Virus record (IMG/VR): IMGVR_UViG_3300045988_181214 | Origin: a virus | Taxonomy: Duplodnaviria > Heunggongvirae > Uroviricota > Caudoviricetes | Length of the DNA stretch: 43,968 nucleotides | Direction: 5' to 3' (one strand) | Part shown: in pieces, positions 1 to 43,968 of the stretch | Numbering within the stretch: the stretch's first letter is position 1 | Layout of the letters: each line of letters opens with the position of its first letter | The notes under the pieces: generated by a model | What the model saw: only the letters and a program-made list of their open reading frames with translations | The model's database searches: none | What the model was told of the DNA's origin: nothing | Position numbers and translations under genes: made by a program

Positions 1-43
1 TAACTTTTTGCTAGAAATATTTGGCGGTTATCGAAAAAAGTTG

Positions 44-51
44 TACCTTTG
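44..51 (+). promoter_or_regulatory. Bacteroidota-type -7 promoter element (TAccTTTG) for the tRNA
   Basis: gTACCTTTGCAC ~30 nt upstream of the tRNA 5' end; fits the TAnnTTTG -7 consensus. Confidence 0.45.
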
Positions 52-82
52 CACTCGCAATTCAGAAATGAGTTGATTATAT

Positions 83-158
83 CGCGGCGTGGAGCAGTTG
101 GTAGCTCGCCAGGCTCATAACCTGGAGGTCGCATGTTCGAGTCTTGCCGCCGCAACCA
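83..158 (+). tRNA. tRNA-Met (anticodon CAU), initiator (fMet) type
   Basis: Cloverleaf readable by eye: acceptor CGCGGCG/CGCCGCA with unpaired C1:A72, D arm GAGC-AGTTGGTA-GCTC, anticodon arm CCAGG-CTCATAA-CCTGG (CAT at 116-118), T loop TTCGAGT, encoded CCA. Confidence 0.85.
140..156 (+). repeat. attL core (direct repeat shared with attR)
   Basis: AGTCTTGCCGCCGCAAC, identical to 43408-43424; covers T-arm and acceptor 3' strand of the tRNA. Confidence 0.75.
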
Positions 159-160
159 AT

Positions 161-207
161 ATCGGGTAAGAAGTTGGAAACAACATTCTTATCCGATTTT
201 CCGTTTT
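161..207 (+). terminator. Rho-independent terminator downstream of tRNA (phage-supplied copy)
   Basis: 12-bp stem ATCGGGTAAGAA / TTCTTATCCGAT (one G-U pair), 13-nt loop, then TTTTCCGTTTT. Confidence 0.5.
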
Positions 208-274
208 GGGGAGGGACGGAAGCGAAATACTTTATTGTTGAATATCATTGGCTGGCAACGGACAATGAAAAAAA

Positions 275-1438
275 ATGACTGCAAAAGAAATTGATTTTTT
301 GAGCTCGCGTGAAATAGTAGGTTTCACGCTGCCTGTGTTGCATACCAAGGGCGGTTACTGGTATGTTGACTTTACTGCCTTTGACCCTGTTTCGGGTCGG
401 ATGAAGCGCAAGAAATATATGCTTAATAGGTACAAGACTGACCACAAGAAGCGTATGATGGGTACCTTGCTTATCCACAATATCACGGCAAAATTGACCG
501 CTGGATGGAATCCTTGGGTGAATGCCGACAAGTCGAGACAATTCACCGAAATACCAATTATCTTTAGTCGTTATCGTGATTATATTAAGTCGATGACCGA
601 CAAAAAGTCGATGAAGGAAAAGACCTCTATCGACTACCTCAGCCGCCTCAAGACTCTGGAGTCTTTCATCACTGAGTGCAAGAGTGTCAAATATGCCTAT
701 CAGATTGACCGTGCCTTCGCCATCGACTTCTTAGACCACCTGATGTATGACCGTGATGTGAGTGCTACCACAAGAAACAACTATCGCTCTTGGCTTGTCT
801 CCTTCGGCACTTGGCTTATGGATAGAAAATATATCAGCGAGAACCCTGCCATCGACATCAGAAACATCGCTCAGAAGGAGAAGTTCAGAGACCCTTTGAC
901 CGAGGGCGCGCTTAAGAAGCTGAAGACTTATCTCTATGATAACAACAGACATTTTCTCTTGGCTTGCCTCTTTGAATATTATACCTTTATCCGACCGAAT
1001 GAGTTGACGCAGATAAGAATCAAAGATGTGTCGATTGCTGACCAGACGGTCTTTATCAGTTCTGCCATCAGCAAGAACCGTAAGGACGGACTTGTGGCAT
1101 TGAACGATGAAATCTTGAAGCTCATGATAGAGCAGAAGATATTTGAGCATCCGGGACATTGTTTTATCTTTGGCAAGGGGTTGAAGCCTGGTGAGGAGCG
1201 AGCACCTTATAACCAACTGAGAGTAGAGTGGGGCAAGATGCGAGATGCTATTGGGTTTCCGAAGGAGTATCAGTTTTATAGCCTGAAGGACACTGGCATC
1301 AGGGATTTGGCGAACGCACAGGGTATCGTGGTCGCCAAGGATCAGGCACGCCACTCTGATATATCTGTGACGAATCGATATATCAAGAACCAGATGAAAG
1401 TGAACGAGGAGACCAAGCACTTCAAAGGTGGGCTTTAG
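275..1438 (+). CDS. int: Tyrosine recombinase / phage integrase
   Basis: 387-aa ORF next to tRNA-att site; C-terminal ARHSDISVTNRYI matches the box II H-x-x-R ... Y catalytic region of tyrosine recombinases. Confidence 0.85.
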   Translation: MTAKEIDFLSSREIVGFTLPVLHTKGGYWYVDFTAFDPVSGRMKRKKYMLNRYKTDHKKRMMGTLLIHNITAKLTAGWNPWVNADKSRQFTEIPIIFSRYRDYIKSMTDKKSMKEKTSIDYLSRLKTLESFITECKSVKYAYQIDRAFAIDFLDHLMYDRDVSATTRNNYRSWLVSFGTWLMDRKYISENPAIDIRNIAQKEKFRDPLTEGALKKLKTYLYDNNRHFLLACLFEYYTFIRPNELTQIRIKDVSIADQTVFISSAISKNRKDGLVALNDEILKLMIEQKIFEHPGHCFIFGKGLKPGEERAPYNQLRVEWGKMRDAIGFPKEYQFYSLKDTGIRDLANAQGIVVAKDQARHSDISVTNRYIKNQMKVNEETKHFKGGL

Positions 1439-1495
1439 TCTCCTCGATGAGGTGGTGTCGTGGCTTCGCTGGTTTGTGTTTGATGAGTAGCGAAG

Positions 1496-3394
1496 TTACG
1501 ACATCATATAAAAATATCCTGTATAGATAGGCTCAATCTGGTCATCCTTGACCTCCATCTCTATTTTTTCGCATACGAATTTTTTGTTGTGTATGATGTA
1601 TGTGTGAGATGGGTCAGGGATGGTATCAGATTGAAATTTTACCTGAAGGCAGTTTTTGTTGTCTATCTTGAGACCGCTGTCGTGGAGCTCACCCAAACAG
1701 GTTCCTGCTTGCCAAGCCTTGTTTAGGGATAGGGAAGCCATCAGAACGGTTGGAAACGTGCCAATATTGCCAGGATCGAGCAACTCCATCCTATACATGG
1801 AATTGATGCGGCTGTCAGTCATGAACTGCGGCCATCTGGACTTCTCCCCTACCCATGAGACGTTGCCATTGAGTGGGTGTTCGTATTTTTGAACTTTGCC
1901 AGGCACTATGAAAAACACATTCATGCACTCCTGGTCATCCTCGGAATCATCCAAGGTGGACTCATCATCGATGGCATCCTGTATGGAGACGTAGTTGTAG
2001 CCATCCTCGTCTGTGTCGCTCTCTTTGGCTTCGGCTTCTTTGTCGTTTGGCATAGACAGGAGGCAGCGCCATTCGCTGTGTTTACCCTCAAAAAGAAAAG
2101 ACCTAAAGCTAACATTTTCCACGACCTGTGCTGCTGGGGATATGTTGAGGTCTGTGTAATCATCGGAGGAGTTATCCCTTATCAGTGGCGACCAGACACC
2201 AGCCAACTGCCAGCTCTTGTTGCCGTCGGTATCCTCGACATATATATAATAATCGCTGCCCAGATGACGGATGATGGTGGTGCGCTTCTTCTTCTCGGAC
2301 CATCCACTGGTAGTGGCAGGAAACTGAAAGTTGGTACCAACGGCTGTCTCGAACGAATCGACTATATCGAAATTATCAAAAACTTTTTTGGGAATGACTT
2401 CGTAATCACCTCTGTTGGCTGAGTCGCCTAAGTTGTACTGCAGGTTGGCTGTCGATGAGGTTGAGAACGAACCATCGGCATCGTAGTCGGTGGTGTACTC
2501 GTCGAGTGTCTCTATCTCTACGGAGTCGGCGGATGATAGCTCTGAGGACTTGATGACCTGACAAGTCTTTTTGATGTCGTCGAAGTATATGGTGGCGTTG
2601 AAGAGCTTGCGGAACTCCTCGATGAAGGTGTAGCTAGTCCAATGAGGAAGGGCACGGCGAAGCTCTAGGGTCTTGAAGGCGGAGGCGATGTAGAGCAAGT
2701 TCCATGGAGAAACATCGAGGTCGTTGCGTGTGAGGGTGTAGCCCTCGTAGGCGATGACTCGCTTGAAGATGTACATCAGGTTGGGCTGCACGGCGACGTT
2801 GCTGATGTATGGATCTTTGCTGCCTATGAAATTGCCCGTGCGGTCAACGCCCACGAAATTGGCTATCATGTCGTTGGTCTCGTCTCTGACTGGCATGAAG
2901 CACCACTTGCCCTGCTCGCCCAGAAACTTGCTCTGGTCGGCGACGAGCCTATAGACGGATTGAACCTTGGGGATGTTTTTCCAGCCCTGTGAAAAACCTT
3001 TATCTACCGTATAGCCTGGTGCGGATGCCTTGCCGAAGTCTATCTCGTCGATGTAGTGCTTGGTCATCTTGTCGTTGAACTTGATGCGAGACTTGCCGCC
3101 CACTATCTGAAGCTTTATCTCAGAGTCGGTGACGCTGATGATGGTACCCACGCCAGAGAGTACCAGGCGACCGCTCACGTAAAGCTTGCAATCGTTGTAG
3201 GTCTGGGTGGATTTGGAGACATCGAAGCGGCTCACGTTGTGGAAAACTCGGCGGTTGGGCATTATTGCCATGGGGAAATTGATGTCGTAGGAGTATTCGC
3301 CATCGTCGGTGACGTATTGGTTGGCGTATGTGAGCTTGATGGATTGGCTGGCAGCCGGATAGGCTGCCATGCCATTGATGATGCATGTTATCAT
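1496..3394 (-). CDS. Phage tail protein immediately downstream of TMP (distal tail/tip protein candidate)
   Basis: 632-aa ORF, ATG start, 33 nt after TMP stop; position typical of distal tail or tail-tip proteins; acidic segment near C-terminus. Confidence 0.5.
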   Translation of the reverse strand: MITCIINGMAAYPAASQSIKLTYANQYVTDDGEYSYDINFPMAIMPNRRVFHNVSRFDVSKSTQTYNDCKLYVSGRLVLSGVGTIISVTDSEIKLQIVGGKSRIKFNDKMTKHYIDEIDFGKASAPGYTVDKGFSQGWKNIPKVQSVYRLVADQSKFLGEQGKWCFMPVRDETNDMIANFVGVDRTGNFIGSKDPYISNVAVQPNLMYIFKRVIAYEGYTLTRNDLDVSPWNLLYIASAFKTLELRRALPHWTSYTFIEEFRKLFNATIYFDDIKKTCQVIKSSELSSADSVEIETLDEYTTDYDADGSFSTSSTANLQYNLGDSANRGDYEVIPKKVFDNFDIVDSFETAVGTNFQFPATTSGWSEKKKRTTIIRHLGSDYYIYVEDTDGNKSWQLAGVWSPLIRDNSSDDYTDLNISPAAQVVENVSFRSFLFEGKHSEWRCLLSMPNDKEAEAKESDTDEDGYNYVSIQDAIDDESTLDDSEDDQECMNVFFIVPGKVQKYEHPLNGNVSWVGEKSRWPQFMTDSRINSMYRMELLDPGNIGTFPTVLMASLSLNKAWQAGTCLGELHDSGLKIDNKNCLQVKFQSDTIPDPSHTYIIHNKKFVCEKIEMEVKDDQIEPIYTGYFYMMS

Positions 3395-3427
3395 AAACTT
3401 ATCATAAATGAGGTTTGATGAAAACCG

Positions 3428-6400
3428 TTATTTGTTTGACTTCATTTTTTGATATTGGCTCCATTGGCGGTCGAAGCCATCGGGGCCGGTGATGACCACG
3501 TATGACTTGATGCCAGCGTTGAGCTGCTCGTTGAGTCTGTCGATGGTGGTATGCACGCTATCGAGGGATGCGCCCATCTGCTCGGTGTCGCCACCTGAGA
3601 CGTTGACCACTGGGGCGACCACGGCTGCGCTGCCTGTGCCCATGGCACGGCTCACGTCTTGGGCGGTGAGCGAGGCGACCGTGTTGTTGCGCTGCGCCAT
3701 ATCGATGAGCTGCAGGGCAGGGAGGAGCTGAGGATTGTTGACGGCGTTGTGGTTGGCGACGAACTCGCCAGCGTGAACCACGCCAGCCTCTTTCTTGTAA
3801 TTGCCAGGACCAGTGAAACCACCCTCGTAATAGCCAGCCGCCTCTGCCTGGTGCTGCTTTTTGATTGTTGCTATCTGGAGCATGCCCGCTGCGGTGGCGA
3901 GACCTGCGGCGATAGGACCAAGGATGTGACCCACCACTGGGATGGCTGCGGCTGATGAGTAGGCGTTGATGGCAGCCATGGCGGTTGAAGCTATGGCTTG
4001 TGCGATCTCTATCTTCATCGCCTTTTTGTTGGCCTTGCTCTTGGCTGCAGCCACCTCTTTGTCTCGCTTCGCCTCGAGACGCTTTTTCTTGGCTGAGTTG
4101 TTGCCAGCGGCAGAAATCTGCTTATCGTAGTTTTTCTCAATCTTGGCGACCTCTAGGTCTGAGCATGCCTGGGAGTAGGCGGAGGCAGCGCCCATCATCG
4201 TGTTGATGCTGCTGAAGGCAGCGCCAGCGATGGAGGCTATCTCTTGATAGGTCTCTTTGTTCATCTGCTTTTTGGCATCCTGGTATTGCTGCTCGCTGAT
4301 TTTATCCTCGTCTCGAAGATTTTTGAGGTTATCGTTGACCATCTTTTGCTGTTGGATGGCTGCGATGGCACCACCAGCGATTGTGGCGAGGTTGTCGCTG
4401 CCCATGGCATTGTTGCTGTCACCATTGCCCTTGGTCATCTTTTTGGCGGTGTCGAGGGCGGTGTTGGCATCCTCCTTGCGCTGCTCATCGGCGGTTGGCT
4501 TGTATGAGGCGTATTTGTTGGCGATGCCCATCTTTGTGCGCTGGTATTCCTCCTCTCTGATGAGACCTGCCTTGTAGATGGCTTCGAGTCCCTGCAGATC
4601 TAGCTGCATCTGCTCTTCGTTGCCGAGCTTGCCGTATTCTTGGCGCAGCTGAAGGAGTTGCTCGTCGTGCTGCTTCTGAAGGTCGTATTTGCGTTGCTGT
4701 TGGGTCAGCTCTCGCTCTTTCTCGATCTGGGCATACTCGTCAGATGAGGAGAGGTAGAGGGCTTGCTTTTTGTTGAGATAGTCCTGGTATGAGAGGAAGA
4801 GAGCCTCGTTGACGGCATCCTCATTGTGATAGAGGTTGGAGTCTTTGTTGTAGTAATCGGCATTGAGCTTCATTTCTTTTTTCTGTCGCTCGGTCTCCAG
4901 GGCTTCGAGGTCGGCGGTCTGCTTTTTCTCGTAGTCGGCGGCGATATTCTCTTTCTCAGCGTTCAATCGCTTGAACTCTTCGCTCTCTGCCTCGCCATAC
5001 TTTTTGAGGATGTCGAGGCGAGCCTGAAGCCCCTGTTCTTTGATATTCTTCATCTTCTCGTTGTATTCGGCGAGTCGAATCTGACCTGTAGCGTAGAGGG
5101 TCTTGGCATCGAGCTCTTCGGCTTGGTTGGCTTTCTTTGCATCGTCTAGCTCTTTTTTCATGTCAGCCTTGCGCTTAGCCTCTGCCTTGCGAGCGGCAGC
5201 CTCACGTTTCTTTTTCTCCTTTTCGGCAGCTTTGCGCTCTTTCTCGGTCATGGTATGACCAGAGGAAGGGGTGGTGTGTGTCTCTGTAGTTGCGCTATTG
5301 TTTAGTAAATTCTTCTTTACAGTCTTGTTGTACTGTTTCTGCAAATTTACGTTTTTCTCTAATTGCTGATTATAGAAATTCTCTTCAGCATTGACTTGCT
5401 TTTGCAGGCTTAGGTTTGCCTGTAGTCTTTGCGTATGAACTTGCTTTTGCTTCTCGTTACTCTTCAGTGCCTCGTTTTGTTCGATGAGCTGACCTGTCCA
5501 TCCATCAGCCACGGCATTGCTCTCATATTGCTTAGGATGAGCCTTGCGCTCAGCATCGACAGCCTTCAGCGAATATCGTATGCGGCTTTCTTTTTGTTTG
5601 AGTTCCAGTTTCTTTTTATTGATTTCCACCTTGCGCTCATAGATGGCTTCTGCCATGGCAGCATTTTCTAGCTCCTTGATGTAGTTTTGGATGGCAATCT
5701 GGTTGTCGTTATACAACTTGCCCTCTTTGGAGATAGAGGCGTGATATTCTGGGACGAGCTTTATCATATTTGCGATAGCTTGCTTTCGCTCGTCAACGGT
5801 ATAGGCATTGGAGTGGATAACCTTGTTGAGCATATCGACCTTGTTGCGCTCATCGAGGGTAGCATCAGACACCTTTTTGGCGAGGCTGGCTTGAGCCTCT
5901 GCCACTGCTCTGTTGTTTTTAGCCTCTTGCGTGTTGTTGCGCATCGCCTCGTTGTAAGATGTTATGGCTTTGTATGCCCCATAGGCAGCCACGCCCACCA
6001 CGGTGATGACTGTGGCGAGGGCAGCCCATGGATTGGTGAGACTTGCTAGGCGTGCTGCCCTCATCACCACGATGTAGCCCTGTATGCCTTTTGTGAGATA
6101 AGCCCATGTGGCTTGCAGTGCCACTAAGGCAGCACGCAAGAGTGTAGATGTAGCGGTATAAGCTTTATCGACAGCTGAAGCGTATTGTACGGCGGCTGTT
6201 TTAATCTTAATGGCGATGGTCTCCTTGTACCAGAGAGCAGTACAAACAGCGATGGCTGTTGACAGCACGGCTATTTGTTTTGCATAGGTGACGGTGAAGG
6301 TGATGAGCGTGGACATGACCTTTATGGTCAGACTGAATGATGTGATGCCATATTTCATGGCAGGGATGAGTTTTTCTCCGAGTTCGATGGTGAGGTCTTG

Positions 6401-7774
6401 GAATCGCTTCTTGGCTTTGTCTAGTTCTGCCTGTACCGTTGTATTCTGGGTATTGAACTCATTGATGACACTGGTACCGTCGGCATACGACTTGGTGGCG
6501 ATGTCTTGCGCCTCTTTCACTTGGTCGAGGTGTGTAGCCACGGCGGAGAGAACGCCCACGGCACGGGTGCCGTTAAGCTGCATCTCCTCAAACATCGGTG
6601 CCATCTCGGCGAAACCTCCCTTTGACTTCATCGCTTGCATGAACTTCATCAAGCCCTCATTGGCGTTGGTCTTCATCAGGTTGGAGAACTCCTTGACCTG
6701 CATGCCCGCTATCTTGGCGAACTTGGCTGGCTCTTGGTACATCTTGGTGATGAGCTGTGAGAAGACGGTGGCGGAAGTCGCCTCCTCTTGCATGTTTTGG
6801 TCGAGGGCAGAGGCGAGACCCATCAGCTGTGCCTGGGTCATGCCGGCCTGGATGCCGACACCTGAGAGGTCGGCGGTGAAATCGACGATGTAGCCAGCGT
6901 TTGCAGATGAGCTTTGTGCCAGCTCATTGACGGCGGAACCTGTGGCGAGCATCGCACCACGAAGGCCTTTGGTCTTATCCTCACCAAACATCTGGGCGAG
7001 CTTGCCGATTTTATCGACCGCCCCCTTGCCGAGGTCATCGCCGAGGGTGACATTGATTTTGTCGGCACCATCAACGAACTCCTCGATCATCTCTTTGCTG
7101 GTGATGCCGAGGCGACCGGCAGAGCCAGCCAGCTCGTTGAGCTGCTCACGAGCTGTGCGGGTATCCATGCGCTTGAAGTCCTCGTTCATCTGATGAACCT
7201 GTTCGTCGGTCTGACCGGTGTATTTGCGCACGTCTGCCATCGACTCCTCCATGTCGGCATAGGCTTGGGCTGCAGCTCTCAAAGTAAGAGTGAGTGTGGT
7301 GAGACTGCCCAGTATCTGGGTGAAGGCACCCCAGTTTTTGTTAAGACCATCCCACATTCTAGAGAACAAACTTCTGGAAGCTTTACCTTCGTCGTTGATG
7401 TGCTGCATCTCTGCTCGCACTTGCTTTAATTGCTTTTGCAGTTTTTTCCATTCGTCTGAGTTGCGCTTGATGGCACCGCTTTTCAACTCTCTGTTGAGAG
7501 CCTTGGCGACTAGTTGCAGCTCCTTGTATGATGCAGAAGAAAGATTGTTGAGAACTTGGTTAACCTTCTCTTGGCTAGTCATGTATGCTTTTGTCTCAGC
7601 CTTTAATCTCTTTATCTGTCGTTCGAGGGCTGTTGTTGACTCGCCCTTTGCATAAGCCTCGTCTCTGGCTTTTTGCACTTCTTTCAGCTTGTTTTGCAAT
7701 TCGTTGAGTTTATCCTTAGCCTCTTTGGTGTCAAGAATAACTCTGCTAACATGGGTATCTGTATTTGTTGCCAT
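3428..7774 (-). CDS. Tail tape measure protein
   Basis: 1448-aa ORF; long Lys/Glu/Gln-rich coiled-coil N-terminal half, central hydrophobic helical block, Ala/Gly-rich C-terminal region. Confidence 0.8.
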   Translation of the reverse strand: MATNTDTHVSRVILDTKEAKDKLNELQNKLKEVQKARDEAYAKGESTTALERQIKRLKAETKAYMTSQEKVNQVLNNLSSASYKELQLVAKALNRELKSGAIKRNSDEWKKLQKQLKQVRAEMQHINDEGKASRSLFSRMWDGLNKNWGAFTQILGSLTTLTLTLRAAAQAYADMEESMADVRKYTGQTDEQVHQMNEDFKRMDTRTAREQLNELAGSAGRLGITSKEMIEEFVDGADKINVTLGDDLGKGAVDKIGKLAQMFGEDKTKGLRGAMLATGSAVNELAQSSSANAGYIVDFTADLSGVGIQAGMTQAQLMGLASALDQNMQEEATSATVFSQLITKMYQEPAKFAKIAGMQVKEFSNLMKTNANEGLMKFMQAMKSKGGFAEMAPMFEEMQLNGTRAVGVLSAVATHLDQVKEAQDIATKSYADGTSVINEFNTQNTTVQAELDKAKKRFQDLTIELGEKLIPAMKYGITSFSLTIKVMSTLITFTVTYAKQIAVLSTAIAVCTALWYKETIAIKIKTAAVQYASAVDKAYTATSTLLRAALVALQATWAYLTKGIQGYIVVMRAARLASLTNPWAALATVITVVGVAAYGAYKAITSYNEAMRNNTQEAKNNRAVAEAQASLAKKVSDATLDERNKVDMLNKVIHSNAYTVDERKQAIANMIKLVPEYHASISKEGKLYNDNQIAIQNYIKELENAAMAEAIYERKVEINKKKLELKQKESRIRYSLKAVDAERKAHPKQYESNAVADGWTGQLIEQNEALKSNEKQKQVHTQRLQANLSLQKQVNAEENFYNQQLEKNVNLQKQYNKTVKKNLLNNSATTETHTTPSSGHTMTEKERKAAEKEKKKREAAARKAEAKRKADMKKELDDAKKANQAEELDAKTLYATGQIRLAEYNEKMKNIKEQGLQARLDILKKYGEAESEEFKRLNAEKENIAADYEKKQTADLEALETERQKKEMKLNADYYNKDSNLYHNEDAVNEALFLSYQDYLNKKQALYLSSSDEYAQIEKERELTQQQRKYDLQKQHDEQLLQLRQEYGKLGNEEQMQLDLQGLEAIYKAGLIREEEYQRTKMGIANKYASYKPTADEQRKEDANTALDTAKKMTKGNGDSNNAMGSDNLATIAGGAIAAIQQQKMVNDNLKNLRDEDKISEQQYQDAKKQMNKETYQEIASIAGAAFSSINTMMGAASAYSQACSDLEVAKIEKNYDKQISAAGNNSAKKKRLEAKRDKEVAAAKSKANKKAMKIEIAQAIASTAMAAINAYSSAAAIPVVGHILGPIAAGLATAAGMLQIATIKKQHQAEAAGYYEGGFTGPGNYKKEAGVVHAGEFVANHNAVNNPQLLPALQLIDMAQRNNTVASLTAQDVSRAMGTGSAAVVAPVVNVSGGDTEQMGASLDSVHTTIDRLNEQLNAGIKSYVVITGPDGFDRQWSQYQKMKSNK

Positions 7775-7796
7775 AATTGAATATTTTATTTTATGG

Positions 7797-7804
7797 CAAA
7801 GGTA
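7797..7804 (-). promoter_or_regulatory. -7 promoter element (TAccTTTG) for the TMP operon
   Basis: Minus-strand TTACCTTTGCC 23 nt upstream of TMP ATG, just after a terminator hairpin. Confidence 0.45.
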
Positions 7805-7808
7805 ATAA

Positions 7809-7850
7809 GGAGGAAAACATAATAAAAATACGAGACCGTATGTATTGCGG
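7809..7850 (-). terminator. Intrinsic terminator hairpin (13-bp stem) with T-tract
   Basis: AAATACGAGACCG / CGGTCTCGTATTT inverted repeat; on the minus strand followed by TTTTTATTAT; the 20-mer ATAATAAAAATACGAGACCG is repeated at 10321-10340. Confidence 0.55.
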
Positions 7851-7858
7851 TCTCGTAT

Positions 7859-8200
7859 TTACTTGGTTATCTCTTGCTCTTTTTTAAAGAACTCGTATGC
7901 AAGATTGTTTGCATCCCAAACAAGATATTTCTTGTTGGTGTTTCTGAGTGTCTGTTTATCACCTGTTATGGAGTTTGCTATCGTGACGCAGAAGAATCTG
8001 CCTCGCTTTACGATTTCGGTTGCCGTATTGTTTGGCGATGCCAGTCTTATAGGCTCGTCAAAATTCTCATCAAAAGTATCAAACAATGGTTCGGAAGCCA
8101 CTGTGGCTGGGCAAGAACTATTGCCAAGCTTGTCGAGACCTTTGAGGAGTGCAACTGTTATAATCGCTAGTATCCAGCATCCAAATATAGTCGTAATCAT
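7859..8200 (-). CDS. Small membrane/secreted protein (hypothetical)
   Basis: 113-aa ORF from first ATG (track ORF 7859-8398 begins at an alternative start); N-terminal hydrophobic helix MITTIFGCWILAIITVALL; promoter motif 30 nt upstream. Confidence 0.5.
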   Translation of the reverse strand: MITTIFGCWILAIITVALLKGLDKLGNSSCPATVASEPLFDTFDENFDEPIRLASPNNTATEIVKRGRFFCVTIANSITGDKQTLRNTNKKYLVWDANNLAYEFFKKEQEITK

Positions 8201-8229
8201 AATTTGTAAGTTTATTATTATCTTTGTTG

Positions 8230-8237
8230 CAAATTTA
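8230..8237 (-). promoter_or_regulatory. -7 promoter element (TAaaTTTG)
   Basis: Minus-strand TAAATTTGCAAC ~30 nt upstream of ATG at 8200. Confidence 0.35.
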
Positions 8238-8422
8238 ATAATAATATTTGGAATATGCAAGTATTTTGTGTTAAATCTTTGATTTGTTTTGCGGTATGGT
8301 GGAAAAATATTATATTTGCAGTGGCAATTTAATTTTAGAAAGTATGAATAAAGATTTTGCTTTAATATTGGTAAACATAATATGCGCCTTAACGGCATTT
8401 GTTTGTATGATAATCACTATTG

Positions 8423-8779
8423 TTATTTCATTAGTGAGATTATAATAGTAATACACATAGATGCGATTGTAATAATCGTGCAAATGATATTGATATATTC
8501 TTTGTATTCTTTCAGAAGTGTCAGTCTCTCCTGTCTTCTCTTCTGTTTGTTATAGCCTTTCTTGGCAGCATTCTCCCCTTGTGGTGTCAGCTTATAATAA
8601 GCTTCTCCCCACTCATAAACAAGTCCCTCGTCTTGAAGTGATTGTAGAACATCGTATGGCTCAATGTCATATCCATACGTATCATTTATAGCACTGTGTA
8701 CATCGTCTTTGTTAGGACTACCTTCTAAGAACTGGCTTAAAATGAAATCTGCGATTTCTATTTGCTTTTTAGTCATCAT
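8423..8779 (-). CDS. Hypothetical protein with C-terminal transmembrane anchor
   Basis: 118 aa from tandem ATGs (track ORF starts at GTG 8863); C-terminal INIICTIITIASMCITIIISL hydrophobic helix. Confidence 0.5.
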   Translation of the reverse strand: MMTKKQIEIADFILSQFLEGSPNKDDVHSAINDTYGYDIEPYDVLQSLQDEGLVYEWGEAYYKLTPQGENAAKKGYNKQKRRQERLTLLKEYKEYINIICTIITIASMCITIIISLMK

Positions 8780-8793
8780 AATCAAATAAAAAC

Positions 8794-8831
8794 GGCTCGT
8801 GCATCGGGAGGGCAGTCCTTCAGCACGAGCC
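8794..8831 (-). terminator. Leader hairpin plus U-tract between promoter and start codon (terminator/attenuator-like)
   Basis: 9-bp stem GGCTCGTGC / GCACGAGCC, 20-nt loop; on the minus strand followed by GTTTTTATTTG just before ATGATG. Confidence 0.35.
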
Positions 8832-8914
8832 ATTAACAGCTGTATATCTTTATGTCTTGCCACTCATGAGACCTGCCCGAATCATGTTTGACATCATTGT
8901 CTTTAAATATGGTG

Positions 8915-8922
8915 CAAAGATA
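8915..8922 (-). promoter_or_regulatory. -7 promoter element (TAtcTTTG)
   Basis: Minus-strand TATCTTTGCACC between the spanin-like gene and the 8423-8779 gene. Confidence 0.4.
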
Positions 8923-8962
8923 GCGCTTTTATCTGAATGCACCAAATGATTTTACGAAAACT

Positions 8963-9574
8963 TTATTTCACCACCTCTATGTATCTCGAGTAATCAATCT
9001 TGGAGTGGGGATTGTGGCTGACTATCTGCACCTGATAGCCCTTGGTGCCCCATCGCCACCAGAGGAACTTGTGGCGGTAGGTGCGGCTCACGATGGTCGT
9101 CAGGCTGTCTCGAGACGAGTACTGGCACTCTCGCTTGGGGATGTCGATATGGAGGGAGAGCCATTGGTCTCGGTAGGTGTAGATGGAATCGGGGATGCCG
9201 GAACCAGCCACGGCGGCGGTCGGTTCGGGCGTGAGATAGACCGTATCGGCGGTGGTTGACGAAACTGTGTGGATAGACTGCACATCTTTGAGCCGCACTT
9301 TGAGGTCTTTGATGAGCTTGGTATCGGCGAGGTGGAGCTTTTGCAGCTCGTCGTATTTCGACTGAAGGGCGTTGAATATGGCGACATTGAGAGTGTCTCT
9401 CACGTTGGCATATTCAATGTCGTAGTTGAGGTTGGCTACGTTGTAGCTCTGTCGGTCGAGGTCTGCCTGAAGCTGCTCGCACTTGTTGGCGGAGTGTATG
9501 AATGCGACTGCGGTCACGATGAGCAGGGCTGCCAGAAGCTGGATGATAATCTTGGGTGTAATCTTTTTTGTCAT
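8963..9574 (-). CDS. Membrane-anchored coiled-coil protein, possible lysis accessory (spanin-like)
   Basis: 203 aa from ATG; N-terminal signal-anchor KIIIQLLAALLIVTAVAFI then coiled-coil; directly downstream of the endolysin. Confidence 0.4.
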   Translation of the reverse strand: MTKKITPKIIIQLLAALLIVTAVAFIHSANKCEQLQADLDRQSYNVANLNYDIEYANVRDTLNVAIFNALQSKYDELQKLHLADTKLIKDLKVRLKDVQSIHTVSSTTADTVYLTPEPTAAVAGSGIPDSIYTYRDQWLSLHIDIPKRECQYSSRDSLTTIVSRTYRHKFLWWRWGTKGYQVQIVSHNPHSKIDYSRYIEVVK

Positions 9575-9603
9575 TGTCTTTTTGAAAATGATTGGTGAGT
9601 GAG

Positions 9604-10029
9604 TTATGCGATGTCTTTGTATTCGTCGATGGCATTGAAGCAAGGACACATCTTCTTCCATTTGGACTTGTCCTTGCCCCAGATGTCACGATGGCCCATT
9701 ATCTGGGCATCTGGGAATTGTTGCTTCAGTTTGTGGAGTAGCAAAACGAGGGCGTCTTTTTGCTCTGGTGTGCGGTTGTCGATAGCCTTGCCCTTAGCGT
9801 CGATGCCACCGATATAGGCGACGTTGATGGCTGTGGAGTTGTAGCCCTGCACGCCGTTGCTCACCTTTTCGATGGCTAGGAGTTGGTGGATGCCGCCGTT
9901 TGGGGCGATGACGTAGTGATAACCTGGATTGGTCCAGCCCTTGCGGCGGAACTCTGCCTTGAGGTCGTCGATGGACTGGCTTTGCGACCCTGCGGTGCAG
10001 TGAACGAAAATGCGTTTAATCTGTCTCAT
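9604..10029 (-). CDS. N-acetylmuramoyl-L-alanine amidase (endolysin)
   Basis: 141 aa from ATG; motifs IFVHCTAG, GYHYVI, NSTAINVAYIGG, HRDI...CPC typical of amidase_2/PGRP-type lysins. Confidence 0.75.
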   Translation of the reverse strand: MRQIKRIFVHCTAGSQSQSIDDLKAEFRRKGWTNPGYHYVIAPNGGIHQLLAIEKVSNGVQGYNSTAINVAYIGGIDAKGKAIDNRTPEQKDALVLLLHKLKQQFPDAQIMGHRDIWGKDKSKWKKMCPCFNAIDEYKDIA

Positions 10030-10270
10030 TATTTTGCTTGTTATGATTGAACAATTTGTTTTTGATGTTGTCGAACTTGGCATCGATGGCGATGGCTACG
10101 CCGAAGATGGAGCCGGCATACATGAGCGACTGGGCAAAGTACCAGAGCACATTGTCGGTGACATCACGAGCCTGGGAGGTGAAGTAACTGATGTAAACCA
10201 GTATGATGGCGAGGAGGAGCACGGCGATGGCTGAGCCGTATTGTATCCATTCTTTAGTATTTCTCTGCAT
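10016..10270 (-). CDS. Holin
   Basis: 84-aa protein with two hydrophobic helices and a charged C-terminus; overlaps the start of the amidase gene. Confidence 0.6.
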   Translation of the reverse strand: MQRNTKEWIQYGSAIAVLLLAIILVYISYFTSQARDVTDNVLWYFAQSLMYAGSIFGVAIAIDAKFDNIKNKLFNHNKQNNETD

Positions 10271-10297
10271 GGTGAATCTTGTTTTTGTTTTACAGTG

Positions 10298-10305
10298 CAA
10301 AGATA
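10298..10305 (-). promoter_or_regulatory. -7 promoter element (TAtcTTTG) for the lysis cassette
   Basis: Minus-strand TTATCTTTGCACT 28 nt upstream of holin ATG. Confidence 0.45.
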
Positions 10306-10320
10306 AGAAGGGTAGGGTGA

Positions 10321-10358
10321 TAATAAAAATACGAGACCGCCCTAACGATCTCGTATTA
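10321..10358 (-). terminator. Intrinsic terminator hairpin with T-tract
   Basis: Stem ATACGAGA / TCTCGTAT with a 12-nt loop, followed on the minus strand by TTTTTATTAT; shares an identical 20-mer with 7809-7828. Confidence 0.5.
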
Positions 10359-10370
10359 TATGTTTAACTG

Positions 10371-10778
10371 TTAGACCTCTCTTGAGAGAATCTCCTTGGC
10401 TATCTCTTTGGCCTCTTTGCGCCACGACTGATAAGCCTCGAACTCTGCCTCGTGAGTCTCGTCGCCATCGCCACGGTTGGCTAGGATGGCCTCTACCTGG
10501 TTTTGGCTGTATCGGGTGCGAACCAAACCAGCGGTGAAATCGTCGTAGGTGGCTGCGGTCGCCTGAATCTTGGTCGAGCCATCAGGCTCTGTGCCCTCAT
10601 AGCTGTAAGCAGTGACACCCTCGGAGTTTTCATCTTCTGACTGCTCTGAGGTATCGGAAGAGCCTGTAGCGGCCTCAGGGTGATAGTTTTCAACTTTCTG
10701 CTCACCAGTGTAGAGCAGATAATGGTTATCGTCATATTTGACGAAGCTCTTGCGAGCTAGATAATACTTCTTGTTCAT
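10371..10778 (-). CDS. Hypothetical acidic protein co-transcribed downstream of the DGR RT
   Basis: 135-aa ORF, ATG start 7 nt after RT stop; Asp/Glu-rich; no recognisable motif. Confidence 0.5.
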   Translation of the reverse strand: MNKKYYLARKSFVKYDDNHYLLYTGEQKVENYHPEAATGSSDTSEQSEDENSEGVTAYSYEGTEPDGSTKIQATAATYDDFTAGLVRTRYSQNQVEAILANRGDGDETHEAEFEAYQSWRKEAKEIAKEILSREV

Positions 10779-10784
10779 AATTGA

Positions 10785-12359
10785 TCACGTGAATTTATAG
10801 AACTTCTTTTTGAATTTATTGTGAAGCTCTGCGACCACGGTGGAGAAGGGTAGCTCATCACGACAGAAGTCGTTGAGGGCTTGGTCTATCAAGATCTTGG
10901 AGCCTGTATAGAGGTAGTGCTCCAGAGGTTGCCATACCTCGGTGCCGTCTGGCTCCAGGTGGTCGATGATGCGATAGCGTAGGGAGAGGCGCTTCTTGGG
11001 CACCTCTTTGGTGACCATGTGGGTGGAGCCGTCCGGGGCGGTCTCCTCTTGCTGGATGGTCTCCTTCTCTATCACCGAGTCATCGACCTTGTAGTCTATC
11101 ACTTGAACGAGGAACTTGTTCTCGTCCTGACCCTCACGGCAGATGATGTCCTCGATGGACTGCTGCTGTGATTTCTCCATACCGTCAAAAGGCACGCGCG
11201 CACGGCGAGCCTTGACGAGTTTACCGAATCTTTCCATACCGATTTTCTTATATAAGTTTTTAGAGTTTGCGTGGATGCCCAGACCTAGGCGAGAGGCTGC
11301 CTTGAGCTGTATCTGGCGGTCTGTGAAGCCCGCCTTGCGTAAGTTGGCGATCTGTCTGCAGAGGTCGTGCTTGAACCGCTTGCGCAACAGGGCGTGGTCG
11401 GCGTAGATGATCTGACCGCATAAGTCGATGCCATCGCAGGTGCGGTGGATACCCCAAGACTTATTGATGGATAGGTGCCAGTCACGGGCGAGGTGCATCA
11501 CGGCAAGCTCTGCCATCAGCCTGAGGAACACCTTATCCTCGTGGAGGATGTAGATGTTGTCCATGAAGCGGTAATAATGGCGAAGACCTTGGCGGCAGAA
11601 GCGCTCGAACCTATCGTTGAGCGACTTCACTCCCCCGCATAGCAGTTGAGCTTGCTGCTGAGTGCGACAGGTAACGAGCATGTCGCTCACGTAGCGAGCC
11701 TGCCAGTAACGGAACTTGTCGGTGTCTTGGAGAATGTCGAAGCATCGGAGTGCCAGGTAATCGAAGCGGGCGAGGAAGAGCTGACCCAAGAGTTGGGCGA
11801 GCTTGACGCCGAGCACGATGCCTGGATTGAAGCTATCGACCACCTCGTCGATGAAGGCGAGGAGCTTGCGGTCTTTGATCTTGCGGCGATATTCACTTTT
11901 GAGAAGAGCGTGGTCTATGCTCTGAAAATAATGGTGAATATCCATGGGCAAGCAGTAGAAGGTATCTTGCTGTGGCGAGTTGAAGATGTCTCGCTTGACA
12001 AGATTATAGAAATAATGGGTGCCCTTGCCCTTGGAACCAGCCGGACTGTGGCTGTAGAGTGTCTTGCGAAGGTTATCCTCTACAGGTTGCAGGGCAGCGT
12101 GCTGGATGACGTGGTCGATAACGGGCAGCTTGTTGACTTGGCGATGTTTTGGATAGTCGATATCTTTGGCGACATAGGCTGAGGTATGCCAAGTTTGTTG
12201 GGTGTAAGCATCGAGCATGCGTCCGATGTTATGGTCTAGGTTTGCCTCGAATTTTTGGACCGCACGGCGAGACATCTTTTGTCGGGCGTAGTCATAGAAT
12301 GCCCGACGAAAGTTGTCTAGTGTCTCGACCTGTAGCGATATGTTGCCAAACCTTTTCAT
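10785..12359 (-). CDS. Reverse transcriptase (DGR-type), catalytic motif non-canonical
   Basis: 524 aa from first ATG (track ORF starts at GTG 12428); RT motif 2 SPAGSKGKGTHY, motif A LPMDIHHYFQSIDH, motif B-like GIVLGVKLAQLLGQLFLARFD; sits 208 bp downstream of the template repeat. Confidence 0.8.
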   Translation of the reverse strand: MKRFGNISLQVETLDNFRRAFYDYARQKMSRRAVQKFEANLDHNIGRMLDAYTQQTWHTSAYVAKDIDYPKHRQVNKLPVIDHVIQHAALQPVEDNLRKTLYSHSPAGSKGKGTHYFYNLVKRDIFNSPQQDTFYCLPMDIHHYFQSIDHALLKSEYRRKIKDRKLLAFIDEVVDSFNPGIVLGVKLAQLLGQLFLARFDYLALRCFDILQDTDKFRYWQARYVSDMLVTCRTQQQAQLLCGGVKSLNDRFERFCRQGLRHYYRFMDNIYILHEDKVFLRLMAELAVMHLARDWHLSINKSWGIHRTCDGIDLCGQIIYADHALLRKRFKHDLCRQIANLRKAGFTDRQIQLKAASRLGLGIHANSKNLYKKIGMERFGKLVKARRARVPFDGMEKSQQQSIEDIICREGQDENKFLVQVIDYKVDDSVIEKETIQQEETAPDGSTHMVTKEVPKKRLSLRYRIIDHLEPDGTEVWQPLEHYLYTGSKILIDQALNDFCRDELPFSTVVAELHNKFKKKFYKFT

Positions 12360-12567
12360 AAGCGGTGTAATGTCTGTGTTGAACGGTGTATAAACTGTGT
12401 ATAGTCTGAATCGTCTGCTTTTGTACACTTGATAACCTTCGACCGGATGACCGTGTTGTCATCATCTACCAGCTGTCTTATTAATGTGTATGTATCGCCA
12501 TGGGGCGAGGATTGACCCTGTAATCTCGAAGTGGGAGCAAACGACCCACGAAGAGATATGTCTGTAA

Positions 12568-12689
12568 GTTGAGGGCGGCGCCGTAGTTCACATTGGCATT
12601 CGAGACAGCATTGTTCACGTTGAGCGTTGAAAGACCGCATTGACCACCATTGTTAGCGTTAGCACCACGAAGGCAGACACGAAAACCGG
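12568..12689 (-). repeat. DGR template repeat (TR), noncoding
   Basis: 122 bp matching 12979-13100 at constant offset 411 with no indels; 9 mismatches, all at T on the plus strand (A on the transcribed strand); Asn (AAC)-rich in the target frame. Confidence 0.85.
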
Positions 12690-12723
12690 CACCTAGGGTC
12701 ACACCCTGGTATCATAACCGCCG

Positions 12724-12731
12724 CAAAGGTA
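12724..12731 (-). promoter_or_regulatory. -7 promoter element (TAccTTTG) upstream of TR-RT
   Basis: Minus-strand ATTTTTATTACCTTTGCGG ~35 nt upstream of the TR. Confidence 0.45.
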
Positions 12732-12927
12732 ATAAAAATAATCGGTATGGAAGCATGTCAAAGAGCTTTTTTGATGTTTTTATTGATATTTTTTTTGTCG
12801 CCGACCGCCACAGGCGGTAACTTAAGGCGAGCTACGCTCGCTGGGTGCTTCGGCTTCGCCGAGGGTGCTCAGGTCTCTTTTGCACACCCAGTAAACCGAT
12901 GCACACCCAGCAAACTGATGTAGTCTC

Positions 12928-14400
12928 TTAGGCCGCCTCGTAATACACGGGTTCAACGGACCACTCGGATGCTGCTTCGCAGAGGGCGGCGCCGCAGTTC
13001 ACATAGGCATTCGAGACAGCATTGTTCACGTCGAGCGTAGAAAGACCGCATTGACCACCATCGTAAGCGCTAGCACCACGAAGGCAGACACGAAAACCGG
13101 ATGTAGCACCAGACGTATTCCAGAAATAGCTAGTCCAGTAGGTTGACTCGGATGCGCCCGTAGCGGTCGGGAAGTTCTCTAGATGCTCCATCGAGAGCGT
13201 CTTGATATAGCCTTCGCCCTTGGTCGGCGAGGTGCTGTAAGCCACCATGCCATCGGTGGAACCTATCGTCCACGTGCCGTAGATGGACGGTGCCACGAGA
13301 TGGGTCACGGAAGTGTCCTCGTTGCAACGCACCTGCTCGTCATCCATGTGTCGCCACAATAAGCCGAAGCCATTTTTGTAGCCGAAGAAGGATGGTATCT
13401 TGGCGGTATAGACCACGGTGCCATCGTCTTTTTTGACCTCGTAGCTCGCCTCGCCGCAAGCGTCGCCAAGCTCGATGCCAGCCGACATCGGCACGACAGG
13501 GCGATAGCCGTTGTAACCACCCCAATCAGGCATCTGTGTCACGCCAGCGCCGAGACCACCCTGGTAGAGACCGTTGGCATCTTTTTGGCTGTTGACGGCA
13601 TCCTGGTCGTAGTGGGTGCCGAAGATGACCCCGAAGAGCACGGAGATGGCAGAGGTGTGGCGCATGGTGGTGCAGAGCCAGCCTGTGCCGTTTTTGCGGG
13701 CAGCAGCACGCCAGTATTCGGTAGTCTGGTTGGTGGCAGCCTTGCCCAGCATGGTGCGGTTGGTGTTATCTAACGTGGAGTCGTTGTTGCCGCCTCGGTA
13801 GTTTGTGCCCTCGTTGATGTAGCTCACCAGCTTGCCTGTGCTGCGCTCTAGCGTGGCGAAGCCAGCGGCGGAGATGCTGCCCACAGGTATCTTGTAATTG
13901 TACTCGCCTGGTATCGGCGTAGGGCTGACCATCTCGTAATGGAGTCTGCCCACGGTCTTGATGACCATGTACCACTCCTTGCCCCAGCCCCACTGGTAGT
14001 GCCCCTCTGAGCCATCGAGCTTGGCTGTCTCGCCGGTGGCATACTTGTGGTGGTCTTTGGAGTCGAGCTTGCGACGGGAGTGGTCATTCTTGACCAGATA
14101 ACAGCCCAGACCCAGCTCCGTTGGTAGGGTCTGCAGTAACTCTAGCGAGCCCACATAAGTGGCGGCTTTAGGGGTTGCATTGTCGAGGTTCCACACTCGA
14201 CCACACCAAGGATGCTGTCCCATTTGGACGGCGCTTTTGAGCGACATCTGCTCAGACCTGCCGGATTTTTTGTCGAAGACCTCGACAATCTTGTCAGTGG
14301 CGCTCATGTCTGACTGTGGGAGGTCGTCAACCTGTTGACCTCCATCGAAAGCGGCTATGATAGCCTTGAGCTTACTCTCTTCTTCTGATGTTAATGCCAT
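12928..14400 (-). CDS. DGR target protein: tail-fibre / receptor-binding protein with C-terminal variable region
   Basis: 490 aa from ATG (track ORF extends to 14448); VR occupies the last ~40 codons; lies within the tail-fibre gene block. Confidence 0.75.
   Translation of the reverse strand: MALTSEEESKLKAIIAAFDGGQQVDDLPQSDMSATDKIVEVFDKKSGRSEQMSLKSAVQMGQHPWCGRVWNLDNATPKAATYVGSLELLQTLPTELGLGCYLVKNDHSRRKLDSKDHHKYATGETAKLDGSEGHYQWGWGKEWYMVIKTVGRLHYEMVSPTPIPGEYNYKIPVGSISAAGFATLERSTGKLVSYINEGTNYRGGNNDSTLDNTNRTMLGKAATNQTTEYWRAAARKNGTGWLCTTMRHTSAISVLFGVIFGTHYDQDAVNSQKDANGLYQGGLGAGVTQMPDWGGYNGYRPVVPMSAGIELGDACGEASYEVKKDDGTVVYTAKIPSFFGYKNGFGLLWRHMDDEQVRCNEDTSVTHLVAPSIYGTWTIGSTDGMVAYSTSPTKGEGYIKTLSMEHLENFPTATGASESTYWTSYFWNTSGATSGFRVCLRGASAYDGGQCGLSTLDVNNAVSNAYVNCGAALCEAASEWSVEPVYYEAA
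12979..13100 (-). repeat. DGR variable repeat (VR) at the 3' end of the target gene
   Basis: Encodes the C-terminal ...GFRVCLRGASAYDGGQCGLSTLDVNNAVSNAYVNCGAALC of the target; matches the TR except at template-adenine positions; GC-rich 3' end GCGGCGCCGCCC (IMH-like). Confidence 0.85.
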
Positions 14401-14422
14401 AATAAAAATTATATTTAATCGA

Positions 14423-15187
14423 TTAAACAATGCGTAATTTATCACCAACTTTTCTAAGCTTGCCCGATGCCGACAGGCGAAGGCGAGGCTGGCGCACGGT
14501 GATGCTGACCTCTTGCCAGAGCGGTGTGTTGGCGGTGGGGATGACCCAGAACTTGGTGGTGCCCTCGCCCTTGATGATGAGGTTGCCGCTTGGGTCTGCC
14601 ACGAGCGAGTCGCCCTCGGCTCGCTGGAAGAGCACGCTCTGAGGGAGGTAGCTCGGCAGGATCTGCACGGCGATGCGCAGAGCCACCTTGTTGCGTAGGC
14701 TTATCTCGGGGAGATAGGTCAGGTTCATGCGAGCTGGCGCGATGAAGCCTGTGGTTATCTGAGCGGCGAGACCATCCATCTGCGCTATCTTGGCATCGGC
14801 TCGCTTGGATGCCGCGTCAGCCTCTGCAGCCTTGGTCTCTGCCAAGGCTGCCTGTGATGCTGCAGCCTCGCCCTGCTCGCCAGCCGCCTTGGCTGCGCTC
14901 TGGGCGAGGTTAGCCGCCTTGTTGGCATCGTCGGCCGCACCCTGCGCTCTGACGGTCGGTGTCTTGTCGAGCCACAAGCGCCACTTGGCGTTGGTATCTG
15001 AAGGAGTCGTCGTGTTGCCATCCTCTAGGGAGGCGAAGACTCCTGACGATGTGTGAACGATGTCGCCCTCGTCGTAGCCCTTGACGGTCTGGCCATCCTC
15101 ATCTTGATAGGAGTAGCCCGACTGCCAGGTGCCCTGGTCGGTGAAGGCGACATTGCCCACGATAATGATGTTTGTGTTATCTGCCAT
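14423..15187 (-). CDS. Tail fibre-associated protein (Ala/Gln-rich coiled region)
   Basis: 254-aa ORF, ATG start; central AAKAAGEQGEAAASQAALAETKAAEADAASKRADAKIA repeat-like segment. Confidence 0.5.
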   Translation of the reverse strand: MADNTNIIIVGNVAFTDQGTWQSGYSYQDEDGQTVKGYDEGDIVHTSSGVFASLEDGNTTTPSDTNAKWRLWLDKTPTVRAQGAADDANKAANLAQSAAKAAGEQGEAAASQAALAETKAAEADAASKRADAKIAQMDGLAAQITTGFIAPARMNLTYLPEISLRNKVALRIAVQILPSYLPQSVLFQRAEGDSLVADPSGNLIIKGEGTTKFWVIPTANTPLWQEVSITVRQPRLRLSASGKLRKVGDKLRIV

Positions 15188-15193
15188 AATGAT

Positions 15194-16036
15194 TTATACT
15201 TTAATGACTAACTTGTTTCTGCGCTTGACAACGTGTTCAGCGACATGACTGCCGTAGTCGATCATGAGGAGTTTGTTGCGCCGTTGACGGAACGCCGGAT
15301 ACATGGCACCGCCTCGGGCGATGACTCCTGTATCGACATAGGTGTGCTTGGAGAGATCCCACTGCCACCAGTTGCCGTTGTCGCCCATCTTGGGTGGATG
15401 GTCGTTGAGCTCCTGGGCTAGGTTGGTCTGCTTCTCGCTCTCGGTGAGGGCTGTGAGCGTATCATCGATGCGCTTGTTCTCGGCGGTGACACGACCCGCC
15501 TCGGCGGCTATGCGAGCATTTTCGGCTGTCGCTCGCTTGATCTCTGAATCCATGCGAGCTTGCTCTTGGGACTGTCGGGTCTGCTCGGCAGCTTGTCTCT
15601 TGGCCTCGTTGCTCTCAATGGCAGCCTTGGAAGAGAGCGTGGCTTCGGTCGCCTGTTTGGCAGCCTCGGTCTGCGACTTGCTGGCACTGACCGCATCCTC
15701 TACCTTTTTGCGTTCGGCGGTGAAGTCAGTTGTCGCCTTGTTGACGCTAGCCGCCGCATCGTTGGCTTTGCCAGCTGCGGTGTTGGCCTCCTCTGTCGCC
15801 TGTTTCGCCTCCTCGATGCGGATATCCACATCTTTAGTCAAGAGTGACAGCGGTGCGATGACTTGCTTTTGCACACCGTCTTTGCTGTAGAGGGCGGGCA
15901 TCGTACTGATGCCATCGAGCGAGGTGGCGAGCTCGCAAGAGAAGATGTTCTTGCTGTGCCGCTGTAGATATTCGTTGAACTTAGGTAAGAGCCGGGCGCA
16001 TAGCGCCTCGAACTCTGTGTCATTCTCTATGCCCAT
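15194..16036 (-). CDS. Tail fibre-associated coiled-coil protein
   Basis: 280-aa ORF, ATG start; long Ala/Glu/Lys/Thr-rich coiled-coil. Confidence 0.5.
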   Translation of the reverse strand: MGIENDTEFEALCARLLPKFNEYLQRHSKNIFSCELATSLDGISTMPALYSKDGVQKQVIAPLSLLTKDVDIRIEEAKQATEEANTAAGKANDAAASVNKATTDFTAERKKVEDAVSASKSQTEAAKQATEATLSSKAAIESNEAKRQAAEQTRQSQEQARMDSEIKRATAENARIAAEAGRVTAENKRIDDTLTALTESEKQTNLAQELNDHPPKMGDNGNWWQWDLSKHTYVDTGVIARGGAMYPAFRQRRNKLLMIDYGSHVAEHVVKRRNKLVIKV

Positions 16037-16039
16037 AGG

Positions 16040-16336
16040 CTATGATTTTAAGATGTCCTGTTTCCACTCGGCAATCTTGGCGAAGACAGCCCCTGCCTCT
16101 TCATCGCTCAGCACGGCAGTGTTGATGCGACATGAGAGGTTGGTATCCATAAAGCTGATGTATCCAGCACCGCTCTCGGAGGCTGGTGCATCATCTTTGG
16201 ACTCTGTACGTTTATAGACCTCACCGGAAAAAGAGACCTTGTCATCTCGCTTTGTCTTGGTGAACTTGACGAAAACGCCTGTAACAACCTCAATCTCCTG
16301 GATGTCGGTTGTCGTAACTGTTGACTCTACCTTCAT
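16040..16336 (-). CDS. Hypothetical phage protein
   Basis: 98-aa ORF, ATG start, tightly packed in operon. Confidence 0.45.
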   Translation of the reverse strand: MKVESTVTTTDIQEIEVVTGVFVKFTKTKRDDKVSFSGEVYKRTESKDDAPASESGAGYISFMDTNLSCRINTAVLSDEEAGAVFAKIAEWKQDILKS

Positions 16337-16338
16337 AA

Positions 16339-16641
16339 TTAATCTTGCTCTATTAGTTTAACAATCTGACAATATACCCCTGGCACCAAGGAAGCCTTGG
16401 CGACCTCTTTGATCATGGTTAAGTCTTCGGTCGTACACTCGACCTCACTTGGTTTAGTGTGCATCTGCACACTCAGGTTGTAGGCTCTCTTAAGAGACTC
16501 ATCATCAGCCTTGACGCTGTTATTGCTTCCGTTGAACAGATGAAGTCCGAGCACCTCATTCATCATCTGAGGCTGTCCGTTGCTGTCTGTCATCACCCCG
16601 CCCCTGTAGTTACGGATGGCGACCTTAAAATTTCTTTTCAT
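16339..16641 (-). CDS. Hypothetical phage protein
   Basis: 100-aa ORF, ATG start, 18 nt downstream of the large tail protein gene. Confidence 0.45.
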   Translation of the reverse strand: MKRNFKVAIRNYRGGVMTDSNGQPQMMNEVLGLHLFNGSNNSVKADDESLKRAYNLSVQMHTKPSEVECTTEDLTMIKEVAKASLVPGVYCQIVKLIEQD

Positions 16642-16659
16642 ATCTGTCTAAGTTTAAAA

Positions 16660-19600
16660 TTAATATGCGTGGTTCAGCTTGCGCGCTGTGTATTTGGTCG
16701 TGTAGTCACTCACCTTGTTGCCCATGGTTGAGTTATAGACCAGCAGGAACGTCGCACTGTCGCCCTGTCCCATCTCTATGTAATCTTTGTTGCCGCAGTT
16801 CTCATCGAGAATCAAAGGTAACTCCTCTTTGTTCCATGCGTAGGAATCGCTTTTGTCTTTGATCTTGTTGCGCCCATAAATGAAGAAGTTTGTCGTGCCT
16901 GGCTCAGCGACCACCGTAAATGTCACGGCGAAGTTGGTAGATGAGCCACAGCCTAATGCGCTGCGCACCTCAGACAGTGTTGGCAGCGTTATGCCGCTTG
17001 ACGAGACGTAGCTGTAGATGAGCCAGACGTTATTCTCAGAAATCTTGGCATAGCCATTATAGATGGTGTTTTTTGTGCTAAGCGCATATCTGCTATACTT
17101 ATATCCACCTATCCATCCATTGAGTACGCCATTGCCAGCACCTGTGAAAGCAAAATTATAGGCACCGTTTTTAGCCGAGAGTATGGCTGCGATATTGTAA
17201 CCAAGCCCCCACCAGTCGCTGCTGTCCTCATTTTCGAATCGAGCCACCGCACGCTGTCCTGATGCCGCTGGTAGTACGTTGCCACCGATGCCCGCAAAGC
17301 ATTTATGGGTATCGTTGCGAAATATGATGTATGCATCATTGGTAAATGGGTCGTTTGTCAGACCCGTGCCCTGGATAGTGAATCCAGCGATCTTGCCCGC
17401 CAATGCCTCCATGGAGCCATCTTTGTTGATTTTGAAATTGCTGTTGGCCGTGACCACACCGTTAAGGTTGATTTGGTCTGCCGTGATGGTGGCAGAGGAG
17501 ATGCCGTTGGCAATCATTGTCTTGATGGTAGCCTCGGATAGAATCTTGCCATCGACACCCTCGATTTTTGTAGTCAGCGCATTGTAGTCTGCCGTCACAA
17601 GCAAGCCACCTTTGTTTTTGAGCGTGCCATCGGCATTGAATCGCTCGCTCATCAGGGCGTTGTAGTCAGCGGTGGTGATAAGATAGCTCGTATCTTTGAG
17701 CTTGCCATTGGCATCGAAACGAGCAACTGCCGAAGACCACGAATCGGCGTTTTGACTGACCAACGATATAGTCGGACCATAATCGTTGCGTATGTCTGAG
17801 CCTACGCTGTCGGCGTGTCTCCTGGCTTCGGCAACGGAACTGTTGAGGGCATTGTAGTTGTCAGACATAGTCCCTTGCAAAGTGTTTTTGGCTGCATTCA
17901 GCTCGTCTTTTGTCGCAGCCTTGCCCACCGTGGTATTGATGCCATTGACCGTTATCTTTAACTCAGCGAGTGCCGCCTTGGTGCCGTTGGCAGTATTGGT
18001 GACGCTCTCGACACGTGCAGTGATGCTGTCGATGTCGGTGTAGATGCCAGAAATTTTCTCGTTTGTGCTATCCTGCCAGGTGTTGATGAGGTCGATGCGA
18101 CCTGCCTCTATCTCTATTCTTGACGAGAGTGTTGTGTTGAGTTCGCCGTATCTCTTATCGACATATAGGCGTATTGCCTCTTTCTCAGCGTCCAGCTCGA
18201 TGCCGAGCTGAGTTGTGGTACCATTGACCTTGTCGATGTTTTGTCCCAGCAGCTTGATGTTTTTGGCCGTCTGAAGTATTTGTGTCGAGACGGTCTTGCT
18301 CAGGTTGTCGAGCGGCTCGTCGGTGATGGTGAGCAGCGCGACGTAGATGTCTCCTGTATATCGGAGCACGAAGTCGCCGGTGCCATTCCACTTGCCATTT
18401 AGCTCTACCGTCTGCCACTCTGCCGAGTATGGCACGCTGACGCTCTGGGCTGACAGGTCGTTGGTCTTGCCTTCGACAGCCTTGCAACCCTCGAAGCCAA
18501 AGGTGAGGGTGCCAGCAGTCTTGGCGTAGATGCGAGCACTTATATATAAGGTGTCTTGCACCTCGGTGTAGTCATCGCCAGTGGTGTTCATGCCATCCTC
18601 GCCTTTTTCTGCCGATGGCTGGGTATATTCCTTGTGGGTACCGGGTTTGCGGATGAGATCATTGGCTTGTTTGATGCCGCTGTCCTGTATGTGCAGCATG
18701 TTGCGACCCTCGTTGTTGTCGATGCTCACTCGGTGGTTGCCACTCACGGTGGCGGCACCATTGACCATGACAGGTAAGCCATTGGCATCGACCCAGAACT
18801 GGGACTCGTCTGTATCGTCGATGGTCCAGCCATCAATGAGCTGCTCATCGTTATAGCCTATCGCCGTCAGAAACTGACCGTTATGGAGGTAGTTGTTCTC
18901 CTCTGTCGCCTCGTAGGAGGTCTGTGCGAAGCGGGTGGCGAACTGGTTCTGCAGCATCTGTATTTTGGTGTCGATGCTCTCACCTGTGCGGCGGAGCACG
19001 AAGTCGCCCGTGGCGTAGAGGTTCTGCAGGAACTCACCGAAGCCTGATAGTGCACCGAAGAGTGGATGGGTGATGCCCCGTAAGTTGCCGAGGCGACCTT
19101 TGAGCGCATTGTCTGGGTCTGTCTTGAGACCATAGATGATGTCCATGTAGGGCGTATCGCTGCCCACAGTCATCATCTGTATGATGCCCTTGCGGTCGGG
19201 GTCGGTGAGGTTGTCGACCCTAACAAAAGTGTCTCGCTTGGTGATGAGCTGCTCTGCGGTGGCACCCTCCATCGATGAGGTGAAGTTCTTGAACTTGACC
19301 CATGCTAGCATATCCTCGCCACTGCCCTCGCTGCCCACCTCTGTCACGATAAGCTCGTATCGCTTGGTGACATAGTGATTGTTTTCGGTGGAGGGCATGC
19401 CATTGTACTGCTGCACCATCACGTAGTCATCCTTGCGGAATGGGTTGTACATCCTGCCCTCGTGGGTGTCGAGATAGACCCTGCCTGTCTCTGGATCGTA
19501 GTGGTCAACCTCTAGCATCGCCGTGAAGATGCGGTTGTCATTCTCGCCCAAGAGTTGGGAGATAATCATCTCGAAGATGCGCATGGTACCACGCACGATG

Positions 19601-20139
19601 AGATTATCGAGCTCTAGACCATACCTATTCTCTTGCACCCCGGCAGCGTTGGTCGTGGGGTTGTTGGCGAGTCGCCAGCCCTTGCCATCGAGGAAGCCCG
19701 AGACGAAGTCGGGAGAGCCTATGGTATCGTCAAAACGAGCAGCGCCCTTGACGTGCAGCGCACTGACTGTCGCCAAGCCCCACGCCAGGATCTCTTCGAT
19801 GCAAAGCTTGTAACCCCCATTCTCTTTTGTGGCGAGGCAGAAGCCTTTTTGACCAGCCTCGGAGTAGTCATCAGTGGCGATGGAGTGGGCGATGATGTCG
19901 CCCTCTTTGGAGAAAGAAAAGAGGTTGCCTATCTTGATGCCCTTGAGAAAGGTGATGAGCCCATGGGCTGTATCGTCGTTGATGGCGGAGAGTTTATCGT
20001 TGTCAGCAGAGGAAGCATAGTCGAGCAGGGACAGGAAGGCGTTGCCAATGCGGCTTGCCGTATTGGCGTGCTTGACTCTCTCGTCACGGATGCCCTCGAA
20101 AGCCTCTCTGATTTTGTTGATGTCTTTATTTTCTGCCAT
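16660..20139 (-). CDS. Large tail fibre / host-specificity protein
   Basis: 1159-aa ORF; internal repeated segments (LITTADYNALMSERFNADGTL / LLVTADYNALTTKIEGVDG); Thr/Asn/Gly-rich fibre-like regions. Confidence 0.6.
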   Translation of the reverse strand: MAENKDINKIREAFEGIRDERVKHANTASRIGNAFLSLLDYASSADNDKLSAINDDTAHGLITFLKGIKIGNLFSFSKEGDIIAHSIATDDYSEAGQKGFCLATKENGGYKLCIEEILAWGLATVSALHVKGAARFDDTIGSPDFVSGFLDGKGWRLANNPTTNAAGVQENRYGLELDNLIVRGTMRIFEMIISQLLGENDNRIFTAMLEVDHYDPETGRVYLDTHEGRMYNPFRKDDYVMVQQYNGMPSTENNHYVTKRYELIVTEVGSEGSGEDMLAWVKFKNFTSSMEGATAEQLITKRDTFVRVDNLTDPDRKGIIQMMTVGSDTPYMDIIYGLKTDPDNALKGRLGNLRGITHPLFGALSGFGEFLQNLYATGDFVLRRTGESIDTKIQMLQNQFATRFAQTSYEATEENNYLHNGQFLTAIGYNDEQLIDGWTIDDTDESQFWVDANGLPVMVNGAATVSGNHRVSIDNNEGRNMLHIQDSGIKQANDLIRKPGTHKEYTQPSAEKGEDGMNTTGDDYTEVQDTLYISARIYAKTAGTLTFGFEGCKAVEGKTNDLSAQSVSVPYSAEWQTVELNGKWNGTGDFVLRYTGDIYVALLTITDEPLDNLSKTVSTQILQTAKNIKLLGQNIDKVNGTTTQLGIELDAEKEAIRLYVDKRYGELNTTLSSRIEIEAGRIDLINTWQDSTNEKISGIYTDIDSITARVESVTNTANGTKAALAELKITVNGINTTVGKAATKDELNAAKNTLQGTMSDNYNALNSSVAEARRHADSVGSDIRNDYGPTISLVSQNADSWSSAVARFDANGKLKDTSYLITTADYNALMSERFNADGTLKNKGGLLVTADYNALTTKIEGVDGKILSEATIKTMIANGISSATITADQINLNGVVTANSNFKINKDGSMEALAGKIAGFTIQGTGLTNDPFTNDAYIIFRNDTHKCFAGIGGNVLPAASGQRAVARFENEDSSDWWGLGYNIAAILSAKNGAYNFAFTGAGNGVLNGWIGGYKYSRYALSTKNTIYNGYAKISENNVWLIYSYVSSSGITLPTLSEVRSALGCGSSTNFAVTFTVVAEPGTTNFFIYGRNKIKDKSDSYAWNKEELPLILDENCGNKDYIEMGQGDSATFLLVYNSTMGNKVSDYTTKYTARKLNHAY

Positions 20140-20155
20140 ATTTTTTATTTTGATG

Positions 20156-20163
20156 CAAAGATA
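20156..20163 (-). promoter_or_regulatory. -7 promoter element (TAtcTTTG)
   Basis: Minus-strand CCTATCTTTGCATC 17 nt upstream of ATG at 20139. Confidence 0.35.
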
Positions 20164-20191
20164 GGTATGATGAGAACTATATAAAAATACG

Positions 20192-20650
20192 CTAGATCGG
20201 TGTGCCGAACATCTGCTTGAAGATGTCTGCCATCAGTCCCTGGTACTCATCGCCATAGAAGTAGCCCTCCATGTCGTTGAGCTTCATGATGGAGGCGTAG
20301 TACTTGCGATTGAACCATGGACGGCGCTGTCGTGGCTCGCCGAGGTTGTGCTTGGCACGGTACTCAGGGTCGAGGAACTCTAGGTCGCCGGGGTTGCCAT
20401 GGTAATAGCCATTGCCTGTGCCCGTCTCTTGGTAGAGACCGTAGAGCAGGAACTTGTGGGCTATCTGGCGAGAGGAACCGCCAAAGGATGTGGCTTGGAC
20501 AGAGCTGAAGAGGGCACCGGTATGTCGGATGCGATAGTGGATGATTTTCTCTTTCCAGATATGCACCATCTCCTCTGCCCATCCTCGCTCGTAGGCGTAG
20601 ATGTCCTCTTGTGAGACGGGTTGCTTGATGTCATTCGTTCCATTCCTCAT
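20192..20650 (-). CDS. Hypothetical phage structural protein
   Basis: 152-aa ORF, ATG start. Confidence 0.45.
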   Translation of the reverse strand: MRNGTNDIKQPVSQEDIYAYERGWAEEMVHIWKEKIIHYRIRHTGALFSSVQATSFGGSSRQIAHKFLLYGLYQETGTGNGYYHGNPGDLEFLDPEYRAKHNLGEPRQRRPWFNRKYYASIMKLNDMEGYFYGDEYQGLMADIFKQMFGTPI

Positions 20651-21161
20651 AATTATACTCCAGGTCTAGTGGCTCGCTCACGTCAAGATGGAACTCGACG
20701 CCTGTGAGACCGTTGATGAAATAGGCACCTATCTCTCGGCTGTCTATCTGGTCGCTGAGGGTGTAGGTGTTATAGTTGTCTTGCCAGTTGTATTTGTCGA
20801 TGACAATCTTGCTCAGGAACTGTCGGAATATCTTGCGGCAGGTGTTGAGCTTCTCTTGTCGGTCGTTCATGTCGAACTGTTTGTATCGCATGAGAATCCA
20901 CACGGTATAGGTCATCACCTTGCGATAGCTGCCATCGCCGTTGATGGCGACGTTGCCCTCGTTGGTGTCGTCGATGACCACGAAGTTTTTGCTCTTCGCC
21001 ATATTCTGTAGCATGCCCTCAAACGAGGCAGGGGTGCTGCAGGTGGTTGGAGTGAAGCCAAGCTCGGAGGTGAGCTTGTTTTGGCGGGTGAGGTCTCTAA
21101 AGTAAGAGAAGGCATCGAACCCCACCTGAGTGTCGGGAGTCTTAACATCTGTACTGATCAT
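20631..21161 (-). CDS. Hypothetical phage structural protein
   Basis: 176-aa ORF, ATG start, overlaps neighbours by a few codons. Confidence 0.45.
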   Translation of the reverse strand: MISTDVKTPDTQVGFDAFSYFRDLTRQNKLTSELGFTPTTCSTPASFEGMLQNMAKSKNFVVIDDTNEGNVAINGDGSYRKVMTYTVWILMRYKQFDMNDRQEKLNTCRKIFRQFLSKIVIDKYNWQDNYNTYTLSDQIDSREIGAYFINGLTGVEFHLDVSEPLDLEYNYEEWNE

Positions 21162-21955
21162 GATTTTTGTTTTAATCGTTTGTCTAACTCGTCAGCCTCG
21201 CGAGCCTTGGCATCCAGTTCGGTGAGTGCTCGCCATACGTCTGAGTCTCTAATCTGCCCTTCTTTGGTGATGTCGCCGCCCGTGAGGGCACGGATCTGGG
21301 CGTTCATCGCCTCTATCATATCGTAGTCGCCATCAGCTGAAGCTGGCTTGAAGAGGTGTGGAAAACTTGTGGAAAAGTTTTGCTTGACCCACATGAACCA
21401 CAGGAAGGCACCCATCACCTCGACTGGCGTACACTCGATATGTTCGGGTGGGTTGCCCTTGGCATCGAGATAGAGGTAGCGCATCATCTCTCTGAGCGGT
21501 GCGTCGCTCGACTGGTCTGACTGCAGAAACTGCTGGAAGTAGTTGTCGGCGATGAGGTAATGTTGAAATGGGTACTCGTGCAGCTCGATGTCGGCGGCTT
21601 GGAAAAGCCCGATATGATCGAGGCGGTTGTCTGCGCCCTTGCCGTCGAATATGTAGTCGAAGGCTTGGCAGAAGTCTTGCACTTGCCATAGCTGAAGGAA
21701 GAAGCGCACAGTCTTGCCACTGTCTAGCTGGGTTTGGCAGAGCCAGCCGTCTTTTTTCTCGTTGAGCACCTCGATGCCAGCGAAGCGAGCGAAGAGGTAG
21801 GTGCGCACCTGCCACTCTTGCCACCCTTGGGTGAGGAGGTAGAGCACGTAGCGCAGCTGGTCTTGGGTGAGCTCGCCCCAGGAGTGAGGCACGTGGAGGT
21901 TGAGCGTGCCGTCAGCCAGCAAAGAAGAAGGTTGTGTCGTCAGCATTGTTTTCAT
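21158..21955 (-). CDS. Hypothetical phage structural protein
   Basis: 265-aa ORF, ATG start. Confidence 0.45.
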   Translation of the reverse strand: MKTMLTTQPSSLLADGTLNLHVPHSWGELTQDQLRYVLYLLTQGWQEWQVRTYLFARFAGIEVLNEKKDGWLCQTQLDSGKTVRFFLQLWQVQDFCQAFDYIFDGKGADNRLDHIGLFQAADIELHEYPFQHYLIADNYFQQFLQSDQSSDAPLREMMRYLYLDAKGNPPEHIECTPVEVMGAFLWFMWVKQNFSTSFPHLFKPASADGDYDMIEAMNAQIRALTGGDITKEGQIRDSDVWRALTELDAKAREADELDKRLKQKS

Positions 21956-22757
21956 AAGCTATATTGTGGCTAGCCTTGTAGGCGGTGGAATCTCTATATT
22001 TGGCGAAGTCATCGATGTTATCGTCTATGAGGGAGAGTAGGCTGAAGAAGAGTTTGTCTCTCGCCCTGAGGTCGATGGAATCGCCGTTTTTTGTGATATG
22101 GCACCCGATGAAATCGTAGATGCGCATGATGGCGACCCGATGGGAGGTGGTCGGGAACTGAGCCTTGCGCTCCTCTTCGAGCAACTGGTCTATCTGTGCA
22201 TCGGAGAGCTCTCGGCGCAGGAAGGTCTCGGCTTGGTCTATCTCGCCCTTGTGCGCCACGAGGTCATCGAAGGTAAGCTTGCCGGGGATGCCGCAGAACT
22301 TGTTGAGGATGTATGGCGACCAAATGAAGGAGCGGATGGTGTTGAAGGCTTGCAAGCTGTCAGCCCAGCCCTCGACCTGTCGCAATCGGTTGATGACGTT
22401 GTGCTGGGCGTAGTCTCGCCTGTAGGCAAGCTCGTGCTCCATGGCATCGACACGAGCCTGTGAGGCTGGGGCGATGTTGTCGTTGGAGACCACCCCGAAG
22501 CCGTTGTCGGTCATGATGATGTCGTGGGAGTGGAGACTATCGAGGAAGGTGGCCAGTATGACATAGTCTCTGGCGTAGCGCTGCAGGGGCGAGTCTTCGG
22601 TCGAGACCGCTTGCTCGGCATCTGCGCCCACGACGGTGGCGATAAGATCGTCAAAATGGTTCTCGAAGGATGGCTGCATCTTGGTGAAGACATCCTCGGA
22701 GGCTGCCGCCACGAATGGCAGCAGCTGCTCGAACTGGTTTATATCAATCTGTATCAT
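21912..22757 (-). CDS. Hypothetical phage structural protein
   Basis: 281-aa ORF, ATG start. Confidence 0.45.
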   Translation of the reverse strand: MIQIDINQFEQLLPFVAAASEDVFTKMQPSFENHFDDLIATVVGADAEQAVSTEDSPLQRYARDYVILATFLDSLHSHDIIMTDNGFGVVSNDNIAPASQARVDAMEHELAYRRDYAQHNVINRLRQVEGWADSLQAFNTIRSFIWSPYILNKFCGIPGKLTFDDLVAHKGEIDQAETFLRRELSDAQIDQLLEEERKAQFPTTSHRVAIMRIYDFIGCHITKNGDSIDLRARDKLFFSLLSLIDDNIDDFAKYRDSTAYKASHNIAYENNADDTTFFFAG

Positions 22758-24150
22758 CTTGTTGCTTTGATTTTAGGTTGTTGGAAACTTGCTTGGCATC
22801 CTTGTTCTCGTCGAGGGTGGTGAGCATGATGAGCGGCACGTCTGGATAGACCTTCTGCTCCCAGTGGTTGAAGTAGATGACCACCCAGTGAACGGTCTCC
22901 ATGAGGTCGTGGAACGCCTTCTCTATCGACTGCTTGAGGGTGAAGAGCTCTCGCTTGTCTGAGCCAGAGTTGTTGGTTTGGCTCTTGCCCGGTGTGGCGC
23001 CCACGAGATTAGGGTGGATGTTGTCGGCATAACACTGCATGTTGTTGCTCTCGGCGATGTCGTCGCTGTAGTCACCGCCATCCTTTGAGGTGTCGATGCG
23101 CGTGATGCGCACCATCTTTACCTCTTTGCCATCAGGTGTGGTGTAATAGCCCGCTATCCAGAGCTTGCCGCTATTCTCGATGCCTGAGATGAAGGAGCGG
23201 ATTTTTTCTTTCTCCTTCAGCTTGCGCTCCTTTTGCTTTGCCTTGTCGGTGATGTGCTCCTCTTTGAAGATGCCACGCCAATAGTCGTTGTGTATCTCTA
23301 CGAGGTAAGGGATGGCAGCGTGGTTTTTGAGCTTTGCCATCTTGCCGATGGCGATGAGCCGGGAGATGTCGTACCACTTGTCTCGGAAGATGGCGCTGTA
23401 GTAGGGCACGGGGTAGTATTGACTGCCAGGAGTAGGGAAGCGAGTCACGATGGCGAAGACTCTGTCTTTGCACTTTGCTCCACCCGTCTGTCTGGTCAGG
23501 GTCTGTCCGCTTTGACCGTCGAGCCCCATGCGCTGCTGTAGGTCGCCCAGTGGGTCTAGCTCGTCGAGGAGTGGCAGCACCTCGATGTTGTCGGGATTGA
23601 CGGCATTGCGCCAGTTGGCATAGAGCACGTATTCGGAGCGACCGTTTTTGCTCTGGGTGAACCGACAGTAGCACGCCTCTTTGTGCCGGATGCCCACGAT
23701 GCGATCGCCCTTTTTGTTGAGGATGATGGCTGAGACACAAAAGAAGAAGTACTTCATGTCTGTGATTTGCTCGAGGAAGAAGCGCGAGAGGTTGTTGTGC
23801 ATCTTGAAGAGGTTGACCTCTTTGTCTTGTGTCGGAAGCTTTGTCTTGATGTCGTTGTACTGGAAGCCCATGCCGTAGCAGGTGAGCACGTTGAAGAGCT
23901 TGTTTTGCGCCATCACGCTGCTCTCGCCGATGTTTTTGATGAGCTGGTAGGGCAGCTTGTTGTCTGCCCCGAAGGGGATGTAGGTGTATCTTTGCTTGTC
24001 CACCTCTACGGAGACGGTGGGTGTGGTACCATCATCATCGAAGATGGATGAGGACCCGACGAAGCCGCTGGTGGGCGACGAGGTCTGGTAATCGAGCACC
24101 TCGCCCATGGTGGCGTATGTGATGTCTATGTTATTGCTTTTGTCTGCCAT
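22744..24150 (-). CDS. Hypothetical large virion protein (portal candidate)
   Basis: 469 aa from ATG at 24150 (track ORF extends upstream); the only unassigned ORF of portal-like size; no motif confirmation. Confidence 0.3.
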   Translation of the reverse strand: MADKSNNIDITYATMGEVLDYQTSSPTSGFVGSSSIFDDDGTTPTVSVEVDKQRYTYIPFGADNKLPYQLIKNIGESSVMAQNKLFNVLTCYGMGFQYNDIKTKLPTQDKEVNLFKMHNNLSRFFLEQITDMKYFFFCVSAIILNKKGDRIVGIRHKEACYCRFTQSKNGRSEYVLYANWRNAVNPDNIEVLPLLDELDPLGDLQQRMGLDGQSGQTLTRQTGGAKCKDRVFAIVTRFPTPGSQYYPVPYYSAIFRDKWYDISRLIAIGKMAKLKNHAAIPYLVEIHNDYWRGIFKEEHITDKAKQKERKLKEKEKIRSFISGIENSGKLWIAGYYTTPDGKEVKMVRITRIDTSKDGGDYSDDIAESNNMQCYADNIHPNLVGATPGKSQTNNSGSDKRELFTLKQSIEKAFHDLMETVHWVVIYFNHWEQKVYPDVPLIMLTTLDENKDAKQVSNNLKSKQQDDTD

Positions 24151-24155
24151 AATCT

Positions 24156-24416
24156 TTATAAGTATATTGAATGGTCGTTGTATCTGAAGATGAAAATGTC
24201 TCTCACCTTGCGTATCTGGTGGTTGACTGGGTTGTAGAGGGTGTGGGTGCCGTTTTGCCAGGATGAGGACTTGACGAGCCATCCCCTGTACTGGATGATG
24301 GAACCATCGCCGCCCTTCCAACAGTCGATGTCAACGGGCGAGCGGTCGATGCGCGAGATGTCGAGGGCACGGCGCAGCTCGTTGATGTGTATTGCCTTGG
24401 GTGTCTTGTCTGCCAT
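24156..24416 (-). CDS. Hypothetical small phage protein
   Basis: 86-aa ORF, ATG start. Confidence 0.4.
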   Translation of the reverse strand: MADKTPKAIHINELRRALDISRIDRSPVDIDCWKGGDGSIIQYRGWLVKSSSWQNGTHTLYNPVNHQIRKVRDIFIFRYNDHSIYL

Positions 24417-24433
24417 ATATCTGAAGATGTTTT

Positions 24434-25495
24434 TTAGTTGAACGTATCGTCGAAGGAGTCGTCGAAGATGCGACCGCCCGTATTGTCGATGTTTTTGAAC
24501 ACGACATTCTGGACTCGCTGGGCATATTGGTAGCTGAAGGTGAACTCAGCCATGTCATCCAGCTCGTTGGTGCGCTCGCTCTTGGAGTCGGTGAAGGTAA
24601 TCTCTTTGTCCTGTGTGTAGTCACGGAACAGATAGATCTCATCGGAGCGCAGCAGGTCTTCGGCGAAGTGTGCCATGGACGGAGGAATAACACCTGTGTC
24701 GCCCTCGAAGGTGCGGGTCTCTTTGACGGAGTAGTTGATCTTTTTGCCGCTGATGACGGCGCTCTTGCGCTCGAAGGTAGGTGCAATCTTCTTTTTGCCT
24801 AGGCAATAGAAGATCTCTTGGCACCCGAAGGAGTTGGTGAAGAGGAGCACCGGGTCGGCGACCGCCTCGGTATGGTCTATCTGGAAGTCTTGCACTCGCT
24901 TGCCCACGGTGACGGTGTAGGCGAAGAGGTCGCCACGGTCGGCATCGTAGTAACGGTCGGGCGAGACATCGAAGGTGGTGATGTTATTCACCGTATGGGT
25001 AGGGGTGGCATCGGCGGCGATATTGCCCTCCACGACCTTGCCGTCTTTGTAATATCGGGCTGTGACGGCGGCAGTGGTTCTGTCGGCACCTGCGGCATGG
25101 AGATATTCACGGTGTCCGAGCTGTGTGAGCTTGGCACCATCGAGGAGGGTGAGGAAGTATTGGTCGAGGAACGACTGGCACGACATGTTGATGTCAACGG
25201 TGGCGTAGTAGGCGGTGAACTCGCACGACCAGTTGGCGACATCGCTCTCGCCATTGTGCTCGACAATCTTGATGGCGCACTTGGCGACCACGGTCGTGCG
25301 CACGGCATCGGAGATGAGCGTGCCGAGGTCGTAGATGGTGATGGTGCCAGCCACTGGGTAGTAAGTCTCGCTGAGCAGCTCTTCGCCCTCGCAGGTGATG
25401 GTAACGGTAGCGCGCTCGCCACCTATCTTGAAGGAGAAGGAGTCGAGCGCACTGGTGAACAATGGCGAAGATGGTTGGTTGGTAACTGTAATCAT
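24434..25495 (-). CDS. Hypothetical phage structural protein
   Basis: 353-aa ORF, ATG start, first gene after a promoter/terminator module. Confidence 0.45.
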   Translation of the reverse strand: MITVTNQPSSPLFTSALDSFSFKIGGERATVTITCEGEELLSETYYPVAGTITIYDLGTLISDAVRTTVVAKCAIKIVEHNGESDVANWSCEFTAYYATVDINMSCQSFLDQYFLTLLDGAKLTQLGHREYLHAAGADRTTAAVTARYYKDGKVVEGNIAADATPTHTVNNITTFDVSPDRYYDADRGDLFAYTVTVGKRVQDFQIDHTEAVADPVLLFTNSFGCQEIFYCLGKKKIAPTFERKSAVISGKKINYSVKETRTFEGDTGVIPPSMAHFAEDLLRSDEIYLFRDYTQDKEITFTDSKSERTNELDDMAEFTFSYQYAQRVQNVVFKNIDNTGGRIFDDSFDDTFN

Positions 25496-25518
25496 ATCAA
25501 TGTCTCATTAAAACGATG

Positions 25519-25526
25519 CAAAGATA
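25519..25526 (-). promoter_or_regulatory. -7 promoter element (TAtcTTTG)
   Basis: Minus-strand CCTATCTTTGCATC 24 nt upstream of ATG at 25495. Confidence 0.45.
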
Positions 25527-25540
25527 GGAAGGAAGGGGAG

Positions 25541-25580
25541 AAAATAAAAATACCTGATTGTCATCACGACAACCAGGTAT
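25541..25580 (-). terminator. Intrinsic terminator hairpin with T-tract
   Basis: Stem ATACCTGATTGTC / GACAACCAGGTAT (12 of 13 paired), loop ATCAC, followed on the minus strand by TTTTTATTTT. Confidence 0.5.
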
Positions 25581-25672
25581 CGACTCATGGAGCTGACCAC
25601 GCCTTGTTAAGCCTAAGGCTCCATTCCGAGACTGTTTTATGTTGTAAATGAAAAAAAATGTGCTTGTCTTGC

Positions 25673-25984
25673 TTACTCTTCGGGCTGTGCGCAGTTGATT
25701 ATCCAGACGAGTCTGCCACCCTCGACAGACTTCATCTTGAAGCCGTGCTCGACCATGTACTCGGTGATGACGGAGATGGGAGCGACGACCATGCCGCTGA
25801 TGGCCTCTTGTATATCTTTGGAGGATAGAAAGTCAACGCATTGGCTGTATGGGTCATCGCCCGGTGTGTCGCCATCGAAGTAAGCGTCGAGCGCCATGCG
25901 CACATAGTCGATCTTGCTCTCTTGCTCTGACTGTTGCTGCTCGTCGCTGTTGGCACTGAAGCCCATCACACGCATACGTTTCAT
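25673..25984 (-). CDS. Hypothetical small protein
   Basis: 103-aa ORF; ATGA overlap with the upstream gene. Confidence 0.45.
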   Translation of the reverse strand: MKRMRVMGFSANSDEQQQSEQESKIDYVRMALDAYFDGDTPGDDPYSQCVDFLSSKDIQEAISGMVVAPISVITEYMVEHGFKMKSVEGGRLVWIINCAQPEE

Positions 25985-26250
25985 GCCTCACCTCCTTTCG
26001 CCTCCAGTGCTATGTTGATGGTCTTGAAGAGCTTGCTCATGTGGTCGAAGTTGTTGAGCATGAGGAGCACTTTGTCGGCACCGCCGAGGTCTTCGACACA
26101 GTTGGTCACCACCTCGTCTGAGATAAGCACCTTTTTGACTTGCTCAAGGTACTCGATGAAGTAGCTGAGCTGGTTGACATCCATCATTTCTACGAGCGCA
26201 TTCCAGACCTCTGCTGTCATGTGCATATTTGTTGCGTTGTTTGTGTTCAT
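25981..26250 (-). CDS. Hypothetical small protein
   Basis: 89-aa ORF; ATGA overlaps on both sides. Confidence 0.45.
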   Translation of the reverse strand: MNTNNATNMHMTAEVWNALVEMMDVNQLSYFIEYLEQVKKVLISDEVVTNCVEDLGGADKVLLMLNNFDHMSKLFKTINIALEAKGGEA

Positions 26251-26612
26251 GCTACGACTCCTCCCATCAGATAACCACCAAAGAAAACCACTGCCATGAA
26301 GGCTGCGAAGCCTAGTGTGGCCTTGACCACCTCGCCGTAGGTCACGCTCTCGTCGCAGAGTGCGGTGAAGGTCTCGCTCTCGGTCTTGGCGAGCTTCTTG
26401 ATTTCACACTTGAGGGTATTGATACCCTCCTCTACGCTGATGCCTGCAGGTCTCACCTGCGCATCACTAATTAAAATTGAATTCTGCATAATTGCCATCT
26501 TATAACCATTATAGACCGATCTTGATGTATAAATACAATGGTGGCGGTCACATTCACCGTTGGTTATAAGATGGTAGCTTTCCCAGCGAAGGTCAAGTAT
26601 CTTACGGATCAT
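26247..26612 (-). CDS. Hypothetical membrane protein
   Basis: 121-aa ORF; C-terminal hydrophobic helix LGFAAFMAVVFFGGYLMGGVVA. Confidence 0.45.
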   Translation of the reverse strand: MIRKILDLRWESYHLITNGECDRHHCIYTSRSVYNGYKMAIMQNSILISDAQVRPAGISVEEGINTLKCEIKKLAKTESETFTALCDESVTYGEVVKATLGFAAFMAVVFFGGYLMGGVVA

Positions 26613-26751
26613 GCAACCGCCATATTGAAAAGACCTTTTTCCCGCTGCCGGGAAAATGATACTTTATAGGCATAAAAAAAGCCCACGGCGTGAAGCCTAG
26701 GCGAAACAGTCGCCATCGCTGAGTAGATTACTACTATCTTATAACCGATGG

Positions 26752-26759
26752 CAAAAGTA
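26752..26759 (-). promoter_or_regulatory. -7 promoter element (TActTTTG) with long structured leader
   Basis: Minus-strand GTACTTTTGCC ~140 nt upstream of ATG 26612; leader contains hairpin TTTTCCCG-ctgc-CGGGAAAA (26645-26668). Confidence 0.3.
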
Positions 26760-26851
26760 CGAAGAATAATTGGAACCGCCAAAAAAAAAGCGAGAAATTT
26801 TGAAATAAATGACTTTTTTATGTTTTAGAGCATAAAACAAGGGGGTGAGGA

Positions 26852-26885
26852 ACGAAAAAGCCCCGGATGCTCACGCACCCGAGGC
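26852..26885 (-). terminator. Intrinsic terminator after the 26892-27284 gene
   Basis: Stem GCCTCGG / CCGGGGC (one G-U), then on the minus strand TTTTTCGTT. Confidence 0.45.
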
Positions 26886-26891
26886 TGACAG

Positions 26892-27284
26892 TTATTTTTG
26901 GAAATAAACTTTTAAAGGGATTGAATTCTCCACATTGCCAATTTTGAAAGAGAACTGATAGTTGCCCTCTGCAGGGAACTGGAGGTCGGAGAACTCAAAG
27001 ATGAAGTTGCTGAAGAGAAACTCATCTGAAGGGTGTGGCTCAATCTTGGAATTGATGGGCTGGCCAAGAATCATCTTGCCAGTGCTCATCTCTGTAACCT
27101 CTGCCGAGAACTCTTGCTGAAGTTTGCTTTCCTCGCTGTTCATCTTAACTCTCGCTACCATGAAGAGGTTGTTCTTAGGCAGCGGTGCTTTTCTTACCAC
27201 ATAGTGGTCAAAAGTGCCCACGATGGTAAGTTTGCCGTCATTATCTTGTGCAAAGTCACACAATGCAAGAATATCTATGTTCAT
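26892..27284 (-). CDS. Hypothetical protein (AT-rich cargo cassette, gene 3)
   Basis: 130-aa ORF, ATGA overlap with the upstream gene. Confidence 0.5.
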   Translation of the reverse strand: MNIDILALCDFAQDNDGKLTIVGTFDHYVVRKAPLPKNNLFMVARVKMNSEESKLQQEFSAEVTEMSTGKMILGQPINSKIEPHPSDEFLFSNFIFEFSDLQFPAEGNYQFSFKIGNVENSIPLKVYFQK

Positions 27285-27721
27285 TTTATATGTCCTTTAA
27301 TGTTAGACTCGATAGCCGAGTGTTTGAAAAGTTTTTTATAATTGTCGAATGAATATTTGAGTTTGCTCACCGTGCGCTTGTTTGTGCTCACTAGGTTGGC
27401 TCCATGTCTGCCAGAGATGCCTTCCTTGGTATTGAACTTCAGAGAATTTCTTTTGGAGTCAACCCAAAGCCTGATGGCATCGCCTTGTATCTTGTCACCC
27501 ACATTGCCATGGACGTTGAGATCTTCTCGTATTTTCTTGTCCTCTTCGTTGAGCTCAAGAGCTTCGGTGATTTCTACGGAACTATTTCGGTCTAGTTCGT
27601 ATAATGTCATCTTTTTGCCCGTGATAGGTTCCTCTTTGAGTCCCTTCCACTCAGCCCTTCTGGCAATGACATCAGCTTTTTTGCCCTCTATGATTTCACC
27701 TTCTTTGATATATATAGCCAT
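27281..27721 (-). CDS. Hypothetical protein (AT-rich cargo cassette, gene 2)
   Basis: 146-aa ORF, Lys/Glu-rich. Confidence 0.5.
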   Translation of the reverse strand: MAIYIKEGEIIEGKKADVIARRAEWKGLKEEPITGKKMTLYELDRNSSVEITEALELNEEDKKIREDLNVHGNVGDKIQGDAIRLWVDSKRNSLKFNTKEGISGRHGANLVSTNKRTVSKLKYSFDNYKKLFKHSAIESNIKGHIK

Positions 27722-28149
27722 TATTGGATACTTTTTTGCATTGATTTTTCACTGAAAGAGAATACCTCAGCCATATCATCAGGCGAGGTGATGCTCATGA
27801 GCGATGGGCTGACCTCAAGAGCCACCTCAATGTCTTCAATGGAAGCATCTTTATCTTGTTTGATGATGTACTTATCCTCATGCTCTTCAATCTCTTTATC
27901 AAACTCTTCTTCGGTAATATTGCCGTCAAGCATTTCGCAATATAGTTTGAAGTAGTTGCGCTCACGTGTGCGGTTGTTAACGGCACGAGTCATCAACTCC
28001 TTGAGTCTGTCGGCAGTACTAATGTTGAAAAAGTTAGCCTTATTGGTAACACCAGCGAATGCAACCTTGCCAGTACCTTTGTCTTGTATAGCCACAACAG
28101 GGCTGCCATCAGTTTGGTATGTTGTATATATAGTCGTTGTATTGCTCAT
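27721..28149 (-). CDS. Hypothetical protein (AT-rich cargo cassette, gene 1)
   Basis: 142-aa ORF, ATG start 31 nt downstream of promoter motif. Confidence 0.5.
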   Translation of the reverse strand: MSNTTTIYTTYQTDGSPVVAIQDKGTGKVAFAGVTNKANFFNISTADRLKELMTRAVNNRTRERNYFKLYCEMLDGNITEEEFDKEIEEHEDKYIIKQDKDASIEDIEVALEVSPSLMSITSPDDMAEVFSFSEKSMQKSIQ

Positions 28150-28179
28150 AATTCACATCCTGTTTATATTAACACGGTG

Positions 28180-28187
28180 CAAAGATA
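28180..28187 (-). promoter_or_regulatory. -7 promoter element (TAtcTTTG)
   Basis: Minus-strand CGTATCTTTGCACC upstream of ATG 28149. Confidence 0.45.
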
Positions 28188-28320
28188 CGGTTATTTTTTG
28201 TAAATCGCAAATTTAATGATAAATTTAACAACAAAAATTGCAATAAAGATTGGAAAATGGTATATAAAGAATGCTCGACCGCTTTTTGGCTCTTGCCAGA
28301 CGCTTTCGCCGCAGGCGAAA

Positions 28321-28357
28321 ATTTTTGGAAAATGAGGGGGAAGGTTTTAGCCTTCCC
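28321..28357 (-). terminator. Intrinsic terminator after the RadC-like gene
   Basis: Perfect 8-bp stem GGGGAAGG / CCTTCCCC with 6-nt loop, followed on the minus strand by CTCATTTTCC. Confidence 0.5.
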
Positions 28358-28377
28358 CTTACCTTATTATATATATA

Positions 28378-29061
28378 TTATAGCTTTCCTTTGTCGTGGT
28401 AGCTGTAGAAGCCATCCTCAGCCAAGATGATATGGTCCATCAAGAAAAGTCTCATCACCTCGCACGCCTTGGCTATCTTCTGCGTGAGCATATCGTCCGC
28501 CTTGCTCGGCTGCGTGCTGTTCGATGGGTGGTTGTGTGCCACGGCGATGATGGTTGCATTGTTGAGCACGGCTTCTTTCATTATCAGTCGAACGTCCACC
28601 GCTGTCTCGGTGATGCCTCCCTCGCTGAGCTTGGTGCACTTTATCAGCCTAAAGTTTTGGTTCATCAGCACTACCCAAAAGCCCTCTGTCTCATTGCAGC
28701 CTATCATTGGGCGAAGATAGTTGTAGAGTGCCAGGCTGCTGCCTAGGTCGGTGTTTCTCGCTACCTTTTCCATTTGGTAGCGTCTGCCTAGCTCGATGGC
28801 TGCCTGTAGGGCTATCGCCTTGCAGTCTCCAATTCCTGGTACCACTTCCAGGTCTTCTATTCTCGCCTTGCCGATGTTGCGAAGCGAGTTGCCCATGATG
28901 TTATAAATCTGTCGTGCCTGCTCTTGGCTGTCCTTGGTACCTGCCCCTCTGTTGATTACCAAAGAAATCAAGTCAACGTTGGTAAGGGTGTCGAAACCTT
29001 GGTTATAGGCTCTGTACTGCGGTCTCTCCTCCATACAAAGATTGTTATAATTTTGTCTCAT
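28378..29061 (-). CDS. radC: RadC-like JAB/MPN-domain protein
   Basis: 227 aa; N-terminal helix-hairpin-helix-like LEVVPGIGDCKAIALQAAIELG; JAB metal-binding motif AVAHNHPSNSTQPSKADD. Confidence 0.75.
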   Translation of the reverse strand: MRQNYNNLCMEERPQYRAYNQGFDTLTNVDLISLVINRGAGTKDSQEQARQIYNIMGNSLRNIGKARIEDLEVVPGIGDCKAIALQAAIELGRRYQMEKVARNTDLGSSLALYNYLRPMIGCNETEGFWVVLMNQNFRLIKCTKLSEGGITETAVDVRLIMKEAVLNNATIIAVAHNHPSNSTQPSKADDMLTQKIAKACEVMRLFLMDHIILAEDGFYSYHDKGKL

Positions 29062-29076
29062 ATCTTTTGTTATTTG

Positions 29077-29601
29077 TTAGTTATACATTCTCTTTGTTCT
29101 CGCTAGGAACATCGCTCCCATCACTTGTGCGCCACATTCGGCTAGCTCGTTGGCGAACTCTCGGGCGGTCGCTCCGCTCGTCACCACGTCGTCGAAGATG
29201 ATGACTTTCTTTCCGCTGAAGTACTCTCTATCGAGTGCCACTCTGTAGTCGAAGCTCTCACACACTCTGTCTGTGCTGAAGTGCTTGGCTGTGCGCTCTC
29301 CATAGATGGAAATGTGCTCGTTTCCGTTCTGTACCTTTGCGCCTTGGCTCACCTTTTGGGCGAAGCGAGAAAAGCGCTTGGTGTACTTCTTTGAGTTGGC
29401 TGCTGGAGCGCAAACCATCACGAAGTCGCTGGCTTTGTCGCCATAGGTGTTGACGAAAGAGCTGACCACCATATCGGCAGCTGCGTCTGTCGCCCACTGC
29501 TTTCCATCCTTGAAGGCAAAGATGAAGTTTCTCACTTGCTCTGCTTGTGCTGAGCGGTCGAAACGCTTGGAGCTGTACTCGTAATAATTGAAAGTTTTCA
29601 T
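29077..29601 (-). CDS. ComF-like phosphoribosyltransferase-domain protein
   Basis: 174 aa; PRTase signature KKVIIFDDVVTSGATAREFA near the C-terminus; no N-terminal Cys-rich zinc finger. Confidence 0.65.
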   Translation of the reverse strand: MKTFNYYEYSSKRFDRSAQAEQVRNFIFAFKDGKQWATDAAADMVVSSFVNTYGDKASDFVMVCAPAANSKKYTKRFSRFAQKVSQGAKVQNGNEHISIYGERTAKHFSTDRVCESFDYRVALDREYFSGKKVIIFDDVVTSGATAREFANELAECGAQVMGAMFLARTKRMYN

Positions 29602-29870
29602 ACGCTTAAAATTTTTATTCTAGCCAGAGGGAGGAAGGAGCTTTTTTATTTGAACTCGTCTTTGCCTGCCCGTCTGAGAGTTTTTTTTATTCTGTCCGTC
29701 GGTCGTTTTTGTCGCTTTTTACGGTGCGATGCAGACGAGCGGAGAAGAGGTATGAAAGCCAAGGAATTTTGCAAAAAGTTTATGGAAAACCGTCATCTCT
29801 GATTGCGGAAGGCTGCCGAAAAGTTTTTGGAAAATAGATTTATCGGTACTTGGTGCATGCCGTCCGCCGT

Positions 29871-29878
29871 ACCTTTGC
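29871..29878 (+). promoter_or_regulatory. Plus-strand -7 promoter element (TAccTTTG) inside an ORF-poor island
   Basis: gTACCTTTGCAC, same 12-mer as the tRNA promoter; points into 29880-30499, which has no convincing ORF. Confidence 0.35.
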
Positions 29879-30198
29879 ACCCGAAAAAGAGATAATGACC
29901 GATGGATAACCGATAAAGGGAAAAGCTCTCGGACAGGAAAAGCGGGCAAAGAAAAGGCTCTGCCTTACCTTGGTGGTTAAGCCTTAGCGACGTTTGAGCG
30001 CCATCACGGTCACTACCGCTTGAAAATTCGCAAATTTTAACCATAGCGTATGAAATGAAAGATGGAAAATTTGCGTCATCAAAAACACCATGTTTTTCAG
30101 ACTTTAGGAGGAAAAACATACCTTGGAGCGATGAAATCGCAGCATTTGGCATGCTTCGACCCCGAGGTTGAAGATGCCGAATGTGTCGTTTTGCGACA

Positions 30199-30240
30199 GG
30201 TTTTCCACACCCACGGATTGGAAAACCCCGATTTTATCGT
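30199..30240 (+). terminator. Plus-strand hairpin plus U-tract (candidate terminator of a small RNA)
   Basis: Perfect 8-bp stem GGTTTTCC / GGAAAACC with 13-nt loop, followed by CCGATTTTATCG. Confidence 0.3.
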
Positions 30241-30499
30241 GGTTTTAGGGATTCAAAGGGAAAATAATTCCCCTTTGTCGGCGATAGCACCCCCCACCGC
30301 CCTACGCCCGAGCGCGCCTTCCGCCCCCTTGGAAAAGACGGAATATGTAAAAGACCGTTAACGTTTTTGTAGGAATGTAAAAAGCCAAAAGGCACGAAAA
30401 AAGGGAACACGCTTCGCAGCGCACTCCCCTTATCGGCGGTCAAGCAAGAATGCCAGCCACCTAACTTATATAAGAATCGTACTATCTAAAGAAATCAAA

Positions 30500-32101
30500 C
30501 TATAGCATGGAACCCGTGGCGATGTAGCCATCAGCCTGAGGGTATTTCTCCATGCCAATCATGAGCGTGTCGTAGGCATCGGAGCCATCGGTGCGAGCCT
30601 CCAACTTATCCTCCTCGGTCTCAGCCAGCTTCTCGCCTCGCTTATCCTTCTTGCCGTTGTAGACCCCGGCCAGGCGGATGGAGATGAGCAGGTCTTCGTT
30701 GTTCTCGCTGTTGATCATCGAGCGATGCTCAGCCTTGCCGAGGAACATGCGGTTGAGCAGAAGCATCTTTTCGAGATGTCCCATCGGGTTGCCCAGATAG
30801 ACCTCGTTGACATACCAGCCATGGTCGGTGAGGTAGTCGGTGATGAAGGTATGGAAGTCATCGTTCATCAGGGCGTAGTTGTTGCCCACGAAGGTGGAGT
30901 CGTAGTAGAAGTTGACCTCTTTGCACCGATGGTACTCATAGTACTGCATGAACTTGTCGAGCAGGGCTGGCAGCTTCTCCTCATACTTCACGAAGATGCT
31001 CTTGAGGCAGCGTGCCTCGCCCCGCAGGTTGTCTTGTCCGACGGCTATCCAGTTGATGAGGGCGTTGGCATCGAAGGCGATGCAGAGCGGACGGTCGGGG
31101 TCAACGTCGGCATCCATTCTGGAATCTACATGCTTGAGCTTGTCGATGTCGTAGCCCAAGCCATCGAGGTAGGCGAGGTTGGGCGCCGTGTATAGGTTGG
31201 CATCCCTGAGGTTGGAGTAGAAGCCATCGAGCGAGATGGAAGGTCGCTTGCACATGATGGAGGTCTGGAAGGTGAGGGCAGGGAGGTCTCGCTTCATCTG
31301 CTTGATGAACTCCATGCCGAGCACCTCGATGTTATAGACCGATGAGTACTCTTTATAGAAGAGTGCCTTGGAGCGCAGTTGCGCCAGGAGCTGACCAATC
31401 TCTCGGAGTCGGCGCTGGGCATAGCCTGAGACATGGCCCGAGGTCTTGATGCGGTTGCGTATGTCATACTCCTCTACCACGAGCGAGGCGATGGCGTCGA
31501 TGAGCAGCTGGTCGCAGTCTTTCTTGTAGTTGAGGAACCAGGAGCCCTTCTTGGTCACGGGCATATCAGAGGTGATGAGCATGCCATGGTGGTAGTAGTG
31601 CTGGCCGAAGAGGTTGACGTTGCCTCGATTGGCAGGGAAGGTCTCGTCTTTGAGCTGTTCGAAGTTGATGAACTTCGCCTCGTCGATGTCGAGGTAGTCG
31701 AGCGAGAGGGAGTTGGAGGTACCCTTGCGGTCTTGCGAGATGATGGTACCGATGGAGCCGTTATAGAAAGAGATGGTGTTCTCCCAGTTGCTGGGCGGTA
31801 TGACCGGGTCGGGCCATCCCAGTTTTTTGGGAGGCTTGACCCCGATGAGATAATGCTTGCCCCGGTGGAAGCCCCATCGCTCCCAGTGCTGAAGCATCGA
31901 CGGTATGGTGTTGGTGAGGCATCGCTTGGTGTTGGCGGATACGAAGCCGCCGTTGCTGCCAGGCATGCGCTGCATGTTGCGCAGGTTGAAGGTGGCGTGG
32001 AGAATGCTCTTGCCGATGCCTCGACCGCCCACGACCACGTTGTCGCGGGCGGAGATGAGGTTGACCTCCATCTGGGCTGGGTTGAGATATTGATCTATCA
32101 T
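30500..32101 (-). CDS. terL: Terminase large subunit
   Basis: 533 aa; N-terminal Walker A VVVGGRGIGKS, Walker B-like LDYLDIDEA, Asp-rich C-terminal nuclease-like half. Confidence 0.8.
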   Translation of the reverse strand: MIDQYLNPAQMEVNLISARDNVVVGGRGIGKSILHATFNLRNMQRMPGSNGGFVSANTKRCLTNTIPSMLQHWERWGFHRGKHYLIGVKPPKKLGWPDPVIPPSNWENTISFYNGSIGTIISQDRKGTSNSLSLDYLDIDEAKFINFEQLKDETFPANRGNVNLFGQHYYHHGMLITSDMPVTKKGSWFLNYKKDCDQLLIDAIASLVVEEYDIRNRIKTSGHVSGYAQRRLREIGQLLAQLRSKALFYKEYSSVYNIEVLGMEFIKQMKRDLPALTFQTSIMCKRPSISLDGFYSNLRDANLYTAPNLAYLDGLGYDIDKLKHVDSRMDADVDPDRPLCIAFDANALINWIAVGQDNLRGEARCLKSIFVKYEEKLPALLDKFMQYYEYHRCKEVNFYYDSTFVGNNYALMNDDFHTFITDYLTDHGWYVNEVYLGNPMGHLEKMLLLNRMFLGKAEHRSMINSENNEDLLISIRLAGVYNGKKDKRGEKLAETEEDKLEARTDGSDAYDTLMIGMEKYPQADGYIATGSML

Positions 32102-32727
32102 AGTGCTTTGTCCTCCTTGACTTCTTCTGTAGGTGTATATTCCAAGAGCTGTTCGTCGTAGTCCTCGGCCTCGATCTTGACGAGATCCATGGAGTTGTCG
32201 GTGTATTTCTTGACGAGCTTCTTGATGGTCTGCATCACGTTAGGGATGCGCTTGAGACCCAAGTGTCGTGGGTCGGTGGTAGGGATGAAGACCTGAGGCT
32301 GAATCTGGTCGTAGCCGTTGTCGGTAGGATCCTCTTTGTCGAGCAGGTGATATTTGCCGTATGCAGCTGCGGCGGCAGCCATGGCTCGGGCATCGCCCAT
32401 GGAGTCGGCCTTGTCGTAGGTGCGCTGTATCATCTGGTCGAAGCGATAGCGGGCGAAGTCTTTTGACACTTTTTGCAGGTTGCCCAATATGAGCTTGATG
32501 AGGTGCAGGTCGTTGTAAGCCATCATGCGCTGCACCTTGTAGTCGTGCATATCTTTATAGACCAGCTCTTGGTCGCTCTTGCGAGGGTTGATGAGCCACC
32601 AGGCATAGAGGGCACGGATGCGCAAAATGCGGTCGCGCACTGGGGCGGGCACATTTTGCGCATCCATCTCTTCGGGTGTGCGGTCCATCAGTTCGATGAT
32701 GGCATCGATGTTGGCGGGTTCTCTCAT
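32098..32727 (-). CDS. Putative terminase small subunit
   Basis: 209-aa ORF translationally coupled (ATGA) to terL; assignment by position only. Confidence 0.35.
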   Translation of the reverse strand: MREPANIDAIIELMDRTPEEMDAQNVPAPVRDRILRIRALYAWWLINPRKSDQELVYKDMHDYKVQRMMAYNDLHLIKLILGNLQKVSKDFARYRFDQMIQRTYDKADSMGDARAMAAAAAAYGKYHLLDKEDPTDNGYDQIQPQVFIPTTDPRHLGLKRIPNVMQTIKKLVKKYTDNSMDLVKIEAEDYDEQLLEYTPTEEVKEDKAL

Positions 32728-33005
32728 ATTCTAATCTCCTCTAACATTTGGTTCAGATATTCGTGTGTGCGCTGCACCGCCTGTGGCGAGCCAGCCGCAG
32801 CCAGGTCTAGCTCGTTTTTGCGTATCTGCTGGCGCACCGTCGCCATGCCCAAGTAATAGACACGGTGAAGCTCGGAGTCGGGCTTCAGTATCTCGTCACG
32901 CAGATCGTCCTCGCTAATATCCAAAAGGACGGACATCTCGGATATCGGAGTCAACGTCTCCGCGAAGTCTTGCACTTTTTTGAGTAATTCCTGAGAAATT
33001 TCCAT
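32724..33005 (-). CDS. Small helix-turn-helix-like DNA-binding protein
   Basis: 93-aa ORF coupled (ATGA) to the next gene; ISEMSVLLDISEDDLRDEI resembles an HTH; 92-nt overlap with 32914-33489 makes the start uncertain. Confidence 0.35.
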   Translation of the reverse strand: MEISQELLKKVQDFAETLTPISEMSVLLDISEDDLRDEILKPDSELHRVYYLGMATVRQQIRKNELDLAAAGSPQAVQRTHEYLNQMLEEIRI

Positions 33006-33489
33006 TGATTCTTAAGCTTTGAGTGTCACAATGAAGGGTATATCCGCCGAAGAGGTCGGCGAAGACCTGCGGGTCGGTGGTGATGATGGTTGACTCGTCA
33101 CGGCTGCCGTAGGTCTGGTTTTGCGAGGTGACGACCGACACGACGTGCTGGTCGTTGCGGAAGAGTGTCACCTTGGAGTGGTTTTGCCCCAGGAACACAT
33201 CGTCGAAGCAGGTCTGCATCATGCGCCACAGCTGCACGGTCTTTTTGCTCGCCTTGACATCGAGCAGCATCGTTGCTGACAGGATGCTGCCCGACTGGCG
33301 CATCAGGCGGAAGCCTCGCAGGAACTCCTCGGAGGTGGAGTAGGAAGACACCCACACATCTGCAGGGCCTATCTGGGAGAGAATCCACTTGATGAGACCG
33401 AGGGTGTGGAGGTGCCGCCCGAAGTAGGCTTGCGTCTGGGCATCGGCGATAGGACGGAGCAGGTCACTGACCTTGACCTTGGTCGGCAT
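32914..33489 (-). CDS. Hypothetical phage protein
   Basis: 191-aa ORF, ATG start. Confidence 0.4.
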   Translation of the reverse strand: MPTKVKVSDLLRPIADAQTQAYFGRHLHTLGLIKWILSQIGPADVWVSSYSTSEEFLRGFRLMRQSGSILSATMLLDVKASKKTVQLWRMMQTCFDDVFLGQNHSKVTLFRNDQHVVSVVTSQNQTYGSRDESTIITTDPQVFADLFGGYTLHCDTQSLRINGNFSGITQKSARLRGDVDSDIRDVRPFGY

Positions 33490-34207
33490 TGGCGGCTAGC
33501 TTAGCCTTGGCTACACGGTCACGGTCGGCATTGGTAACCTGGTATGAGTCGTAGGTGAGCATGTCGGCACGATAGCGCTTGTCGAGGTCGGAGAGTATCT
33601 TGAGAAGCTCGTATCGGTCGCATGGCTCAAGGCGCTCCATCGTCTTGAGCGTCTCGAAGGTCGATTTAATCTGCTTGTATCGCTTGGCGTTGGCATCCCA
33701 GAGAGCGGCAACCTCGGCAGGAAGGAACTCATGGTCGCTGCGCTTGCCCTTGCGGATGACCGCCACGCCATCGCTCTCGGAGGAAGGCAGCTCGGCATCA
33801 TCGGTCGAGCCATCATCGTCGATGGAATCGGCATTTTTTGCGATTTCATTGCCATTTTCGTCGGTTTCATCGGTCTTTTTGGTCGTTTTCTCGGTCGTAT
33901 CGGTCGTTTCTTCGGTCGTTGCCACAGGTACGCCCTCACTGATGATGGCTTGCGCCTCTGGTATGACGATGGCATCCATCTGCTTGACCTCTTCGATGGT
34001 CATGCCATCGAGACGAATCTTCAGGAACTTATTCAGCTCATACTCGATGTTGGTGCGATAAACCTGTGGCTGTCGGGTGGCACGGAAATGGTAGAAGCGA
34101 TTGCGGTTGAGACGGAAGAGCATGTCTGCGCCCTTGATGATGTCAGCGTCGCTCTCGTGCTTGGCATTGAGCCACGCCTGTATCTGTTTGGTGAATTGAT
34201 GATCCAT
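33464..34207 (-). CDS. Hypothetical phage protein with acidic central region
   Basis: 248 aa from ATG at 34207 (track ORF extends to 34339 through the terminator); Thr/Asp/Glu-rich middle. Confidence 0.45.
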   Translation of the reverse strand: MDHQFTKQIQAWLNAKHESDADIIKGADMLFRLNRNRFYHFRATRQPQVYRTNIEYELNKFLKIRLDGMTIEEVKQMDAIVIPEAQAIISEGVPVATTEETTDTTEKTTKKTDETDENGNEIAKNADSIDDDGSTDDAELPSSESDGVAVIRKGKRSDHEFLPAEVAALWDANAKRYKQIKSTFETLKTMERLEPCDRYELLKILSDLDKRYRADMLTYDSYQVTNADRDRVAKAKLAANADQGQGQ

Positions 34208-34220
34208 ATATAAGAATGTT

Positions 34221-34268
34221 TTTGATGAAAAGAACAAAGGTGGCTCAGGCACGAAGCGAGAGCCACCT
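34221..34268 (-). terminator. Intrinsic terminator after the capsid-adjacent gene
   Basis: Perfect 9-bp stem AGGTGGCTC / GAGCCACCT, 14-nt loop, followed on the minus strand by TTTGTTCTTTTC. Confidence 0.5.
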
Positions 34269-34323
34269 AAGCTTTGAAGTTTAAACCGTATGTAGTTATG
34301 CAAAAATTTGGGCAAATGAACGT

Positions 34324-34920
34324 TTATGCCGCCTCCCATACAGAGCCATCGGAACCCTTGATGTCTCCGGACTCAGTCTCGATCTTGCCAGGATAGAACG
34401 GTGTAGGGCAGAAGTCTGTCGCCTCGGTGTTGACGGTCGTGGTGCAAGCATCGGTCACGCCGCTGCCTGATGCCTGGCTGACGGTAATCTTAGGTGCGAA
34501 TGCCTCGCAGCCGATGAGACGGGCACGACCCTTGCGGTCTTGCACCATCATGATGAGCTCGTCGTTGATAGCCATGGTAGCGAAGCCACTGATGTCCTCG
34601 TCGGTACCACCCACCACGAACTCGCCTTTGTTGAGGAACGTAGCGGAAGGTGCCTCGCCCTGAGTCTCTGCAGTAAAATTGCTCTTGGCATCTACGAGGT
34701 CGAGACTGTGCCACTTGGCATCGCTCGCCAAGGTGAAGTCGCCTGTATATTGAGCCAGCTTAGCTGGGTCTGTGGTCTCGTCAGTTGCCGCTGGCAATGT
34801 TGGCCAAGTCAGAATCTGACTCTTCAAGATGAAGAAAACACGAGGGCGAACGCCTGGGGCTATGCGAGCCCCAGGACATTTCTTAACTGATTTATATAAA
34901 TCTTTTGTATTACAAGCCAT
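34324..34920 (-). CDS. Putative head protein co-transcribed with the capsid gene (decoration or structural)
   Basis: 198-aa ORF 33 nt downstream of the capsid candidate, followed by a strong terminator. Confidence 0.4.
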   Translation of the reverse strand: MACNTKDLYKSVKKCPGARIAPGVRPRVFFILKSQILTWPTLPAATDETTDPAKLAQYTGDFTLASDAKWHSLDLVDAKSNFTAETQGEAPSATFLNKGEFVVGGTDEDISGFATMAINDELIMMVQDRKGRARLIGCEAFAPKITVSQASGSGVTDACTTTVNTEATDFCPTPFYPGKIETESGDIKGSDGSVWEAA

Positions 34921-34953
34921 AATTTTATCTCCTATATATAATAAGGTGAAACT

Positions 34954-36063
34954 TTACTCCTTGCCCTCAGCTCCGGTATCGTCTGCAGAAGAATTCTTCT
35001 GCTCTGCATCGCTAGCTGTGTTGCTGCTTGCAGGATCAGCACCTGAACCCTTTGTGATGAGCGATGTGGTACCATCGTTTGTGATGAACAGGGCTCGTTC
35101 TTTATTGATGCTCTCGTACTGGCAACCTAAGAACTTGGTGGCGATGAAGTCGAGCTTCCAAGGGTGGTACTTTTCTACGCTGATCTTCTCCTCGTCGCTG
35201 TTGTTTGCCTCGTTGACACCCACGAGCATATTGTTGCGAGTGGTGAGCTGGAAGAACGGAGCGTTCTTCTTGTTGATGAGTGGTACCATCTCAACGTTGT
35301 CGAAACCCTCGACGGTGTTGTGGTTGTAACCGGTATTGTATGGCACATTGCCAAACTTATTGAGGTAGTTGCGGTTGTAGAGATTGATGAACGCCTGTGG
35401 AACGTAGAGATAAAGCTTCTCTTCGCCAATCAGTTCTTCGTCAGCCTCCTCGCAAATGGCCTGTGCGAAGTCAACGGCGTTATCGCTGCTGATATTCTTA
35501 CCACTGCCCAAAATATCTGAAACTTTGATGAGGTTGCCGAGGTCTCGAGACAGCTTGCCATTAGTCAACTCAGTCTTGGCGATGGTATCGAAACCATTGA
35601 AGAGGTCTTTTGAGCCTTTGCCCTCGTCGTTGCGCACGGCATCGAAGAGGTGGAGGTTGAGGTTCTTGCCCAGCTTGAGCGCCAAGAGCTGCAGCACCTG
35701 AAGGGTGATTGGCACGTTCTTAAGCGCTTCGCCATTCATGGCGTTGGCCCCCCAAATGGTGGAATAAACTGAGTTCGGGGAGAACTTGATGTCAACGTTG
35801 CCGAGGAACACCTGCAAAGTGCGAGGTGTAATCTTTACGCCACCATCGCCCACGCGGTTCTCGTCGTATGGACCAAACTCTGCGTTGCCGAGCAACTCGC
35901 CCACGGTCTCTGAAACTCTGATGCCCGGGCGCAGGGTCATGTACTTGAGTGACTGAGCCAAGCCTTTGGTAGGCATCGTAATCAACTTCGAACGGTAAGT
36001 TTTCGCAGTGTTCTGCAGCTGTACATCGACATCTACAGGCACAATGAATTTATTATCTGCCAT
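34954..36063 (-). CDS. Putative major capsid protein
   Basis: 369 aa from ATG (track starts at TTG 36072); immediately follows the prohead protease-scaffold gene; size fits HK97-fold capsid proteins. Confidence 0.5.
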   Translation of the reverse strand: MADNKFIVPVDVDVQLQNTAKTYRSKLITMPTKGLAQSLKYMTLRPGIRVSETVGELLGNAEFGPYDENRVGDGGVKITPRTLQVFLGNVDIKFSPNSVYSTIWGANAMNGEALKNVPITLQVLQLLALKLGKNLNLHLFDAVRNDEGKGSKDLFNGFDTIAKTELTNGKLSRDLGNLIKVSDILGSGKNISSDNAVDFAQAICEEADEELIGEEKLYLYVPQAFINLYNRNYLNKFGNVPYNTGYNHNTVEGFDNVEMVPLINKKNAPFFQLTTRNNMLVGVNEANNSDEEKISVEKYHPWKLDFIATKFLGCQYESINKERALFITNDGTTSLITKGSGADPASSNTASDAEQKNSSADDTGAEGKE

Positions 36064-36064
36064 A

Positions 36065-37090
36065 TTATGCAAACTGATTTAAAACATCCAACACTTGATC
36101 TGAGCAGAAATCCTCGACCTTGGTGTCATCGACAGCAGTGTGCGTGTCGCCACCAGGCTCTCCCTCCAGATCCTTCACTTTATCCTTCAGGTCATCTCTC
36201 TCCTTTTCGAGATTCTTGACCTTAGTCTCTAACTCCTTCTTCTCGTCCTTGACCTTCTGAAGCTCTGTGTCTTTGTCGGTCACGGCCTTGGAGTCGGCAG
36301 CGATCTTATCCTCCAGTTTCTGCATCTGCTCCTGTGAGATTGTGCAGTTCTTTGCGGAATCTTCTGCCTCAATGCCCTCGATATTGAGGACATTGTTGAT
36401 GTGAGTCCATTTTTTGATCATATTAATAATTTTATTTTGTGATTTATCTTTGCCGAATAATCGGTCGATGATGCTTGGCTTTTTATCATACCAGGAGTTA
36501 ACAACCTCTGGGAGAACAGGAAGGTTGTTGTACTTGATGAAGTCTTGCGTCTGCTCGGTGATGTCGGCAGGCTTGCCATCCATGGCTTCATCGACGAGAC
36601 CCAGTTCGATGCACTCATCGACGGTGTGCCACATCGCTTCGGACATCACCTTGACGATGTCCTCGTGCTTCTTGCCCGAGCGATCGCAGTAAACGTTGGC
36701 GATGATGTTGTCGATTTTCTGCTGGTTCTCTTGCTGTTTTTGAAGTTGCTCGATGAGCGAGCCTATCTGCTCCTCGTTGAGCGCAGACCACACAAACTGC
36801 TCGGTAGAGCACTTGTGTACCAGGAGCAAGCTATATTTGCTCATGCGAATCTTGCTGGCACCCATCGCACAGATGGTGGCAGCAGAGGCAGAGAAGCCCG
36901 CCTGGAAGTCAACGGTCACGTCGCCATGGGACTTGAACATCTGACAGATGGCGAGACCTGCGGAGACCTCGCCACCCAAGGAGTCGATGGCAACATCGAC
37001 GTGCTTATCTTTGTTGGCCTTAAGAACATCGCGAACCATGAGCTTGGTCCACGAGCCAATATATCCTGTGATAGAAATTTGGTACTTCAT
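36065..37090 (-). CDS. ClpP-family prohead protease with C-terminal coiled-coil (scaffold-like) domain
   Basis: IDSLGGEVSAGLAI, catalytic Ser in GFSASAA, His in LVHKC, Asp in GLVDEAM align with ClpP; C-terminal ~100 aa is a Lys/Glu/Asp-rich coiled-coil. Confidence 0.8.
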   Translation of the reverse strand: MKYQISITGYIGSWTKLMVRDVLKANKDKHVDVAIDSLGGEVSAGLAICQMFKSHGDVTVDFQAGFSASAATICAMGASKIRMSKYSLLLVHKCSTEQFVWSALNEEQIGSLIEQLQKQQENQQKIDNIIANVYCDRSGKKHEDIVKVMSEAMWHTVDECIELGLVDEAMDGKPADITEQTQDFIKYNNLPVLPEVVNSWYDKKPSIIDRLFGKDKSQNKIINMIKKWTHINNVLNIEGIEAEDSAKNCTISQEQMQKLEDKIAADSKAVTDKDTELQKVKDEKKELETKVKNLEKERDDLKDKVKDLEGEPGGDTHTAVDDTKVEDFCSDQVLDVLNQFA

Positions 37091-37122
37091 ATATCTTTGC
37101 GATTTTTACGGCGCAAAGATAT
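37091..37122. promoter_or_regulatory. Perfect 11-bp inverted repeat spanning the protease promoter (operator candidate)
   Basis: ATATCTTTGCG (37091-37101) / CGCAAAGATAT (37112-37122) with 10-nt spacer; contains the minus-strand -7 motif TATCTTTGCG and abuts the start codon at 37088-37090. Confidence 0.45.
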
Positions 37123-37150
37123 ATAATAATGTATAAGGATAAAAAAACTT

Positions 37151-37570
37151 TTATTGGATGATTTGGAGCGGTTTTATCACGTCAGACCATGTCACGGTAT
37201 AAGTGATGAGCGATGAGTCTGTGTGTGAGCTTGGCATATTTTCGGTGCGAGTGAGCACCGGGAAGGGACGCTGGTCTCTGCCCAGAAGATAGGCGCACCC
37301 ATCGGCGGTAGTCACCTTGTAGGCGAGCGGGTGAACCTCTGAGTCTATCTGCTCGCTCGACTTGAAGGTGAGCTTTGAAGTGAAAATGCGAACCTTGGAC
37401 TCAATTTTGTCGGTGATTTCACAACTCGACGGCATTTTGCACTTTATCTGCTGGAAGACTGCACTTGCAGGAATGATGCAAAGATTTTTGGCTGGGAAGA
37501 TGATAGCCTTGAGGTCATCGGCTCTCACGACCTCAATCTTGATGATGTTTTTGATGTATGACATAAGCAT
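37151..37570 (-). CDS. Hypothetical phage protein
   Basis: 139-aa ORF, ATG start. Confidence 0.45.
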   Translation of the reverse strand: MLMSYIKNIIKIEVVRADDLKAIIFPAKNLCIIPASAVFQQIKCKMPSSCEITDKIESKVRIFTSKLTFKSSEQIDSEVHPLAYKVTTADGCAYLLGRDQRPFPVLTRTENMPSSHTDSSLITYTVTWSDVIKPLQIIQ

Positions 37571-37649
37571 GAAAATTTATCTTTTTGTTTGGAATCGACG
37601 GATATTTCGGTTTTGTTCGGAGTTGTTTGCAGAGACGGAAAAATTTGTA

Positions 37650-38234
37650 TTAATCTTTGCTAAATCTTGTTGTAGATGTTAAATTTACGCCTCTTTTTGC
37701 GTGTTGATCACGCATTCTGTAGAAACATTGGCGTACGGTATCCTCGTAATCGATGCCAATGCCATGCTGTTCGCACCATGCCGAAATGAGCGATGAAAGC
37801 TTGCATGAGCGGTCGGCGATGTCTTTGAGCGAAGCCCAGAGATCCATCTTGAAGAGGTCGGAAATCATCTCTTTGACGGCACGTCTGGCACGTGGCCCGA
37901 GGTAGTTGTACTCTCGCACAGGCTTAGCCTTGGAGTCAGGCAGCTCGATGGCAAGATACTCTTCGGGATGGGTGAGCCATCGGCTCTGCTCGAACTCCTC
38001 GTCGTGGAAGGTATGCTTGACACTTTGGTGCAGTTGGCTGGCATCAGCCTGCTGCATCTCTTGGATGTTCTCTTGGTCGATAGGCGATAGGTTGACAACG
38101 GGAGGTCTGCTGGTGAACTTGCGGAGCACAGCCACCTCGTTGCCGATGGCAGGGAAGACCACTGGGTTGCCATAAGCTCGGTAAGCCCATTGTCTGATGT
38201 GGGTAGGAACTTTGATGTAAACAATTGGATTCAT
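37650..38234 (-). CDS. Hypothetical phage protein
   Basis: 194 aa from ATG 38234 (track starts at TTG 38246); promoter motif 21 nt upstream. Confidence 0.5.
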   Translation of the reverse strand: MNPIVYIKVPTHIRQWAYRAYGNPVVFPAIGNEVAVLRKFTSRPPVVNLSPIDQENIQEMQQADASQLHQSVKHTFHDEEFEQSRWLTHPEEYLAIELPDSKAKPVREYNYLGPRARRAVKEMISDLFKMDLWASLKDIADRSCKLSSLISAWCEQHGIGIDYEDTVRQCFYRMRDQHAKRGVNLTSTTRFSKD

Positions 38235-38254
38235 ATAGCTATGCAATTTTCGTG

Positions 38255-38262
38255 CAAAGATA
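38255..38262 (-). promoter_or_regulatory. -7 promoter element (TAtcTTTG)
   Basis: Minus-strand GTATCTTTGCACG upstream of ATG 38234. Confidence 0.45.
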
Positions 38263-38378
38263 CAAAGAAAATTTGAAATAACTAACGATAATCGGTAAAA
38301 ACTAACTTTTATCAGTAAATTTGGTGTGATATAATTTCGTCCGAAAAGTTTGTATTTTTGTATCGTACAAACAAGGCT

Positions 38379-38638
38379 CTGTAACTAGCTGATAATCAAT
38401 ACTATTTTTGTGATACAATTTTCTGATACAGAAATTGTAACTCTTTAGCTTTTGTAACTTGGGGTTTTGTCGAGGTCGAAGACCTGTAGGAGAAGGGGCT
38501 TGTTACAAACTTGAAAAACTTTGTAACCGAGTTGTAACGCAACTTTGTAAACATCGGCATGGCGGCTTAACTCACTCTTTTTTAGTTATTTACCTCTTTT
38601 GCTAACATTATGTTACAGAGTTACAAAGGATTTGTATA
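38379..38638. repeat. Iteron cluster (TTGTAAC repeats, both orientations): putative replication origin
   Basis: At least 8 copies of (T)TTGTAAC or its complement GTTACA(A) in an AT-rich ~260-bp stretch downstream of the primase-helicase gene. Confidence 0.45.
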
Positions 38639-38770
38639 AAATAAAAGAAAGGGGTGTGGGGAAAACGATGGCACGGGGCGTGAAGGAGGTTAGAAAAGGC
38701 CCATCGAGACACCCAGGACACCCCCATTGGCCAATGGAGGGGTAGCGAGACGAAACATCGCCCATGGCAA

Positions 38771-38807
38771 CGAAAAAAGGGAGCGACGGCCAATGCGCAT
38801 CGCTCCC
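38771..38807 (-). terminator. Hairpin plus U-tract downstream of the primase gene
   Basis: 8-bp stem GGGAGCGA / TCGCTCCC with 14-nt loop, followed on the minus strand by TTTTTTCG; the nearby perfect palindrome CCATTGGCCAATGG (38724-38737) is part of the same GC-rich block. Confidence 0.4.
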
Positions 38808-38939
38808 TCGTAACATGGGAAAAGAATTATAAATCAGCAAAAATCTGCCTATGAAATCAGCCCTCGTCTGCTTGCAAAAATAGTGAAAAATTGCTTGAAA
38901 ATTTAGCCGAAAATATTTGCATAATTCAGATATTTTTTG

Positions 38940-38947
38940 TACCTTTG
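38940..38947 (+). promoter_or_regulatory. Plus-strand -7 promoter element (TAccTTTG), antisense to the primase 3' end
   Basis: gTACCTTTGCAC, third copy of the 12-mer; no credible plus-strand ORF downstream. Confidence 0.25.
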
Positions 38948-38988
38948 CACTATAACTTGGGGCTATCTATTCTATTATATATGGATGG

Positions 38989-41943
38989 CTAGAAAGGTTT
39001 ATCACTATCTTTATCTACCTTGCTCCAGTCAATGGTAGATTGATATTCACCCCCAGCTGCAGGGACATCAGCCTTGGCAGCTTGTTTATCCTCTTTTTTA
39101 TCATCACTCTTCTTGCTTCGGAGATAGATCATCTCGACAGGGCTGCCGTCTGGGTTAGCTGGATCGCGTCTGATGATGCGGTGCTGGCTGTTGCAGAGAT
39201 CAGCTGGGTTCAGCTCTTGGATGTATGGACACAGCTCGACGAAGGCTCTGAGCTTTTTGGTGAAGCTCTGTGTGGTCGCCTTGTTGATGCCTGAGAACTG
39301 CTTGAAGTCATTGAACGCACGCTCTCTCACGATAAATGTATCGAGTCGCTCGCTCTCTTCTGAGAAGTAGGATGCAGCCCAGTCTTCGAAGTTGACACCC
39401 ATGTCGGCCTTGAACTTGCGCTTGATGATGTTATCCATCGGTGGCATGATCTTGATAGGTTCGCCAGCCAAGGAGAGATAGAAACGACAGCACTGCAGGA
39501 AAAAGTTGATGTCAGCATTCCACTCATCCTCAGTGTATGTCTTTGAGAAGAGATCTTCGTCGAAGTCATCACGGATGCTTCGGGTCTCTTGGTAATCATT
39601 CTCCTCTGTGCGCTGATGGTAATAGTCGGAGAACACCATATAGAGCAGTCTCGCCTCTGAGGAAGGGTCGAAGTCTGCCGGCACGTAGTTGGTGGTGAAG
39701 GCAATCTTCGGGCTATCCTCGAAAGGAATTGTGAAGCTCTGGTTGTTCTTTGGGTTGACTGTCATATCTGAAGTAATGTTATCGTAAAATAAACCTGTGT
39801 TGAGATAGCGGTCACAGTCATCGAGGAGCAGCATCTGGGTGTGCTGTGTCACCTGATCGAAGACGTGTGGGTTGTCCATCAGCTTAGGGTTGCGTCCGGA
39901 AAGCTTGACTGTTTTCATCAGCAGTGAAAGCGTCTTGAAGAAGAAACTCTTACCGGAACGGCCGTTGCACTCGTTGTTTTCACCAATCTTGTTGTCCATC
40001 GCCATCGGAGCCCAAGCCCTGGATGGTGCCTTGTAATGATGGAGCATGTAGCCGAAGGTGAAAATCTTGTTTATCAAGTTCTGCTTTTGCTCTTGTATCT
40101 CGTTGTCGGCAAGCCCTTCGCCAGCGATGTCGAAGAGGTGTGCCTTGTGGTATGCCTCTTTCTCCTCGATGCTCTTGTCCTCAAAAGCATACTCTAGCTC
40201 TTTGCGCCAGTAGGTGCGAGAGGCGTTGATGAGATAGCCGAAGAAGTGGGACTTCACGTTCTTGACCTCGATGTCGAACTTCGGCCTGCCATCCTCGTCG
40301 ATGGTTCGTGTGATGGAGAACATGTCATCCAACTTCTTGAAGTTGTGGTTGATGACATTCTCTTGCCAAACATAGTTTTTGAGCGAGCTGCCCTCACGCT
40401 GGTACTCGTTTAGTCCATCTTTGGTGACCTCGACGCTGACACGAGGGAAGAAGAACAACTGCGAGTGGTTGGTGTAGCTGGTGAAGTCTAGCGTAATCTC
40501 TTGGAGCGAGTCGAGCGCCGATGCCGACAGCTTTGGCGTGTTGAGCACCAAGTTAAGGATGTCACGCTTCTCAGCTCTCTCGATGACCCATTGGCGGCAG
40601 AACTCACGGATGTCTCTCGTGGTGATGAGCTTGACGATGTTGCCCGTGATGCGAACATATTTGGTGATGGTCGAGTTGTCATCGTGCAAGGTATAGAAAC
40701 CATTGAGACGAAGAAAATTGTAGAGGCACGCCGTGTCGATGTAGTGGTCCCAGGTGTTAGCCTTTTTGTTGAGCTTGCTCACCCAAAATCGGGCTGGCAT
40801 CGCCAGTGTCATGAGGTTGCGGAAGTCTTTGCGAGTATTGCGCAGCTCCATCCAGTCTCGCAGGTCTTTGCGCCCCTTGCCACGGTTGTCGTGGTAGGTG
40901 CGAAGCCAAGAAGGCAACCATATCGTATGGATGTCGATGAAGCGCAGGGCAAGCTCTGTGCCCTTGGCGATGCCCGTCTCGTCGATGTCGGGTATATTGT
41001 AGAGCACCTCGACATACTTCATAATCTCTCGGTACTCCTCGTCGCTGAGCTTGTAGGTCTCGGAGTTGAACCATAACGGGTTGTAGCCCATGGAACGGCA
41101 GCAGAGACTGTCACGCTCGCCACTGCAGATGAAAGCCTCGGGAAGTTTCTTCTCCTTGTAAGGCTTGGACTCGTCTGTGTTGGTCTTGTTGTACTCAGCC
41201 TCTTCACGGCGGTTGAACTCGTGATAGGCAGCCTTCAGCTCAGCTAGGCCATTGATGTATTGCTTAGGCTTGATGCCGTCTGGGGTGTAAGAGAATCGCC
41301 ACTGCTTTTGGTAGTTGAGAGGCTCATATATCTTGTAGAACTTAACCTCAGGCTTGTCGCCTTCAGCTGGGCGAACCAAGCACTCACGCATAAAGATAGG
41401 GTAGTGCTCGTTGCTGTGCTTAATCTTGACCTTGCGGTCTTTGACGTATCCTATCCACTTGGCGGAATGCCAGTTGAGTGCATCGACGTGCTCTTGCTTG
41501 ACGTTTGGACCCAGTACCTTCAGTTCATCCTCGGTGAACTTCTCGTTCAGCTCGAAAGGTCTGGTACCATCTTTCTCGTTGATGGTGGCATCACGCTCTG
41601 TGAATGTAGGCTTGTTGACCTCTTTTTTGAGTTCATCGCTAACGTTGTATTCGGAAGCCAGTCTCAGGATGGCATCAGGAAAGCGGTCGATGCACTTCTC
41701 TCTCATGTAGAGGTCGATAGGTGACTCGGCAGAGCCGTCGCCGCCGAAGTCAGTCACTCGCCAGCAGTCTTTGAACTTTTTGAGACTGCAGGAAGGTGTT
41801 TTCTCATTGCGGATGGCAAAGTGCTTTTTAGGCGTGCCAGTCGTGCAATATTTCTGGACGCATTCTTTTGCGTCCGGGTATAGTGAGATGATGATGTCGA
41901 GACCATCATCTGTAGCTTGATAAATTTGTTCTGCTTTGATCAT
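38989..41943 (-). CDS. DNA primase / SF3-type helicase (replication initiator)
   Basis: 984 aa from ATG 41943 (track starts at TTG 41973); C-terminal half has Walker A NGRSGKSFF and Walker B MLLLDDCD; Cys-rich N-terminal region. Confidence 0.7.
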   Translation of the reverse strand: MIKAEQIYQATDDGLDIIISLYPDAKECVQKYCTTGTPKKHFAIRNEKTPSCSLKKFKDCWRVTDFGGDGSAESPIDLYMREKCIDRFPDAILRLASEYNVSDELKKEVNKPTFTERDATINEKDGTRPFELNEKFTEDELKVLGPNVKQEHVDALNWHSAKWIGYVKDRKVKIKHSNEHYPIFMRECLVRPAEGDKPEVKFYKIYEPLNYQKQWRFSYTPDGIKPKQYINGLAELKAAYHEFNRREEAEYNKTNTDESKPYKEKKLPEAFICSGERDSLCCRSMGYNPLWFNSETYKLSDEEYREIMKYVEVLYNIPDIDETGIAKGTELALRFIDIHTIWLPSWLRTYHDNRGKGRKDLRDWMELRNTRKDFRNLMTLAMPARFWVSKLNKKANTWDHYIDTACLYNFLRLNGFYTLHDDNSTITKYVRITGNIVKLITTRDIREFCRQWVIERAEKRDILNLVLNTPKLSASALDSLQEITLDFTSYTNHSQLFFFPRVSVEVTKDGLNEYQREGSSLKNYVWQENVINHNFKKLDDMFSITRTIDEDGRPKFDIEVKNVKSHFFGYLINASRTYWRKELEYAFEDKSIEEKEAYHKAHLFDIAGEGLADNEIQEQKQNLINKIFTFGYMLHHYKAPSRAWAPMAMDNKIGENNECNGRSGKSFFFKTLSLLMKTVKLSGRNPKLMDNPHVFDQVTQHTQMLLLDDCDRYLNTGLFYDNITSDMTVNPKNNQSFTIPFEDSPKIAFTTNYVPADFDPSSEARLLYMVFSDYYHQRTEENDYQETRSIRDDFDEDLFSKTYTEDEWNADINFFLQCCRFYLSLAGEPIKIMPPMDNIIKRKFKADMGVNFEDWAASYFSEESERLDTFIVRERAFNDFKQFSGINKATTQSFTKKLRAFVELCPYIQELNPADLCNSQHRIIRRDPANPDGSPVEMIYLRSKKSDDKKEDKQAAKADVPAAGGEYQSTIDWSKVDKDSDKPF

Positions 41944-41970
41944 AATTCTTTTCCATTGTAAATTTTCTTG

Positions 41971-41978
41971 CAAAATTA
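41971..41978 (-). promoter_or_regulatory. -7 promoter element (TAatTTTG) for the primase
   Basis: Minus-strand AATAATTTTGCAAG 28 nt upstream of ATG 41943. Confidence 0.4.
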
Positions 41979-42111
41979 TTGCAAAGCGAGTTCAAAACAA
42001 AATACTTATTTTTTGTCGCATAGAGCCTTTGGCTCATACTCGACGTATCTGTGGAGAGGGTGGCAGTATCTGCCATTGATGCAGTTGCTGCCATCCTCGC
42101 ACTTTTGGCAT

Positions 42112-42423
42112 TTAATCGGTGGCATCGACTTTTATATCAAAAGTGTCGTTGTGTAGCAACATCTTGGTATGAACATAAATTGGTTTTTGTTCATCCTCAT
42201 CCCATCCAACCTCTCGGAAGTCTCTGCCATCGATATAGCATTCGGTGGCGTATCCTTTGTCGGTCCACTCTACGATATGGTCTTTGTCGAACTCGTCTCT
42301 TGCTGGCACTGTAGCCAGAACACGAGTGCCAAACTTGCTGTAGCTAATCTCGTGTATAGTGACGTTAGGGTATTTCTCGATGATTGCCTCCTCGATAGAT
42401 TTTGTCTTAGTCTTCTTTTTCAT
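42112..42423 (-). CDS. Hypothetical early protein
   Basis: 103-aa ORF, ATG start. Confidence 0.45.
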   Translation of the reverse strand: MKKKTKTKSIEEAIIEKYPNVTIHEISYSKFGTRVLATVPARDEFDKDHIVEWTDKGYATECYIDGRDFREVGWDEDEQKPIYVHTKMLLHNDTFDIKVDATD

Positions 42424-42613
42424 TGTTCTTCATTCTGAATTTAACAATACCTGCCACGATGCCGTCTTCTTGGTCATCGTAGAACATATTTAAATCTGTT
42501 GTGCCCTTATGGAGTGTACCATAGGACACGTCAACGGCAACGCTGGCATCCTCGAAATCTTTGAGGATGGCTTGAAGCTGTTTGCTGTTGCATCTGACTG
42601 TCATTTTTCCCAT
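42407..42613 (-). CDS. Hypothetical early protein
   Basis: 68-aa ORF, ATG start, overlaps neighbours. Confidence 0.4.
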   Translation of the reverse strand: MGKMTVRCNSKQLQAILKDFEDASVAVDVSYGTLHKGTTDLNMFYDDQEDGIVAGIVKFRMKNNEKED

Positions 42614-42819
42614 GATCCATCATTGATAATTTGCTCGATGACCTCTCTGTCGATGGCACGCCAAGTATTGGTGCGCATCTTATTGTAGATGGTGTTCTGG
42701 CTCATCTCTAGCTTTAGCTGCAGTGTGGCCATGAACTTGCTTCTCTTTTTGCGTGGTATCTCATTATACCATGCGAGGATGATATTTTCATCATCATTTT
42801 TTTTGTTTTTTTCTTGCAT
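42601..42819 (-). CDS. Small DNA-binding protein (Cro/excisionase-like), first gene of the leftward early operon
   Basis: 72 aa; HTH-like ATLQLKLEMSQNTIYNKMRTNTW; transcribed divergently from the repressor. Confidence 0.5.
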   Translation of the reverse strand: MQEKNKKNDDENIILAWYNEIPRKKRSKFMATLQLKLEMSQNTIYNKMRTNTWRAIDREVIEQIINDGSWEK

Positions 42820-42836
42820 ATTCCAATATTTATTAT

Positions 42837-42855
42837 TAATTTTGTTGCAAAGTTA
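42837..42855. promoter_or_regulatory. Face-to-face divergent promoter elements in a near-palindrome (lysogeny switch region)
   Basis: TAATTTTG-ttg-CAAAGTTA: plus-strand TAatTTTG (42837-42844) and minus-strand TAacTTTG (complement of 42848-42855). Confidence 0.4.
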
Positions 42856-42940
42856 GTAATAAAAATCGGAAAATACTAACGAAAGTAAGTAAAAACACCT
42901 ATGATAATAGGTTAAATATTATTAATTAAATTAGGTAATT

Positions 42941-43318
42941 ATGTTTAATGGTCAGATAATCAGAAAGTTAATGTCGGATGCTGGCTTAACTAAAAAAGAG
43001 TTTGAAAGACGTATGTTCGGTAGTAAATCGACCGACCTCAACCATTTGGAAAAAGCGAAGAATCTTCGCAGTGACACTCTCGAACGTCTGCGTGAGGTGT
43101 TGAAGTGCTCTATGGATGACTTCTTTACAGCACCCTCATGGGCTGAGAACGGAAAGGGGACAGTCGTAGGCTCTAACAATGTGCTGTCAACAGTAGCCAT
43201 CGGCAACGAAGTGATGGAAGCCCAATATCTCAAGGAGTTGCTCTTGGAGAAGGACAAACGCATCAGCACTTTGGAAAATTATATCAAGCTTCTGGAGACT
43301 AACTTAAATAAGGACTAA
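42941..43318 (+). CDS. XRE-family helix-turn-helix repressor (CI-like)
   Basis: 125 aa; N-terminal HTH IIRKLMSDAGLTKKEFERRMFGSKSTDLNHLE; C-terminal coiled-coil; divergent from the early operon and next to attR. Confidence 0.65.
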   Translation: MFNGQIIRKLMSDAGLTKKEFERRMFGSKSTDLNHLEKAKNLRSDTLERLREVLKCSMDDFFTAPSWAENGKGTVVGSNNVLSTVAIGNEVMEAQYLKELLLEKDKRISTLENYIKLLETNLNKD

Positions 43319-43407
43319 TACGAAACATAATTCGTAAGATGAATCCTTATATATAATAAGGTGTATAAAATATATCGTATAATCTCAGCAGTGATATCCA
43401 ACTCGTT

Positions 43408-43424
43408 AGTCTTGCCGCCGCAAC
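43408..43424 (+). repeat. attR core (direct repeat of the tRNA 3' segment)
   Basis: AGTCTTGCCGCCGCAAC identical to 140-156. Confidence 0.75.
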
Positions 43425-43431
43425 AATGCAA

Positions 43432-43478
43432 ATCGGGTAGAAAGTTGTAATTCAACATTCTATCCGATTCTTTTTTTA
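43432..43478 (+). terminator. Host copy of the tRNA terminator, displaced to attR
   Basis: 11-bp stem ATCGGGTAGAA / TTCTATCCGAT followed by TCTTTTTTTAT. Confidence 0.5.
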
Positions 43479-43531
43479 TCCCTATATTTATAATTTAACA
43501 CTAAATATTTGCATATATCGAATAAAACTAC

Positions 43532-43539
43532 TAATTTTG
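43532..43539 (+). promoter_or_regulatory. -7 promoter element (TAatTTTG) for the TetR gene
   Basis: CTAATTTTGCACAC ~50 nt upstream of ATG 43589. Confidence 0.35.
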
Positions 43540-43588
43540 CACACAGATATTTTTATGTGCAATCATTTTAATTAGGAGGGGCTTCAAT

Positions 43589-43968
43589 ATGTCAATTTCC
43601 AAAACAAGACAAAAGTTAGTAGATGTCGCCCGACAACTGTTTGCAAAGAACGGTATAGCAAATACCACTATGAATGATATTGCTGTAGCTTCTGGTAAGG
43701 GTCGCCGTACGCTCTATACGTATTTTAGCAGAAAAGAAGATGTCTATTATGCTGTGATAGAATCAGAGTTGGATCGTTTGTCTGAGAAACTCGATGAAGT
43801 TGCCTCTTGCAAAATGCGTCCTCAAGATAAAATCATTGAGCTTATTTATACACATCTCAGTATGATTAAGGAAACTGTAGTTCGTAATGGTAATTTGCGA
43901 GCTGAGTTTTTCCGTAATATCTGGATGGTAGAGAAGGCTCGCAAGAATTTTGATGAGGATGAAATTGA
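43589..43968 (+). CDS. TetR/AcrR-family transcriptional regulator (host flank, 3'-truncated by window end)
   Basis: Open frame from ATG to window end; N-terminal TetR HTH signature LFAKNGIANTTMNDIAVASGKGRRTLYTYF; AGGAGG upstream. Confidence 0.7.
   Translation, partial: MSISKTRQKLVDVARQLFAKNGIANTTMNDIAVASGKGRRTLYTYFSRKEDVYYAVIESELDRLSEKLDEVASCKMRPQDKIIELIYTHLSMIKETVVRNGNLRAEFFRNIWMVEKARKNFDEDEI

What the first reader, a model, noticed from the sequence alone, without database searches (positions are those of the whole stretch)
140..43424. Complete prophage in initiator tRNA-Met with a 17-bp att core
AGTCTTGCCGCCGCAAC occurs at 140-156 (inside the tRNA T-arm and acceptor stem) and at 43408-43424. 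The integrase starts 119 bp from attL and the repressor ends 90 bp from attR. The tRNA has the C1:A72 mismatch characteristic of bacterial initiator tRNA, so the phage occupies the tRNA-fMet locus and rebuilds the gene's 3' end from its own copy.
Basis: partly seen in the sequence, partly recalled or inferred. Interest (0 to 1): 0.6.

Follow-up and report, generated by a model that had tools for sequence, protein, structure and literature searches.

The report
Gut Segatella prophage in initiator tRNA
A 43.3-kb temperate tailed phage of the human-gut Segatella (Prevotella) copri complex sits in the 3' end of the initiator tRNA-Met gene and carries its own copy of that 3' end. This is an ordinary, well-understood way for phages to integrate, and the phage itself has no match in GenBank phage records or in the papers searched.

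Summary
AGTCTTGCCGCCGCAAC occurs only at 140-156 and 43408-43424 (0 of 100 shuffles gave two copies). The first copy is nt 58-74 of a tRNA-Met(CAU) with initiator marks C1:A72 and A11:U24.

- **Empty sites:** two metagenome contigs of the same host clade carry the uninterrupted site SLT-tRNA-TetR. Window 1-156 joined to 43425-43968 matches them with 5 and 8 mismatches in 700 bp. Eighteen S. copri-complex reference genomes also show empty sites.
- **Boundaries:** near-identical copies of the phage ends lie in at least four host backgrounds, and the change from identical to divergent sequence falls at the core on both sides.
- **Phage content:** tyrosine integrase, CI-like repressor, HK97-fold capsid, protease, probable portal and terminase, tape measure, amidase and a canonical diversity-generating retroelement.

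- The phage arm also supplies the CCA end, which the native gene does not encode, and a mimic of the native terminator hairpin.
- The anticodon stem has only two of the three canonical G:C pairs.

No attP junction of this exact phage was found; relatives show P-core-P' junctions. Verdict: a new member of a known kind, of modest interest.

The parts
83..158 (+). Hybrid initiator tRNA-Met(CAU) gene. The 5' part is host DNA. The bases from somewhere inside 140-156 onward, including C75 and A76 at 157-158, come from the phage.
   Evidence: ARAGORN; Rfam tRNA 60 bits. C1:A72, A11:U24, G30:C40 and G31:C39 are read. Native copies are 74 nt and lack an encoded CCA.
140..156 (+). attL core (tRNA nt 58-74)
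   Evidence: Exact 17-bp repeat. The boundary between host-type and phage-type sequence falls here.
161..197 (+). Hairpin on the phage P' arm followed by a T-run. It mimics the native tRNA terminator.
   Evidence: RNA fold gives -20.1 kcal/mol, z -5.7; inverted repeat I1. It is conserved in the P' arms of 39 related IMG/VR loci.
275..1438 (+). Tyrosine integrase (387 aa)
   Evidence: phrog_1 5.6e-31. PF00589 scores 45.2 bits against a cut-off of 27.1; PF02899 also hits. Relatives at 86-100% identity lie beside the same tRNA 3' end.
1496..3394 (-). 632-aa ORF of unknown function next to the integrase
   Evidence: No hit in PHROGs, Pfam, NCBIfam or PADLOC. The exact protein occurs in 383 blocks of public assemblies.
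3428..7774 (-). Tape-measure-like protein (1448 aa)
   Evidence: phrog_25337 1.7e-51 and nine other PHROG families, eight of them tape-measure families
9604..10083 (-). Amidase / endolysin
   Evidence: phrog_822 1e-43
10785..12428 (-). DGR reverse transcriptase
   Evidence: phrog_1423 2.1e-52; PADLOC RT
12411..12512 (-). RT-17 RNA motif upstream of the reverse transcriptase
   Evidence: Rfam RF03020, 59.9 bits against a gathering score of 40.4
12571..12689 (-). DGR template repeat (TR)
   Evidence: 119-nt repeat. All 7 differences from the VR lie at TR adenines.
12928..14448 (-). Tail protein that is the DGR target. The variable repeat lies at 12982-13100, near the 3' end of the gene.
   Evidence: phrog_5302 2.3e-58; repeat
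22744..24150 (-). Probable portal protein (468 aa; the real ATG is at 24150)
   Evidence: Homologues are about 465 aa. The AF2 model is poor (pLDDT 55), but all 50 best Foldseek PDB hits are phage portal or head-to-tail connector (neck) structures, best E 2.2e-5.
30500..32101 (-). Probable large terminase (weak)
   Evidence: phrog_2 E 1.1e-4 only. Nothing in Pfam, NCBIfam or PDB.
34954..36072 (-). Major capsid protein, HK97 fold
   Evidence: AF2 pLDDT 80, pTM 0.76. Foldseek PDB top hits are phage capsids: phiRSA1 7oz4, P4 procapsid 7jw1 and HK97, E 5e-10, probability 1.0.
36065..37090 (-). Head maturation protease
   Evidence: phrog_94 1.5e-29 and other protease families
42601..42819 (-). First early ORF (72 aa), divergent from the repressor. 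Cro- or Xis-like by position only.
   Evidence: ORF list. It is conserved next to the repressor in L003-L012 and L069. No family hit.
42941..43318 (+). CI-like HTH repressor (125 aa)
   Evidence: phrog_3 8.6e-5; PF13443 HTH_26, weak. The exact protein occurs in 487 blocks of public assemblies, always followed by the same host genes.
43408..43424 (+). attR core: the displaced native 3' fragment of the tRNA
   Evidence: Exact repeat. Phage-identical sequence ends here and host-specific sequence begins.
43431..43469 (+). Native tRNA terminator hairpin with its T-run (host DNA)
   Evidence: RNA fold gives -19.8 kcal/mol, z -7.3. The same sequence follows the intact tRNA in the empty sites L076 and L077.
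43590..43968 (+). Host TetR-family regulator, cut off by the end of the window
   Evidence: PF00440 in the homologous loci. It is 98-99% identical in the empty-site contigs L076 and L077, 166 bp downstream of the tRNA.

Best explanation
Window 140-43424 is a temperate tailed phage (Caudoviricetes) of a Segatella copri-complex bacterium. Its unique length is 43,268 bp.

**Integration.** It entered by tyrosine-integrase recombination between its attP and the 3' end of the host initiator tRNA-Met gene. Strand exchange took place somewhere inside the 17-bp identity, which spans tRNA nt 58-74 (end of the T-loop to C74).

**The two junctions.** attL (83-158) is a complete hybrid tRNA. Its trailer (C75, A76 and a terminator-like hairpin at 161-197) comes from the phage. 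attR (43408-43424) is the displaced native 3' fragment, still joined to the native trailer, the native terminator and the host TetR gene.

**Regulation.** The integrase (275-1438) sits at the attL end. A CI-like repressor (42941-43318) faces a divergent early operon at the attR end. Excision would rebuild attP as 43319-43424 joined to 157-274.

**Shown versus inferred.** Shown: the repeat, the tRNA, the gene content, the empty sites, the boundary mapping and the spread across hosts. Inferred: the chemistry of the integrase, the present ability to excise and make virions, and the terminator role of the hairpin.
For: - **Repeat and tRNA:**
- **Empty site in the same host clade:** L076 and L077 carry SLT (99%) - intact 74-nt tRNA-Met - TetR (98-99%) with no integrase, repressor or capsid gene. 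Window 1-156 joined to 43425-43968 matches them ungapped with 8 and 5 mismatches in 700 bp.
- **Empty sites in reference genomes:** 18 S. copri-complex genomes have an empty site whose trailer is identical to the host side of attR in L003, L004, L006 and L013.
- **Left boundary:** L034 and L035 differ from the window at 19 of 139 host positions, but at no more than 2 of about 4,000 phage positions.
- **Right boundary:** L003 and L007 differ at no more than 2 of 3,000 phage positions, while the host side diverges immediately after the core (66-73 of 100 positions in three other flank types).
- **Site specificity of the family:** 36 IMG/VR relatives and 10 ENA copies of the integrase (86-100% identity) all lie directly after the same tRNA 3' end.
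- **Recombined junctions in relatives:** P-core-P' junctions (repressor, then core, then integrase, with no tRNA) occur in L069 and L038.
- **Phage genes:**
- **Hairpins:** the phage and native hairpins fold equally well.
- **General mechanism:** as described for tDNA islands in PMC4383910.
Against: - No attP junction of this exact phage was found in IMG/VR or in JGI metagenomes. Excision and circularisation are therefore not shown for it.
- The P-core-P' junctions of relatives could be tandem-lysogen junctions rather than free genomes.
- The large terminase is supported only weakly (E 1.1e-4), and the portal rests on a low-confidence model.
- No excisionase was identified.
- The tRNA departs from the textbook initiator. 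It has A29:U41 in place of G29:C41, and a pyrimidine:pyrimidine mismatch at 52:62.
- Whether the host has further tRNA-fMet genes is unknown.
Confidence: 0.9

Rival explanations
1. It is a defective or cryptic prophage. Integration happened as described, but the element can no longer excise or form particles, so 'complete prophage' overstates the case.
For: There is no attP of this exact phage in three collection scans. No excisionase was recognised. Support for the terminase and the portal is weak. Many ORFs have no family hit.
Against: ORF packing is contiguous with no obviously broken genes. The phage ends are virtually identical (no more than 2 differences in 3-4 kb) in at least four different host flank types, which requires recent horizontal movement. 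The exact repressor and the exact 632-aa protein occur in 487 and 383 assembly blocks. Relatives show P-core-P' junctions.
Confidence: 0.08
2. It is not a phage but another integrative element, such as an integrative conjugative or mobilisable element or a phage satellite, that uses the same tRNA site.
For: Bacteroidales carry many tRNA-targeting integrative elements (established knowledge: NBU1, NBU2). The gene order is unusual: the protease and capsid genes lie upstream of the terminase, and a tape-measure-like gene lies next to the integrase.
Against: It carries an HK97-fold capsid protein, a protease, a portal-like protein, a tape measure, a tail protein, an endolysin and a phage-type DGR. 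No relaxase or type IV secretion match turned up in any scan. At 43 kb it is a typical tailed-phage genome. IMG/VR holds related contigs of 43-44 kb.
Confidence: 0.02
3. The target is not the initiator tRNA but an elongator tRNA-Met, a tRNA-Ile2 (CAU modified to lysidine), or a degenerate extra copy.
For: Only two of the three canonical anticodon-stem G:C pairs are present (A29:U41). The T-stem has a U52:U62 mismatch. The number of tRNA-fMet genes in the host was not determined.
Against: The C1:A72 mismatch, A11:U24, and G30:C40 with G31:C39 are all initiator marks, and elongator Met and Ile2 tRNAs have a paired 1:72 (established knowledge, read). The gene and its 52:62 mismatch are conserved across the S. 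copri complex, which argues against a decaying copy.
Confidence: 0.05

Closest known systems
tRNA-gene (tDNA) integrating prophages and genomic islands with tyrosine integrases, as catalogued by Islander (PMC4383910). Classic cases from established knowledge are P4 (leuX), P22 (thrW) and HP1 (tRNA-Leu).
   Same: The integrase lies next to the tDNA. Integration splits the gene, and the element restores it from its own copy. The intact gene and a displaced 3' fragment mark the two ends. The identity block starts in the T-loop, which is one of the recognised sublocations.
   Different: The target is the initiator tRNA of a Bacteroidota host. The phage arm also mimics about 45 bp of the native trailer and terminator, and in this phage it adds an encoded CCA that the native gene lacks. 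The integrase shares no detectable sequence match with any solved structure.
Bacteroides mobilisable elements NBU1 and NBU2 (integration into the 3' ends of tRNA-Leu and tRNA-Ser; from established knowledge, not tested here)
   Same: Bacteroidales host, tyrosine integrase, and a short identity block at the 3' end of a tRNA gene.
   Different: Those are small mobilisable elements without virion genes. This one is a 43-kb tailed phage.
Hankyphage, the DGR-bearing temperate Bacteroides phage (PMC6199706)
   Same: A temperate gut Bacteroidales phage of about 43 kb with a DGR. Its two repeats of about 117-119 bp differ only at adenines, and the target is a structural gene.
   Different: Hankyphage encodes a Mu-like transposase for integration. 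This phage uses a site-specific tyrosine integrase at tRNA-fMet. There is no nucleotide similarity outside the DGR region to any GenBank phage record.

Membership tests
tDNA-integrating element (Islander-type island or prophage) | Tyrosine integrase gene adjacent to the target tRNA gene | tested here: met
   PF00589 scores 45.2 bits against a cut-off of 27.1; phrog_1 5.6e-31. The ORF starts 119 nt after the core.
tDNA-integrating element (Islander-type island or prophage) | An intact tRNA gene at one end and a displaced fragment of the same gene, as a direct repeat, at the other end | tested here: met
   17-bp exact direct repeat covering tRNA nt 58-74; 0 of 100 shuffles reproduced it.
tDNA-integrating element (Islander-type island or prophage) | An uninterrupted target in related genomes with the predicted junction | tested here: met
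   L076 and L077 belong to the same clade (5 and 8 mismatches in 700 bp). 18 reference genomes also have empty sites.
tDNA-integrating element (Islander-type island or prophage) | An excised circular form carrying attP | tested here: inconclusive
   Not found for this phage. P-core-P' junctions exist in relatives with 86-91% integrase identity (L069, L038), but they could be tandem junctions.
Bacterial initiator tRNA (tRNA-fMet) | CAU anticodon | tested here: met
   ARAGORN
Bacterial initiator tRNA (tRNA-fMet) | Unpaired 1:72 (C1:A72) | tested here: met
   5' CGCGGCG pairs with 3' CGCCGCA, leaving 1:72 unpaired, read. It is flagged as non-canonical in the Rfam alignment.
Bacterial initiator tRNA (tRNA-fMet) | Three consecutive G:C pairs at 29-31:39-41 | tested here: not met
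   The anticodon stem is CCAGG/CCUGG. G30:C40 and G31:C39 are present, but 29:41 is A:U. This holds in all S. copri-complex copies seen.
Bacterial initiator tRNA (tRNA-fMet) | A11:U24 in the D-stem | tested here: met
   The D-stem is GAGC/GCUC.
Bacterial initiator tRNA (tRNA-fMet) | Formylation and use at the ribosomal P-site | not testable with these tools
   Requires biochemistry.
Tailed phage (Caudoviricetes) | HK97-fold major capsid protein | tested here: met
   Model pLDDT 80. Foldseek PDB gives E 5e-10, probability 1.0, to phage capsids.
Tailed phage (Caudoviricetes) | Portal and large terminase | tested here: inconclusive
   Portal: poor model, but only portal or head-to-tail connector structures among the hits. 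Large terminase: phrog_2 at E 1.1e-4 only.
Tailed phage (Caudoviricetes) | Tail and lysis genes | tested here: met
   Tape measure 1.7e-51, tail protein 2.3e-58, amidase 1e-43.
Diversity-generating retroelement | Reverse transcriptase plus a TR/VR pair that differs only at TR adenines, with the VR at the 3' end of a target gene | tested here: met
   RT 2.1e-52. 119-nt repeats. 7 of 7 differences lie at TR adenines. The VR lies 54 nt from the stop of the tail gene. RT-17 RNA motif present.
Diversity-generating retroelement | Accessory variability determinant (Avd) | tested here: inconclusive
   No family hit for the 135-aa ORF at 10371-10778. The other small ORFs in the cassette were not examined.
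Tyrosine recombinase catalytic signature (R-K-H-R-H/W-Y) | Canonical box II HxxR | tested here: inconclusive
   The box II region reads Y335-S-L-K338-D and is invariant in 26 homologues. The equivalence to His-II and Arg-II rests on my own motif alignment. hhalign against Cre did not align the catalytic domain, and there is no PDB sequence match.

The most novel reading that the evidence does not exclude
The integrase belongs to a large clade of Prevotella/Segatella phage integrases in which box II reads YSLKD. In that reading Tyr335 and Lys338 stand where His-II and Arg-II of the canonical R-K-H-R-H/W-Y set are expected. The clade is evidently active, because identical phage ends occur in several hosts. 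If the alignment is right, this is a naturally working tyrosine recombinase without the second catalytic arginine. The natural C/T polymorphism at tRNA nt 62, which is always the same in attL and attR, could then be used to map its strand-exchange region.
Probability: 0.3. Interest if true: 0.45.

Novelty: new member of a known kind. Interest (0 to 1): 0.3.

Why it matters
The S. copri complex is one of the most abundant and most studied bacterial groups of the human gut, yet it has few characterised temperate phages.

- **Precise att sites.** This locus gives exact attL, attR and attB sequences for a widespread phage lineage. Its exact repressor occurs in 487 blocks of public assemblies.
- **A marker for lysogeny.** The junctions give a simple PCR or read-mapping marker for lysogeny and excision.
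- **A tool candidate.** The integrase and its att site could serve for site-specific integration in a genetically difficult genus.
- **Biology.** The phage carries a tail-targeting DGR. It also replaces the trailer of the initiator tRNA gene, which may or may not affect tRNA-fMet maturation.

None of this changes current understanding of how phages integrate.

Tried and rejected
- **attP of this exact phage.** The exact junction pattern gave no hit in IMG/VR or in JGI metagenomes. The P-arm-plus-core pattern found one IMG/VR contig, which is an attR.
- **GenBank phage records.** There is no near match except 76-78% identity over the DGR region in two unannotated faecal contigs.
- **Literature.** No paper in the held library describes a prophage in tRNA-fMet of S. 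copri. Williams 2002 is not held.
- **Sequence-only annotation of the capsid, portal, terminase, 994-aa and 632-aa proteins.** Pfam, NCBIfam, PADLOC and PDB sequence searches found nothing useful. Structure prediction was needed instead.
- **Terminator scan.** The consensus scan did not flag the hairpins because their loops exceed 8 nt. Folding did support them.
- **Mapping the crossover from the C/T polymorphism at core position 5.** I first inferred that exchange lies 3' of that base, then withdrew the inference. attL and attR carry the same allele in all 8 contigs with both ends, and the host flank type is not strictly linked to the allele. The position within the 17 bp therefore stays unresolved.
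- **'The phage supplies CCA' as a general feature.** Rejected. Among 49 attL junctions read in relatives (39 IMG/VR; 10 ENA), only the P' arm type carried by this phage encodes CCA; P' arms of other types read CAA, CTA, CTC and so on.
- **Cre comparison.** hhalign of the integrase family against Cre did not align the catalytic domain.

Full report
**1. The observation**

The 17-mer AGTCTTGCCGCCGCAAC occurs exactly twice in the window, at 140-156 and 43408-43424 on the + strand, even when two mismatches are allowed. None of 100 dinucleotide-preserving shuffles gave two copies.

ARAGORN finds a single tRNA, tRNA-Met(CAT), at 83-158. The Rfam tRNA model scores it at 60 bits, E 1.2e-10. Reading the sequence, the gene parses as CGCGGCG-UG-GAGC-AGUUGGUA-GCUC-G-CCAGG-CUCAUAA-CCUGG-AGGUC-GCAUG-UUCGAGU-CUUGC-CGCCGCA-ACCA.

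The repeat is therefore tRNA nt 58-74. It covers the last three T-loop bases, the 3' strands of the T-stem and acceptor stem, the discriminator A73 and C74.

The integrase ORF starts at 275 and the repressor ORF ends at 43318. Both distances match the finding.

**2. Is it the initiator tRNA?**

- C1:A72 is unpaired.
- The D-stem carries A11:U24.
- G30:C40 and G31:C39 are present.

By established knowledge these are initiator marks. Two departures are worth recording:

- 29:41 is A:U, so only two of the three canonical G:C pairs are present.
- 52:62 is a U:U mismatch, flagged in the Rfam alignment.

Both features are native. Every S. copri-complex copy seen has A29:U41 and a pyrimidine:pyrimidine 52:62, as U:C, C:C or U:U. 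I rate the initiator identity as well supported. Function was not tested, and the number of tRNA-fMet genes in the host is unknown.

**3. Is it a prophage?**

PHROGs identifies the following:

| Coordinates | Call | E-value |
|---|---|---|
| 275-1438 | integrase | 5.6e-31 |
| 3428-7774 | tape-measure-like protein, 1448 aa | 1.7e-51 |
| 9604-10083 | amidase | 1e-43 |
| 10785-12428 | reverse transcriptase | 2.1e-52 |
| 12928-14448 | tail protein | 2.3e-58 |
| 36065-37090 | head maturation protease | 1.5e-29 |
| 30500-32101 | large terminase (weak) | 1.1e-4 |
| 42941-43318 | HTH repressor | 8.6e-5 |

Many ORFs have no family match at all. Sequence searches of the PDB were empty.

I therefore modelled two candidates:

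- **The 372-aa protein downstream of the protease (34954-36072).** The model has pLDDT 80. Its best PDB matches are HK97-fold phage capsids: phiRSA1, the P4 procapsid and HK97 itself, at E about 5e-10 and probability 1.0.
- **The 468-aa protein at 22744-24150.** The model is poor (pLDDT 55). Even so, all 50 best matches are phage portal or head-to-tail connector structures, best E 2.2e-5. I call it a probable portal.

Together with the size (43,268 bp between the cores) and the tight ORF packing, this is a tailed temperate phage. It is not a conjugative or mobilisable element.

**4. The empty-site test**

A scan of one genome per species returned 20 loci, all from the Segatella copri complex.

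- In 18 of them the intact tRNA is followed directly by AATGATCGGGTAAGAAGTTGG...TTATCCGATTTTTTT and the TetR promoter region.
- That is the same sequence that follows the attR core in other lysogens of this phage: L003, L004, L006 and L013.
- One locus, L025, is occupied by a related element.
- One locus, L022, has a different trailer.

A metagenome scan for the window's own flank type found two contigs, L076 and L077. Window 1-156 joined to 43425-43968 matches them without gaps at all but 8 and 5 of 700 positions. Their native core reads AGTCTTGCC..., as in the window.

ARAGORN calls a 74-nt tRNA-Met in both contigs. tblastn finds the upstream SLT-domain gene at 98.6-99.3% identity and TetR at 98.4-99.2%. 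It finds no integrase, repressor or capsid gene.

**5. Boundary mapping by comparison of lysogens**

The exact repressor protein is listed in 487 blocks of public assemblies. In the ten places shown it is always followed by TetR, a short-chain dehydrogenase, a pseudouridine synthase and TamB. The exact 632-aa neighbour of the integrase is listed in 383 blocks.

I anchored the comparisons on the core.

- **Left side.** L034 and L035 differ from the window at 19 of 139 host positions. They differ at no more than 2 of about 4,000 phage positions.
- **Right side.** L003 and L007 differ at no more than 2 of 3,000 phage positions. The sequence after the core diverges at once in the three other host flank types.

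The mobile unit therefore ends at the 17-bp core on both sides. Essentially the same phage sits in at least four host backgrounds. That requires recent horizontal movement, and it is the best available argument that the phage is functional.

**6. The integrase family and attP**

Relatives of the integrase at 86-100% identity were found in 42 IMG/VR loci.

- 39 of them contain the core.
- In 36 of those, tRNA sequence lies to the left of the core.
- Ten further ENA copies show the same arrangement.

Two loci have a different left arm:

- **L069** lies mid-contig in a 40,998-bp viral contig. It reads repressor homologue, 115 bp, core, P' hairpin, integrase.
- **L038** has the P arm of another phage type, then core, P' and integrase.

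ARAGORN finds no tRNA in either. These are P-core-P' junctions. They represent either attP of free, circularly permuted genomes or junctions of tandem lysogens. Either way they result from recombination at this core.

For the window's own phage, no such junction was found in IMG/VR or in JGI metagenomes.

**7. What the phage arm supplies**

After C74 the native gene of this clade reads AATG..., so CCA is not encoded. attL reads CAAT..., giving ACCA. ARAGORN accordingly reports 76 nt in lysogens and 74 nt in empty sites.

This is not general. Other phage types in the family carry other bases after C74.

What is general is a hairpin plus T-run on the P' arm. It closely resembles the terminator of the commonest S. 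copri attB.

| Hairpin | Free energy |
|---|---|
| Phage P' arm (161-197) | -20.1 kcal/mol |
| Native, this clade (43431-43469) | -19.8 kcal/mol |
| Commonest S. copri attB | -20.9 kcal/mol |

All three have z-scores below -5.6. The homology between attP and attB therefore extends about 45 bp beyond the exact core. The hairpin most plausibly preserves termination of the tRNA transcript before the integrase gene; that role is inferred.

**8. Polymorphism inside the core**

Core position 5 (tRNA nt 62) is C in most lineages and T in the window's lineage.

- In 44 of 44 attL junctions where the acceptor 5' strand is visible, T62 goes with C6 and C62 goes with U6.
- In all 8 contigs where both junctions are visible, attL and attR carry the same allele (and the window).

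Phage copies with identical arms therefore carry whichever allele the host has. I could not turn this into a crossover map, because flank type and allele are not strictly linked. The exchange point inside the 17 bp remains unresolved.

**9. Comparison with known systems and novelty**

The anatomy is the textbook tDNA-integration scheme: the gene is split, the element restores it, and a displaced fragment marks the far end (PMC4383910). The identity block starts in the T-loop, a recognised sublocation.

The nearest described DGR-bearing Bacteroidales phage, Hankyphage, integrates with a Mu-like transposase. It shares no DNA similarity with this phage. GenBank phage records match only the DGR region, at 76-78% identity. 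No paper in the held library describes this phage or a tRNA-fMet prophage in Segatella.

It is a new member of a known kind.

**10. Verdict**

- Confidence is 0.9 that this is a site-specifically integrated temperate phage at tRNA-fMet with its boundaries at the 17-bp core.
- That it is currently inducible is inferred, at roughly 0.7.
- Interest is 0.3. The finding is correct, tidy and useful for S. copri genetics and virome work, but it is mechanistically ordinary.

Noticed in passing
window 10785-14448 (RT 10785-12428, RT-17 RNA 12411-12512, TR 12571-12689, VR 12982-13100): The prophage carries a canonical diversity-generating retroelement aimed at the C-terminus of a tail protein. All 7 TR-to-VR differences lie at TR adenines, and the Rfam RT-17 motif lies upstream of the reverse transcriptase.
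   Followed up: yes
window 7793-7831, 10294-10332, 20152-20190, 25515-25553: A roughly 39-nt repeat lies upstream of minus-strand ORFs. Three copies sit 13-20 nt upstream of an ORF start: the 1448-aa gene, the 1159-aa gene and the 353-aa gene. The fourth (10294-10332) precedes only an unverified TTG ORF (10016-10300) that overlaps it. Its reverse complement ends in TAnnTTTG, the Bacteroidota -7 promoter motif, so these are probably the phage's late promoters.
   Followed up: partly
window 83-158; L014-L033, L034-L075, L076, L077, L110-L119: The native initiator tRNA of the S. copri complex has a pyrimidine:pyrimidine mismatch at T-stem pair 52:62 (U:C, C:C or U:U, never Watson-Crick) and A29:U41 in the anticodon stem. 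In many lineages CCA is not encoded.
   Followed up: partly
window 144 and 43412 (core position 5); attL and attR of L001-L119: The C/T allele at tRNA nt 62 tracks the host acceptor-stem allele (C6 with T62, U6 with C62) in 44 of 44 attL junctions. It is the same in attL and attR in 8 of 8 contigs with both ends, even for phage copies whose arms are otherwise identical. It is unexplained whether this reflects a need for identity in the overlap region or homogenisation of the two copies.
   Followed up: partly
window 275-1438 (residues Y335-K338, R343, H360, Y369): In the integrase and 25 homologues at 53-90% identity, box II reads YSLKD instead of HxLRH. Tyr and Lys appear to replace His-II and Arg-II. 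This rests on motif alignment by eye; hhalign against Cre was uninformative.
   Followed up: partly
window 28378-29601: A RadC-family gene (28378-29061; NCBIfam 1.1e-51) lies next to a 174-aa ORF (29077-29601) that matches the PADLOC models ShosT and PsyrT (1.6e-9 and 9e-9). They may be an anti-defence or defence-related cargo pair.
   Followed up: no
L025; L081 1993-2100: L025, a GTDB S. copri genome, has a related element in the same tRNA whose P' arm is identical to the host trailer for about 21 further bp. In L081 the attR core is followed by a P'-like hairpin remnant without an integrase and then an inverted SLT gene, which suggests a decayed earlier insertion or a rearrangement at the site.
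   Followed up: no
window 1-82: A Bacteroidota-type promoter motif (TACCTTTG at 44-51) lies about 30 nt upstream of the tRNA. The upstream host gene, seen in L001 and L110-L119, encodes an SLT-domain protein.
   Followed up: no

Follow-up and report, generated by a model that had tools for sequence, protein, structure and literature searches.

A temperate phage at the initiator tRNA gene of Segatella copri carries a near copy of a putative terminator hairpin of sister host lineages

By sequence comparison, the hairpin that the phage carries next to the initiator tRNA gene is an approximately base-for-base copy of the native tRNA-fMet putative terminator found in sister lineages of the S. copri complex. 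The window analyzed here, a stretch of 43,968 nt (IMG/VR record IMGVR_UViG_3300045988_181214), likely represents a Segatella copri chromosome with a 43-kb temperate siphophage, whose tyrosine integrase used the 3′ end of the gene for initiator tRNA-Met as its insertion site. This identification belongs to one explanation that we consider likely as a whole: a replacement segment in the attachment site, a hairpin of sister-lineage type, and predicted termination and insulation. The apparent mimicry of the host by the phage is explained as an identity block extending through the terminator, in a host whose terminator has since diverged.

An intact tRNA-fMet gene was found at attL (positions 83–158, + strand; ARAGORN, and an Rfam tRNA match of 60 bits), and its C1:A72 position was unpaired, as is usual in initiator tRNAs. 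The 17-bp identity block AGTCTTGCCGCCGCAAC, which runs from T-loop base 58 to C74, was located at 140–156 (+) and repeated exactly at 43,408–43,424 (+), where the attR copy is the displaced 3′ fragment of the host tRNA gene. The intact tRNA gene was thus present only at the left end, and the right end held the 3′ fragment. Bases 83–139 came from the host, while the last two bases of CCA (157–158) came from the phage, whose spacer CAAT (157–160, +) completes the encoded CCA together with C156. This phage spacer was highly variable among related phages (TAAT, AATG, TCAT, TACA, AACA and TATT). The host spacer at the other junction was AATGCAA (43,425–43,431, +; CATGCAA in S. copri HDD05), and the distance from core to hairpin was 4 nt in attP versus 7 nt in the attB of this host. 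The crossover was bounded to the 17-bp block at 140–156 and no more narrowly; polymorphic tRNA base 62, used as a crossover marker, gave conflicting hints, as the attR base tracked the host in two P-arm lineages and was always C in a third. All of the forms attB, attP, attL and attR were found among relatives. Joints resembling attP (P arm, core and P′ arm) were seen in relatives only (L014/L109, L045/L123 and L080); the attP of the window's own phage was not seen, and its P arm recurred at attR in L068.

The prophage body (157–43,407, about 43.25 kb, unstranded) was missing from the empty site of HDD05. It encoded a tape measure protein, a tail protein, a reverse transcriptase and a weak terminase match, with all genes on the − strand except the integrase gene. 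The tyrosine integrase gene (275–1438, +, in the same direction as the tRNA gene) adjoined one junction and was identified by Pfam PF00589 and PF02899, the former with 45.2 bits against a cut-off of 27.1, as well as by a PHROG integrase match (E 5.6e-31). The host flank was marked by a gene for a TetR-family regulator (43,589–43,968, +; Pfam TetR_N), which is cut by the window end and was syntenic in all lineages examined. The phage family is widespread and temperate in the S. copri complex and carries a diversity-generating retroelement. No relative of the integrase region was found in the GenBank phage collection, where the matches covered the tRNA part, except for one 94-nt match at the start of MT835698.1. 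Furthermore, no description of Segatella phages using this tRNA-fMet site was found in the literature searched.

Each copy of the core was followed, a few bases to its 3′ side, by a hairpin of 37 nt. The phage-borne hairpin of the P′ arm (161–197, +; −20.1 kcal/mol) had a 12-bp lower stem including one G·U pair, a bulged A185, a 4-bp upper stem and a GAAA loop. The native putative terminator hairpin of the host tRNA-fMet gene, now at the far end of the prophage (43,432–43,468, +; −19.8 kcal/mol), had an 11-bp lower stem (12 bp with an extra A43431–T43469 pair), a 1 × 1 A·A internal loop, a 4-bp upper stem and a 5-nt loop. The left halves (ATCGGG..GTTG) were 16 nt in each. The stems were A/U-rich, with 5 G–C pairs of 16. 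The fold z-scores were −5.8 for the phage hairpin and −7.3 for the host hairpin, and no shuffled sequence folded as well. The earlier note on this DNA had quoted the arms of both hairpins, which are present as given, and had put their identity at about 85%; re-alignment gave 84–85%, compared with a background of 45–49% both before the core and past the hairpin. The pattern ATCGGGTA-N18-26-TATCCGAT occurred exactly twice in the window, at the two hairpins and both times on the + strand, and in none of 100 shuffles, and chance similarity was therefore rejected. The phage hairpin was followed by a TTTT tract and then a second stem-loop, UUUUCCGUUU/GGGACGGAAG (together 198–222, +), and the CCGTTTT and GGAC blocks there were conserved among relatives. 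The host hairpin was followed by the T tract TCTTTTTTT (43,469–43,477, +), read directly in the sequence.

The difference between the hairpins had been described as one A missing from the left arm and the complementary T missing from the right arm, with pairing preserved. Pairing was indeed preserved: in the folds and the family alignment, changes in one arm were matched by changes in the other. The extra A (168/169) paired in the phage fold with the extra T (190/189), so the indels were not at unpaired positions. However, this description was not unique, since there were 32 co-optimal alignments. In an alternative one, the left arm carried a GA-to-AG substitution, and the net change was one extra T in the phage right arm with a loop shorter by one base. 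In related sequences, the constant difference between the host type and the phage type was a G–C pair shifted by one step, from GA/TC to AG/CT, which the ungapped alignment resolved as two adjacent compensatory pair changes on both sides. On the strength of the 32 co-optimal alignments and the ungapped family alignment, the paired indel was rejected as the sole description. The extra T and shorter loop of the window variant are a separate change among phage copies.

The empty site of S. copri HDD05 (locus L009) was identical to the left flank of the window (positions 1–158) at 158 of 158 positions and matched the right flank at 99.1% over 561 bp. At this site the right-hand hairpin adjoined an intact tRNA gene; it is native there, and the left-hand hairpin is consequently phage DNA. 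The native host hairpin was likewise found beside an intact tRNA gene at the second empty site, L005, and at L220 and L242 (loop variant), the hairpin at L009 being identical. The query of the genome scan was a T-type 22-mer, with HDD05 as its only match; a Y at tRNA position 62 would also catch sister species, whose empty sites were taken from the metagenome scan. A comparison with uninfected relatives thus had a divided outcome, with the right-hand type native in HDD05 and the left-hand type native in sister Segatella lineages.

A hairpin of the TAAGAAG type was present upstream of the integrase gene in 40 of 40 full-length integrase relatives examined (42 loci found), a raw count from sampling drawn mostly from one metagenome (3300045988) and uncorrected for phylogeny. 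These integrases were 86–100% identical in amino-acid sequence, and the hairpin lay about 75–110 nt upstream of the gene. The same type was native at the syntenic empty site L055, where the flanks were 81–82% identical to HDD05, the TetR gene lay downstream and there was no integrase. It was the commonest form of empty site in gut metagenomes and also occurred at the attR junctions L086, L093, L102, L105 and L134. Between phage L017 and native L055 there was a 61-bp stretch of complete identity, which started at the tRNA 3′ end and took in the entire hairpin. No hairpin of the S. copri sensu stricto type was found on any of the elements examined. Because the phage hairpin is native in sister lineages, the difference seen in the window is a divergence between host lineages, which probably took place on the S. 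copri sensu stricto branch. The earlier proposal of a functional mimic rather than random flanking DNA was right in that the DNA after attL is a homologue of the hairpin downstream of the host tRNA-fMet gene. The phage did not, however, evolve it as a mimic of this host's terminator, for many sister lineages, L055 and L146 among them, have it as their own native hairpin where the tRNA-fMet site is empty.

Several native lineages (L055, L155 and L153, and partly L196 and L170) had stems of the AAGAAGTT type combined with differing spacers and tails, and this wider spread among lineages is what suggests transfer from host to phage rather than from phage to host. In the opposite scenario, the TAAGAAG type was originally a phage sequence that stayed behind in sister hosts when deletion or recombination beyond the hairpin removed the prophages, so that elements drive terminator turnover. 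Native terminators at this syntenic site were non-homologous between lineages with flanks 77–85% identical, an unusually fast turnover, and its location coincided exactly with an attachment site that several phage lineages share, as this scenario would predict. However, site-specific excision restores the host B′ arm, the variety of spacers and tails around AAGAAGTT-type stems fits vertical descent, and no remnant core copies were found in the 330 nt after the tRNA gene at the empty sites examined. We therefore regard transfer from phage to host as very unlikely.

The stem was retained in all element-borne copies, in at least 24 variants, often through G–U wobble changes. Among 15 distinct 37-nt hairpins, 225 of 225 cells paired, compared with 28–49% with slid partners. 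Pairs 9–29 and 10–28 were changed on both sides and three pairs varied by wobble; both double changes traced to one lineage split, which leaves few independent events. Seven of the eight kinds of stem substitution kept pairing, mostly as G·U on the + strand, and the spacer and loop varied freely. Retention of the stem in element-borne copies suggests that selection acts on the tRNA-sense RNA, as judged from these substitution patterns. The hairpin could instead be a functionless, neutral relic of recently captured host DNA, for example after aberrant excision from a sister lineage, with its conservation reflecting short time. The 61-bp identity to a native site, the modest overall divergence among phage leaders, and the fact that double-sided changes were confined to two pairs, both of which set one host lineage apart from all others, are all compatible with such a relic. 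We nevertheless find it quite improbable, because the hairpin was kept across at least four downstream contexts and integrases down to 86% identity while the adjacent 4-nt spacer, the loop and the mid-leader varied freely, and because most stem substitutions spared the pairing. Moreover, an unrelated element at the same tRNA gene (L072 and L244) carried a different strong hairpin with a T-rich tail at the same place.

The hairpin might also be a recombination site acting at the DNA level, in which the integrase or some accessory protein binds the palindrome and the homology of attP and attB is kept for recombination, not for an RNA function. The hairpin lies at most about 60 bp from the crossover, a region in which one would look for arm or core-type sites. 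Its conservation equals that of the integrase-proximal leader, and further conserved blocks in the vicinity (CCGTTTT ... AAAACGG) are possible arm sites. However, the core-to-hairpin spacing is not shared between attP and the attB of this host, and the same phage family was integrated in hosts with unrelated native hairpins, at attR in L099, L107 and L120 (ATGGTAAGAAGTTTTCTTCTTACCAT) and in L059 and L088 (GGAAGTGATTAATTAATCACTTCC). In addition, the stem contains a G·U pair, and it varied by transitions compatible with G·U on the + strand only; read from the opposite strand, or as duplex DNA, they would be mismatches or of no consequence. These three observations led us to reject the hairpin as part of the integrase core site, and a role as a DNA-level recombination site appears highly unlikely.

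Every native lineage examined had a hairpin followed by at least six T at this place, even where the hairpin sequence was unrelated. Native copies had 6–8 T, clearly so in the host tract, compared with a weak run of four T, CCG and four more T after the phage copy. Both segments folded into strong hairpins of about −20 kcal/mol, and a consensus terminator scan called neither of them because the bulge or internal loop breaks the scanner's contiguous-stem rule. We judged this null result to be a limit of that rule and not evidence against a terminator.

In the explanation that we prefer, the phage attachment site carries a replacement segment in which the final 17 nt of the tRNA gene are followed by a short spacer and then by the 37-nt hairpin. 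On integration, the tRNA gene at attL would come to end in phage DNA followed by the phage hairpin, and the host's own hairpin would be moved 43 kb away to attR. In sister hosts the identity block between phage and host reaches about 61 bp and spans the entire hairpin. The native hairpin of S. copri sensu stricto would have diverged by the G–C shift and loop changes, leaving 17 bp exact and giving two hairpins that look compensated. The phage copy may stop or attenuate transcription from the strong tRNA promoter, and such termination would give the tRNA a defined 3′ trailer and prevent read-through into the co-oriented integrase gene.

A comparable arrangement has been described for ICEKp1 at tRNA-Asn in Klebsiella pneumoniae, where stem-loops between the tRNA and integrase genes attenuate tRNA-integrase transcripts (PMC13023037). 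In both elements the integrase gene follows directly 3′ of the tRNA gene in the same direction, element-borne stem-loops separate the two genes, and the native tRNA terminator has ended up on the opposite side of the element; the attenuation was described for ICEKp1. The stem-loops of ICEKp1 were not reported to be copies of a host terminator, whereas the first stem-loop of the Segatella phage is a homologue of a native one. By analogy, the phage-borne copy could be a tuned attenuator and not just a passive patch for the gene: its short T tract, together with the second stem-loop, would allow a fixed share of transcripts from the tRNA-fMet promoter through to the integrase gene in the integrated state only, as in ICEKp1. 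We hold this unlikely when taken jointly with its companion proposal that elements drive the rapid replacement of native terminators among S. copri-complex species.

Carrying a terminator-like hairpin copy of its own is an ordinary and already known way for a phage to repair the gene that it interrupts. The Williams laboratory described identity blocks at tRNA, icd and fis targets that include replacement sequence and can extend into the rho-independent terminator (PMC10111431). As in those systems, the target of the tyrosine integrase is the 3′ portion of a gene, which stays intact because attP supplies a substitute for the displaced end, and the block runs into the putative terminator, to 61 bp here in sister hosts. 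The window differs in that the downstream block of its host has decayed to 84–85% identity by divergence of the host lineage, with 17 bp exact left. Mycobacteriophage Ms6 and similar phages that use the T-loop or 3′ end of a tRNA gene (PMC1762012) also rebuild the gene at one junction, although Ms6 infects another host phylum, uses tRNA-Ala and has an integrase of a probably unrelated lineage. The 17 bp are all the exact identity shared with attB in this host, and yet the phage integrated. The practical value is modest: attB, attP, attL and attR are defined for a widespread temperate phage family of the S. copri complex, and the hairpins form a small natural series of terminator variants for studies of termination or integrase control in Bacteroidota.

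The initiator tRNA-Met gene was found at 83-158 on the + strand (ARAGORN; Rfam tRNA match of 60 bits, with the C1:A72 non-pair typical of initiators), and a tyrosine integrase gene was encoded on the same strand at 275-1438 (PF00589, PF02899, PHROG integrase). Beyond the integrase gene, phage genes occupied about 42 kb and were mostly encoded on the - strand; they included genes for a tape measure protein, a tail protein and a reverse transcriptase, and a weak match to terminase. The 17-bp core, AGTCTTGCCGCCGCAAC, was present as an exact repeat at 140-156, where it covers T-loop to C74 of the tRNA gene, and at 43408-43424, and a TetR-family gene (Pfam) started at 43589. Inside the core, tRNA position 62 was polymorphic, being T in Segatella copri sensu stricto and C elsewhere. 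The T-stem pair 52:62 (134 and 144) was a pyrimidine-pyrimidine non-pair: the window has U.U, and sister lineages (relatives in loci L010-L051) have U.C or C.C.

The reverse transcriptase gene (10785-12428; PHROG reverse transcriptase, E 2e-52) was part of a diversity-generating retroelement at 10785-14448 on the - strand. Its template repeat was located at 12571-12689 and its variable repeat at 12982-13100, in the 3' end of the tail-protein gene (12928-14448), and all differences between the repeats (7/7) were at A in the template. An intergenic motif of TGCAAAGATA, an A/G-rich stretch and ATAAAAATACG recurred at 7781-7847, 10282-10348, 20140-20191 and 25517-25569; its reverse complement contains TATCTTTG, which matches the Bacteroidota -7 promoter motif TAnnTTTG. 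Since the motif lies on the strand of the phage genes, its copies may be phage promoters.

Two similar hairpins follow the core copies, as the earlier note had reported. The pattern ATCGGGTA-N18-26-TATCCGAT matched only 161-197 (left) and 43432-43468 (right) in the window and none of 100 shuffles. Both hairpins were 37 nt long with a left half of 16 nt, and folded singly at -20.1 (left) and -19.8 (right) kcal/mol, with no shuffle equally stable. Their identity was 84-85%, with an ambiguous alignment (32 co-optimal solutions). In the 60 nt before the core and the 100 nt after the hairpin, identity fell to the background level of 45-49%.

The sole match to the tRNA 22-mer in a genome scan was S. 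copri HDD05, in which the site is empty. The HDD05 site was identical to the window over 1-158 (158/158) and 99.1% identical over 561 bp for 43408-43968, and locus L005 was a second empty site. In HDD05 the right-hand hairpin directly follows the intact tRNA; this comparison identifies the right hairpin as native to the host and the left hairpin as the P' arm of the phage. The native gene in HDD05 has an encoded CCA (GCAACCATG), the native genes of the window's host (43424-43426) and L005 have none (GCAACAATG), and the phage copy in the window brings one (156-158, GCAACCAAT). Most related phages supply no encoded CCA (spacers TAAT, AATG and TCAT).

The phage hairpin folds as a 12-bp stem with a bulged A and a GAAA loop, and the host hairpin as an 11-12-bp stem with an A.A internal loop and a 5-nt loop. 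The arm strings quoted in the earlier note were correct, and the extra A and extra T that it placed at paired positions are partners in the phage fold, so that observation stands. In an ungapped alignment of 15 distinct 37-nt hairpins, standard pairs filled 225/225 pair cells, compared with 28-49% when the partners were slid. Both partners were altered in pairs 9-29 and 10-28 (A-U to G-C, and G-C to A-U), and these changes set the sensu stricto type apart from all others. From this alignment, the constant difference is thus a G-C pair shifted by one position in the stem, which amounts to compensatory substitution of two neighbouring pairs. The window's variant differed from the commonest phage and native form by one T added in the right arm and one loop base lost, so that an A-U pair and a bulge replace the A.A internal loop.

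The phage-type hairpin was also native in other hosts. At the empty syntenic site of L055, the order was tRNA, hairpin ATCGGGTAAGAAGTTGGTCAACAACATCTTATCCGAT, seven T, the TetR promoter region and the TetR gene. The L055 flanks were 81-82% identical to HDD05, which places L055 in another species of the complex around S. copri. The L055-type native junction was the commonest empty-site form among the gut-metagenome matches and also occurred at attR of L086, L093, L102, L105 and L134. Phage L017 matched native L055 over 61 bp (core 17, spacer 4, hairpin 37 and TTT); therefore the att identity block spans the whole terminator hairpin in those hosts. Divergence of the native hairpin in sensu stricto has left an exact match of only 17 bp, and no element in the sample carried the sensu stricto-type hairpin. 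The proposal that the phage carries a mimic of the host terminator thus holds for a homologous terminator copy and fails for a phage-evolved mimic, because the same hairpin is native in sister lineages. On these alignments, the compensated difference in the window is divergence between host lineages. Stems of the AAGAAGTT type are native in L055, L155 and L153 and shortened or altered in L196 and L170; because several native lineages have them, the sensu stricto form is probably derived.

The integrases of 42 viral contigs were 86-100% identical to that of the window, and in 40/40 contigs with the full-length gene a TAAGAAG-type hairpin (the phage type) preceded the integrase start codon by about 75-110 nt. 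The attP forms, with P arm, core, P' hairpin and integrase gene, were found in L014/L109 and L045/L123, and the window's own P arm was seen again at the attR junction of L068. Because several distinct P arms share this one core, the site serves more than one phage lineage. At least four P arms were distinguished (attR junctions of L002, L004/L006, L061, L066, L068 and L134; window 43383-43407), some bearing an imperfect inverted core copy (GGCGGTAG / GCGGCAGGA). Position 62 in attR tracked the host in two P-arm lineages and was constantly C in a third, a pattern that, as read from these junctions, is not simply explained by a single fixed crossover. Positions 1-94 of GenBank MT835698.1, a 34-kb "Bacteriophage sp." sequence of human faecal origin, matched the tRNA 3' part and phage hairpin (107-200) at 92.6% over 94 nt; the record is probably a related prophage-derived contig.

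The element-borne hairpins comprised at least 24 distinct sequences, folding at -15.5 to -21.8 kcal/mol. Stem substitutions A1>G, C3>T, G6>A, T32>C, C22>T, C25>T and A24>G kept pairing, mostly via G.U on the + strand, while G16>A opened the loop-closing pair. Free variation was seen in the 4-nt spacer, in the loop and in the central part of the integrase leader. Every native lineage at the syntenic site had a hairpin followed by at least six T, including those with unrelated hairpin sequences, and an unrelated element at the same tRNA (L072, L244) carried a different hairpin with a T-rich tail. The retained stems, the free spacer and loop variation and the universal hairpin with T therefore speak for an RNA element that resembles a terminator and forms on the tRNA-sense strand. 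The hairpin could instead have been a DNA recombination site, and this is argued against: G.U wobble is meaningless in duplex DNA, core and hairpin are separated by 4 nt in attP and by 7 nt in the attB of this host, and the phage family is also integrated in hosts with an unrelated native hairpin.

Species of the S. copri complex with flanks 77-85% identical had several non-homologous terminator hairpins at this one site. The loci compared were the syntenic tRNA-fMet/TetR loci L009, L055, L155, L170, L174, L194 and L196, and L194 had about 116 nt of extra sequence after the hairpin. Across the compared loci, terminator turnover is fast exactly at the phage attachment hot spot.

The aligned junctions show that the phage integrated at the tRNA 3' end, that phage DNA took the place of the gene end and of the hairpin behind it, and that the native terminator was moved to attR. 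The phage hairpin would end or attenuate transcription from the tRNA promoter, and either effect would insulate the integrase gene, which is co-oriented with the tRNA gene, and safeguard initiator tRNA maturation. A simple terminator scanner called neither hairpin. The phage T tract is short (TTTT CCG TTTT) and able to pair into a second predicted stem-loop (198-222), and a third overlaps the integrase start; some transcription may therefore continue past the hairpin, as has been reported for ICEKp1 (PMC13023037). In the integrase leader (198-275), the blocks CCGTTTT, GGAC, AATATCATTG and AACGGACAATGAAAAAAAATG were conserved among relatives, and a stem-loop (TCATTG..CAATGA) was predicted immediately before the integrase start; arm-type sites or elements of translational control are possible roles for these features.

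Att identity blocks with replacement sequence can extend into a rho-independent terminator (PMC10111431), as the block of this family does in sister hosts. As in the classical integration of Ms6, with its core in the tRNA T-loop (PMC1762012), the core here starts in the T-loop. ICEKp1 has a displaced tRNA terminator and element-borne stem-loops upstream of the integrase gene (PMC13023037), and the window phage likewise displaces the tRNA terminator and has stem-loops before its integrase gene. No description of these Segatella phages was found in the papers searched. The tRNA-integrating, terminator-carrying mode is already known, and the Segatella case adds another example.

What the first reader, a model, noticed from the sequence alone, without database searches (positions are those of the whole stretch)
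3428..10300. Non-canonical gene order: lysis cassette directly upstream of the tape measure gene, head genes upstream of terminase
Read along the minus strand the order is primase, protease-scaffold, capsid, terminase small and large subunits, cargo, structural and fibre genes, DGR, holin-amidase, then TMP and tail tip. The TMP is preceded by a terminator and promoter rather than by tail-chaperone genes with a frameshift site, and the head module precedes terminase. The genome appears modularly rearranged, or some functional assignments (capsid, portal) are wrong.
Basis: inference. Interest (0 to 1): 0.4.

Follow-up and report, generated by a model that had tools for sequence, protein, structure and literature searches.

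The report
Lineage-typical shuffled gene order in prophage
The odd gene order is real, but it is the normal, conserved layout of a large lineage of tailed phages of Bacteroidota, whose late genes form at least five separately promoted blocks, so it is not a rearrangement or an annotation error in this genome.

Summary
The window holds a complete ~43.3-kb prophage in a tRNA-Met gene (att cores 140-156 and 43408-43424). The reported order is confirmed.

- **Assignments hold.** ORF 34954-36072 has an HK97-fold capsid model. ORF 22744-24150 belongs to a portal family. ORF 3428-7774 is a tape measure protein (PF10145).
- **Odder than reported.** A tail-tube-fold gene (34324-34920) follows the capsid gene, upstream of terminase and about 26 kb from the tape measure gene.
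- **Terminator and promoter confirmed.** A hairpin terminator and a Bacteroides-type promoter precede the tape measure gene. I found no chaperone pair and no slippery site.
- **Not specific to this genome.** The holin-amidase-DUF6549-tape measure-tip-integrase order holds in about 55 of 64 related viral contigs. The protease-to-terminase order holds in nearly all of 72.
- **Published relatives share the backbone.** These include Polaribacter phage Leef_1 (an imaged siphovirus with endolysin just upstream of its tape measure gene), Flavobacterium phage 6H and Porphyromonas prophages.

The motif GTATTTTTAT-N17-TANCTTTG occurs exactly five times, once before each late block (none expected by chance). 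More distant relatives permute these blocks.

Verdict: a new member of a known kind, of modest interest.

The parts
83..158 (+). Host tRNA-Met gene. Its 3' end (140-156) is the left att core.
   Evidence: ARAGORN and Rfam tRNA. The 17-nt exact repeat AGTCTTGCCGCCGCAAC occurs at 140-156 and at 43408-43424.
275..1438 (+). Tyrosine integrase, on the strand opposite to all other phage genes
   Evidence: Partial NCBIfam XerC/XerD-type matches, all far below the curated cut-offs. The position next to the tip gene is conserved in relatives.
1496..3394 (-). 632-aa gene after the tape measure gene. Presumed tail tip or hub; function not shown.
   Evidence: No family or PDB match. It always follows the tape measure gene in relatives. 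Leef_1 and 6H have genes of similar size in this position.
3428..7774 (-). Tail tape measure protein, 1448 aa
   Evidence: PF10145 1.1e-14 and phrog_25337 1.7e-51 plus nine other tape measure PHROGs. Homologous to annotated tape measure proteins of Flavobacterium phages.
7797..7831 (-). Late promoter unit 5 (GTATTTTTAT-N17-TACCTTTG), driving the tape measure and tip genes
   Evidence: Conserved upstream of the tape measure gene in 53 of 63 related loci.
7826..7860 (-). Intrinsic-terminator-like hairpin (15-bp stem plus T-run) ending the small-ORF region
   Evidence: Relatives keep a hairpin here with different stem sequences.
7859..8200 (-). Moron-like ORF B: a small protein with an N-terminal hydrophobic helix, its own TAAATTTG box and low GC
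   Evidence: Sequence and promoter. GC 0.26-0.42. Present in only part of the relatives, at 40-59% identity. Its promoter region resembles the early promoter region 42813-42874.
8423..8779 (-). Moron-like ORF A: a small protein with a C-terminal hydrophobic tail and its own TATCTTTG box near 8916-8923
   Evidence: At this site only in the closest relatives. Homologues sit in the cargo site after terminase in other relatives.
8963..9661 (-). DUF6549 protein, third gene of the lysis cassette. A spanin-like role is inferred only.
   Evidence: PF20186 4.8e-38 and phrog_14010. Homologues occur in 77 Bacteroidales phage records.
9604..10083 (-). N-acetylmuramoyl-L-alanine amidase (endolysin). The likely start is the Met at about 10029.
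   Evidence: PF01510 1.1e-16 and phrog_822 1e-43. Homologues start at MRKIKRIF.
10016..10273 (-). Holin-like small protein with two hydrophobic segments. The listed TTG start at 10300 lies inside the promoter.
   Evidence: phrog_8278, of unknown function. Sequence. Position directly before the amidase. The holin role is inferred.
10298..10357 (-). Hairpin terminator (10328-10357) plus late promoter unit 4 (10298-10332), driving the lysis cassette
   Evidence: Present upstream of the holin gene in 49 of 50 relatives. A recombination breakpoint against L012 and L046 falls here.
10371..14448 (-). Diversity-generating retroelement: target gene 12928-14448 with VR 12982-13100, TR 12571-12689, RT-17 RNA 12411-12512, reverse transcriptase 10785-12428, accessory ORF 10371-10778
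   Evidence: phrog_1423 2e-52 and phrog_5302 2e-58. The 119-nt repeat. All 7 mismatches at TR adenines. Rfam RF03020 at 59.9 bits.
16660..20139 (-). 1159-aa fibre- or spike-like gene, first gene of late unit 3
   Evidence: phrog_22546 1.4e-96, of unknown function. The corresponding gene in Leef_1 is annotated as a tail spike.
20156..20190 (-). Late promoter unit 3
20192..22757 (-). Four connector-sized genes: 152 aa (neck-like), 176 aa, 265 aa and 281 aa (DUF6712, in the adaptor position)
   Evidence: PF20459 1.4e-13. Weak hhalign match of the 152-aa family to SPP1 gp16.1 (P 32%). Leef_1 and Porphyromonas phages have an annotated adaptor after the portal. Roles are inferred.
22744..24150 (-). 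Portal protein. The true start is probably Met58 of the listed ORF.
   Evidence: 26% identity, E 4e-23, to the Leef_1 portal. hhalign P 93.8% to a Porphyromonas phage portal. Homologues are about 465 aa. 3 of 62 family members hit PF04860 (best 1.9e-6) and 1 hits PF05133.
24434..25495 (-). 353-aa conserved gene, first gene of late unit 2. Function unknown.
   Evidence: No family match. It always precedes the portal gene.
25519..25553 (-). Late promoter unit 2
   Evidence: Present upstream of this gene in 65 of 65 relatives.
25673..30152 (-). Variable cargo region between terminase and late unit 2: phosphoribosyltransferase, RadC, DUF6941 and small ORFs
   Evidence: PF04002 1.2e-35, PF00156 and PF22091. 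Gene content varies among the 72 relatives.
30500..32101 (-). Terminase large subunit
   Evidence: phrog_2 1e-4. 34% identity over 98% of its length, E 4e-81, to the annotated terminase of Microcystis phage Mea-Yong924-1, plus Porphyromonas 'terminase LSU' genes. A P-loop GGRGIGKS and a DIDEA motif are visible in the sequence.
32098..33489 (-). Three conserved genes before terminase: 209 aa, 93 aa (in the small-terminase position) and a 191-aa PLD-like nuclease
   Evidence: Weak phrog_16945 and PLDc_2 matches. The Microcystis phage annotates the ORF at the same position and of the same size (93 aa) as the small terminase subunit; no sequence similarity to our 93-aa ORF was detected. Order conserved.
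33464..34339 (-). 291-aa acidic protein that always follows the tube gene. Function unknown; a chaperone role is speculative.
   Evidence: No family match. Part of the conserved block.
34324..34920 (-). Tail-tube-fold protein, proposed major tail protein
34954..36072 (-). Major capsid protein, HK97 fold
   Evidence: AlphaFold2 pLDDT 78, pTM 0.74. Foldseek PDB: P2/P4 procapsid 6.5e-10, phiRSA1, GTA, HK97.
36065..37090 (-). ClpP-type head maturation protease with a C-terminal coiled coil (scaffold-like)
   Evidence: PF00574 4e-14 and phrog_94 1.5e-29.
37114..37148 (-). Late promoter unit 1 (one mismatch to the motif), driving protease through terminase
   Evidence: Present in 54 of 66 relatives.
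38989..41973 (-). Primase/TOPRIM-like replication protein
   Evidence: 36% identity over 945 aa to Leef_1 gp27 (annotation).
43408..43424 (+). Right att core, followed by host DNA (a TetR-like ORF by my reading of the sequence, not scanned)

Best explanation
This is an intact temperate siphovirus-type prophage of a gut Bacteroidales host, probably Prevotella-like. It belongs to the broad lineage that includes Helgolandviridae, Duneviridae and the Porphyromonas gingivalis siphophages.

In this lineage the morphogenetic genes are not one co-linear late operon. Here they are split into at least five transcription units:
1. protease, capsid, tail tube, four small genes, terminase;
2. the 353-aa gene, portal, connector genes;
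3. fibre and DGR;
4. holin, amidase, DUF6549;
5. tape measure and tip.

Each unit starts with the same promoter architecture: GTATTTTTAT, 17 nt, then the Bacteroides -7 box TAnCTTTG. Several also begin with a hairpin terminator that closes the preceding unit.

Because each block carries its own start and stop signals, block order is not constrained. The blocks, and cargo inserted between them, can be exchanged or permuted by recombination at the junctions. The lysis cassette upstream of the tape measure gene is a long-standing slot in this layout. The two small ORFs between them are later insertions with their own promoters.

**Shown:** the gene identities, the conserved order, the repeated motif and its positions.
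**Inferred:** that the motifs are active late promoters, and that independent promoters are what permits permutation.
For: **Identities**
- Capsid has the HK97 fold; the tube fold is supported.
- Portal, tape measure and amidase, protease, terminase.

**Conservation**
- The holin-amidase-DUF6549-tape measure-tip-integrase order holds in about 55 of 64 loci, at 70-100% tape measure identity.
- Two sub-lineages at about 52% tape measure identity (L044/L047) keep a lysis cassette in the same slot but with an M15-type peptidase instead of Amidase_2.
- The protease-to-terminase order holds in nearly all of 72 loci.
- The protease-capsid-tube-p291 block is contiguous in 38 of 40 Bacteroidales genome loci, at 34-50% capsid identity.

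**Published relatives**
- Leef_1 runs primase, protease..., terminase, portal, adaptor, spike, endolysin, neck, tape measure, tip, integrase. It has siphoviral morphology (PMC8776804).
- 6H, Porphyromonas phage020a and Mea-Yong924-1 share the backbone, with lysis genes placed elsewhere where an endolysin is annotated.

**Promoters**
- The motif occurs exactly 5 times, all on the gene strand and directly before the first gene of a block, with 0 expected in 100 shuffles.
- In relatives there are 230 occurrences on the gene strand and 0 on the other strand, lying before the tape measure (53/63), holin (49/50), 353-aa (65/65) and protease (54/66) genes.
- Hairpin stems differ among relatives while the motif is kept.
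- TAnnTTTG is the documented -7 consensus of the Bacteroides primary sigma factor (PMC7366714).

**Modularity**
- A sharp identity drop against L046 and L012 falls at 10250-10400, which is the junction unit.
- Permuted block orders occur in L153-157, L162, L166, L167, L170 and L174.
Against: - No transcript data exist, so the promoters and terminators are consensus-level predictions.
- The upstream element GTATTTTTAT is rarely found in the distant genome loci, so the 'same promoter' argument holds only within the closer family.
- The Leef_1 and Porphyromonas ORFs in the same position show no detectable similarity to it.
- No tail assembly chaperone was identified, which leaves a gap in the tail module.
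- The holin and spanin roles are positional guesses.
- Several permuted examples come from metagenome-assembled genomes and could include misassemblies, although three independent loci share one variant and four share another.
Confidence: 0.8

Rival explanations
1. The order reflects a recent rearrangement, an assembly chimera or a nested second element specific to this sequence. An example would be a tail or lysis module captured from another phage.
For: - Mosaicism is real: contig 178699 has a 100% identical tape measure gene but a 92% identical terminase gene.
- There is a breakpoint at the DGR/lysis junction.
- GC drops to 0.26-0.42 in 7700-8900.
Against: - The same order recurs in dozens of independently assembled contigs, in 40 bacterial genome loci and in cultured phages with complete 37-47 kb genomes.
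- Only one integrase and one pair of att cores bound the element.
- The low-GC stretch covers only the two small ORFs, not the lysis or tape measure genes.
Confidence: 0.03
2. Key genes are mis-assigned, and a correct annotation would restore the canonical terminase-portal-protease-capsid-tail-lysis order.
For: - Most ORFs have no Pfam or PHROG match.
- A published survey reports that GenBank capsid annotations in Duneviridae and Helgolandviridae are erroneous (PMC9855967).
Against: - Independent evidence fixes protease, capsid, tube, terminase, portal, amidase and tape measure at their present positions.
- With these seven anchors, no reassignment of the remaining unknown ORFs can give the canonical order.
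Confidence: 0.03
3. The layout is conserved because it is selected for expression dosage, not merely tolerated. The high-copy virion proteins (protease/scaffold, capsid, tube) are grouped in the first and strongest late unit. The low-copy parts (portal, connectors, fibre, tape measure, tip) sit in later units, with the lysis genes placed among them.
For: - The protease-capsid-tube-p291 block stays contiguous in 38 of 40 distant loci, and is the only block seen to do so, while other blocks move around it.
- The tube gene is separated from every other tail gene.
Against: - No expression data exist.
- Terminase, a low-copy enzyme, is in the same unit in most members.
- The promoter of unit 1 is the one that deviates from the motif.
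- This is a refinement of the best explanation rather than an alternative to it.
Confidence: 0.3
4. The large gene 3428-7774 is not a tail-length ruler but an ejected or internal protein of a short-tailed virion. That would explain the lack of chaperone genes and its separation from the other tail genes.
For: - No chaperone pair and no frameshift site were found.
- Only one gene follows it.
- It has its own operon.
Against: - It matches PF10145 and ten tape measure PHROGs over most of its length.
- A tail-tube-fold protein is encoded.
- Leef_1, whose annotated TP901-family tape measure gene occupies the same position, and Ingeline (terminase relative) have long non-contractile tails (PMC8776804).
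Confidence: 0.04

Closest known systems
Polaribacter phage Leef_1 (Helgolandviridae, Leefvirus; NC_062750)
   Same: The block order is the same: primase, ClpP protease, capsid-position gene..., large terminase, small genes, portal, adaptor, large spike or fibre, endolysin cassette, tape measure, large tip genes, then integrase on the opposite strand. Homologous portal (26%), terminase (27%), primase (36%) and integrase. It is a temperate siphovirus of a Bacteroidota host.
   Different: It has a marine Flavobacteriia host, 30% GC and a 37.5-kb genome. It has no DGR. Its endolysin is an N-acetylmuramidase, not an amidase. A 125-aa 'neck' gene lies between the lysis genes and the tape measure gene. 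Two large genes, not one, follow the tape measure gene. The ORF in the tube position shows no detectable similarity.
Flavobacterium phage 6H and relatives (Duneviridae, Unahavirus; NC_021867)
   Same: It has the protease block upstream of terminase, a cargo site after terminase, tape measure plus tip genes at the far end next to the integrase, and homologous terminase, tape measure and amidase genes.
   Different: Its endolysin lies upstream of the protease, not upstream of the tape measure gene. It has no DGR. Its cargo is on the opposite strand.
Porphyromonas gingivalis prophages such as phage020a_SJD2 (BK068101; Matrishin et al. 2023, PMC10367356)
   Same: The order is primase, prohead protease, major capsid, 217-aa ORF..., large terminase, portal, adaptor..., neck, tape measure, tip genes, integrase. 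The portal family is related (hhalign P 93.8%) and the terminase is 26% identical.
   Different: The endolysin follows the tail genes. Two small ORFs (118 aa and 30 aa) directly precede the tape measure gene and could be a chaperone pair. The capsid gene is much longer (670 aa).
Canonical lambda/HK97/SPP1 late-gene order
   Same: The protein parts are the same kinds: ClpP-type or HK97-type protease, HK97-fold capsid, tube-fold tail protein, TP901-type tape measure, Amidase_2 endolysin. HK97 also has a moron (gp15) with a terminator directly upstream of its tape measure gene.
   Different: HK97 and SPP1 run terminase, portal, protease or scaffold, capsid, connectors, tube, frameshifted chaperone, tape measure, tip as one contiguous series. 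Here protease, capsid and tube precede terminase, the portal follows it, the tube gene is about 26 kb from the tape measure gene, the lysis genes sit inside the tail region, and no chaperone frameshift was found.

Membership tests
Helgolandviridae/Duneviridae-like lineage of Bacteroidota siphophages ('group 5' of PMC9855967) | Shared homologous core proteins (portal, terminase and others) with named members | tested here: met
   Portal 26% (E 4e-23), terminase 27% (E 1e-37) and primase 36% to Leef_1. Terminase 26.6% to 6H. About 25% identity over the N-terminal half of the tape measure protein to Duneviridae phages.
Helgolandviridae/Duneviridae-like lineage of Bacteroidota siphophages ('group 5' of PMC9855967) | Family-level demarcation by proteome clustering (VirClust or VICTOR distance thresholds used in PMC8776804) | not tested
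   No whole-proteome clustering was run. At 26-36% identity in a few core proteins, the phage is probably outside both named families, so I claim only lineage-level relatedness.
Helgolandviridae/Duneviridae-like lineage of Bacteroidota siphophages ('group 5' of PMC9855967) | Long non-contractile tail (siphovirus morphology) | not testable with these tools
   Indirect only: a tape measure protein, a tube-fold protein and no sheath-like match in any scan.
Helgolandviridae/Duneviridae-like lineage of Bacteroidota siphophages ('group 5' of PMC9855967) | Bacteroidota host | tested here: met
   Homologous prophages occur in Phocaeicola, Bacteroides, Prevotellaceae, Muribaculaceae and Dysgonomonas genomes. 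A Prevotella MAG carries a 61% identical tube protein. Bacteroides-type TAnnTTTG promoters are present. The phage is integrated in a tRNA-Met gene.
Canonical co-linear late operon (lambda/HK97/SPP1 type) | Terminase, portal, protease or scaffold, and capsid contiguous in that order | tested here: not met
   Protease and capsid (36065-37090, 34954-36072) are upstream of terminase (30500-32101). The portal (22744-24150) is 6 kb downstream of terminase. Compare HK97 and SPP1.
Canonical co-linear late operon (lambda/HK97/SPP1 type) | Tube gene, frameshifted chaperone pair and tape measure gene adjacent | tested here: not met
   The tube-fold gene is at 34324-34920 and the tape measure gene at 3428-7774. 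No slippery heptamer with a -1 extension was found. The ORFs before the tape measure gene are moron-like.
Tape measure protein (TP901-type) | PhageMin_Tail core domain in a very long, largely helical protein encoded just upstream of the tail tip genes | tested here: met
   PF10145 at 55 bits against a 33-bit cut-off. phrog_25337 matches residues 12-954. A conserved 632-aa gene follows.
Moron (HK97 gp15-type insertion) | Own promoter and terminator, deviant base composition, patchy presence among relatives | tested here: met
   Own TAnnTTTG boxes and a terminal hairpin. GC 0.26-0.42 against 0.50-0.58 in neighbouring genes. ORF A is at this site only in the closest relatives, and ORF B only in a subset. 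Expression in the lysogen was not tested.
Diversity-generating retroelement | Reverse transcriptase plus a template/variable repeat pair that differs only at template adenines | tested here: met
   phrog_1423 2e-52. The 119-nt repeats are 94% identical. 7 of 7 mismatches are at TR adenines. The RT-17 RNA motif scores 59.9 bits.

The most novel reading that the evidence does not exclude
In this Bacteroidota siphophage lineage the single late operon has been dissolved into autonomous cassettes, each bounded by a terminator and a promoter. These cassettes are freely permuted and exchanged. The conserved junction (hairpin plus GTATTTTTAT-N17-TAnCTTTG) would serve two roles: a late promoter read with a phage-specific factor, and a homology linker for module swapping. 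In this reading the structural genes are sorted by copy number (protease, capsid and tube together) rather than by assembly pathway, and the tape measure protein is made without a frameshifted chaperone.
Probability: 0.3. Interest if true: 0.5.

Novelty: new member of a known kind. Interest (0 to 1): 0.3.

Why it matters
- **Annotation tools.** Synteny-based tools assume the lambda/HK97 order. This lineage is very common in human-gut and animal-gut metagenomes: 684 capsid homologues and 2387 portal homologues were found. It violates that order in a consistent way, so its capsid, tube and portal genes are mostly left as 'hypothetical'. Knowing the lineage layout lets these genes be named by position.
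- **Transcription.** The five-copy promoter motif gives a testable handle on late transcription in Bacteroidales phages, which is poorly understood.
- **This window.** For this window the result is mainly a clarification. Nothing is broken or rearranged.

Tried and rejected
- **Family scans.** PHROGs, Pfam and NCBIfam gave nothing for the capsid, tube, portal, 353-aa, 291-aa, 632-aa and connector ORFs as single sequences.
- **PDB sequence searches.** Single sequences and profiles (A1, A2, A3) found nothing meaningful.
- **hhalign against reference proteins.** Comparing family alignments with single HK97 and SPP1 proteins was uninformative even for the capsid and terminase positive controls, so the negatives there mean little. 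A first attempt at all-against-all timed out.
- **Nucleotide searches.** Searching E. coli genomes gave no match, and searching the phage collection gave only short or DGR-region matches.
- **Capsid tblastn against phage records.** No match.
- **Exact late-promoter motif in the 40 distant genome loci.** Mostly absent, so it cannot be used to explain permutations there.
- **Sigma-70 consensus scan.** Not relevant to this host type, and it gave no enrichment.
- **Ideas considered and dropped.** A myovirus (no sheath-like match in any scan; relatives are siphoviruses). The 12356-12640 ORF as a gene (it overlaps the RT-17 RNA and part of the TR, so it is probably spurious).

Full report
**What the window is**

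All long ORFs from 1496 to 42819 lie on the minus strand. An integrase-like ORF (275-1438) and a small regulator-like ORF (42941-43318) are on the plus strand. A tRNA-Met gene sits at 83-158. Its last 17 nt, AGTCTTGCCGCCGCAAC, recur at 43408-43424, followed by host-like sequence that includes a TetR-like ORF (TetR-like is my reading of the sequence, not a scan). The window therefore holds one complete prophage of about 43.3 kb, integrated in a tRNA gene. One related contig (L010) shows the circular junction: tape measure, tip, integrase, regulator, primase.

**Checking the assignments**

| Gene | Coordinates | Evidence |
|---|---|---|
| Tape measure | 3428-7774 | PF10145 above its cut-off, and ten tape measure PHROGs over most of its length |
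| Amidase | 9604-10083 | Clear Amidase_2 endolysin |
| Head protease | 36065-37090 | ClpP-type, with a coiled-coil tail |
| Capsid | 34954-36072 | No family match, but a 38-sequence alignment gave a model (pLDDT 78, pTM 0.74) whose best PDB matches are all HK97-fold capsids: P2/P4 6.5e-10, phiRSA1, GTA, HK97 |
| Large terminase | 30500-32101 | 34% identity over 98% of its length to an annotated large terminase; more weakly related to Porphyromonas, Flavobacterium, Cellulophaga and Polaribacter phage genes |
| Portal | 22744-24321 | 26% identity to the Leef_1 portal; hhalign P 93.8% to a Porphyromonas phage portal |

For the portal, homologues from an exhaustive HMMER search were scanned one by one. 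Three hit Pfam Phage_portal (best 1.9e-6) and one hit SPP1_portal. Homologues are about 465 aa, so the real start is probably Met58, at 24150.

I read it as the major tail protein. The caveat is that the fold is shared with tail terminators and distal tail proteins. This makes the order less canonical than reported, because the tube gene is upstream of terminase and about 26 kb from the tape measure gene.

**The region upstream of the tape measure gene**

- The gene is preceded by a 15-bp-stem hairpin with a T-run (7826-7860), then by TACCTTTG about 30 nt before the ATG. TAnnTTTG is the published -7 consensus of the Bacteroides primary sigma factor (PMC7366714).
- Between the lysis cassette and this unit lie two small ORFs, 8423-8779 and 7859-8200. 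Each has its own TAnnTTTG box, and GC falls to 0.26-0.42 against 0.50-0.58 nearby.
- These two ORFs are present in only some relatives, which is how morons behave.
- A scan of every minus-strand gene found no XXXYYYZ site with a -1 frame extension, so no lambda-type chaperone pair is evident anywhere in the genome.

**Is the order peculiar to this genome? No.**

- *Around the tape measure gene.* 64 viral contigs carry tape measure homologues at 41-100% identity. About 55 of them show holin, amidase, DUF6549, sometimes a small ORF, tape measure, tip, then integrase on the other strand.
- *Same slot, different enzyme.* Two sub-lineages at about 52% identity keep a lysis cassette in the same slot, but with an M15-type peptidase instead of the amidase. 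Another sub-lineage at 41-50% has holin, amidase, a 152-aa neck-like gene and then tape measure. A slot that stays occupied while the enzyme is replaced points to a conserved position, not an accident.
- *Around terminase.* In nearly all of 72 contigs the order is primase, two small genes, protease, capsid, tube, p291, p191, p93, p209 (p191/p93 not detected in some), terminase, variable cargo, three small genes, the 353-aa gene, portal, connectors.
- *In bacterial genomes.* In 40 loci from Phocaeicola, Bacteroides, Prevotellaceae, Muribaculaceae, Alloprevotella, Dysgonomonas and Paludibacter, capsid identity is 25-50%. The protease-capsid-tube-p291 block is contiguous in 38 of them; the exceptions are a truncated contig and a 25%-identity outlier.

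**Published relatives**

- *Polaribacter phage Leef_1* (Helgolandviridae) is a cultured phage with siphoviral morphology (PMC8776804). Its order is primase, ClpP protease..., terminase, portal, adaptor, tail spike, endolysin, a 233-aa gene, a small 'neck' gene, tape measure, two large genes, integrase. This is the same order, including lysis genes just ahead of the tape measure gene.
- *Flavobacterium phage 6H* (Duneviridae) has the same backbone, but its endolysin is upstream of the protease.
- *Porphyromonas phage020a* has the same backbone, with the endolysin after the tail genes.
- *Microcystis phage Mea-Yong924-1* has protease, capsid..., small terminase, large terminase..., tape measure, integrase, with the portal upstream of the protease.
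- A structural survey already grouped Duneviridae and Helgolandviridae together, and noted erroneous capsid annotations in them (PMC9855967).

I found no paper that discusses the gene order itself, but it is visible in the public records.

**How it probably works**

The repeat search showed that the unit before the tape measure gene is one of a family. The motif GTATTTTTAT-N17-TANCTTTG, with at most one mismatch, occurs exactly five times in the window. All five are on the minus strand, and each lies directly before the first gene of a block:

| Motif | First gene of the block |
|---|---|
| 37114-37148 | protease |
| 25519-25553 | 353-aa gene |
| 20156-20190 | fibre gene |
| 10298-10332 | holin |
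| 7797-7831 | tape measure |

None was found in 100 shuffles.

In related contigs there are 230 occurrences on the gene strand and none on the other strand. They lie before the tape measure (53 of 63), holin (49 of 50), 353-aa (65 of 65) and protease (54 of 66) genes. The hairpin stems in front of the motif differ between relatives while the motif is kept.

I infer five co-regulated late units, each with its own start signal and some with the stop signal of the preceding unit. That would remove the need for co-linearity. Two observations are consistent with this:

- Against contigs L046 and L012, identity is about 100% through the fibre and DGR block. It falls to 64-80% from about 10250-10400 onward, which is exactly the junction unit.
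- More distant prophages show the same blocks in other orders. Terminase lies upstream of the protease block in L162, L170, L174, L166 and L167. Tape measure and tip lie directly upstream of the protease block in L153-156. Connectors lie directly after the tube block in L157.

One block, protease-capsid-tube-p291, stays contiguous in 38 of the 40 loci. This suggests, without proving, that the high-copy virion proteins are kept together for expression.

**What remains open**

- No tail assembly chaperone, distal tail protein or tail terminator has been identified.
- The promoter and terminator calls are sequence-level only.
- The holin and spanin-like roles are positional inferences.

**Verdict**

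The layout is modular and non-canonical, but it is the conserved architecture of a widespread Bacteroidota siphophage lineage. It is neither a rearrangement nor a mis-annotation of this genome.
- It is a new member of a known kind and of modest interest. Its practical value is for annotating a very abundant group of gut prophages.

Noticed in passing
window 10371-14448: A complete DGR. The 119-nt TR (12571-12689) and VR (12982-13100, at the 3' end of the 506-aa tail-protein-like target) differ at 7 positions, all TR adenines. An Rfam RT-17 RNA motif (12411-12512, 59.9 bits) lies between the TR and the reverse transcriptase gene. The listed ORF 12356-12640 overlaps the RT-17 RNA and part of the TR and is probably spurious.
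   Followed up: partly
window 7859-8200 and 8211-8261; compare 42813-42874: The small membrane-anchored ORF just upstream of the tape measure gene has a promoter region 82-83% similar to the early or divergent promoter region next to the regulator genes, so it may be expressed in the lysogen. HK97 has a moron (gp15) in the equivalent position. From memory, gp15 is a superinfection exclusion protein.
   Followed up: partly
window 25673-30152; loci L067-L138: The stretch between terminase and the next late unit is a cargo hotspot. Relatives carry different combinations of a phosphoribosyltransferase-like gene, RadC, a three-gene set that includes DUF6941, or a homologue of the small ORF 8423-8779, which in this window lies near the tape measure gene. 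The 0.9-kb stretch 29602-30499 has no convincing gene.
   Followed up: partly
window 10250-10400 compared with L012 and L046: Identity to two related contigs drops from about 100% to 64-80% exactly at the terminator-promoter unit between the DGR and the lysis cassette. This suggests that these units act as recombination junctions.
   Followed up: partly
L044 and L047, about 7300-9400; L058-L064, about 8200-9400: Related phages keep a lysis cassette in the slot upstream of the tape measure gene but with a different endolysin type (an M15-like peptidase). In another sub-lineage a 152-aa neck-like gene sits between the amidase and the tape measure gene.
   Followed up: partly
window 37650-38246 and 37151-37570: Two genes of unknown function (198 aa and 139 aa) are conserved directly upstream of the protease block in almost all relatives, and they move with or around terminase in the permuted relatives. 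The first has its own promoter box. They are candidates for late-gene regulators, but nothing supports this yet.
   Followed up: no
L140 (BK068101) 27068-27538: In the Porphyromonas relative, two small ORFs (118 aa and 30 aa) directly precede the tape measure gene and might be a split or frameshifted chaperone pair. No counterpart exists in this window.
   Followed up: no

Follow-up and report, generated by a model that had tools for sequence, protein, structure and literature searches.

The window, by which we mean the whole 43,968-nt stretch of viral DNA analyzed here (IMG/VR record IMGVR_UViG_3300045988_181214, Caudoviricetes), comes from a temperate tailed phage that infects Bacteroidales, carrying an integrase, an adjacent tRNA-Met and a Cro/CI-like repressor as marks of the temperate lifestyle. 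Its named protein relatives (Prevotella, Segatella, Bacteroidaceae) are only ~40% identical, and blastn of positions 7000-11500 against INPHARED returned weak partial matches only. Nearly all genes lie on the minus strand, as do the following features.

3428..7774, minus strand: tape-measure gene, 1448 aa (phrog_25337, 1.7e-51; PF10145 PhageMin_Tail)
7797..7804, minus strand: site A -7 box TACCTTTG, ahead of the tape-measure ATG at 7774
7819..7838, minus strand: 20-mer copy 1, exact match, minus-strand reading CGGTCTCGTATTTTTATTAT; 3' arm of hairpin A plus upstream promoter box
7822..7831, minus strand: site A GTATTTTTAT box at the -33 position, doubling as the U-tract of hairpin A
7826..7860, minus strand: site A hairpin, 5' arm 7860-7848 (AAATACGAGACCG), loop 7847-7839, 3' arm 7838-7826
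7859..10270, minus strand: lysis cassette between the 20-mer copies
8207-7859, minus strand: 113-aa N-terminally anchored protein, promoter at 8237
8863-8423, minus strand: lineage-specific gene with its own promoter at 8922
9661-8963, minus strand: DUF6549
10083-9604, minus strand: amidase
10270-10016, minus strand: 84-aa membrane protein directly upstream of the amidase (phrog_8278, function unknown)
10298..10305, minus strand: site B -7 box TATCTTTG, ahead of the holin-like gene's ATG at 10270
10320..10339, minus strand: 20-mer copy 2, exact match
10323..10332, minus strand: site B GTATTTTTAT box
10328..10357, minus strand: site B hairpin, 5' arm 10357-10346 (AATACGAGATCG), loop 10345-10340, 3' arm 10339-10328
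20156..20190, minus strand: site D promoter with no hairpin, GTATTTTTAT 20190-20181, TATCTTTG 20163-20156
25519..25553, minus strand: site C promoter, GTATTTTTAT 25553-25544, TATCTTTG 25526-25519
25549..25581, minus strand: site C hairpin with a 14-bp stem and loop GUGAU, fused with the promoter box
37114..37148, minus strand: head operon promoter, GTTTTTTTAT 37148-37139, TATCTTTG 37121-37114; hairpin absent
41971..42005, minus strand: promoter candidate, GTATTTTG 42005-41998 (canonical TTTG), TAATTTTG 41978-41971

An exact match search of the window found two plus-strand copies of ATAATAAAAATACGAGACCG, at 7819-7838 and 10320-10339. The sequence-only reading had thus seen a real repeat, but had placed the first copy 10 nt away, at 7809-7828, and the second 1 nt away, at 10321-10340. 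No further copy was found in the window with up to 3 mismatches allowed, and none of 100 dinucleotide shuffles reached two matches. Read on the minus strand, the 20-mer is CGGTCTCG followed by TATTTTTATTAT, and its description as a hairpin arm plus T-run on that strand agrees with the folds, in which it supplies the 3' arm. The site A hairpin (-18.3 kcal/mol, z -6.95), whose base is overlapped by the upstream gene's stop codon (7861-7859), is followed by TACCTTTGCC (7804) and then by the ATG at 7774; the site B hairpin, preceded by a stop codon at 10373-10371, is followed by TATCTTTGCA (10305) and the ATG at 10270. At site B the minus-strand fold is the stabler (-17.2, z -4.96, versus -12.2 kcal/mol on the plus strand) and includes a U-G pair possible only in minus-strand RNA. 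At site A in the window the plus-strand fold is stabler (-23.1 versus -18.3 kcal/mol), and the strand assignment there therefore depends on relatives; among terminator-like sites ranked over positions 1-20000, the site A stem in its plus-strand reading came top and the site B hairpin second. The tape-measure gene is the first in the operon begun at site A, and its identification was borne out by the PHROG and Pfam matches listed above. The holin named as the operon start at site B is plausible as an 84-aa membrane protein beside an amidase, but its family, phrog_8278, lends no support.

The same arrangement recurs at 25519-25581, as the sequence-only reading had noted, where a hairpin (-23.0 kcal/mol, z -4.06) lies 90 nt downstream of the preceding stop codon and the promoter boxes precede the ATG at 25495 of a 353-aa protein of unknown function, for which tblastn against named phages gave no match. 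The recurrence claimed at 20156-20190 was only half right: the ATTTTTAT and TATCTTTGCA boxes are present, with one base between the stop codon (20194-20192) and GTATTTTTAT and with the ATG of a 1159-aa protein at 20139, but a credible hairpin is lacking (-7.0 kcal/mol, z -0.83). The head operon box GTTTTTTTAT has one mismatch to GTATTTTTAT and sits in the same register ahead of the ATG of the head maturation protease (37090), making this site (37121) a probable fifth cassette promoter, and the boxes at 41971..42005, in the same register upstream of a 994-aa gene, are, judged from the window sequence, a possible sixth. Sequence and comparative evidence supports the combination of a predicted terminator hairpin, a Bacteroidetes-type promoter and an operon start at 7.8, 10.3 and 25.5 kb. 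Three copies in the window are fused (A, B, C) and another two or three consist of the promoter only, and the proposed reused punctuation cassette stands for three sites in this genome and for more than 100 related viral contigs, but not at 20.2 kb, where the promoter lacks a terminator.

Promoters of the Bacteroidetes primary sigma factor have a -7 box TAnnTTTG and a -33 box TTTG (Bayley et al. 2000, as cited in PMC7366714 and PMC2483708). On the minus strand of the window TAnnTTTGC occurs 17 times against 1.9 expected, mostly in intergenic gaps upstream of ORF starts, with a few inside ORFs. At four sites (7804, 10305, 20163, 25526) the start of GTATTTTTAT lies exactly 27 nt ahead of TAnnTTTG, leaving a 17-nt spacer; four of the eight minus-strand TATTTTT motifs in the window lie exactly 26 nt (start to start) before TAnnTTTG, compared with none on the plus strand. 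The spacing also holds in a set of 216 related loci fetched by protein homology (1.06 Mb), in which 197 of 205 GTATTTTT occurrences, from 85 distinct contexts, have the 17-nt spacer, other spacers from 8 to 29 nt yielding only 2 matches, both at 9. Counted over distinct upstream regions, the register of GTATTTTT is kept in all 24 at site A, in 26 of 28 at B, in all 34 at C and in 21 of 22 at D, and that of GTTTTTTT in all 18 at the head operon; at site D the register is kept down to ~57% protein identity of the downstream gene. The A and T that follow GTATTTTT, outside the search pattern, are 94% and 99% conserved, and the exact composite pattern is present in over 120 viral-contig stretches, in almost every case upstream of the same four gene families.

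Compared with sigma-ABfr promoters, these sites share an exact -7 match, a T-rich box at the -33 position and short A-rich leaders with a TAAAA-like stretch ahead of the ATG, but differ in having an invariant 10-nt GTATTTTTAT and a rigid 17-nt spacer instead of a loose TTTG, which reportedly lies about 18-21 nt upstream of the -7 box. They also mostly have TTTA where TTTG is expected: the -33 position at GTATTTTTAT sites reads TTTTTA (TTTA in the TTTG register), whereas TTTG itself stands in that register in relatives L041 and L075 and at window site 41978, and some relatives read GTATTTTTG. GTATTTTTAT is missing from the other promoter-like sites of the phage, which lie around the switch region and where the head genes give way to the tail-region genes. 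A literature search for GTATTTTTAT together with terms beginning with Bacteroid gave no match. Sigma-70 promoters were rejected as candidates, since a scan gave background numbers of sites (21 where 17.6 were expected and 26 where 16.0 were expected) and zero at the cassettes.

The run earlier labeled a T-tract does serve as the U-tract of the hairpin, but it is primarily a promoter element, fixed 27 nt before TAnnTTTG; GTATTTTTAT is retained where there is no hairpin and also beside separate terminators that have a T-run of their own. We consider it probable that the 20-mer is the overlap of a terminator hairpin with the upstream box of a Bacteroidetes-type phage promoter. All 32 matches to the 20-mer in viral contigs are homologous promoter sites. 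The hairpins at sites A and B are copies of one another, and for this reason the two sites also have the extra 8 nt (CGGTCTCG) in common.

Two identical 20-mers flanking a 2.5-kb block whose right part is low in G+C (0.41 for 7001-9000), with a segment (8962-8286) specific to the window lineage, might also be read as a functionless footprint, left by repeats of a lysis-cassette insertion, a small mobile element or a recent duplication. We regard this as highly improbable, because every relative examined has the lysis cassette immediately ahead of the tape-measure gene, even those with unrelated or missing site B sequence, and because the site A 20-mer is unaltered in lineages whose flanks are only ~75% identical. 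A search of 185,579 species genomes gave a single match to the 20-mer, in a coding region of a Cyclobacteriaceae metagenome-assembled genome and attributable to chance. A miniature mobile element was likewise rejected, as terminal inverted repeats, target duplications and scattered host copies are absent. Morons of lambdoid phages are insertions of a promoter, a gene and a terminator, and the block between the copies resembles them in having its own promoter and terminator and a lineage-specific gene (8863-8423) inside; it differs in that the lysis cassette as a whole is conserved in place and only 8962-8286 is lineage-specific. The conserved position argues against an accessory insertion, and we dropped the moron explanation.

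Among relatives the promoter box is independent of the hairpin. At site A, 15 have a fused hairpin and 9 a separate terminator that brings its own T-run, a strong hairpin is missing in 10 of 26 at site B, site D is mostly without one, and the head operon has none. These comparisons indicate that the promoter box is the constant part and the hairpin an optional, fast-evolving addition. Since a single alignment of all site C hairpins mixed two stem-length classes, pairs were counted per class, giving 98.8% and 91.0% paired (slid controls, 27-57%) with 6 pairs in each class changed on both sides. In the family of ACGAG...CGGTCTCG stems (20 variants) we counted 34 G·U pairs, and the sense strand was the stabler in 18 of 20; hairpin loops in the relatives are GNRA. 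Taken together, the sequence comparisons indicate that the hairpin acts as RNA on the sense strand.

A different role for the inverted repeat, in which a dimeric phage regulator binds it as a DNA operator immediately ahead of the -33 box and the RNA hairpin is incidental, would fit the palindrome center, ~20 nt upstream of the -33-position box and ~50 nt upstream of the -7 box, which is a common activator position. It would also fit the promoter-adjacent 3' arm being far more conserved than the 5' arm. In the first 30 loci, which were retrieved with the exact 20-mer, the 3' arm invariance is partly ascertainment. We judge an operator very unlikely: loops of anywhere from 3 to 9 nt occur in the ACGAG...CGGTCTCG stem family, so half-site spacing is not kept, and A-to-G and C-to-T changes in the 5' arm retain G·U pairs in the sense RNA only and would break a DNA palindrome. 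In addition, inner stems at site C have been swapped wholesale with compensatory changes, and site D and the head operon have a conserved promoter box but no repeat.

An RNA hairpin on the sense strand resembles intrinsic terminators in being a stable stem-loop after a stop codon, with an A-run 5', a U-run 3' and tetraloops, but differs from them in that its U-run is common to the next promoter and broken by A. Sequence 3' of the stem is UAUUUUUAUUAU at sites A and B and UAUUUUUAUUUU at site C, A-interrupted, and the U-tract partly pairs with the 5' A-run; with the A-U pairs at the base of the stem included, the U-tract would be short and interrupted (UUAUUAU), and termination may be partial. 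Such a tract would be compatible with a real promoter next to a hairpin that is instead a stabilizer of the mRNA 3' end, a processing site or an attenuator overridden by a phage antiterminator. The operons all run in series on one strand, as read-through would allow, and the absence of hairpins at site D, the head operon and many site B lineages means that punctuation is not obligatory. We hold this explanation to be unlikely given that each hairpin sits just past a stop codon, that the stems (-15 to -28 kcal/mol) and GNRA loops are typical of terminators, and that unfused hairpins carry their own T-run of 5-6 T (L035, L050, L116) in the classic intrinsic-terminator layout. Rfam had no match at the cassettes and found only the tRNA-Met and a retroelement RT-17 RNA.

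We propose that the composite promoter GTATTTTTAT-N17-TA(tc)TTTGC(a) stands at the start of five operons: head-protease, 25.5-kb, 20.2-kb, lysis and tape-measure. The hairpin would act as the intrinsic terminator of the upstream operon; as its 3' arm ends in ...GTATT, the T-run of the promoter would double as the terminator U-tract, and polymerase arriving from upstream would consequently come off the template after the -33 box of the following promoter and before its -7 box. New initiation would follow a few bases beyond the -7 box, leaving a leader of roughly 15-20 nt to the ATG. Termination, initiation, late timing and a protein that reads GTATTTTTAT are all steps that we infer from sequence. 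It is likely that a stop/start signal of this kind heads tail, lysis and other structural-region operons in a large group of uncultured gut phages. The grammar, GTATTTTTAT-N17-TAtcTTTGCA with an optional fused terminator, would be precise and testable for these widespread, uncharacterized phages of gut Bacteroidales, in which most genes are unannotated and the motif by itself may mark operon boundaries and set a probable late class, presumed late from gene content only, apart from other promoters. Compact, insulated terminator-promoter parts would also suit engineering of Bacteroides or Prevotella, given the unusual transcription machinery of Bacteroidetes.

The invariant box spans 10 nt, compared with 4 nt for the known -33 element, so something other than the host sigma factor may read it. 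Searches of ~45 ORFs against PHROGs, Pfam and NCBIfam identified no phage sigma factor or late activator among the many small genes that lack annotation, the sole regulator found being a Cro/CI-type HTH protein (42941-43318). We therefore offer only as a speculative and rather doubtful proposal that GTATTTTTAT might be more than a strong -33 or UP-like element for the host sigma factor, namely the site of a phage-encoded late-gene factor governing a single late regulon, with the cassettes serving temperate Bacteroidota phages as linkers for module exchange like the promoter-early stem-loops (PeSLs) of T4-type phages. Were it true, a regulon of head, tail-region, lysis and tape-measure genes would be common to a very large family of Bacteroidales gut phages.

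PeSLs, described as cassettes in T4-type phages (Arbiol, Comeau and Krisch 2010, PMC2839356; Comeau et al. 2014, PMC4122927), are the closest analogue, although the cassette found here is not a member of that family. Both are small intergenic units that combine a strong promoter with a terminator stem-loop, occur more than once in a genome and are conserved across diverged phages, in which the stem-loop can overlap the upstream promoter box, and both are found at crossover points between dissimilar sequence (here in one clean recombinant). PeSLs have sigma-70-type -35/-10 early promoters, often with G4...C4 stems, and flank orphan genes in hyperplastic regions of lytic myoviruses (PMC2839356, PMC4122927); the cassettes here, in contrast, have a -33/-7 Bacteroidetes promoter in a temperate phage (integrase, tRNA-Met) and head core operons (head, tail-region, lysis, tape measure) at 4-6 per genome. 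Mini-circles and breakpoint enrichment belong to PeSLs, whereas here the site B excess is not above controls. In a crude reassortment test, in which 300-nt flanks were clustered on each side of each cassette, flank reassortment was seen at sites B and D, not at A, with gene-internal controls similar; the excess at site B was 2, whereas most controls gave 1 and the DUF6549 boundary gave 5, and the claim of a recombination hot spot was dropped.

Copying among sites is visible in the arm xCGGTCTC, which occurs at site A (14 contexts), B (7) and C (4), the same inner stem thus appearing at tape-measure, lysis and 25.5-kb sites in different phages. Conserved as it is among diverged phages, the cassette could serve as a crossover point, a putative role in recombination that rests on one clean case and would carry the concept of crossover at regulatory cassettes beyond the lytic T4-type phages, to temperate phages from a different phylum. 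In that case, relative L054 switches parentage exactly at a shared 19-mer, being 94-100% identical to the window lineage on the left and 94-100% identical to the L041 lineage on the right, and only 66-82% identical to the other parent on either side.

The repeat ATAATAAAAATACGAGACCG occurs in the window as exactly two plus-strand copies, at 7819-7838 and 10320-10339, with no further copy in the window when up to three mismatches were allowed, and no shuffled sequence reached two copies; the sequence-only reading had reported the repeat correctly, but its coordinates were shifted by 10 for the first copy and by 1 for the second. The minus strand carries nearly all of the window's long ORFs, and on it the 20-mer reads CGGTCTCGTATTTTTATTAT. 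The repeat had been taken as part of a terminator-promoter cassette reused as transcription punctuation, and comparison of sequences shows this to be essentially right as to -7 boxes, hairpins after stop codons and operon starts; we regard the composite reading as quite probable. The four cassettes, referred to here as sites A to D, are laid out as follows.

7860-7826, minus strand: site A hairpin of 13 bp; the upstream gene's stop codon (7861-7859) runs into the stem
3' of the site A hairpin, minus strand: UUUAUUAU, then the -7 box TACCTTTGCC (7804), then ATG 7774
10373-10270, minus strand: site B, with stop codon 10373-10371, hairpin 10357-10328, box TATCTTTGCA (10305) and ATG 10270
25519-25581: site C, laid out as sites A and B, with a 14-bp stem (-23.0 kcal/mol, z -4.06)
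20156-20190: site D, with both sequence boxes and without a credible hairpin (z -0.83)

The hairpins at sites A and B fold at -18.3 kcal/mol (z -6.95) and -17.2 kcal/mol (z -4.96), respectively. Similar arrangements had been said to recur at both further sites, which holds for site C, but at site D only for the boxes. The gene at 7774 encodes the tape-measure protein, in agreement with the operon start proposed after site A. The gene at 10270 encodes a membrane protein of 84 aa; next come genes for an N-acetylmuramoyl-L-alanine amidase and a DUF6549 protein. The 84-aa product, previously called a holin, is plausibly one, but it has no family match and is best termed a putative holin.

Judged by comparison with relatives, what stays constant in the cassette is a promoter whose two boxes have a fixed 17-nt spacing; the predicted terminator hairpin may be present or absent, is joined to the upstream box of this promoter and has been copied from site to site. 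The minus strand carries 17 copies of TAnnTTTGC, the -7 box of Bacteroidetes primary-sigma promoters (PMC7366714; PMC2483708), where 1.9 would be expected; most are in intergenic gaps upstream of ORF starts, with a few copies inside ORFs. TATTTTT is found eight times on the minus strand; in four cases, which correspond to sites A to D, its start precedes that of a TAnnTTTG by exactly 26 nt, and no such pair at 26 nt was found on the plus strand of the window. One set of relatives was retrieved with the 20-mer; a second set, free of that bias, came from protein homology searches with the amidase, the head protease and the products of the genes downstream of sites C and D. The 216 loci retrieved by protein (L031-L246, 1.06 Mb) contain 205 gene-strand copies of GTATTTTT. 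A 17-nt spacer separates 197 of these (85 distinct contexts) from TAnnTTTG; spacers of any other length between 8 and 29 nt were absent except for two matches at 9. Counted over distinct upstream regions anchored on the gene start, the box is in register in 24 of 24 at site A, 26 of 28 at site B, 34 of 34 at site C and 21 of 22 at site D, as is a variant box, GTTTTTTTAT, in all 18 upstream regions of the head-protease operon. The two positions 3' of GTATTTTT are conserved as A (94%) and T (99%), and the spacer is free in sequence, though often pyrimidine-rich. Pyrimidine-rich cassette spacers in the window include 10306-10319 and 25527-25540; CCCTACCCTTCT and CTCCCCTTCCTTCC are examples.

Across relatives, the promoter box is present with or without the hairpin. 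GCGTATTTTTAT comes after the upstream stop codon at site D, even where the downstream protein is only ~57% identical; at site A, nine lineages carry a separate terminator with its own T5-6 run and then GGTATTTTTAT; and ten lineages lack a strong hairpin at site B. Because the box is kept independently of the hairpin, the comparison identifies the 10-nt sequence GTATTTTTAT as a promoter element at the -33 position, and not merely as a terminator tail. This position reads GTATTTTTG or GTATTTTG (canonical TTTG) in some relatives and at window site 41978, and the rigid 10-nt box would be an extension of the loose -33 TTTG of Bacteroidetes promoters. Full-text search returned no papers containing GTATTTTTAT together with Bacteroid*.

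All fused hairpins have a 3' arm ending in ...GTATT and a 5' arm starting with (A)ATAC, so that the promoter's T-run doubles as a U-tract. The inner stems at site C are wholly different between lineages with pairing kept: in the two length classes of hairpin, 98.8% and 91.0% of cells are standard pairs and six pairs per class have changed on both sides, with slid controls pairing at only 27-57% and none of 500 shuffles matching the observed pairing or covariation score. The site C loops are GNRA tetraloops (GUGA, GAGA, GCGA, GCAA and GGGA). Within the stem family that contains the 20-mer, ACGAGnnCG...CGGTCTCGT (20 variants), the 5' arm alternates between A and G and between C and U, facing an invariant U and an invariant G, and all four combinations are found, all of them pairing, with 34 G·U pairs. 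In 18 of the 20 the sense strand gives a more stable fold than the antisense strand, and loop length ranges from 3 to 9 nt. Together, the G·U pairs, covariation, sense-strand stability and variable loop indicate a hairpin formed in RNA on the transcribed strand, and the sense-strand G·U pairing, the covariation and the loop range weigh against the alternative that the repeat is a duplex-DNA operator. For the RNA hairpin, the location after stop codons and the T-run make a predicted intrinsic terminator the simplest reading. At site A of three relatives (L041, L073 and L078), the upstream ORF extends into the terminator, with its stop codon in the loop and its last codons (…N T R S) being the 5' arm AAT ACG AGG TCG. 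Strong minus-strand terminator-like hairpins also occur unfused, without a GTATTTTTAT promoter, at 26859-26886 and 28337-28358; the former has a GUGA loop and a TTTTCGTT tail, and the next promoter box (26759) lies ~100 nt downstream.

Within the 20-mer, promoter box plus AT-rich tail (GTATTTTTATTAT) account for 12-13 nt and the inner 3' arm (CGGTCTC) for the other 7-8 nt. Between sites A and B the 5' arms agree at 11 of 12 positions, and the loops and all sequence outside the hairpin differ. The CGGTCTC arm occurs in 14 distinct contexts at site A, 7 at site B and 4 at site C (e.g., in relatives L169 and L261), and a near-identical whole promoter cassette, spacer included, is found at site D of one relative (L176) and site C of another (L167). 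One arm at three sites and whole cassettes at different sites argue that the hairpins are copies that move between cassette sites, for which the simplest route would be exchange between the conserved promoter boxes by recombination or gene conversion. Patterns of identity in one relative, L054, directly show a case of exchange at a shared 19-mer: over 1.5 kb to the left of the site B 19-mer it is 94-100% identical to the window lineage and 73-79% to L041, and over 1.4 kb to the right the values are 94-100% to L041 and 66-82% to the window. A crude flank-reassortment test revealed no breakpoint preference at cassettes, giving similar values at control positions inside genes. That the two 20-mers bracket an insertion was ruled out, since in every examined relative the tape-measure gene directly follows the lysis cassette.

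The functionally nearest known system to the cassette, a unit of roughly 75 nt, is the promoter-early stem-loop (PeSL) cassette of T4-type phages, a repeated composite of strong promoter and terminator stem-loop, in which the stem-loop sometimes overlaps the upstream box and which serves as a crossover point (PMC2839356, PMC4122927). The cassette described here differs in promoter type and phage type, and it serves core operons whereas PeSLs serve orphan-gene regions; on these three grounds we reject its membership among PeSLs.

The genomic setting of the cassettes comprises the following features.

83-158: tRNA-Met, adjoining the integrase
275-1438, plus strand: integrase
10785-14448, minus strand: diversity-generating retroelement, directly upstream of site B
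10785-12428, minus strand: reverse-transcriptase PHROG match (2.1e-52; no Pfam match)
12411-12512, minus strand: Rfam RT-17 RNA
12571-12689, minus strand: template repeat, 94% identical to the variable repeat
12982-13100, minus strand: variable repeat, within the C-terminus of tail-protein gene 12928-14448
37090-36065: head protease
42941-43318, plus strand: Cro/CI-type HTH repressor gene, facing promoter-like site 42855

The tRNA-Met and integrase mark one end of a prophage, with its likely attachment site. A promoter-like box at 12731 precedes the retroelement's template repeat. The GTATTTTTAT class heads operons at 37.1 (as a variant), 25.5, 20.2, 10.3 and 7.8 kb, and possibly at 42.0 kb; promoter-like sites without it lie at 42855, 38882, 38262, 28215/28187, 26759, 12731, 8922 and 8237. 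This distribution suggests a putative late or structural class, most gene functions being unannotated, and GTATTTTTAT may be read either by the host sigma factor or by a phage factor.

The exact composite pattern occurs in more than 120 viral-contig stretches, a lower bound, and nearly all of the matches listed lie upstream of homologues of the same four genes. No named phage in INPHARED matched, with only weak partial blastn matches (queries, 7000-11500 and, by tblastn, the 353-aa site C protein). The promoter type and distant named homologues in Prevotella, Segatella and Bacteroidaceae indicate that the host is probably a member of the Bacteroidales. Among 185,579 species genomes the 20-mer had a single match (Cyclobacteriaceae MAG JALONI010000016.1; L247), which we rejected as a true cassette copy and consider a chance match because it lies inside a coding region without hairpin or promoter box.

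Near the switch region, promoter-like sites 42855 and 38262 have CGTTAGT(T)ATTT and CCGATT in common upstream of their -7 boxes (within 42855-42900 and 38262-38310), which may represent a second promoter class or a regulator site. The head-operon promoter carries an 11-bp inverted repeat, ATATCTTTGCG (37122-37112) and CGCAAAGATAT (37101-37091), that spans the -7 box and leader, ends just before ATG 37090 and is kept in relatives by compensatory changes (TATC/GATA vs TAAC/GTTA); possible roles are that of an operator covering the -7 box and that of a start-masking structure in read-through RNA.

Inside the otherwise conserved lysis cassette, within 8286-8962, a gene at 8863-8423 encodes 146 aa and is served by a separate TATCTTTGCA box at 8922; relatives outside the window's own lineage have no DNA homology to this gene, which looks like a moron-type insertion. 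The adjoining 88-nt intergenic block (8198-8285) is 85-92% identical in nearly all relatives, even between non-alignable flanks. It includes a TAAATTTGC box (8237), and a ~113-aa N-terminally membrane-anchored protein of two divergent types starts within it. ORF 7859-8398 is over-called, its true start probably being ATG 8207.

Follow-up and report, generated by a model that had tools for sequence, protein, structure and literature searches.

To our knowledge, prokaryotes have no natural system of targeted protein hypermutation other than diversity-generating retroelements (DGRs), and everything we know about the mechanism of DGRs comes from the Avd-dependent element of Bordetella. About 26-29% of the known DGRs lack Avd. 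The BPP-1 DGR is laid out as mtd - avd - TR - brt. Avd-less DGRs of Architecture A/E and Lineage 3/3a with Bacteroidales hosts were described by Wu et al. 2018 (PMC5758913). Both aspartates of the Y-x-D-D motif were reported to be 100% conserved in DGR RTs (PMC3521204). Among the RNA motifs found near RT genes, RT-10 alone was tied to a DGR; RT-17 was published without an assigned function, as 'found nearby to RT genes' (Weinberg et al. 2017, PMC5737381).

The window analysed here is the whole 43,968-nt stretch of the IMG/VR record IMGVR_UViG_3300045988_181214. We read its TR/VR locus, with a probability of roughly 90%, as a functional DGR in a temperate phage, its activity judged from variation in the population. 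The carrier is a temperate phage of roughly 43 kb of Segatella/Prevotella-type Bacteroidales, with genes for an integrase, a tape measure protein, a protease and an amidase in the window. It is most closely related to prophages of Segatella (Prevotella) copri, the hosts being read from Segatella copri isolate genomes. The RTs in the S. copri lysogens OF03-3 and iAP1412 are 87-88% identical. Prophages with this RT family occur in Segatella, Prevotella, Bacteroides, Alistipes, Parabacteroides, Duncaniella and others, and at least 520 IMG/VR stretches code for a relative of the RT. A literature search for S. copri prophage DGRs returned nothing specific. Hankyphage and the crAss-like phages are likewise gut Bacteroidales phages with genomes of roughly 43 kb, in which a DGR diversifies a tail protein. 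However, their RTs (about 320-335 aa by tblastn match extent) are 23-29% identical over the RT core and there is no nucleotide similarity. Hankyphage itself, considered for its Bacteroidales DGR and the window's size of ~44 kb, was rejected because it gave no nucleotide match and its RT is only 23% identical.

Table 1. Positions of the features of the locus in the window, in order along the minus strand.
Feature	Positions	Strand	Basis or remark
Target (variable-protein) gene, 490 aa	12928..14400	-	Homologues 490 aa
VR	12982..13100	-	119 nt; repeat search and exact comparison
GC-rich adenine-free 13-nt VR 3' end, CGGCGCCGCCCTC, IMH-like	12982..12994	-	Read from sequence
Small hairpin CTGC-GAA-GCAG over the 3' VR boundary	12972..12982	-	Absent at TR
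GC hairpins ACCGCC-TGT-GGCGGT and GGCGAGC-GTA-GCTCGCC	12804..12841	-	3' of target stop codon
Conserved box CTCTTTGAC	12757..12765	-	TCTTTGA box in 90 of 104 loci
-7 promoter box TACCTTTG	12724..12731	-	Fits consensus TAnnTTTG
S1 (UGACCCU), 5' strand of TR-bracketing helix	12695..12701	-	Pairs with 12513-12519
TR	12571..12689	-	119 nt, 23 adenines; repeat search and exact comparison
P1 hairpin (GUGGG/CCCAC arms)	12531..12550	-	Arm covariation between lineages
S1' (AGGGUCA), 3' strand of TR-bracketing helix	12513..12519	-	Covariation test
RT-17 RNA motif (Rfam RF03020)	12411..12512	-	Covariance model match
ACAC(C/A)G-like repeat array	12357..12410	-	Between RT-17 and RT start codon
Reverse transcriptase, 523 aa	10785..12356	-	Motifs A, B, C and fold
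p135, small acidic protein, 135 aa, pI 4.6	10371..10778	-	6 nt after RT stop codon
Intrinsic-terminator-like hairpin	10328..10357	-	13-bp stem then T-run; closes TR-RT-p135 unit

As in the BPP-1 DGR, we found a TR/VR pair with adenine-specific substitutions. The earlier note had described it as 122 bp with nine mismatches, all at template adenines, and a constant offset of 411 nt. Exact comparison of 12568-12689 with 12979-13100 reproduced this offset with no indels. Each of the nine differences (12569, 12570, 12584, 12594, 12621, 12628, 12651, 12654 and 12659) is a T on the plus strand of the lower copy, i.e. an A on the minus strand, and a C or A in the upper copy. The extent had to be corrected. 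An independent repeat search returned the pair 12571-12689 / 12982-13100, 119 nt at 94% identity, and the outermost differences at 12569/12570 read AAC in the TR and TGC in the VR in 73 of 73 related loci among those listed. The boundary in the listed relatives is ...CTC/AAC for the TR and ...CTC/TGCGAA for the VR. Since these two differences are uniform in the 73 listed loci, they mark the end of the homology and not mutagenesis. Judged by the alignments, the true pair is 119 nt with seven adenine substitutions, all of which fall on the 23 adenines among 119 positions (P = 4.4e-6); counting nine of nine on 25 adenines among 122 positions gives P = 1.7e-7. Chance can be excluded as the cause. 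Site 12584 (TAC) reads TAC, TGC, TTC or TCC in related VRs and on this evidence is a true mutable site. No further TR copy was found across the window.

The core TR contains five AAC and four AAT codons, and 21 of its 23 adenines lie in codon positions 1 or 2. Only 7 of the 23 possible adenine sites are substituted in the window VR, with the changes N>S, N>Y, N>D, N>D, N>Y and Y>C plus a silent TCA>TCT, so that the claimed shift from an AAC-rich TR to Ser, Tyr, Asp and Cys codons in the VR holds. A 73-aa 'ORF' at 12481-12702 matches the C-terminus of the target family phrog_5302; it is no gene but a translation of the TR in the frame of the VR. The GC-rich, IMH-like 3' end claimed for the VR is present as well. 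Its position is kept across the family, homology stops directly after CTC in every locus, and the BPP-1 repeats also end 3' in a GC-rich block. However, the same block terminates the TR at 12571-12583 and, unlike in BPP-1, shows no IMH/IMH* differences between the copies, so it cannot alone account for directionality. The hairpin over the VR boundary has a stem of only 4 bp in the window; other lineages have one of 7-9 bp there (CCTCTGCG/CGCAGAGG). The hairpin may play a role in target recognition.

The program-made ORF of the target gene reaches upstream to a TTG at 14448, and the VR codes for about residues 433-473. The protein matched phrog_5302 'tail protein' in PHROG (2e-58) and nothing in Pfam, even at E = 10. 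With the AlphaFold model (pLDDT 89.6), the best PDB fold match was TaqVP (5vf4, E 4e-6), followed by Mtd (1yu*). Global TM-scores against TaqVP/Mtd are low (0.24-0.43), and the likeness therefore holds at the level of domain and fold. At that level the modelled target is an Mtd/TaqVP-like tail protein with the VR at its C-terminus, in agreement with BPP-1, whose VR also forms the C-terminal end of a tail protein with a C-type-lectin fold. The GC hairpins behind its stop codon probably form the end of the tail-gene transcript. The corresponding GGCGGT hairpin is followed by a T-run in several relatives and by an A-run in the window.

The layout between VR and TR differs from BPP-1: the 292-nt gap is non-coding, with no ORF between the repeats, and contains a promoter. 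The Bacteroidetes -7 promoter consensus is TAnnTTTG, and we found TAnnTTTG in 103 of 104 loci, most often 34 nt upstream of the TR. We infer a transcription start just downstream of this box, at about 12715. A sigma-70 promoter scan was set aside as uninformative for Bacteroidetes. A hairpin in the 5' leader, from promoter to TR, appeared to covary by eye, but its MFE z-score was not significant (mean -0.5).

The TR is bracketed by the S1/S1' helix, a TR-flank pairing whose layout is comparable to that of the 'cPRT Stop duplex' in BPP-1 (bioRxiv 10.1101/2023.10.23.563531). We tested its covariation in 34 lineages registered by flanking anchors, with 500 shuffles. In the real data 92% of the cells are paired, compared with 55.7% in shuffles and 39-52% in slid controls; all seven pairs show changes on both sides, and double-change cells number 97, where shuffles give 27. 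None of the 500 shuffles reached the observed values, and the alignment thus contains a strongly covarying long-range helix around the TR. The arms of the P1 hairpin also change between lineages and stay complementary (22 distinct 5' arms in 35 stems of >=5 bp). The P1 loop GUUUGC (12537-12542) is complementary to an invariant GCAGAC (12413-12418), and RNAalifold pairs the two; in the window this pairing extends over 12 bp. The core of this pairing is conserved and almost invariant; the extension pairs covary in some lineages only (1.59 bp for cognate and 0.93 bp for swapped partners). We regard it as a candidate pseudoknot.

The match to RT-17 is full-length and lies upstream of an RT gene, as published for RF03020 (59.9 bits, gathering score 40.4; E 2.5e-9; model positions 1-95 of 95 covered), and a scan of 11 further loci placed RT-17 between TR and RT in six of them. 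In BPP-1 the spacer RNA is RT-10. Beyond the Rfam model, RT-17 is here part of a larger structure with the S1 helix around the TR and the hairpin P1. A weak CRISPR-DR9 match at 12492-12516 (E 0.37) was rejected as chance. The ACAC(C/A)G-like repeats are present in a mean of 2.9 copies per unique spacer versus 0.67 after shuffling, with a modal spacing of 11-12 nt. At the other end of the unit, 51 of 86 unique family loci have a hairpin with a T-run, similar to that in the window, behind the p135 homologue.

The RT starts 215 nt downstream of the TR end. By both sequence and fold its best PDB match is bRT (8ub7), with group II, retron and DRT enzymes ranking lower, and it is folded like the Bordetella DGR RT. 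NCBIfam gave weak matches to group II RT and Drt2, and neither RVT_1 nor any other Pfam domain matched even at E = 10. Pipelines starting from RVT_1 would therefore miss this family. The protein is 523 aa long, compared with 328 aa for the BPP-1 RT, and carries an additional beta-rich domain of 130 aa at its C-terminus (about residues 400-523). The RTs of Wu et al. are likewise extended at the C-terminus, by up to about 150 aa (PMC5758913).

The catalytic motifs depart from BPP-1. Motif A is D139 and motif B is LGVKLAQ, with Ala for the Ser of the DGR RT signature [LIV]GxxxSQ (domain 4); LGxxxAQ is found in the sub-clade of the window, LGVKLSQ in most of the family, TQ in some members and SQ in BPP-1. 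Motif C is FMDN instead of YMDD, so that Asn267 (codon AAC at 11556-11558) replaces the second aspartate of Y-x-D-D. The equivalent residue of bRT, Asp216, is listed as catalytic (bioRxiv 10.1101/2023.10.23.563531). F-[AMV]-D-N is carried by about 110 of the 121 RT homologues, some of them as little as about 32% identical. Y/L-A-D-D survives in a few basal long-RT members, and the homologue search also brought up short DGR RTs, whose motif is the canonical YxDD. Searching the literature for F/YxDN as a motif of RTs or DGRs, we found nothing relevant, and the searched text of PMC5758913 holds no mention of a changed catalytic motif. A large RT clade without one of the three 'essential' catalytic aspartates is apparently undescribed. 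The L polymerases of Mononegavirales, right-hand polymerases with a G-D-N motif, work naturally with an Asn where the second Asp of motif C would stand. They are RNA-dependent RNA polymerases of an unrelated lineage and serve as a precedent only for D>N not having to abolish catalysis.

Among the 48 ORFs of the window we found no Avd (23S_rRNA_IVP/Avd Pfam), in contrast to BPP-1 and in line with the avd-less DGRs of Bacteroidales. Unlike in BPP-1, the RT is followed by a small acidic gene, p135, which by its conservation is a candidate fourth component of the cassette. In 112 of 121 loci the gene directly behind the RT is a p135 homologue, even where the RT is only 32% identical, and in divergent loci the target, RT and p135 alone are detectably conserved, the flanking genes not. 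The family is acidic (pI 4.85 +/- 0.35) and small (median 129 aa, range 119-171), with dN/dS of 0.09-0.20. Profile searches of p135 in Pfam, PHROG, NCBIfam and PDB gave no match. An exhaustive profile search returned 584 small unannotated relatives (E <= 0.001), mostly matching the C-terminal half only; the relatives that share this half are 100-130 aa. Ten relatives that we checked belonged to no family, save for one sub-threshold match to Phage_TAC_11 (E 0.002), which Pfam names tail assembly chaperone and describes as tail tube protein.

These relatives raise the possibility that p135 is a tail or assembly gene standing after the TR-RT unit by chance, and that the RT works alone or with host factors. 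We consider this possible but less likely than not. The 584 small proteins sharing the C-terminal half and the Phage_TAC_11 match of a remote relative both fit such a gene. The loci also come mostly from related phages with conserved gene order, and the acidic p135 is unlike the nucleic-acid-binding Avd. On the other hand, p135 starts 6 nt past the RT stop in a promoter-to-terminator unit common to both genes, it follows the RT in most loci, also where RT identity is down to 32%, and it is kept in divergent loci where all other neighbours were lost or replaced. Its properties also fit CH1, the motif-less small acidic protein (pI 4.7 +/- 0.2) found by the RT in avd-less Bacteroides DGRs and counted there as an accessory class (PMC5758913). 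CH1 is longer than the p135 family (160-169 aa), and the two are compared by description only.

Variation among related loci bears on whether the element is active. In 104 related loci, 1126 of 1184 TR/VR mismatches (95%) lie at TR adenines, against a background of 18.5% A among TR bases, and the adenines are replaced by G, T and C. There is no mismatch at a non-adenine template position in the window pair. Among near-identical phages of five clusters, mean pairwise differences are 0-3 in the TR and 13-16.5 in the VR, and the VR-variable columns fall on TR adenines. The DGR interpretation of the earlier note, which had proposed a comparison of TR and VR in related prophages, is thus supported both by the adenine-only mismatches and by an invariant TR facing a variable VR. 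The VR accounts for 12 of 16 differences between the window and the phage L002 and for 15 of 28 between the window and the phage L003, both near-identical to it elsewhere (8572 nt compared).

We next weighed whether the element could be a fossil, in which D>N killed the RT and the TR/VR differences record past activity or an RT acting in trans. The Asn in Y-x-D-D and the failure of RVT_1 to detect the protein would agree with this, and in one relative, L016, the VR equals its own TR. A dead enzyme is difficult to reconcile with F-x-D-N being kept throughout the family, with adenine-only mismatches family-wide in loci with such RTs, and with an RT dN/dS of 0.02-0.12, a value that in these comparisons means strong purifying selection. 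The RT proteins of the window, L002 and L003 are 100% identical, yet their VRs differ. Moreover, the window TR has a private G>A at a site where the window VR has T, and homing must thus be later than the TR change. The window ORFs include no second RT. A fossil is therefore very improbable. A segmental duplication of the tail-gene 3' end with random divergence or recombination, beside an unrelated RT (retron, group II intron or defence), is almost certainly wrong: duplicated cassettes are frequent in tail-fibre genes and the weak NCBIfam matches would suit it, but the mismatches are all at adenines and go to G, T and C, the invariant copy is the one beside the RT, the top structural match is a DGR RT, the TR is non-coding in its context and flanked by conserved RNA structure, and the non-adenine mismatches it predicts at the expected frequency are absent in relatives.

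For a functional DGR we propose the following course. The transcript would run from just downstream of the -7 box through TR, RT-17, RT and p135 to the terminator at 10357-10328, and the RT would bind the structured RNA around the TR. The RT C-terminal domain and/or p135 may assist RNA binding in Avd's place. The RT, with catalysis relying on Asn for the second Y-x-D-D aspartate, would copy the TR into cDNA and insert random nucleotides opposite adenines, and the cDNA would replace the VR as far as the GC-rich CTC boundary. In this way as many as 11 residues of the tail protein, mostly Asn-coded and situated on its ligand-binding face, could be altered, which would change receptor specificity.

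Taken jointly, the locus may represent a distinct DGR subtype. In it, the RT would be active with the Asp139 and Asp266 carboxylates only, plus Asn267, the C-terminal domain and/or p135 would replace Avd, and the RNA recognised would be of RT-17 type, with a TR-clamping helix and a hairpin loop pairing to the GCAGAC tail. We put this combination forward tentatively, at slightly less than even odds. If it is true, the 'invariant' YxDD rule of reverse transcriptases has a large natural exception, and the altered active site could add to adenine-specific infidelity or to metal preference.

The family is an abundant group of gut-phage and prophage DGRs with a clear population-level sign of ongoing adenine mutagenesis, which here would proceed without Avd and with an RT short of one of three catalytic aspartates. 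The orphan RNA motif RT-17 gains a biological home. Being compact and testable, the family lends itself to asking what mutagenic retrohoming minimally requires, and it may bear on the host range of Prevotella/Segatella phages.

Window positions 12568-12689 and 12979-13100 aligned without indels in a base-by-base comparison at an offset of 411, and differed at 12569, 12570, 12584, 12594, 12621, 12628, 12651, 12654 and 12659. At each site the lower copy has T on the plus strand where the upper copy has C or A. Since the minus strand holds all genes here, these changes read as A>G or A>T when the copy beside the reverse transcriptase (RT) gene is taken as reference. The earlier note had counted 122 bp and nine mismatches, all at template adenines. 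We reproduced its alignment, offset and sites exactly, but its two outer mismatches did not stand. The template repeat (TR) ends in CTC followed by AAC and the variable repeat (VR) in CTC followed by TGCGAA, both in the 73 viral-contig loci whose pairs were compared and in the window, so 12569 and 12570 are a fixed homology boundary and not mutagenesis products. An independent repeat search of the window returned 12571-12689 / 12982-13100 (119 nt, 94% identity). The best description of the element is a TR and a VR of 119 nt each, with seven adenine substitutions. The probability that all mismatches fall on A by chance is 4.4e-6 for 7/7 (23 A among 119 TR positions) and 1.7e-7 for 9/9 (25 A among 122 positions). 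Both repeats terminate in the same GC-rich, adenine-free block, CGGCGCCGCCCTC, and repeat comparison over the whole window found no third TR copy.

Read in the frame of the upstream ORF, the core TR contains five AAC and four AAT codons, which agrees with the AAC richness noted before, and 21 of its 23 adenines occupy codon positions 1 or 2. Among VRs the A at 12584 varies, its codon being TAC, TGC, TTC or TCC. A 73-aa 'ORF' at 12481-12702 (minus strand) is the TR read in the VR frame. It matches the target family phrog_5302 and also the RT family, phrog_1423, at the N-terminus of the latter, which shows that the TR was fused on when some database RT entries were called, an annotation trap. 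The target protein itself matched phrog_5302 ('tail protein') and had no match in Pfam. The only meaningful PDB matches of its AlphaFold model (pLDDT 89.6) were the variable proteins of diversity-generating retroelements (DGRs), TaqVP (5vf4, E 4e-6) and Mtd (1yu*).

Features of the DGR locus and the window end
Feature	Position	Strand	Remarks
tRNA-Met	83-158		window end
tyrosine-integrase gene	275-1438		after tRNA-Met
terminator-like hairpin	10357..10328	-	strong; after p135
p135 gene	10778..10371	-	135 aa, pI 4.6; begins 6 nt past RT stop codon
RT gene	10785-12356	-	523 aa; length set by comparison with homologues
ACAC(C/A)G-like repeats	12357-12410	-	between RT-17 and RT start codon; also in related loci
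RT-17 motif (RF03020)	12512..12411	-	Rfam, 59.9 bits vs gathering score 40.4
long-range helix, 3' strand AGGGUCA	12519..12513	-	just upstream of RT-17
P1 hairpin	12550..12531	-	arms differ among lineages yet remain complementary
TR	12689..12571	-	119 nt, comparative boundary
long-range helix, 5' strand UGACCCU	12701..12695	-	just upstream of TR
TAnnTTTG box	12731..12724	-	sequence motif
conserved box CTCTTTGAC	12757-12765	-	25 nt upstream of -7 promoter box
target gene	12928-14400	-	490-aa protein
VR	13100..12982	-	119 nt, comparative boundary

An RT alignment yielded 80 viral and 39 genome loci. A pair could be recognised in 104 loci; of their 1184 mismatches, 1126 (95%) were at TR adenines, while A makes up only 18.5% of TR bases, and the adenine was replaced by G (519), T (385) or C (222). 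Among related phages, five clusters showed mean differences of 0-3 nt between TRs vs 13-16.5 nt between VRs, and in the cluster with identical TRs all 21 VR-variable columns fell on TR adenines. Two IMG/VR contigs, L002 and L003 (43.9 and 44.6 kb), encode an RT 100% identical to that of the window and differ from it at 16 and 28 positions, respectively, over 8572 aligned nt. The 119-nt VR holds 12/16 and 15/28 of these differences, and the TR one. This sole TR difference, a G>A, occurs in the window alone. The window VR carries T at the site, which means that homing postdates the change. Both the clusters and these contigs thus show the conserved TR and varying VR that the earlier note had asked of relatives; its DGR interpretation was right and the finding is real.

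Some related loci had unusual repeats. The TR of L006 (TR 5677-5793, VR 5277-5393) holds only 14 adenines vs 22-24 in sibling TRs, and where its siblings retain A it shares G with its own VR. It looks as if this TR was partly overwritten by VR-like sequence, via VR-to-TR conversion or mis-homing, which, if true, would erode the mutability of the element. In L016 (5634-5750 / 5221-5337) the VR is 100% identical to the TR, and is either undiversified or freshly reset. Numerous non-adenine mismatches in L013 (13/23) and L098 (16/33) suggest decaying or recombinant VRs.

The RT matched phrog_1423 (E 2e-52), while a Pfam search gave nothing even at E = 10. The closest PDB sequence was bRT, the RT of Bordetella phage BPP-1 (8ub7, E 2e-10). 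Residues about 400-523 form an extra beta-rich domain for which no relative was identified. HMMER aligned R-F-M-D-N-I-Y-I-L of the window RT with R-Y-M-D-D-I-V-V-L of bRT, and the predicted structure places D-N in a two-residue turn with strands 260-264 and 267-272 on either side. The catalytic aspartates of bRT are given as Asp138, Asp215 and Asp216 (bioRxiv 10.1101/2023.10.23.563531), and the two in motif C were reported as 100% conserved in a survey of 155 DGRs (PMC3521204). In the window RT the second is Asn (codon AAC, 11558..11556). D-N is present in 111 of 121 RT sequences, and is therefore not a lesion of one genome. Y/L-A-D-D is kept by four basal members of the long-RT family, and the change of Y to F accompanies D>N. 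Together with an RT dN/dS of 0.02-0.12 against relatives, this indicates that D>N arose within the family and was then maintained. The D>N RTs evidently still drive adenine mutagenesis; L104, one of the basal lineages keeping Y/L-A-D-D, also has an adenine-biased pair. A D-N-type motif in RTs or DGRs did not turn up in full-text literature searches. Since Mononegavirales L polymerases have G-D-N at the corresponding position, RT activity with D-N is not implausible. In L121 (1-1236), a low-coverage metagenomic contig, an LADD-type RT (35% identical) is broken, with the C-terminal beta-rich domain in a 130-aa ORF of its own; the RT could be naturally split, or the break could come from an error in sequencing.

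A search of the window ORFs found no protein of the Avd type, the canonical DGR accessory protein, and ORF inspection of the 292 nt separating VR and TR gave no plausible gene. The acidic protein encoded after the RT gene, p135, has a homologue at the same position in 112/121 loci, including loci with an RT only 32% identical, and no conserved genes besides the target, RT and p135 were detectable in divergent loci. In L121 p135 still follows the RT, and the next downstream gene differs entirely, being a different tail-like gene. The dN/dS of p135 was 0.09-0.20, and a comparable terminator-like hairpin was found in 51 of 86 unique family loci. Searches with p135 against Pfam, PHROGs, NCBIfam and PDB sequences gave no match. 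Wu et al. described a 'CH1' accessory class in avd-less Bacteroides-lineage DGRs (PMC5758913), which p135 resembles in size, charge and context. On a rival reading p135 may be a protein of the tail or its assembly: hundreds of small unannotated proteins share its C-terminal half, and one of them gives a sub-threshold match to the Phage_TAC_11 family.

The TAnnTTTG box, which is the Bacteroidetes -7 promoter consensus, was found in 103/104 loci at a modal distance of 34 nt upstream of the TR. The box preceding it is kept in about 90/104 loci; it lies farther upstream than the usual Bacteroides -33 TTTG spacing allows and could be a regulator site controlling TR-RT expression. RT-17 recurs in the corresponding position in 6 of the 11 further loci that were scanned. 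According to its authors, motifs of this kind were known only to occur near RT genes, RT-10 alone being linked to a DGR (PMC5737381).

The long-range helix was tested in 34 lineages registered via flanking conserved anchors and not via the pairing itself. Helix cells were paired in 92% vs 55.7% in shuffles and 39-52% in slid controls. Both sides change at all seven pairs, and there were 97 double-change cells vs 27 in shuffles; none of 500 shuffles reached the observed values. This pairing and covariation indicate that the TR is clamped by the helix, in a layout similar to that of the duplex between upstream and downstream sequences reported for BPP-1 and 207 other DGR RNAs (bioRxiv 10.1101/2023.10.23.563531). 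The loop of P1, GUUUGC, has its complement in the RT-17 tail, the invariant GCAGAC (12418..12413), and the pairing extends to 12 bp in the window; covariation for such a putative pseudoknot is suggestive at most. The ACAC(C/A)G-like motifs occur in 2-8 copies at 11-12-nt spacing (mean 2.9 vs 0.67 in shuffles), possibly as an array for protein binding or an element of translational control.

The window also encodes a tape-measure protein, a ClpP-type protease and an amidase. Among its other ORFs, Pfam found a RadC-like protein with a JAB domain and one with a phosphoribosyltransferase domain, which are cargo unrelated to the DGR. Positions 140-198 (tRNA 3' end and following bases) are repeated at about 43408-43469 with 83% identity. 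These repeats look like attL/attR of an integrated ~43-kb prophage, and the window thus looks like a whole one. Isolate genomes of Segatella copri hold the nearest RTs (87-88% identical), and the RT family spans Bacteroidales. The 50,697 deposited phage records contained a single relative, an unannotated gut contig.

As a DGR, the element is a known kind of system, and the avd-less architecture, the RT C-terminal extension and the small acidic partner gene are each already described in general terms. Three features appear to be undescribed: that a DGR RT clade which is evidently active has lost the second catalytic aspartate and conserves this loss, that RT-17 belongs to a DGR, and that a covarying helix clamps the TR in this DGR lineage.
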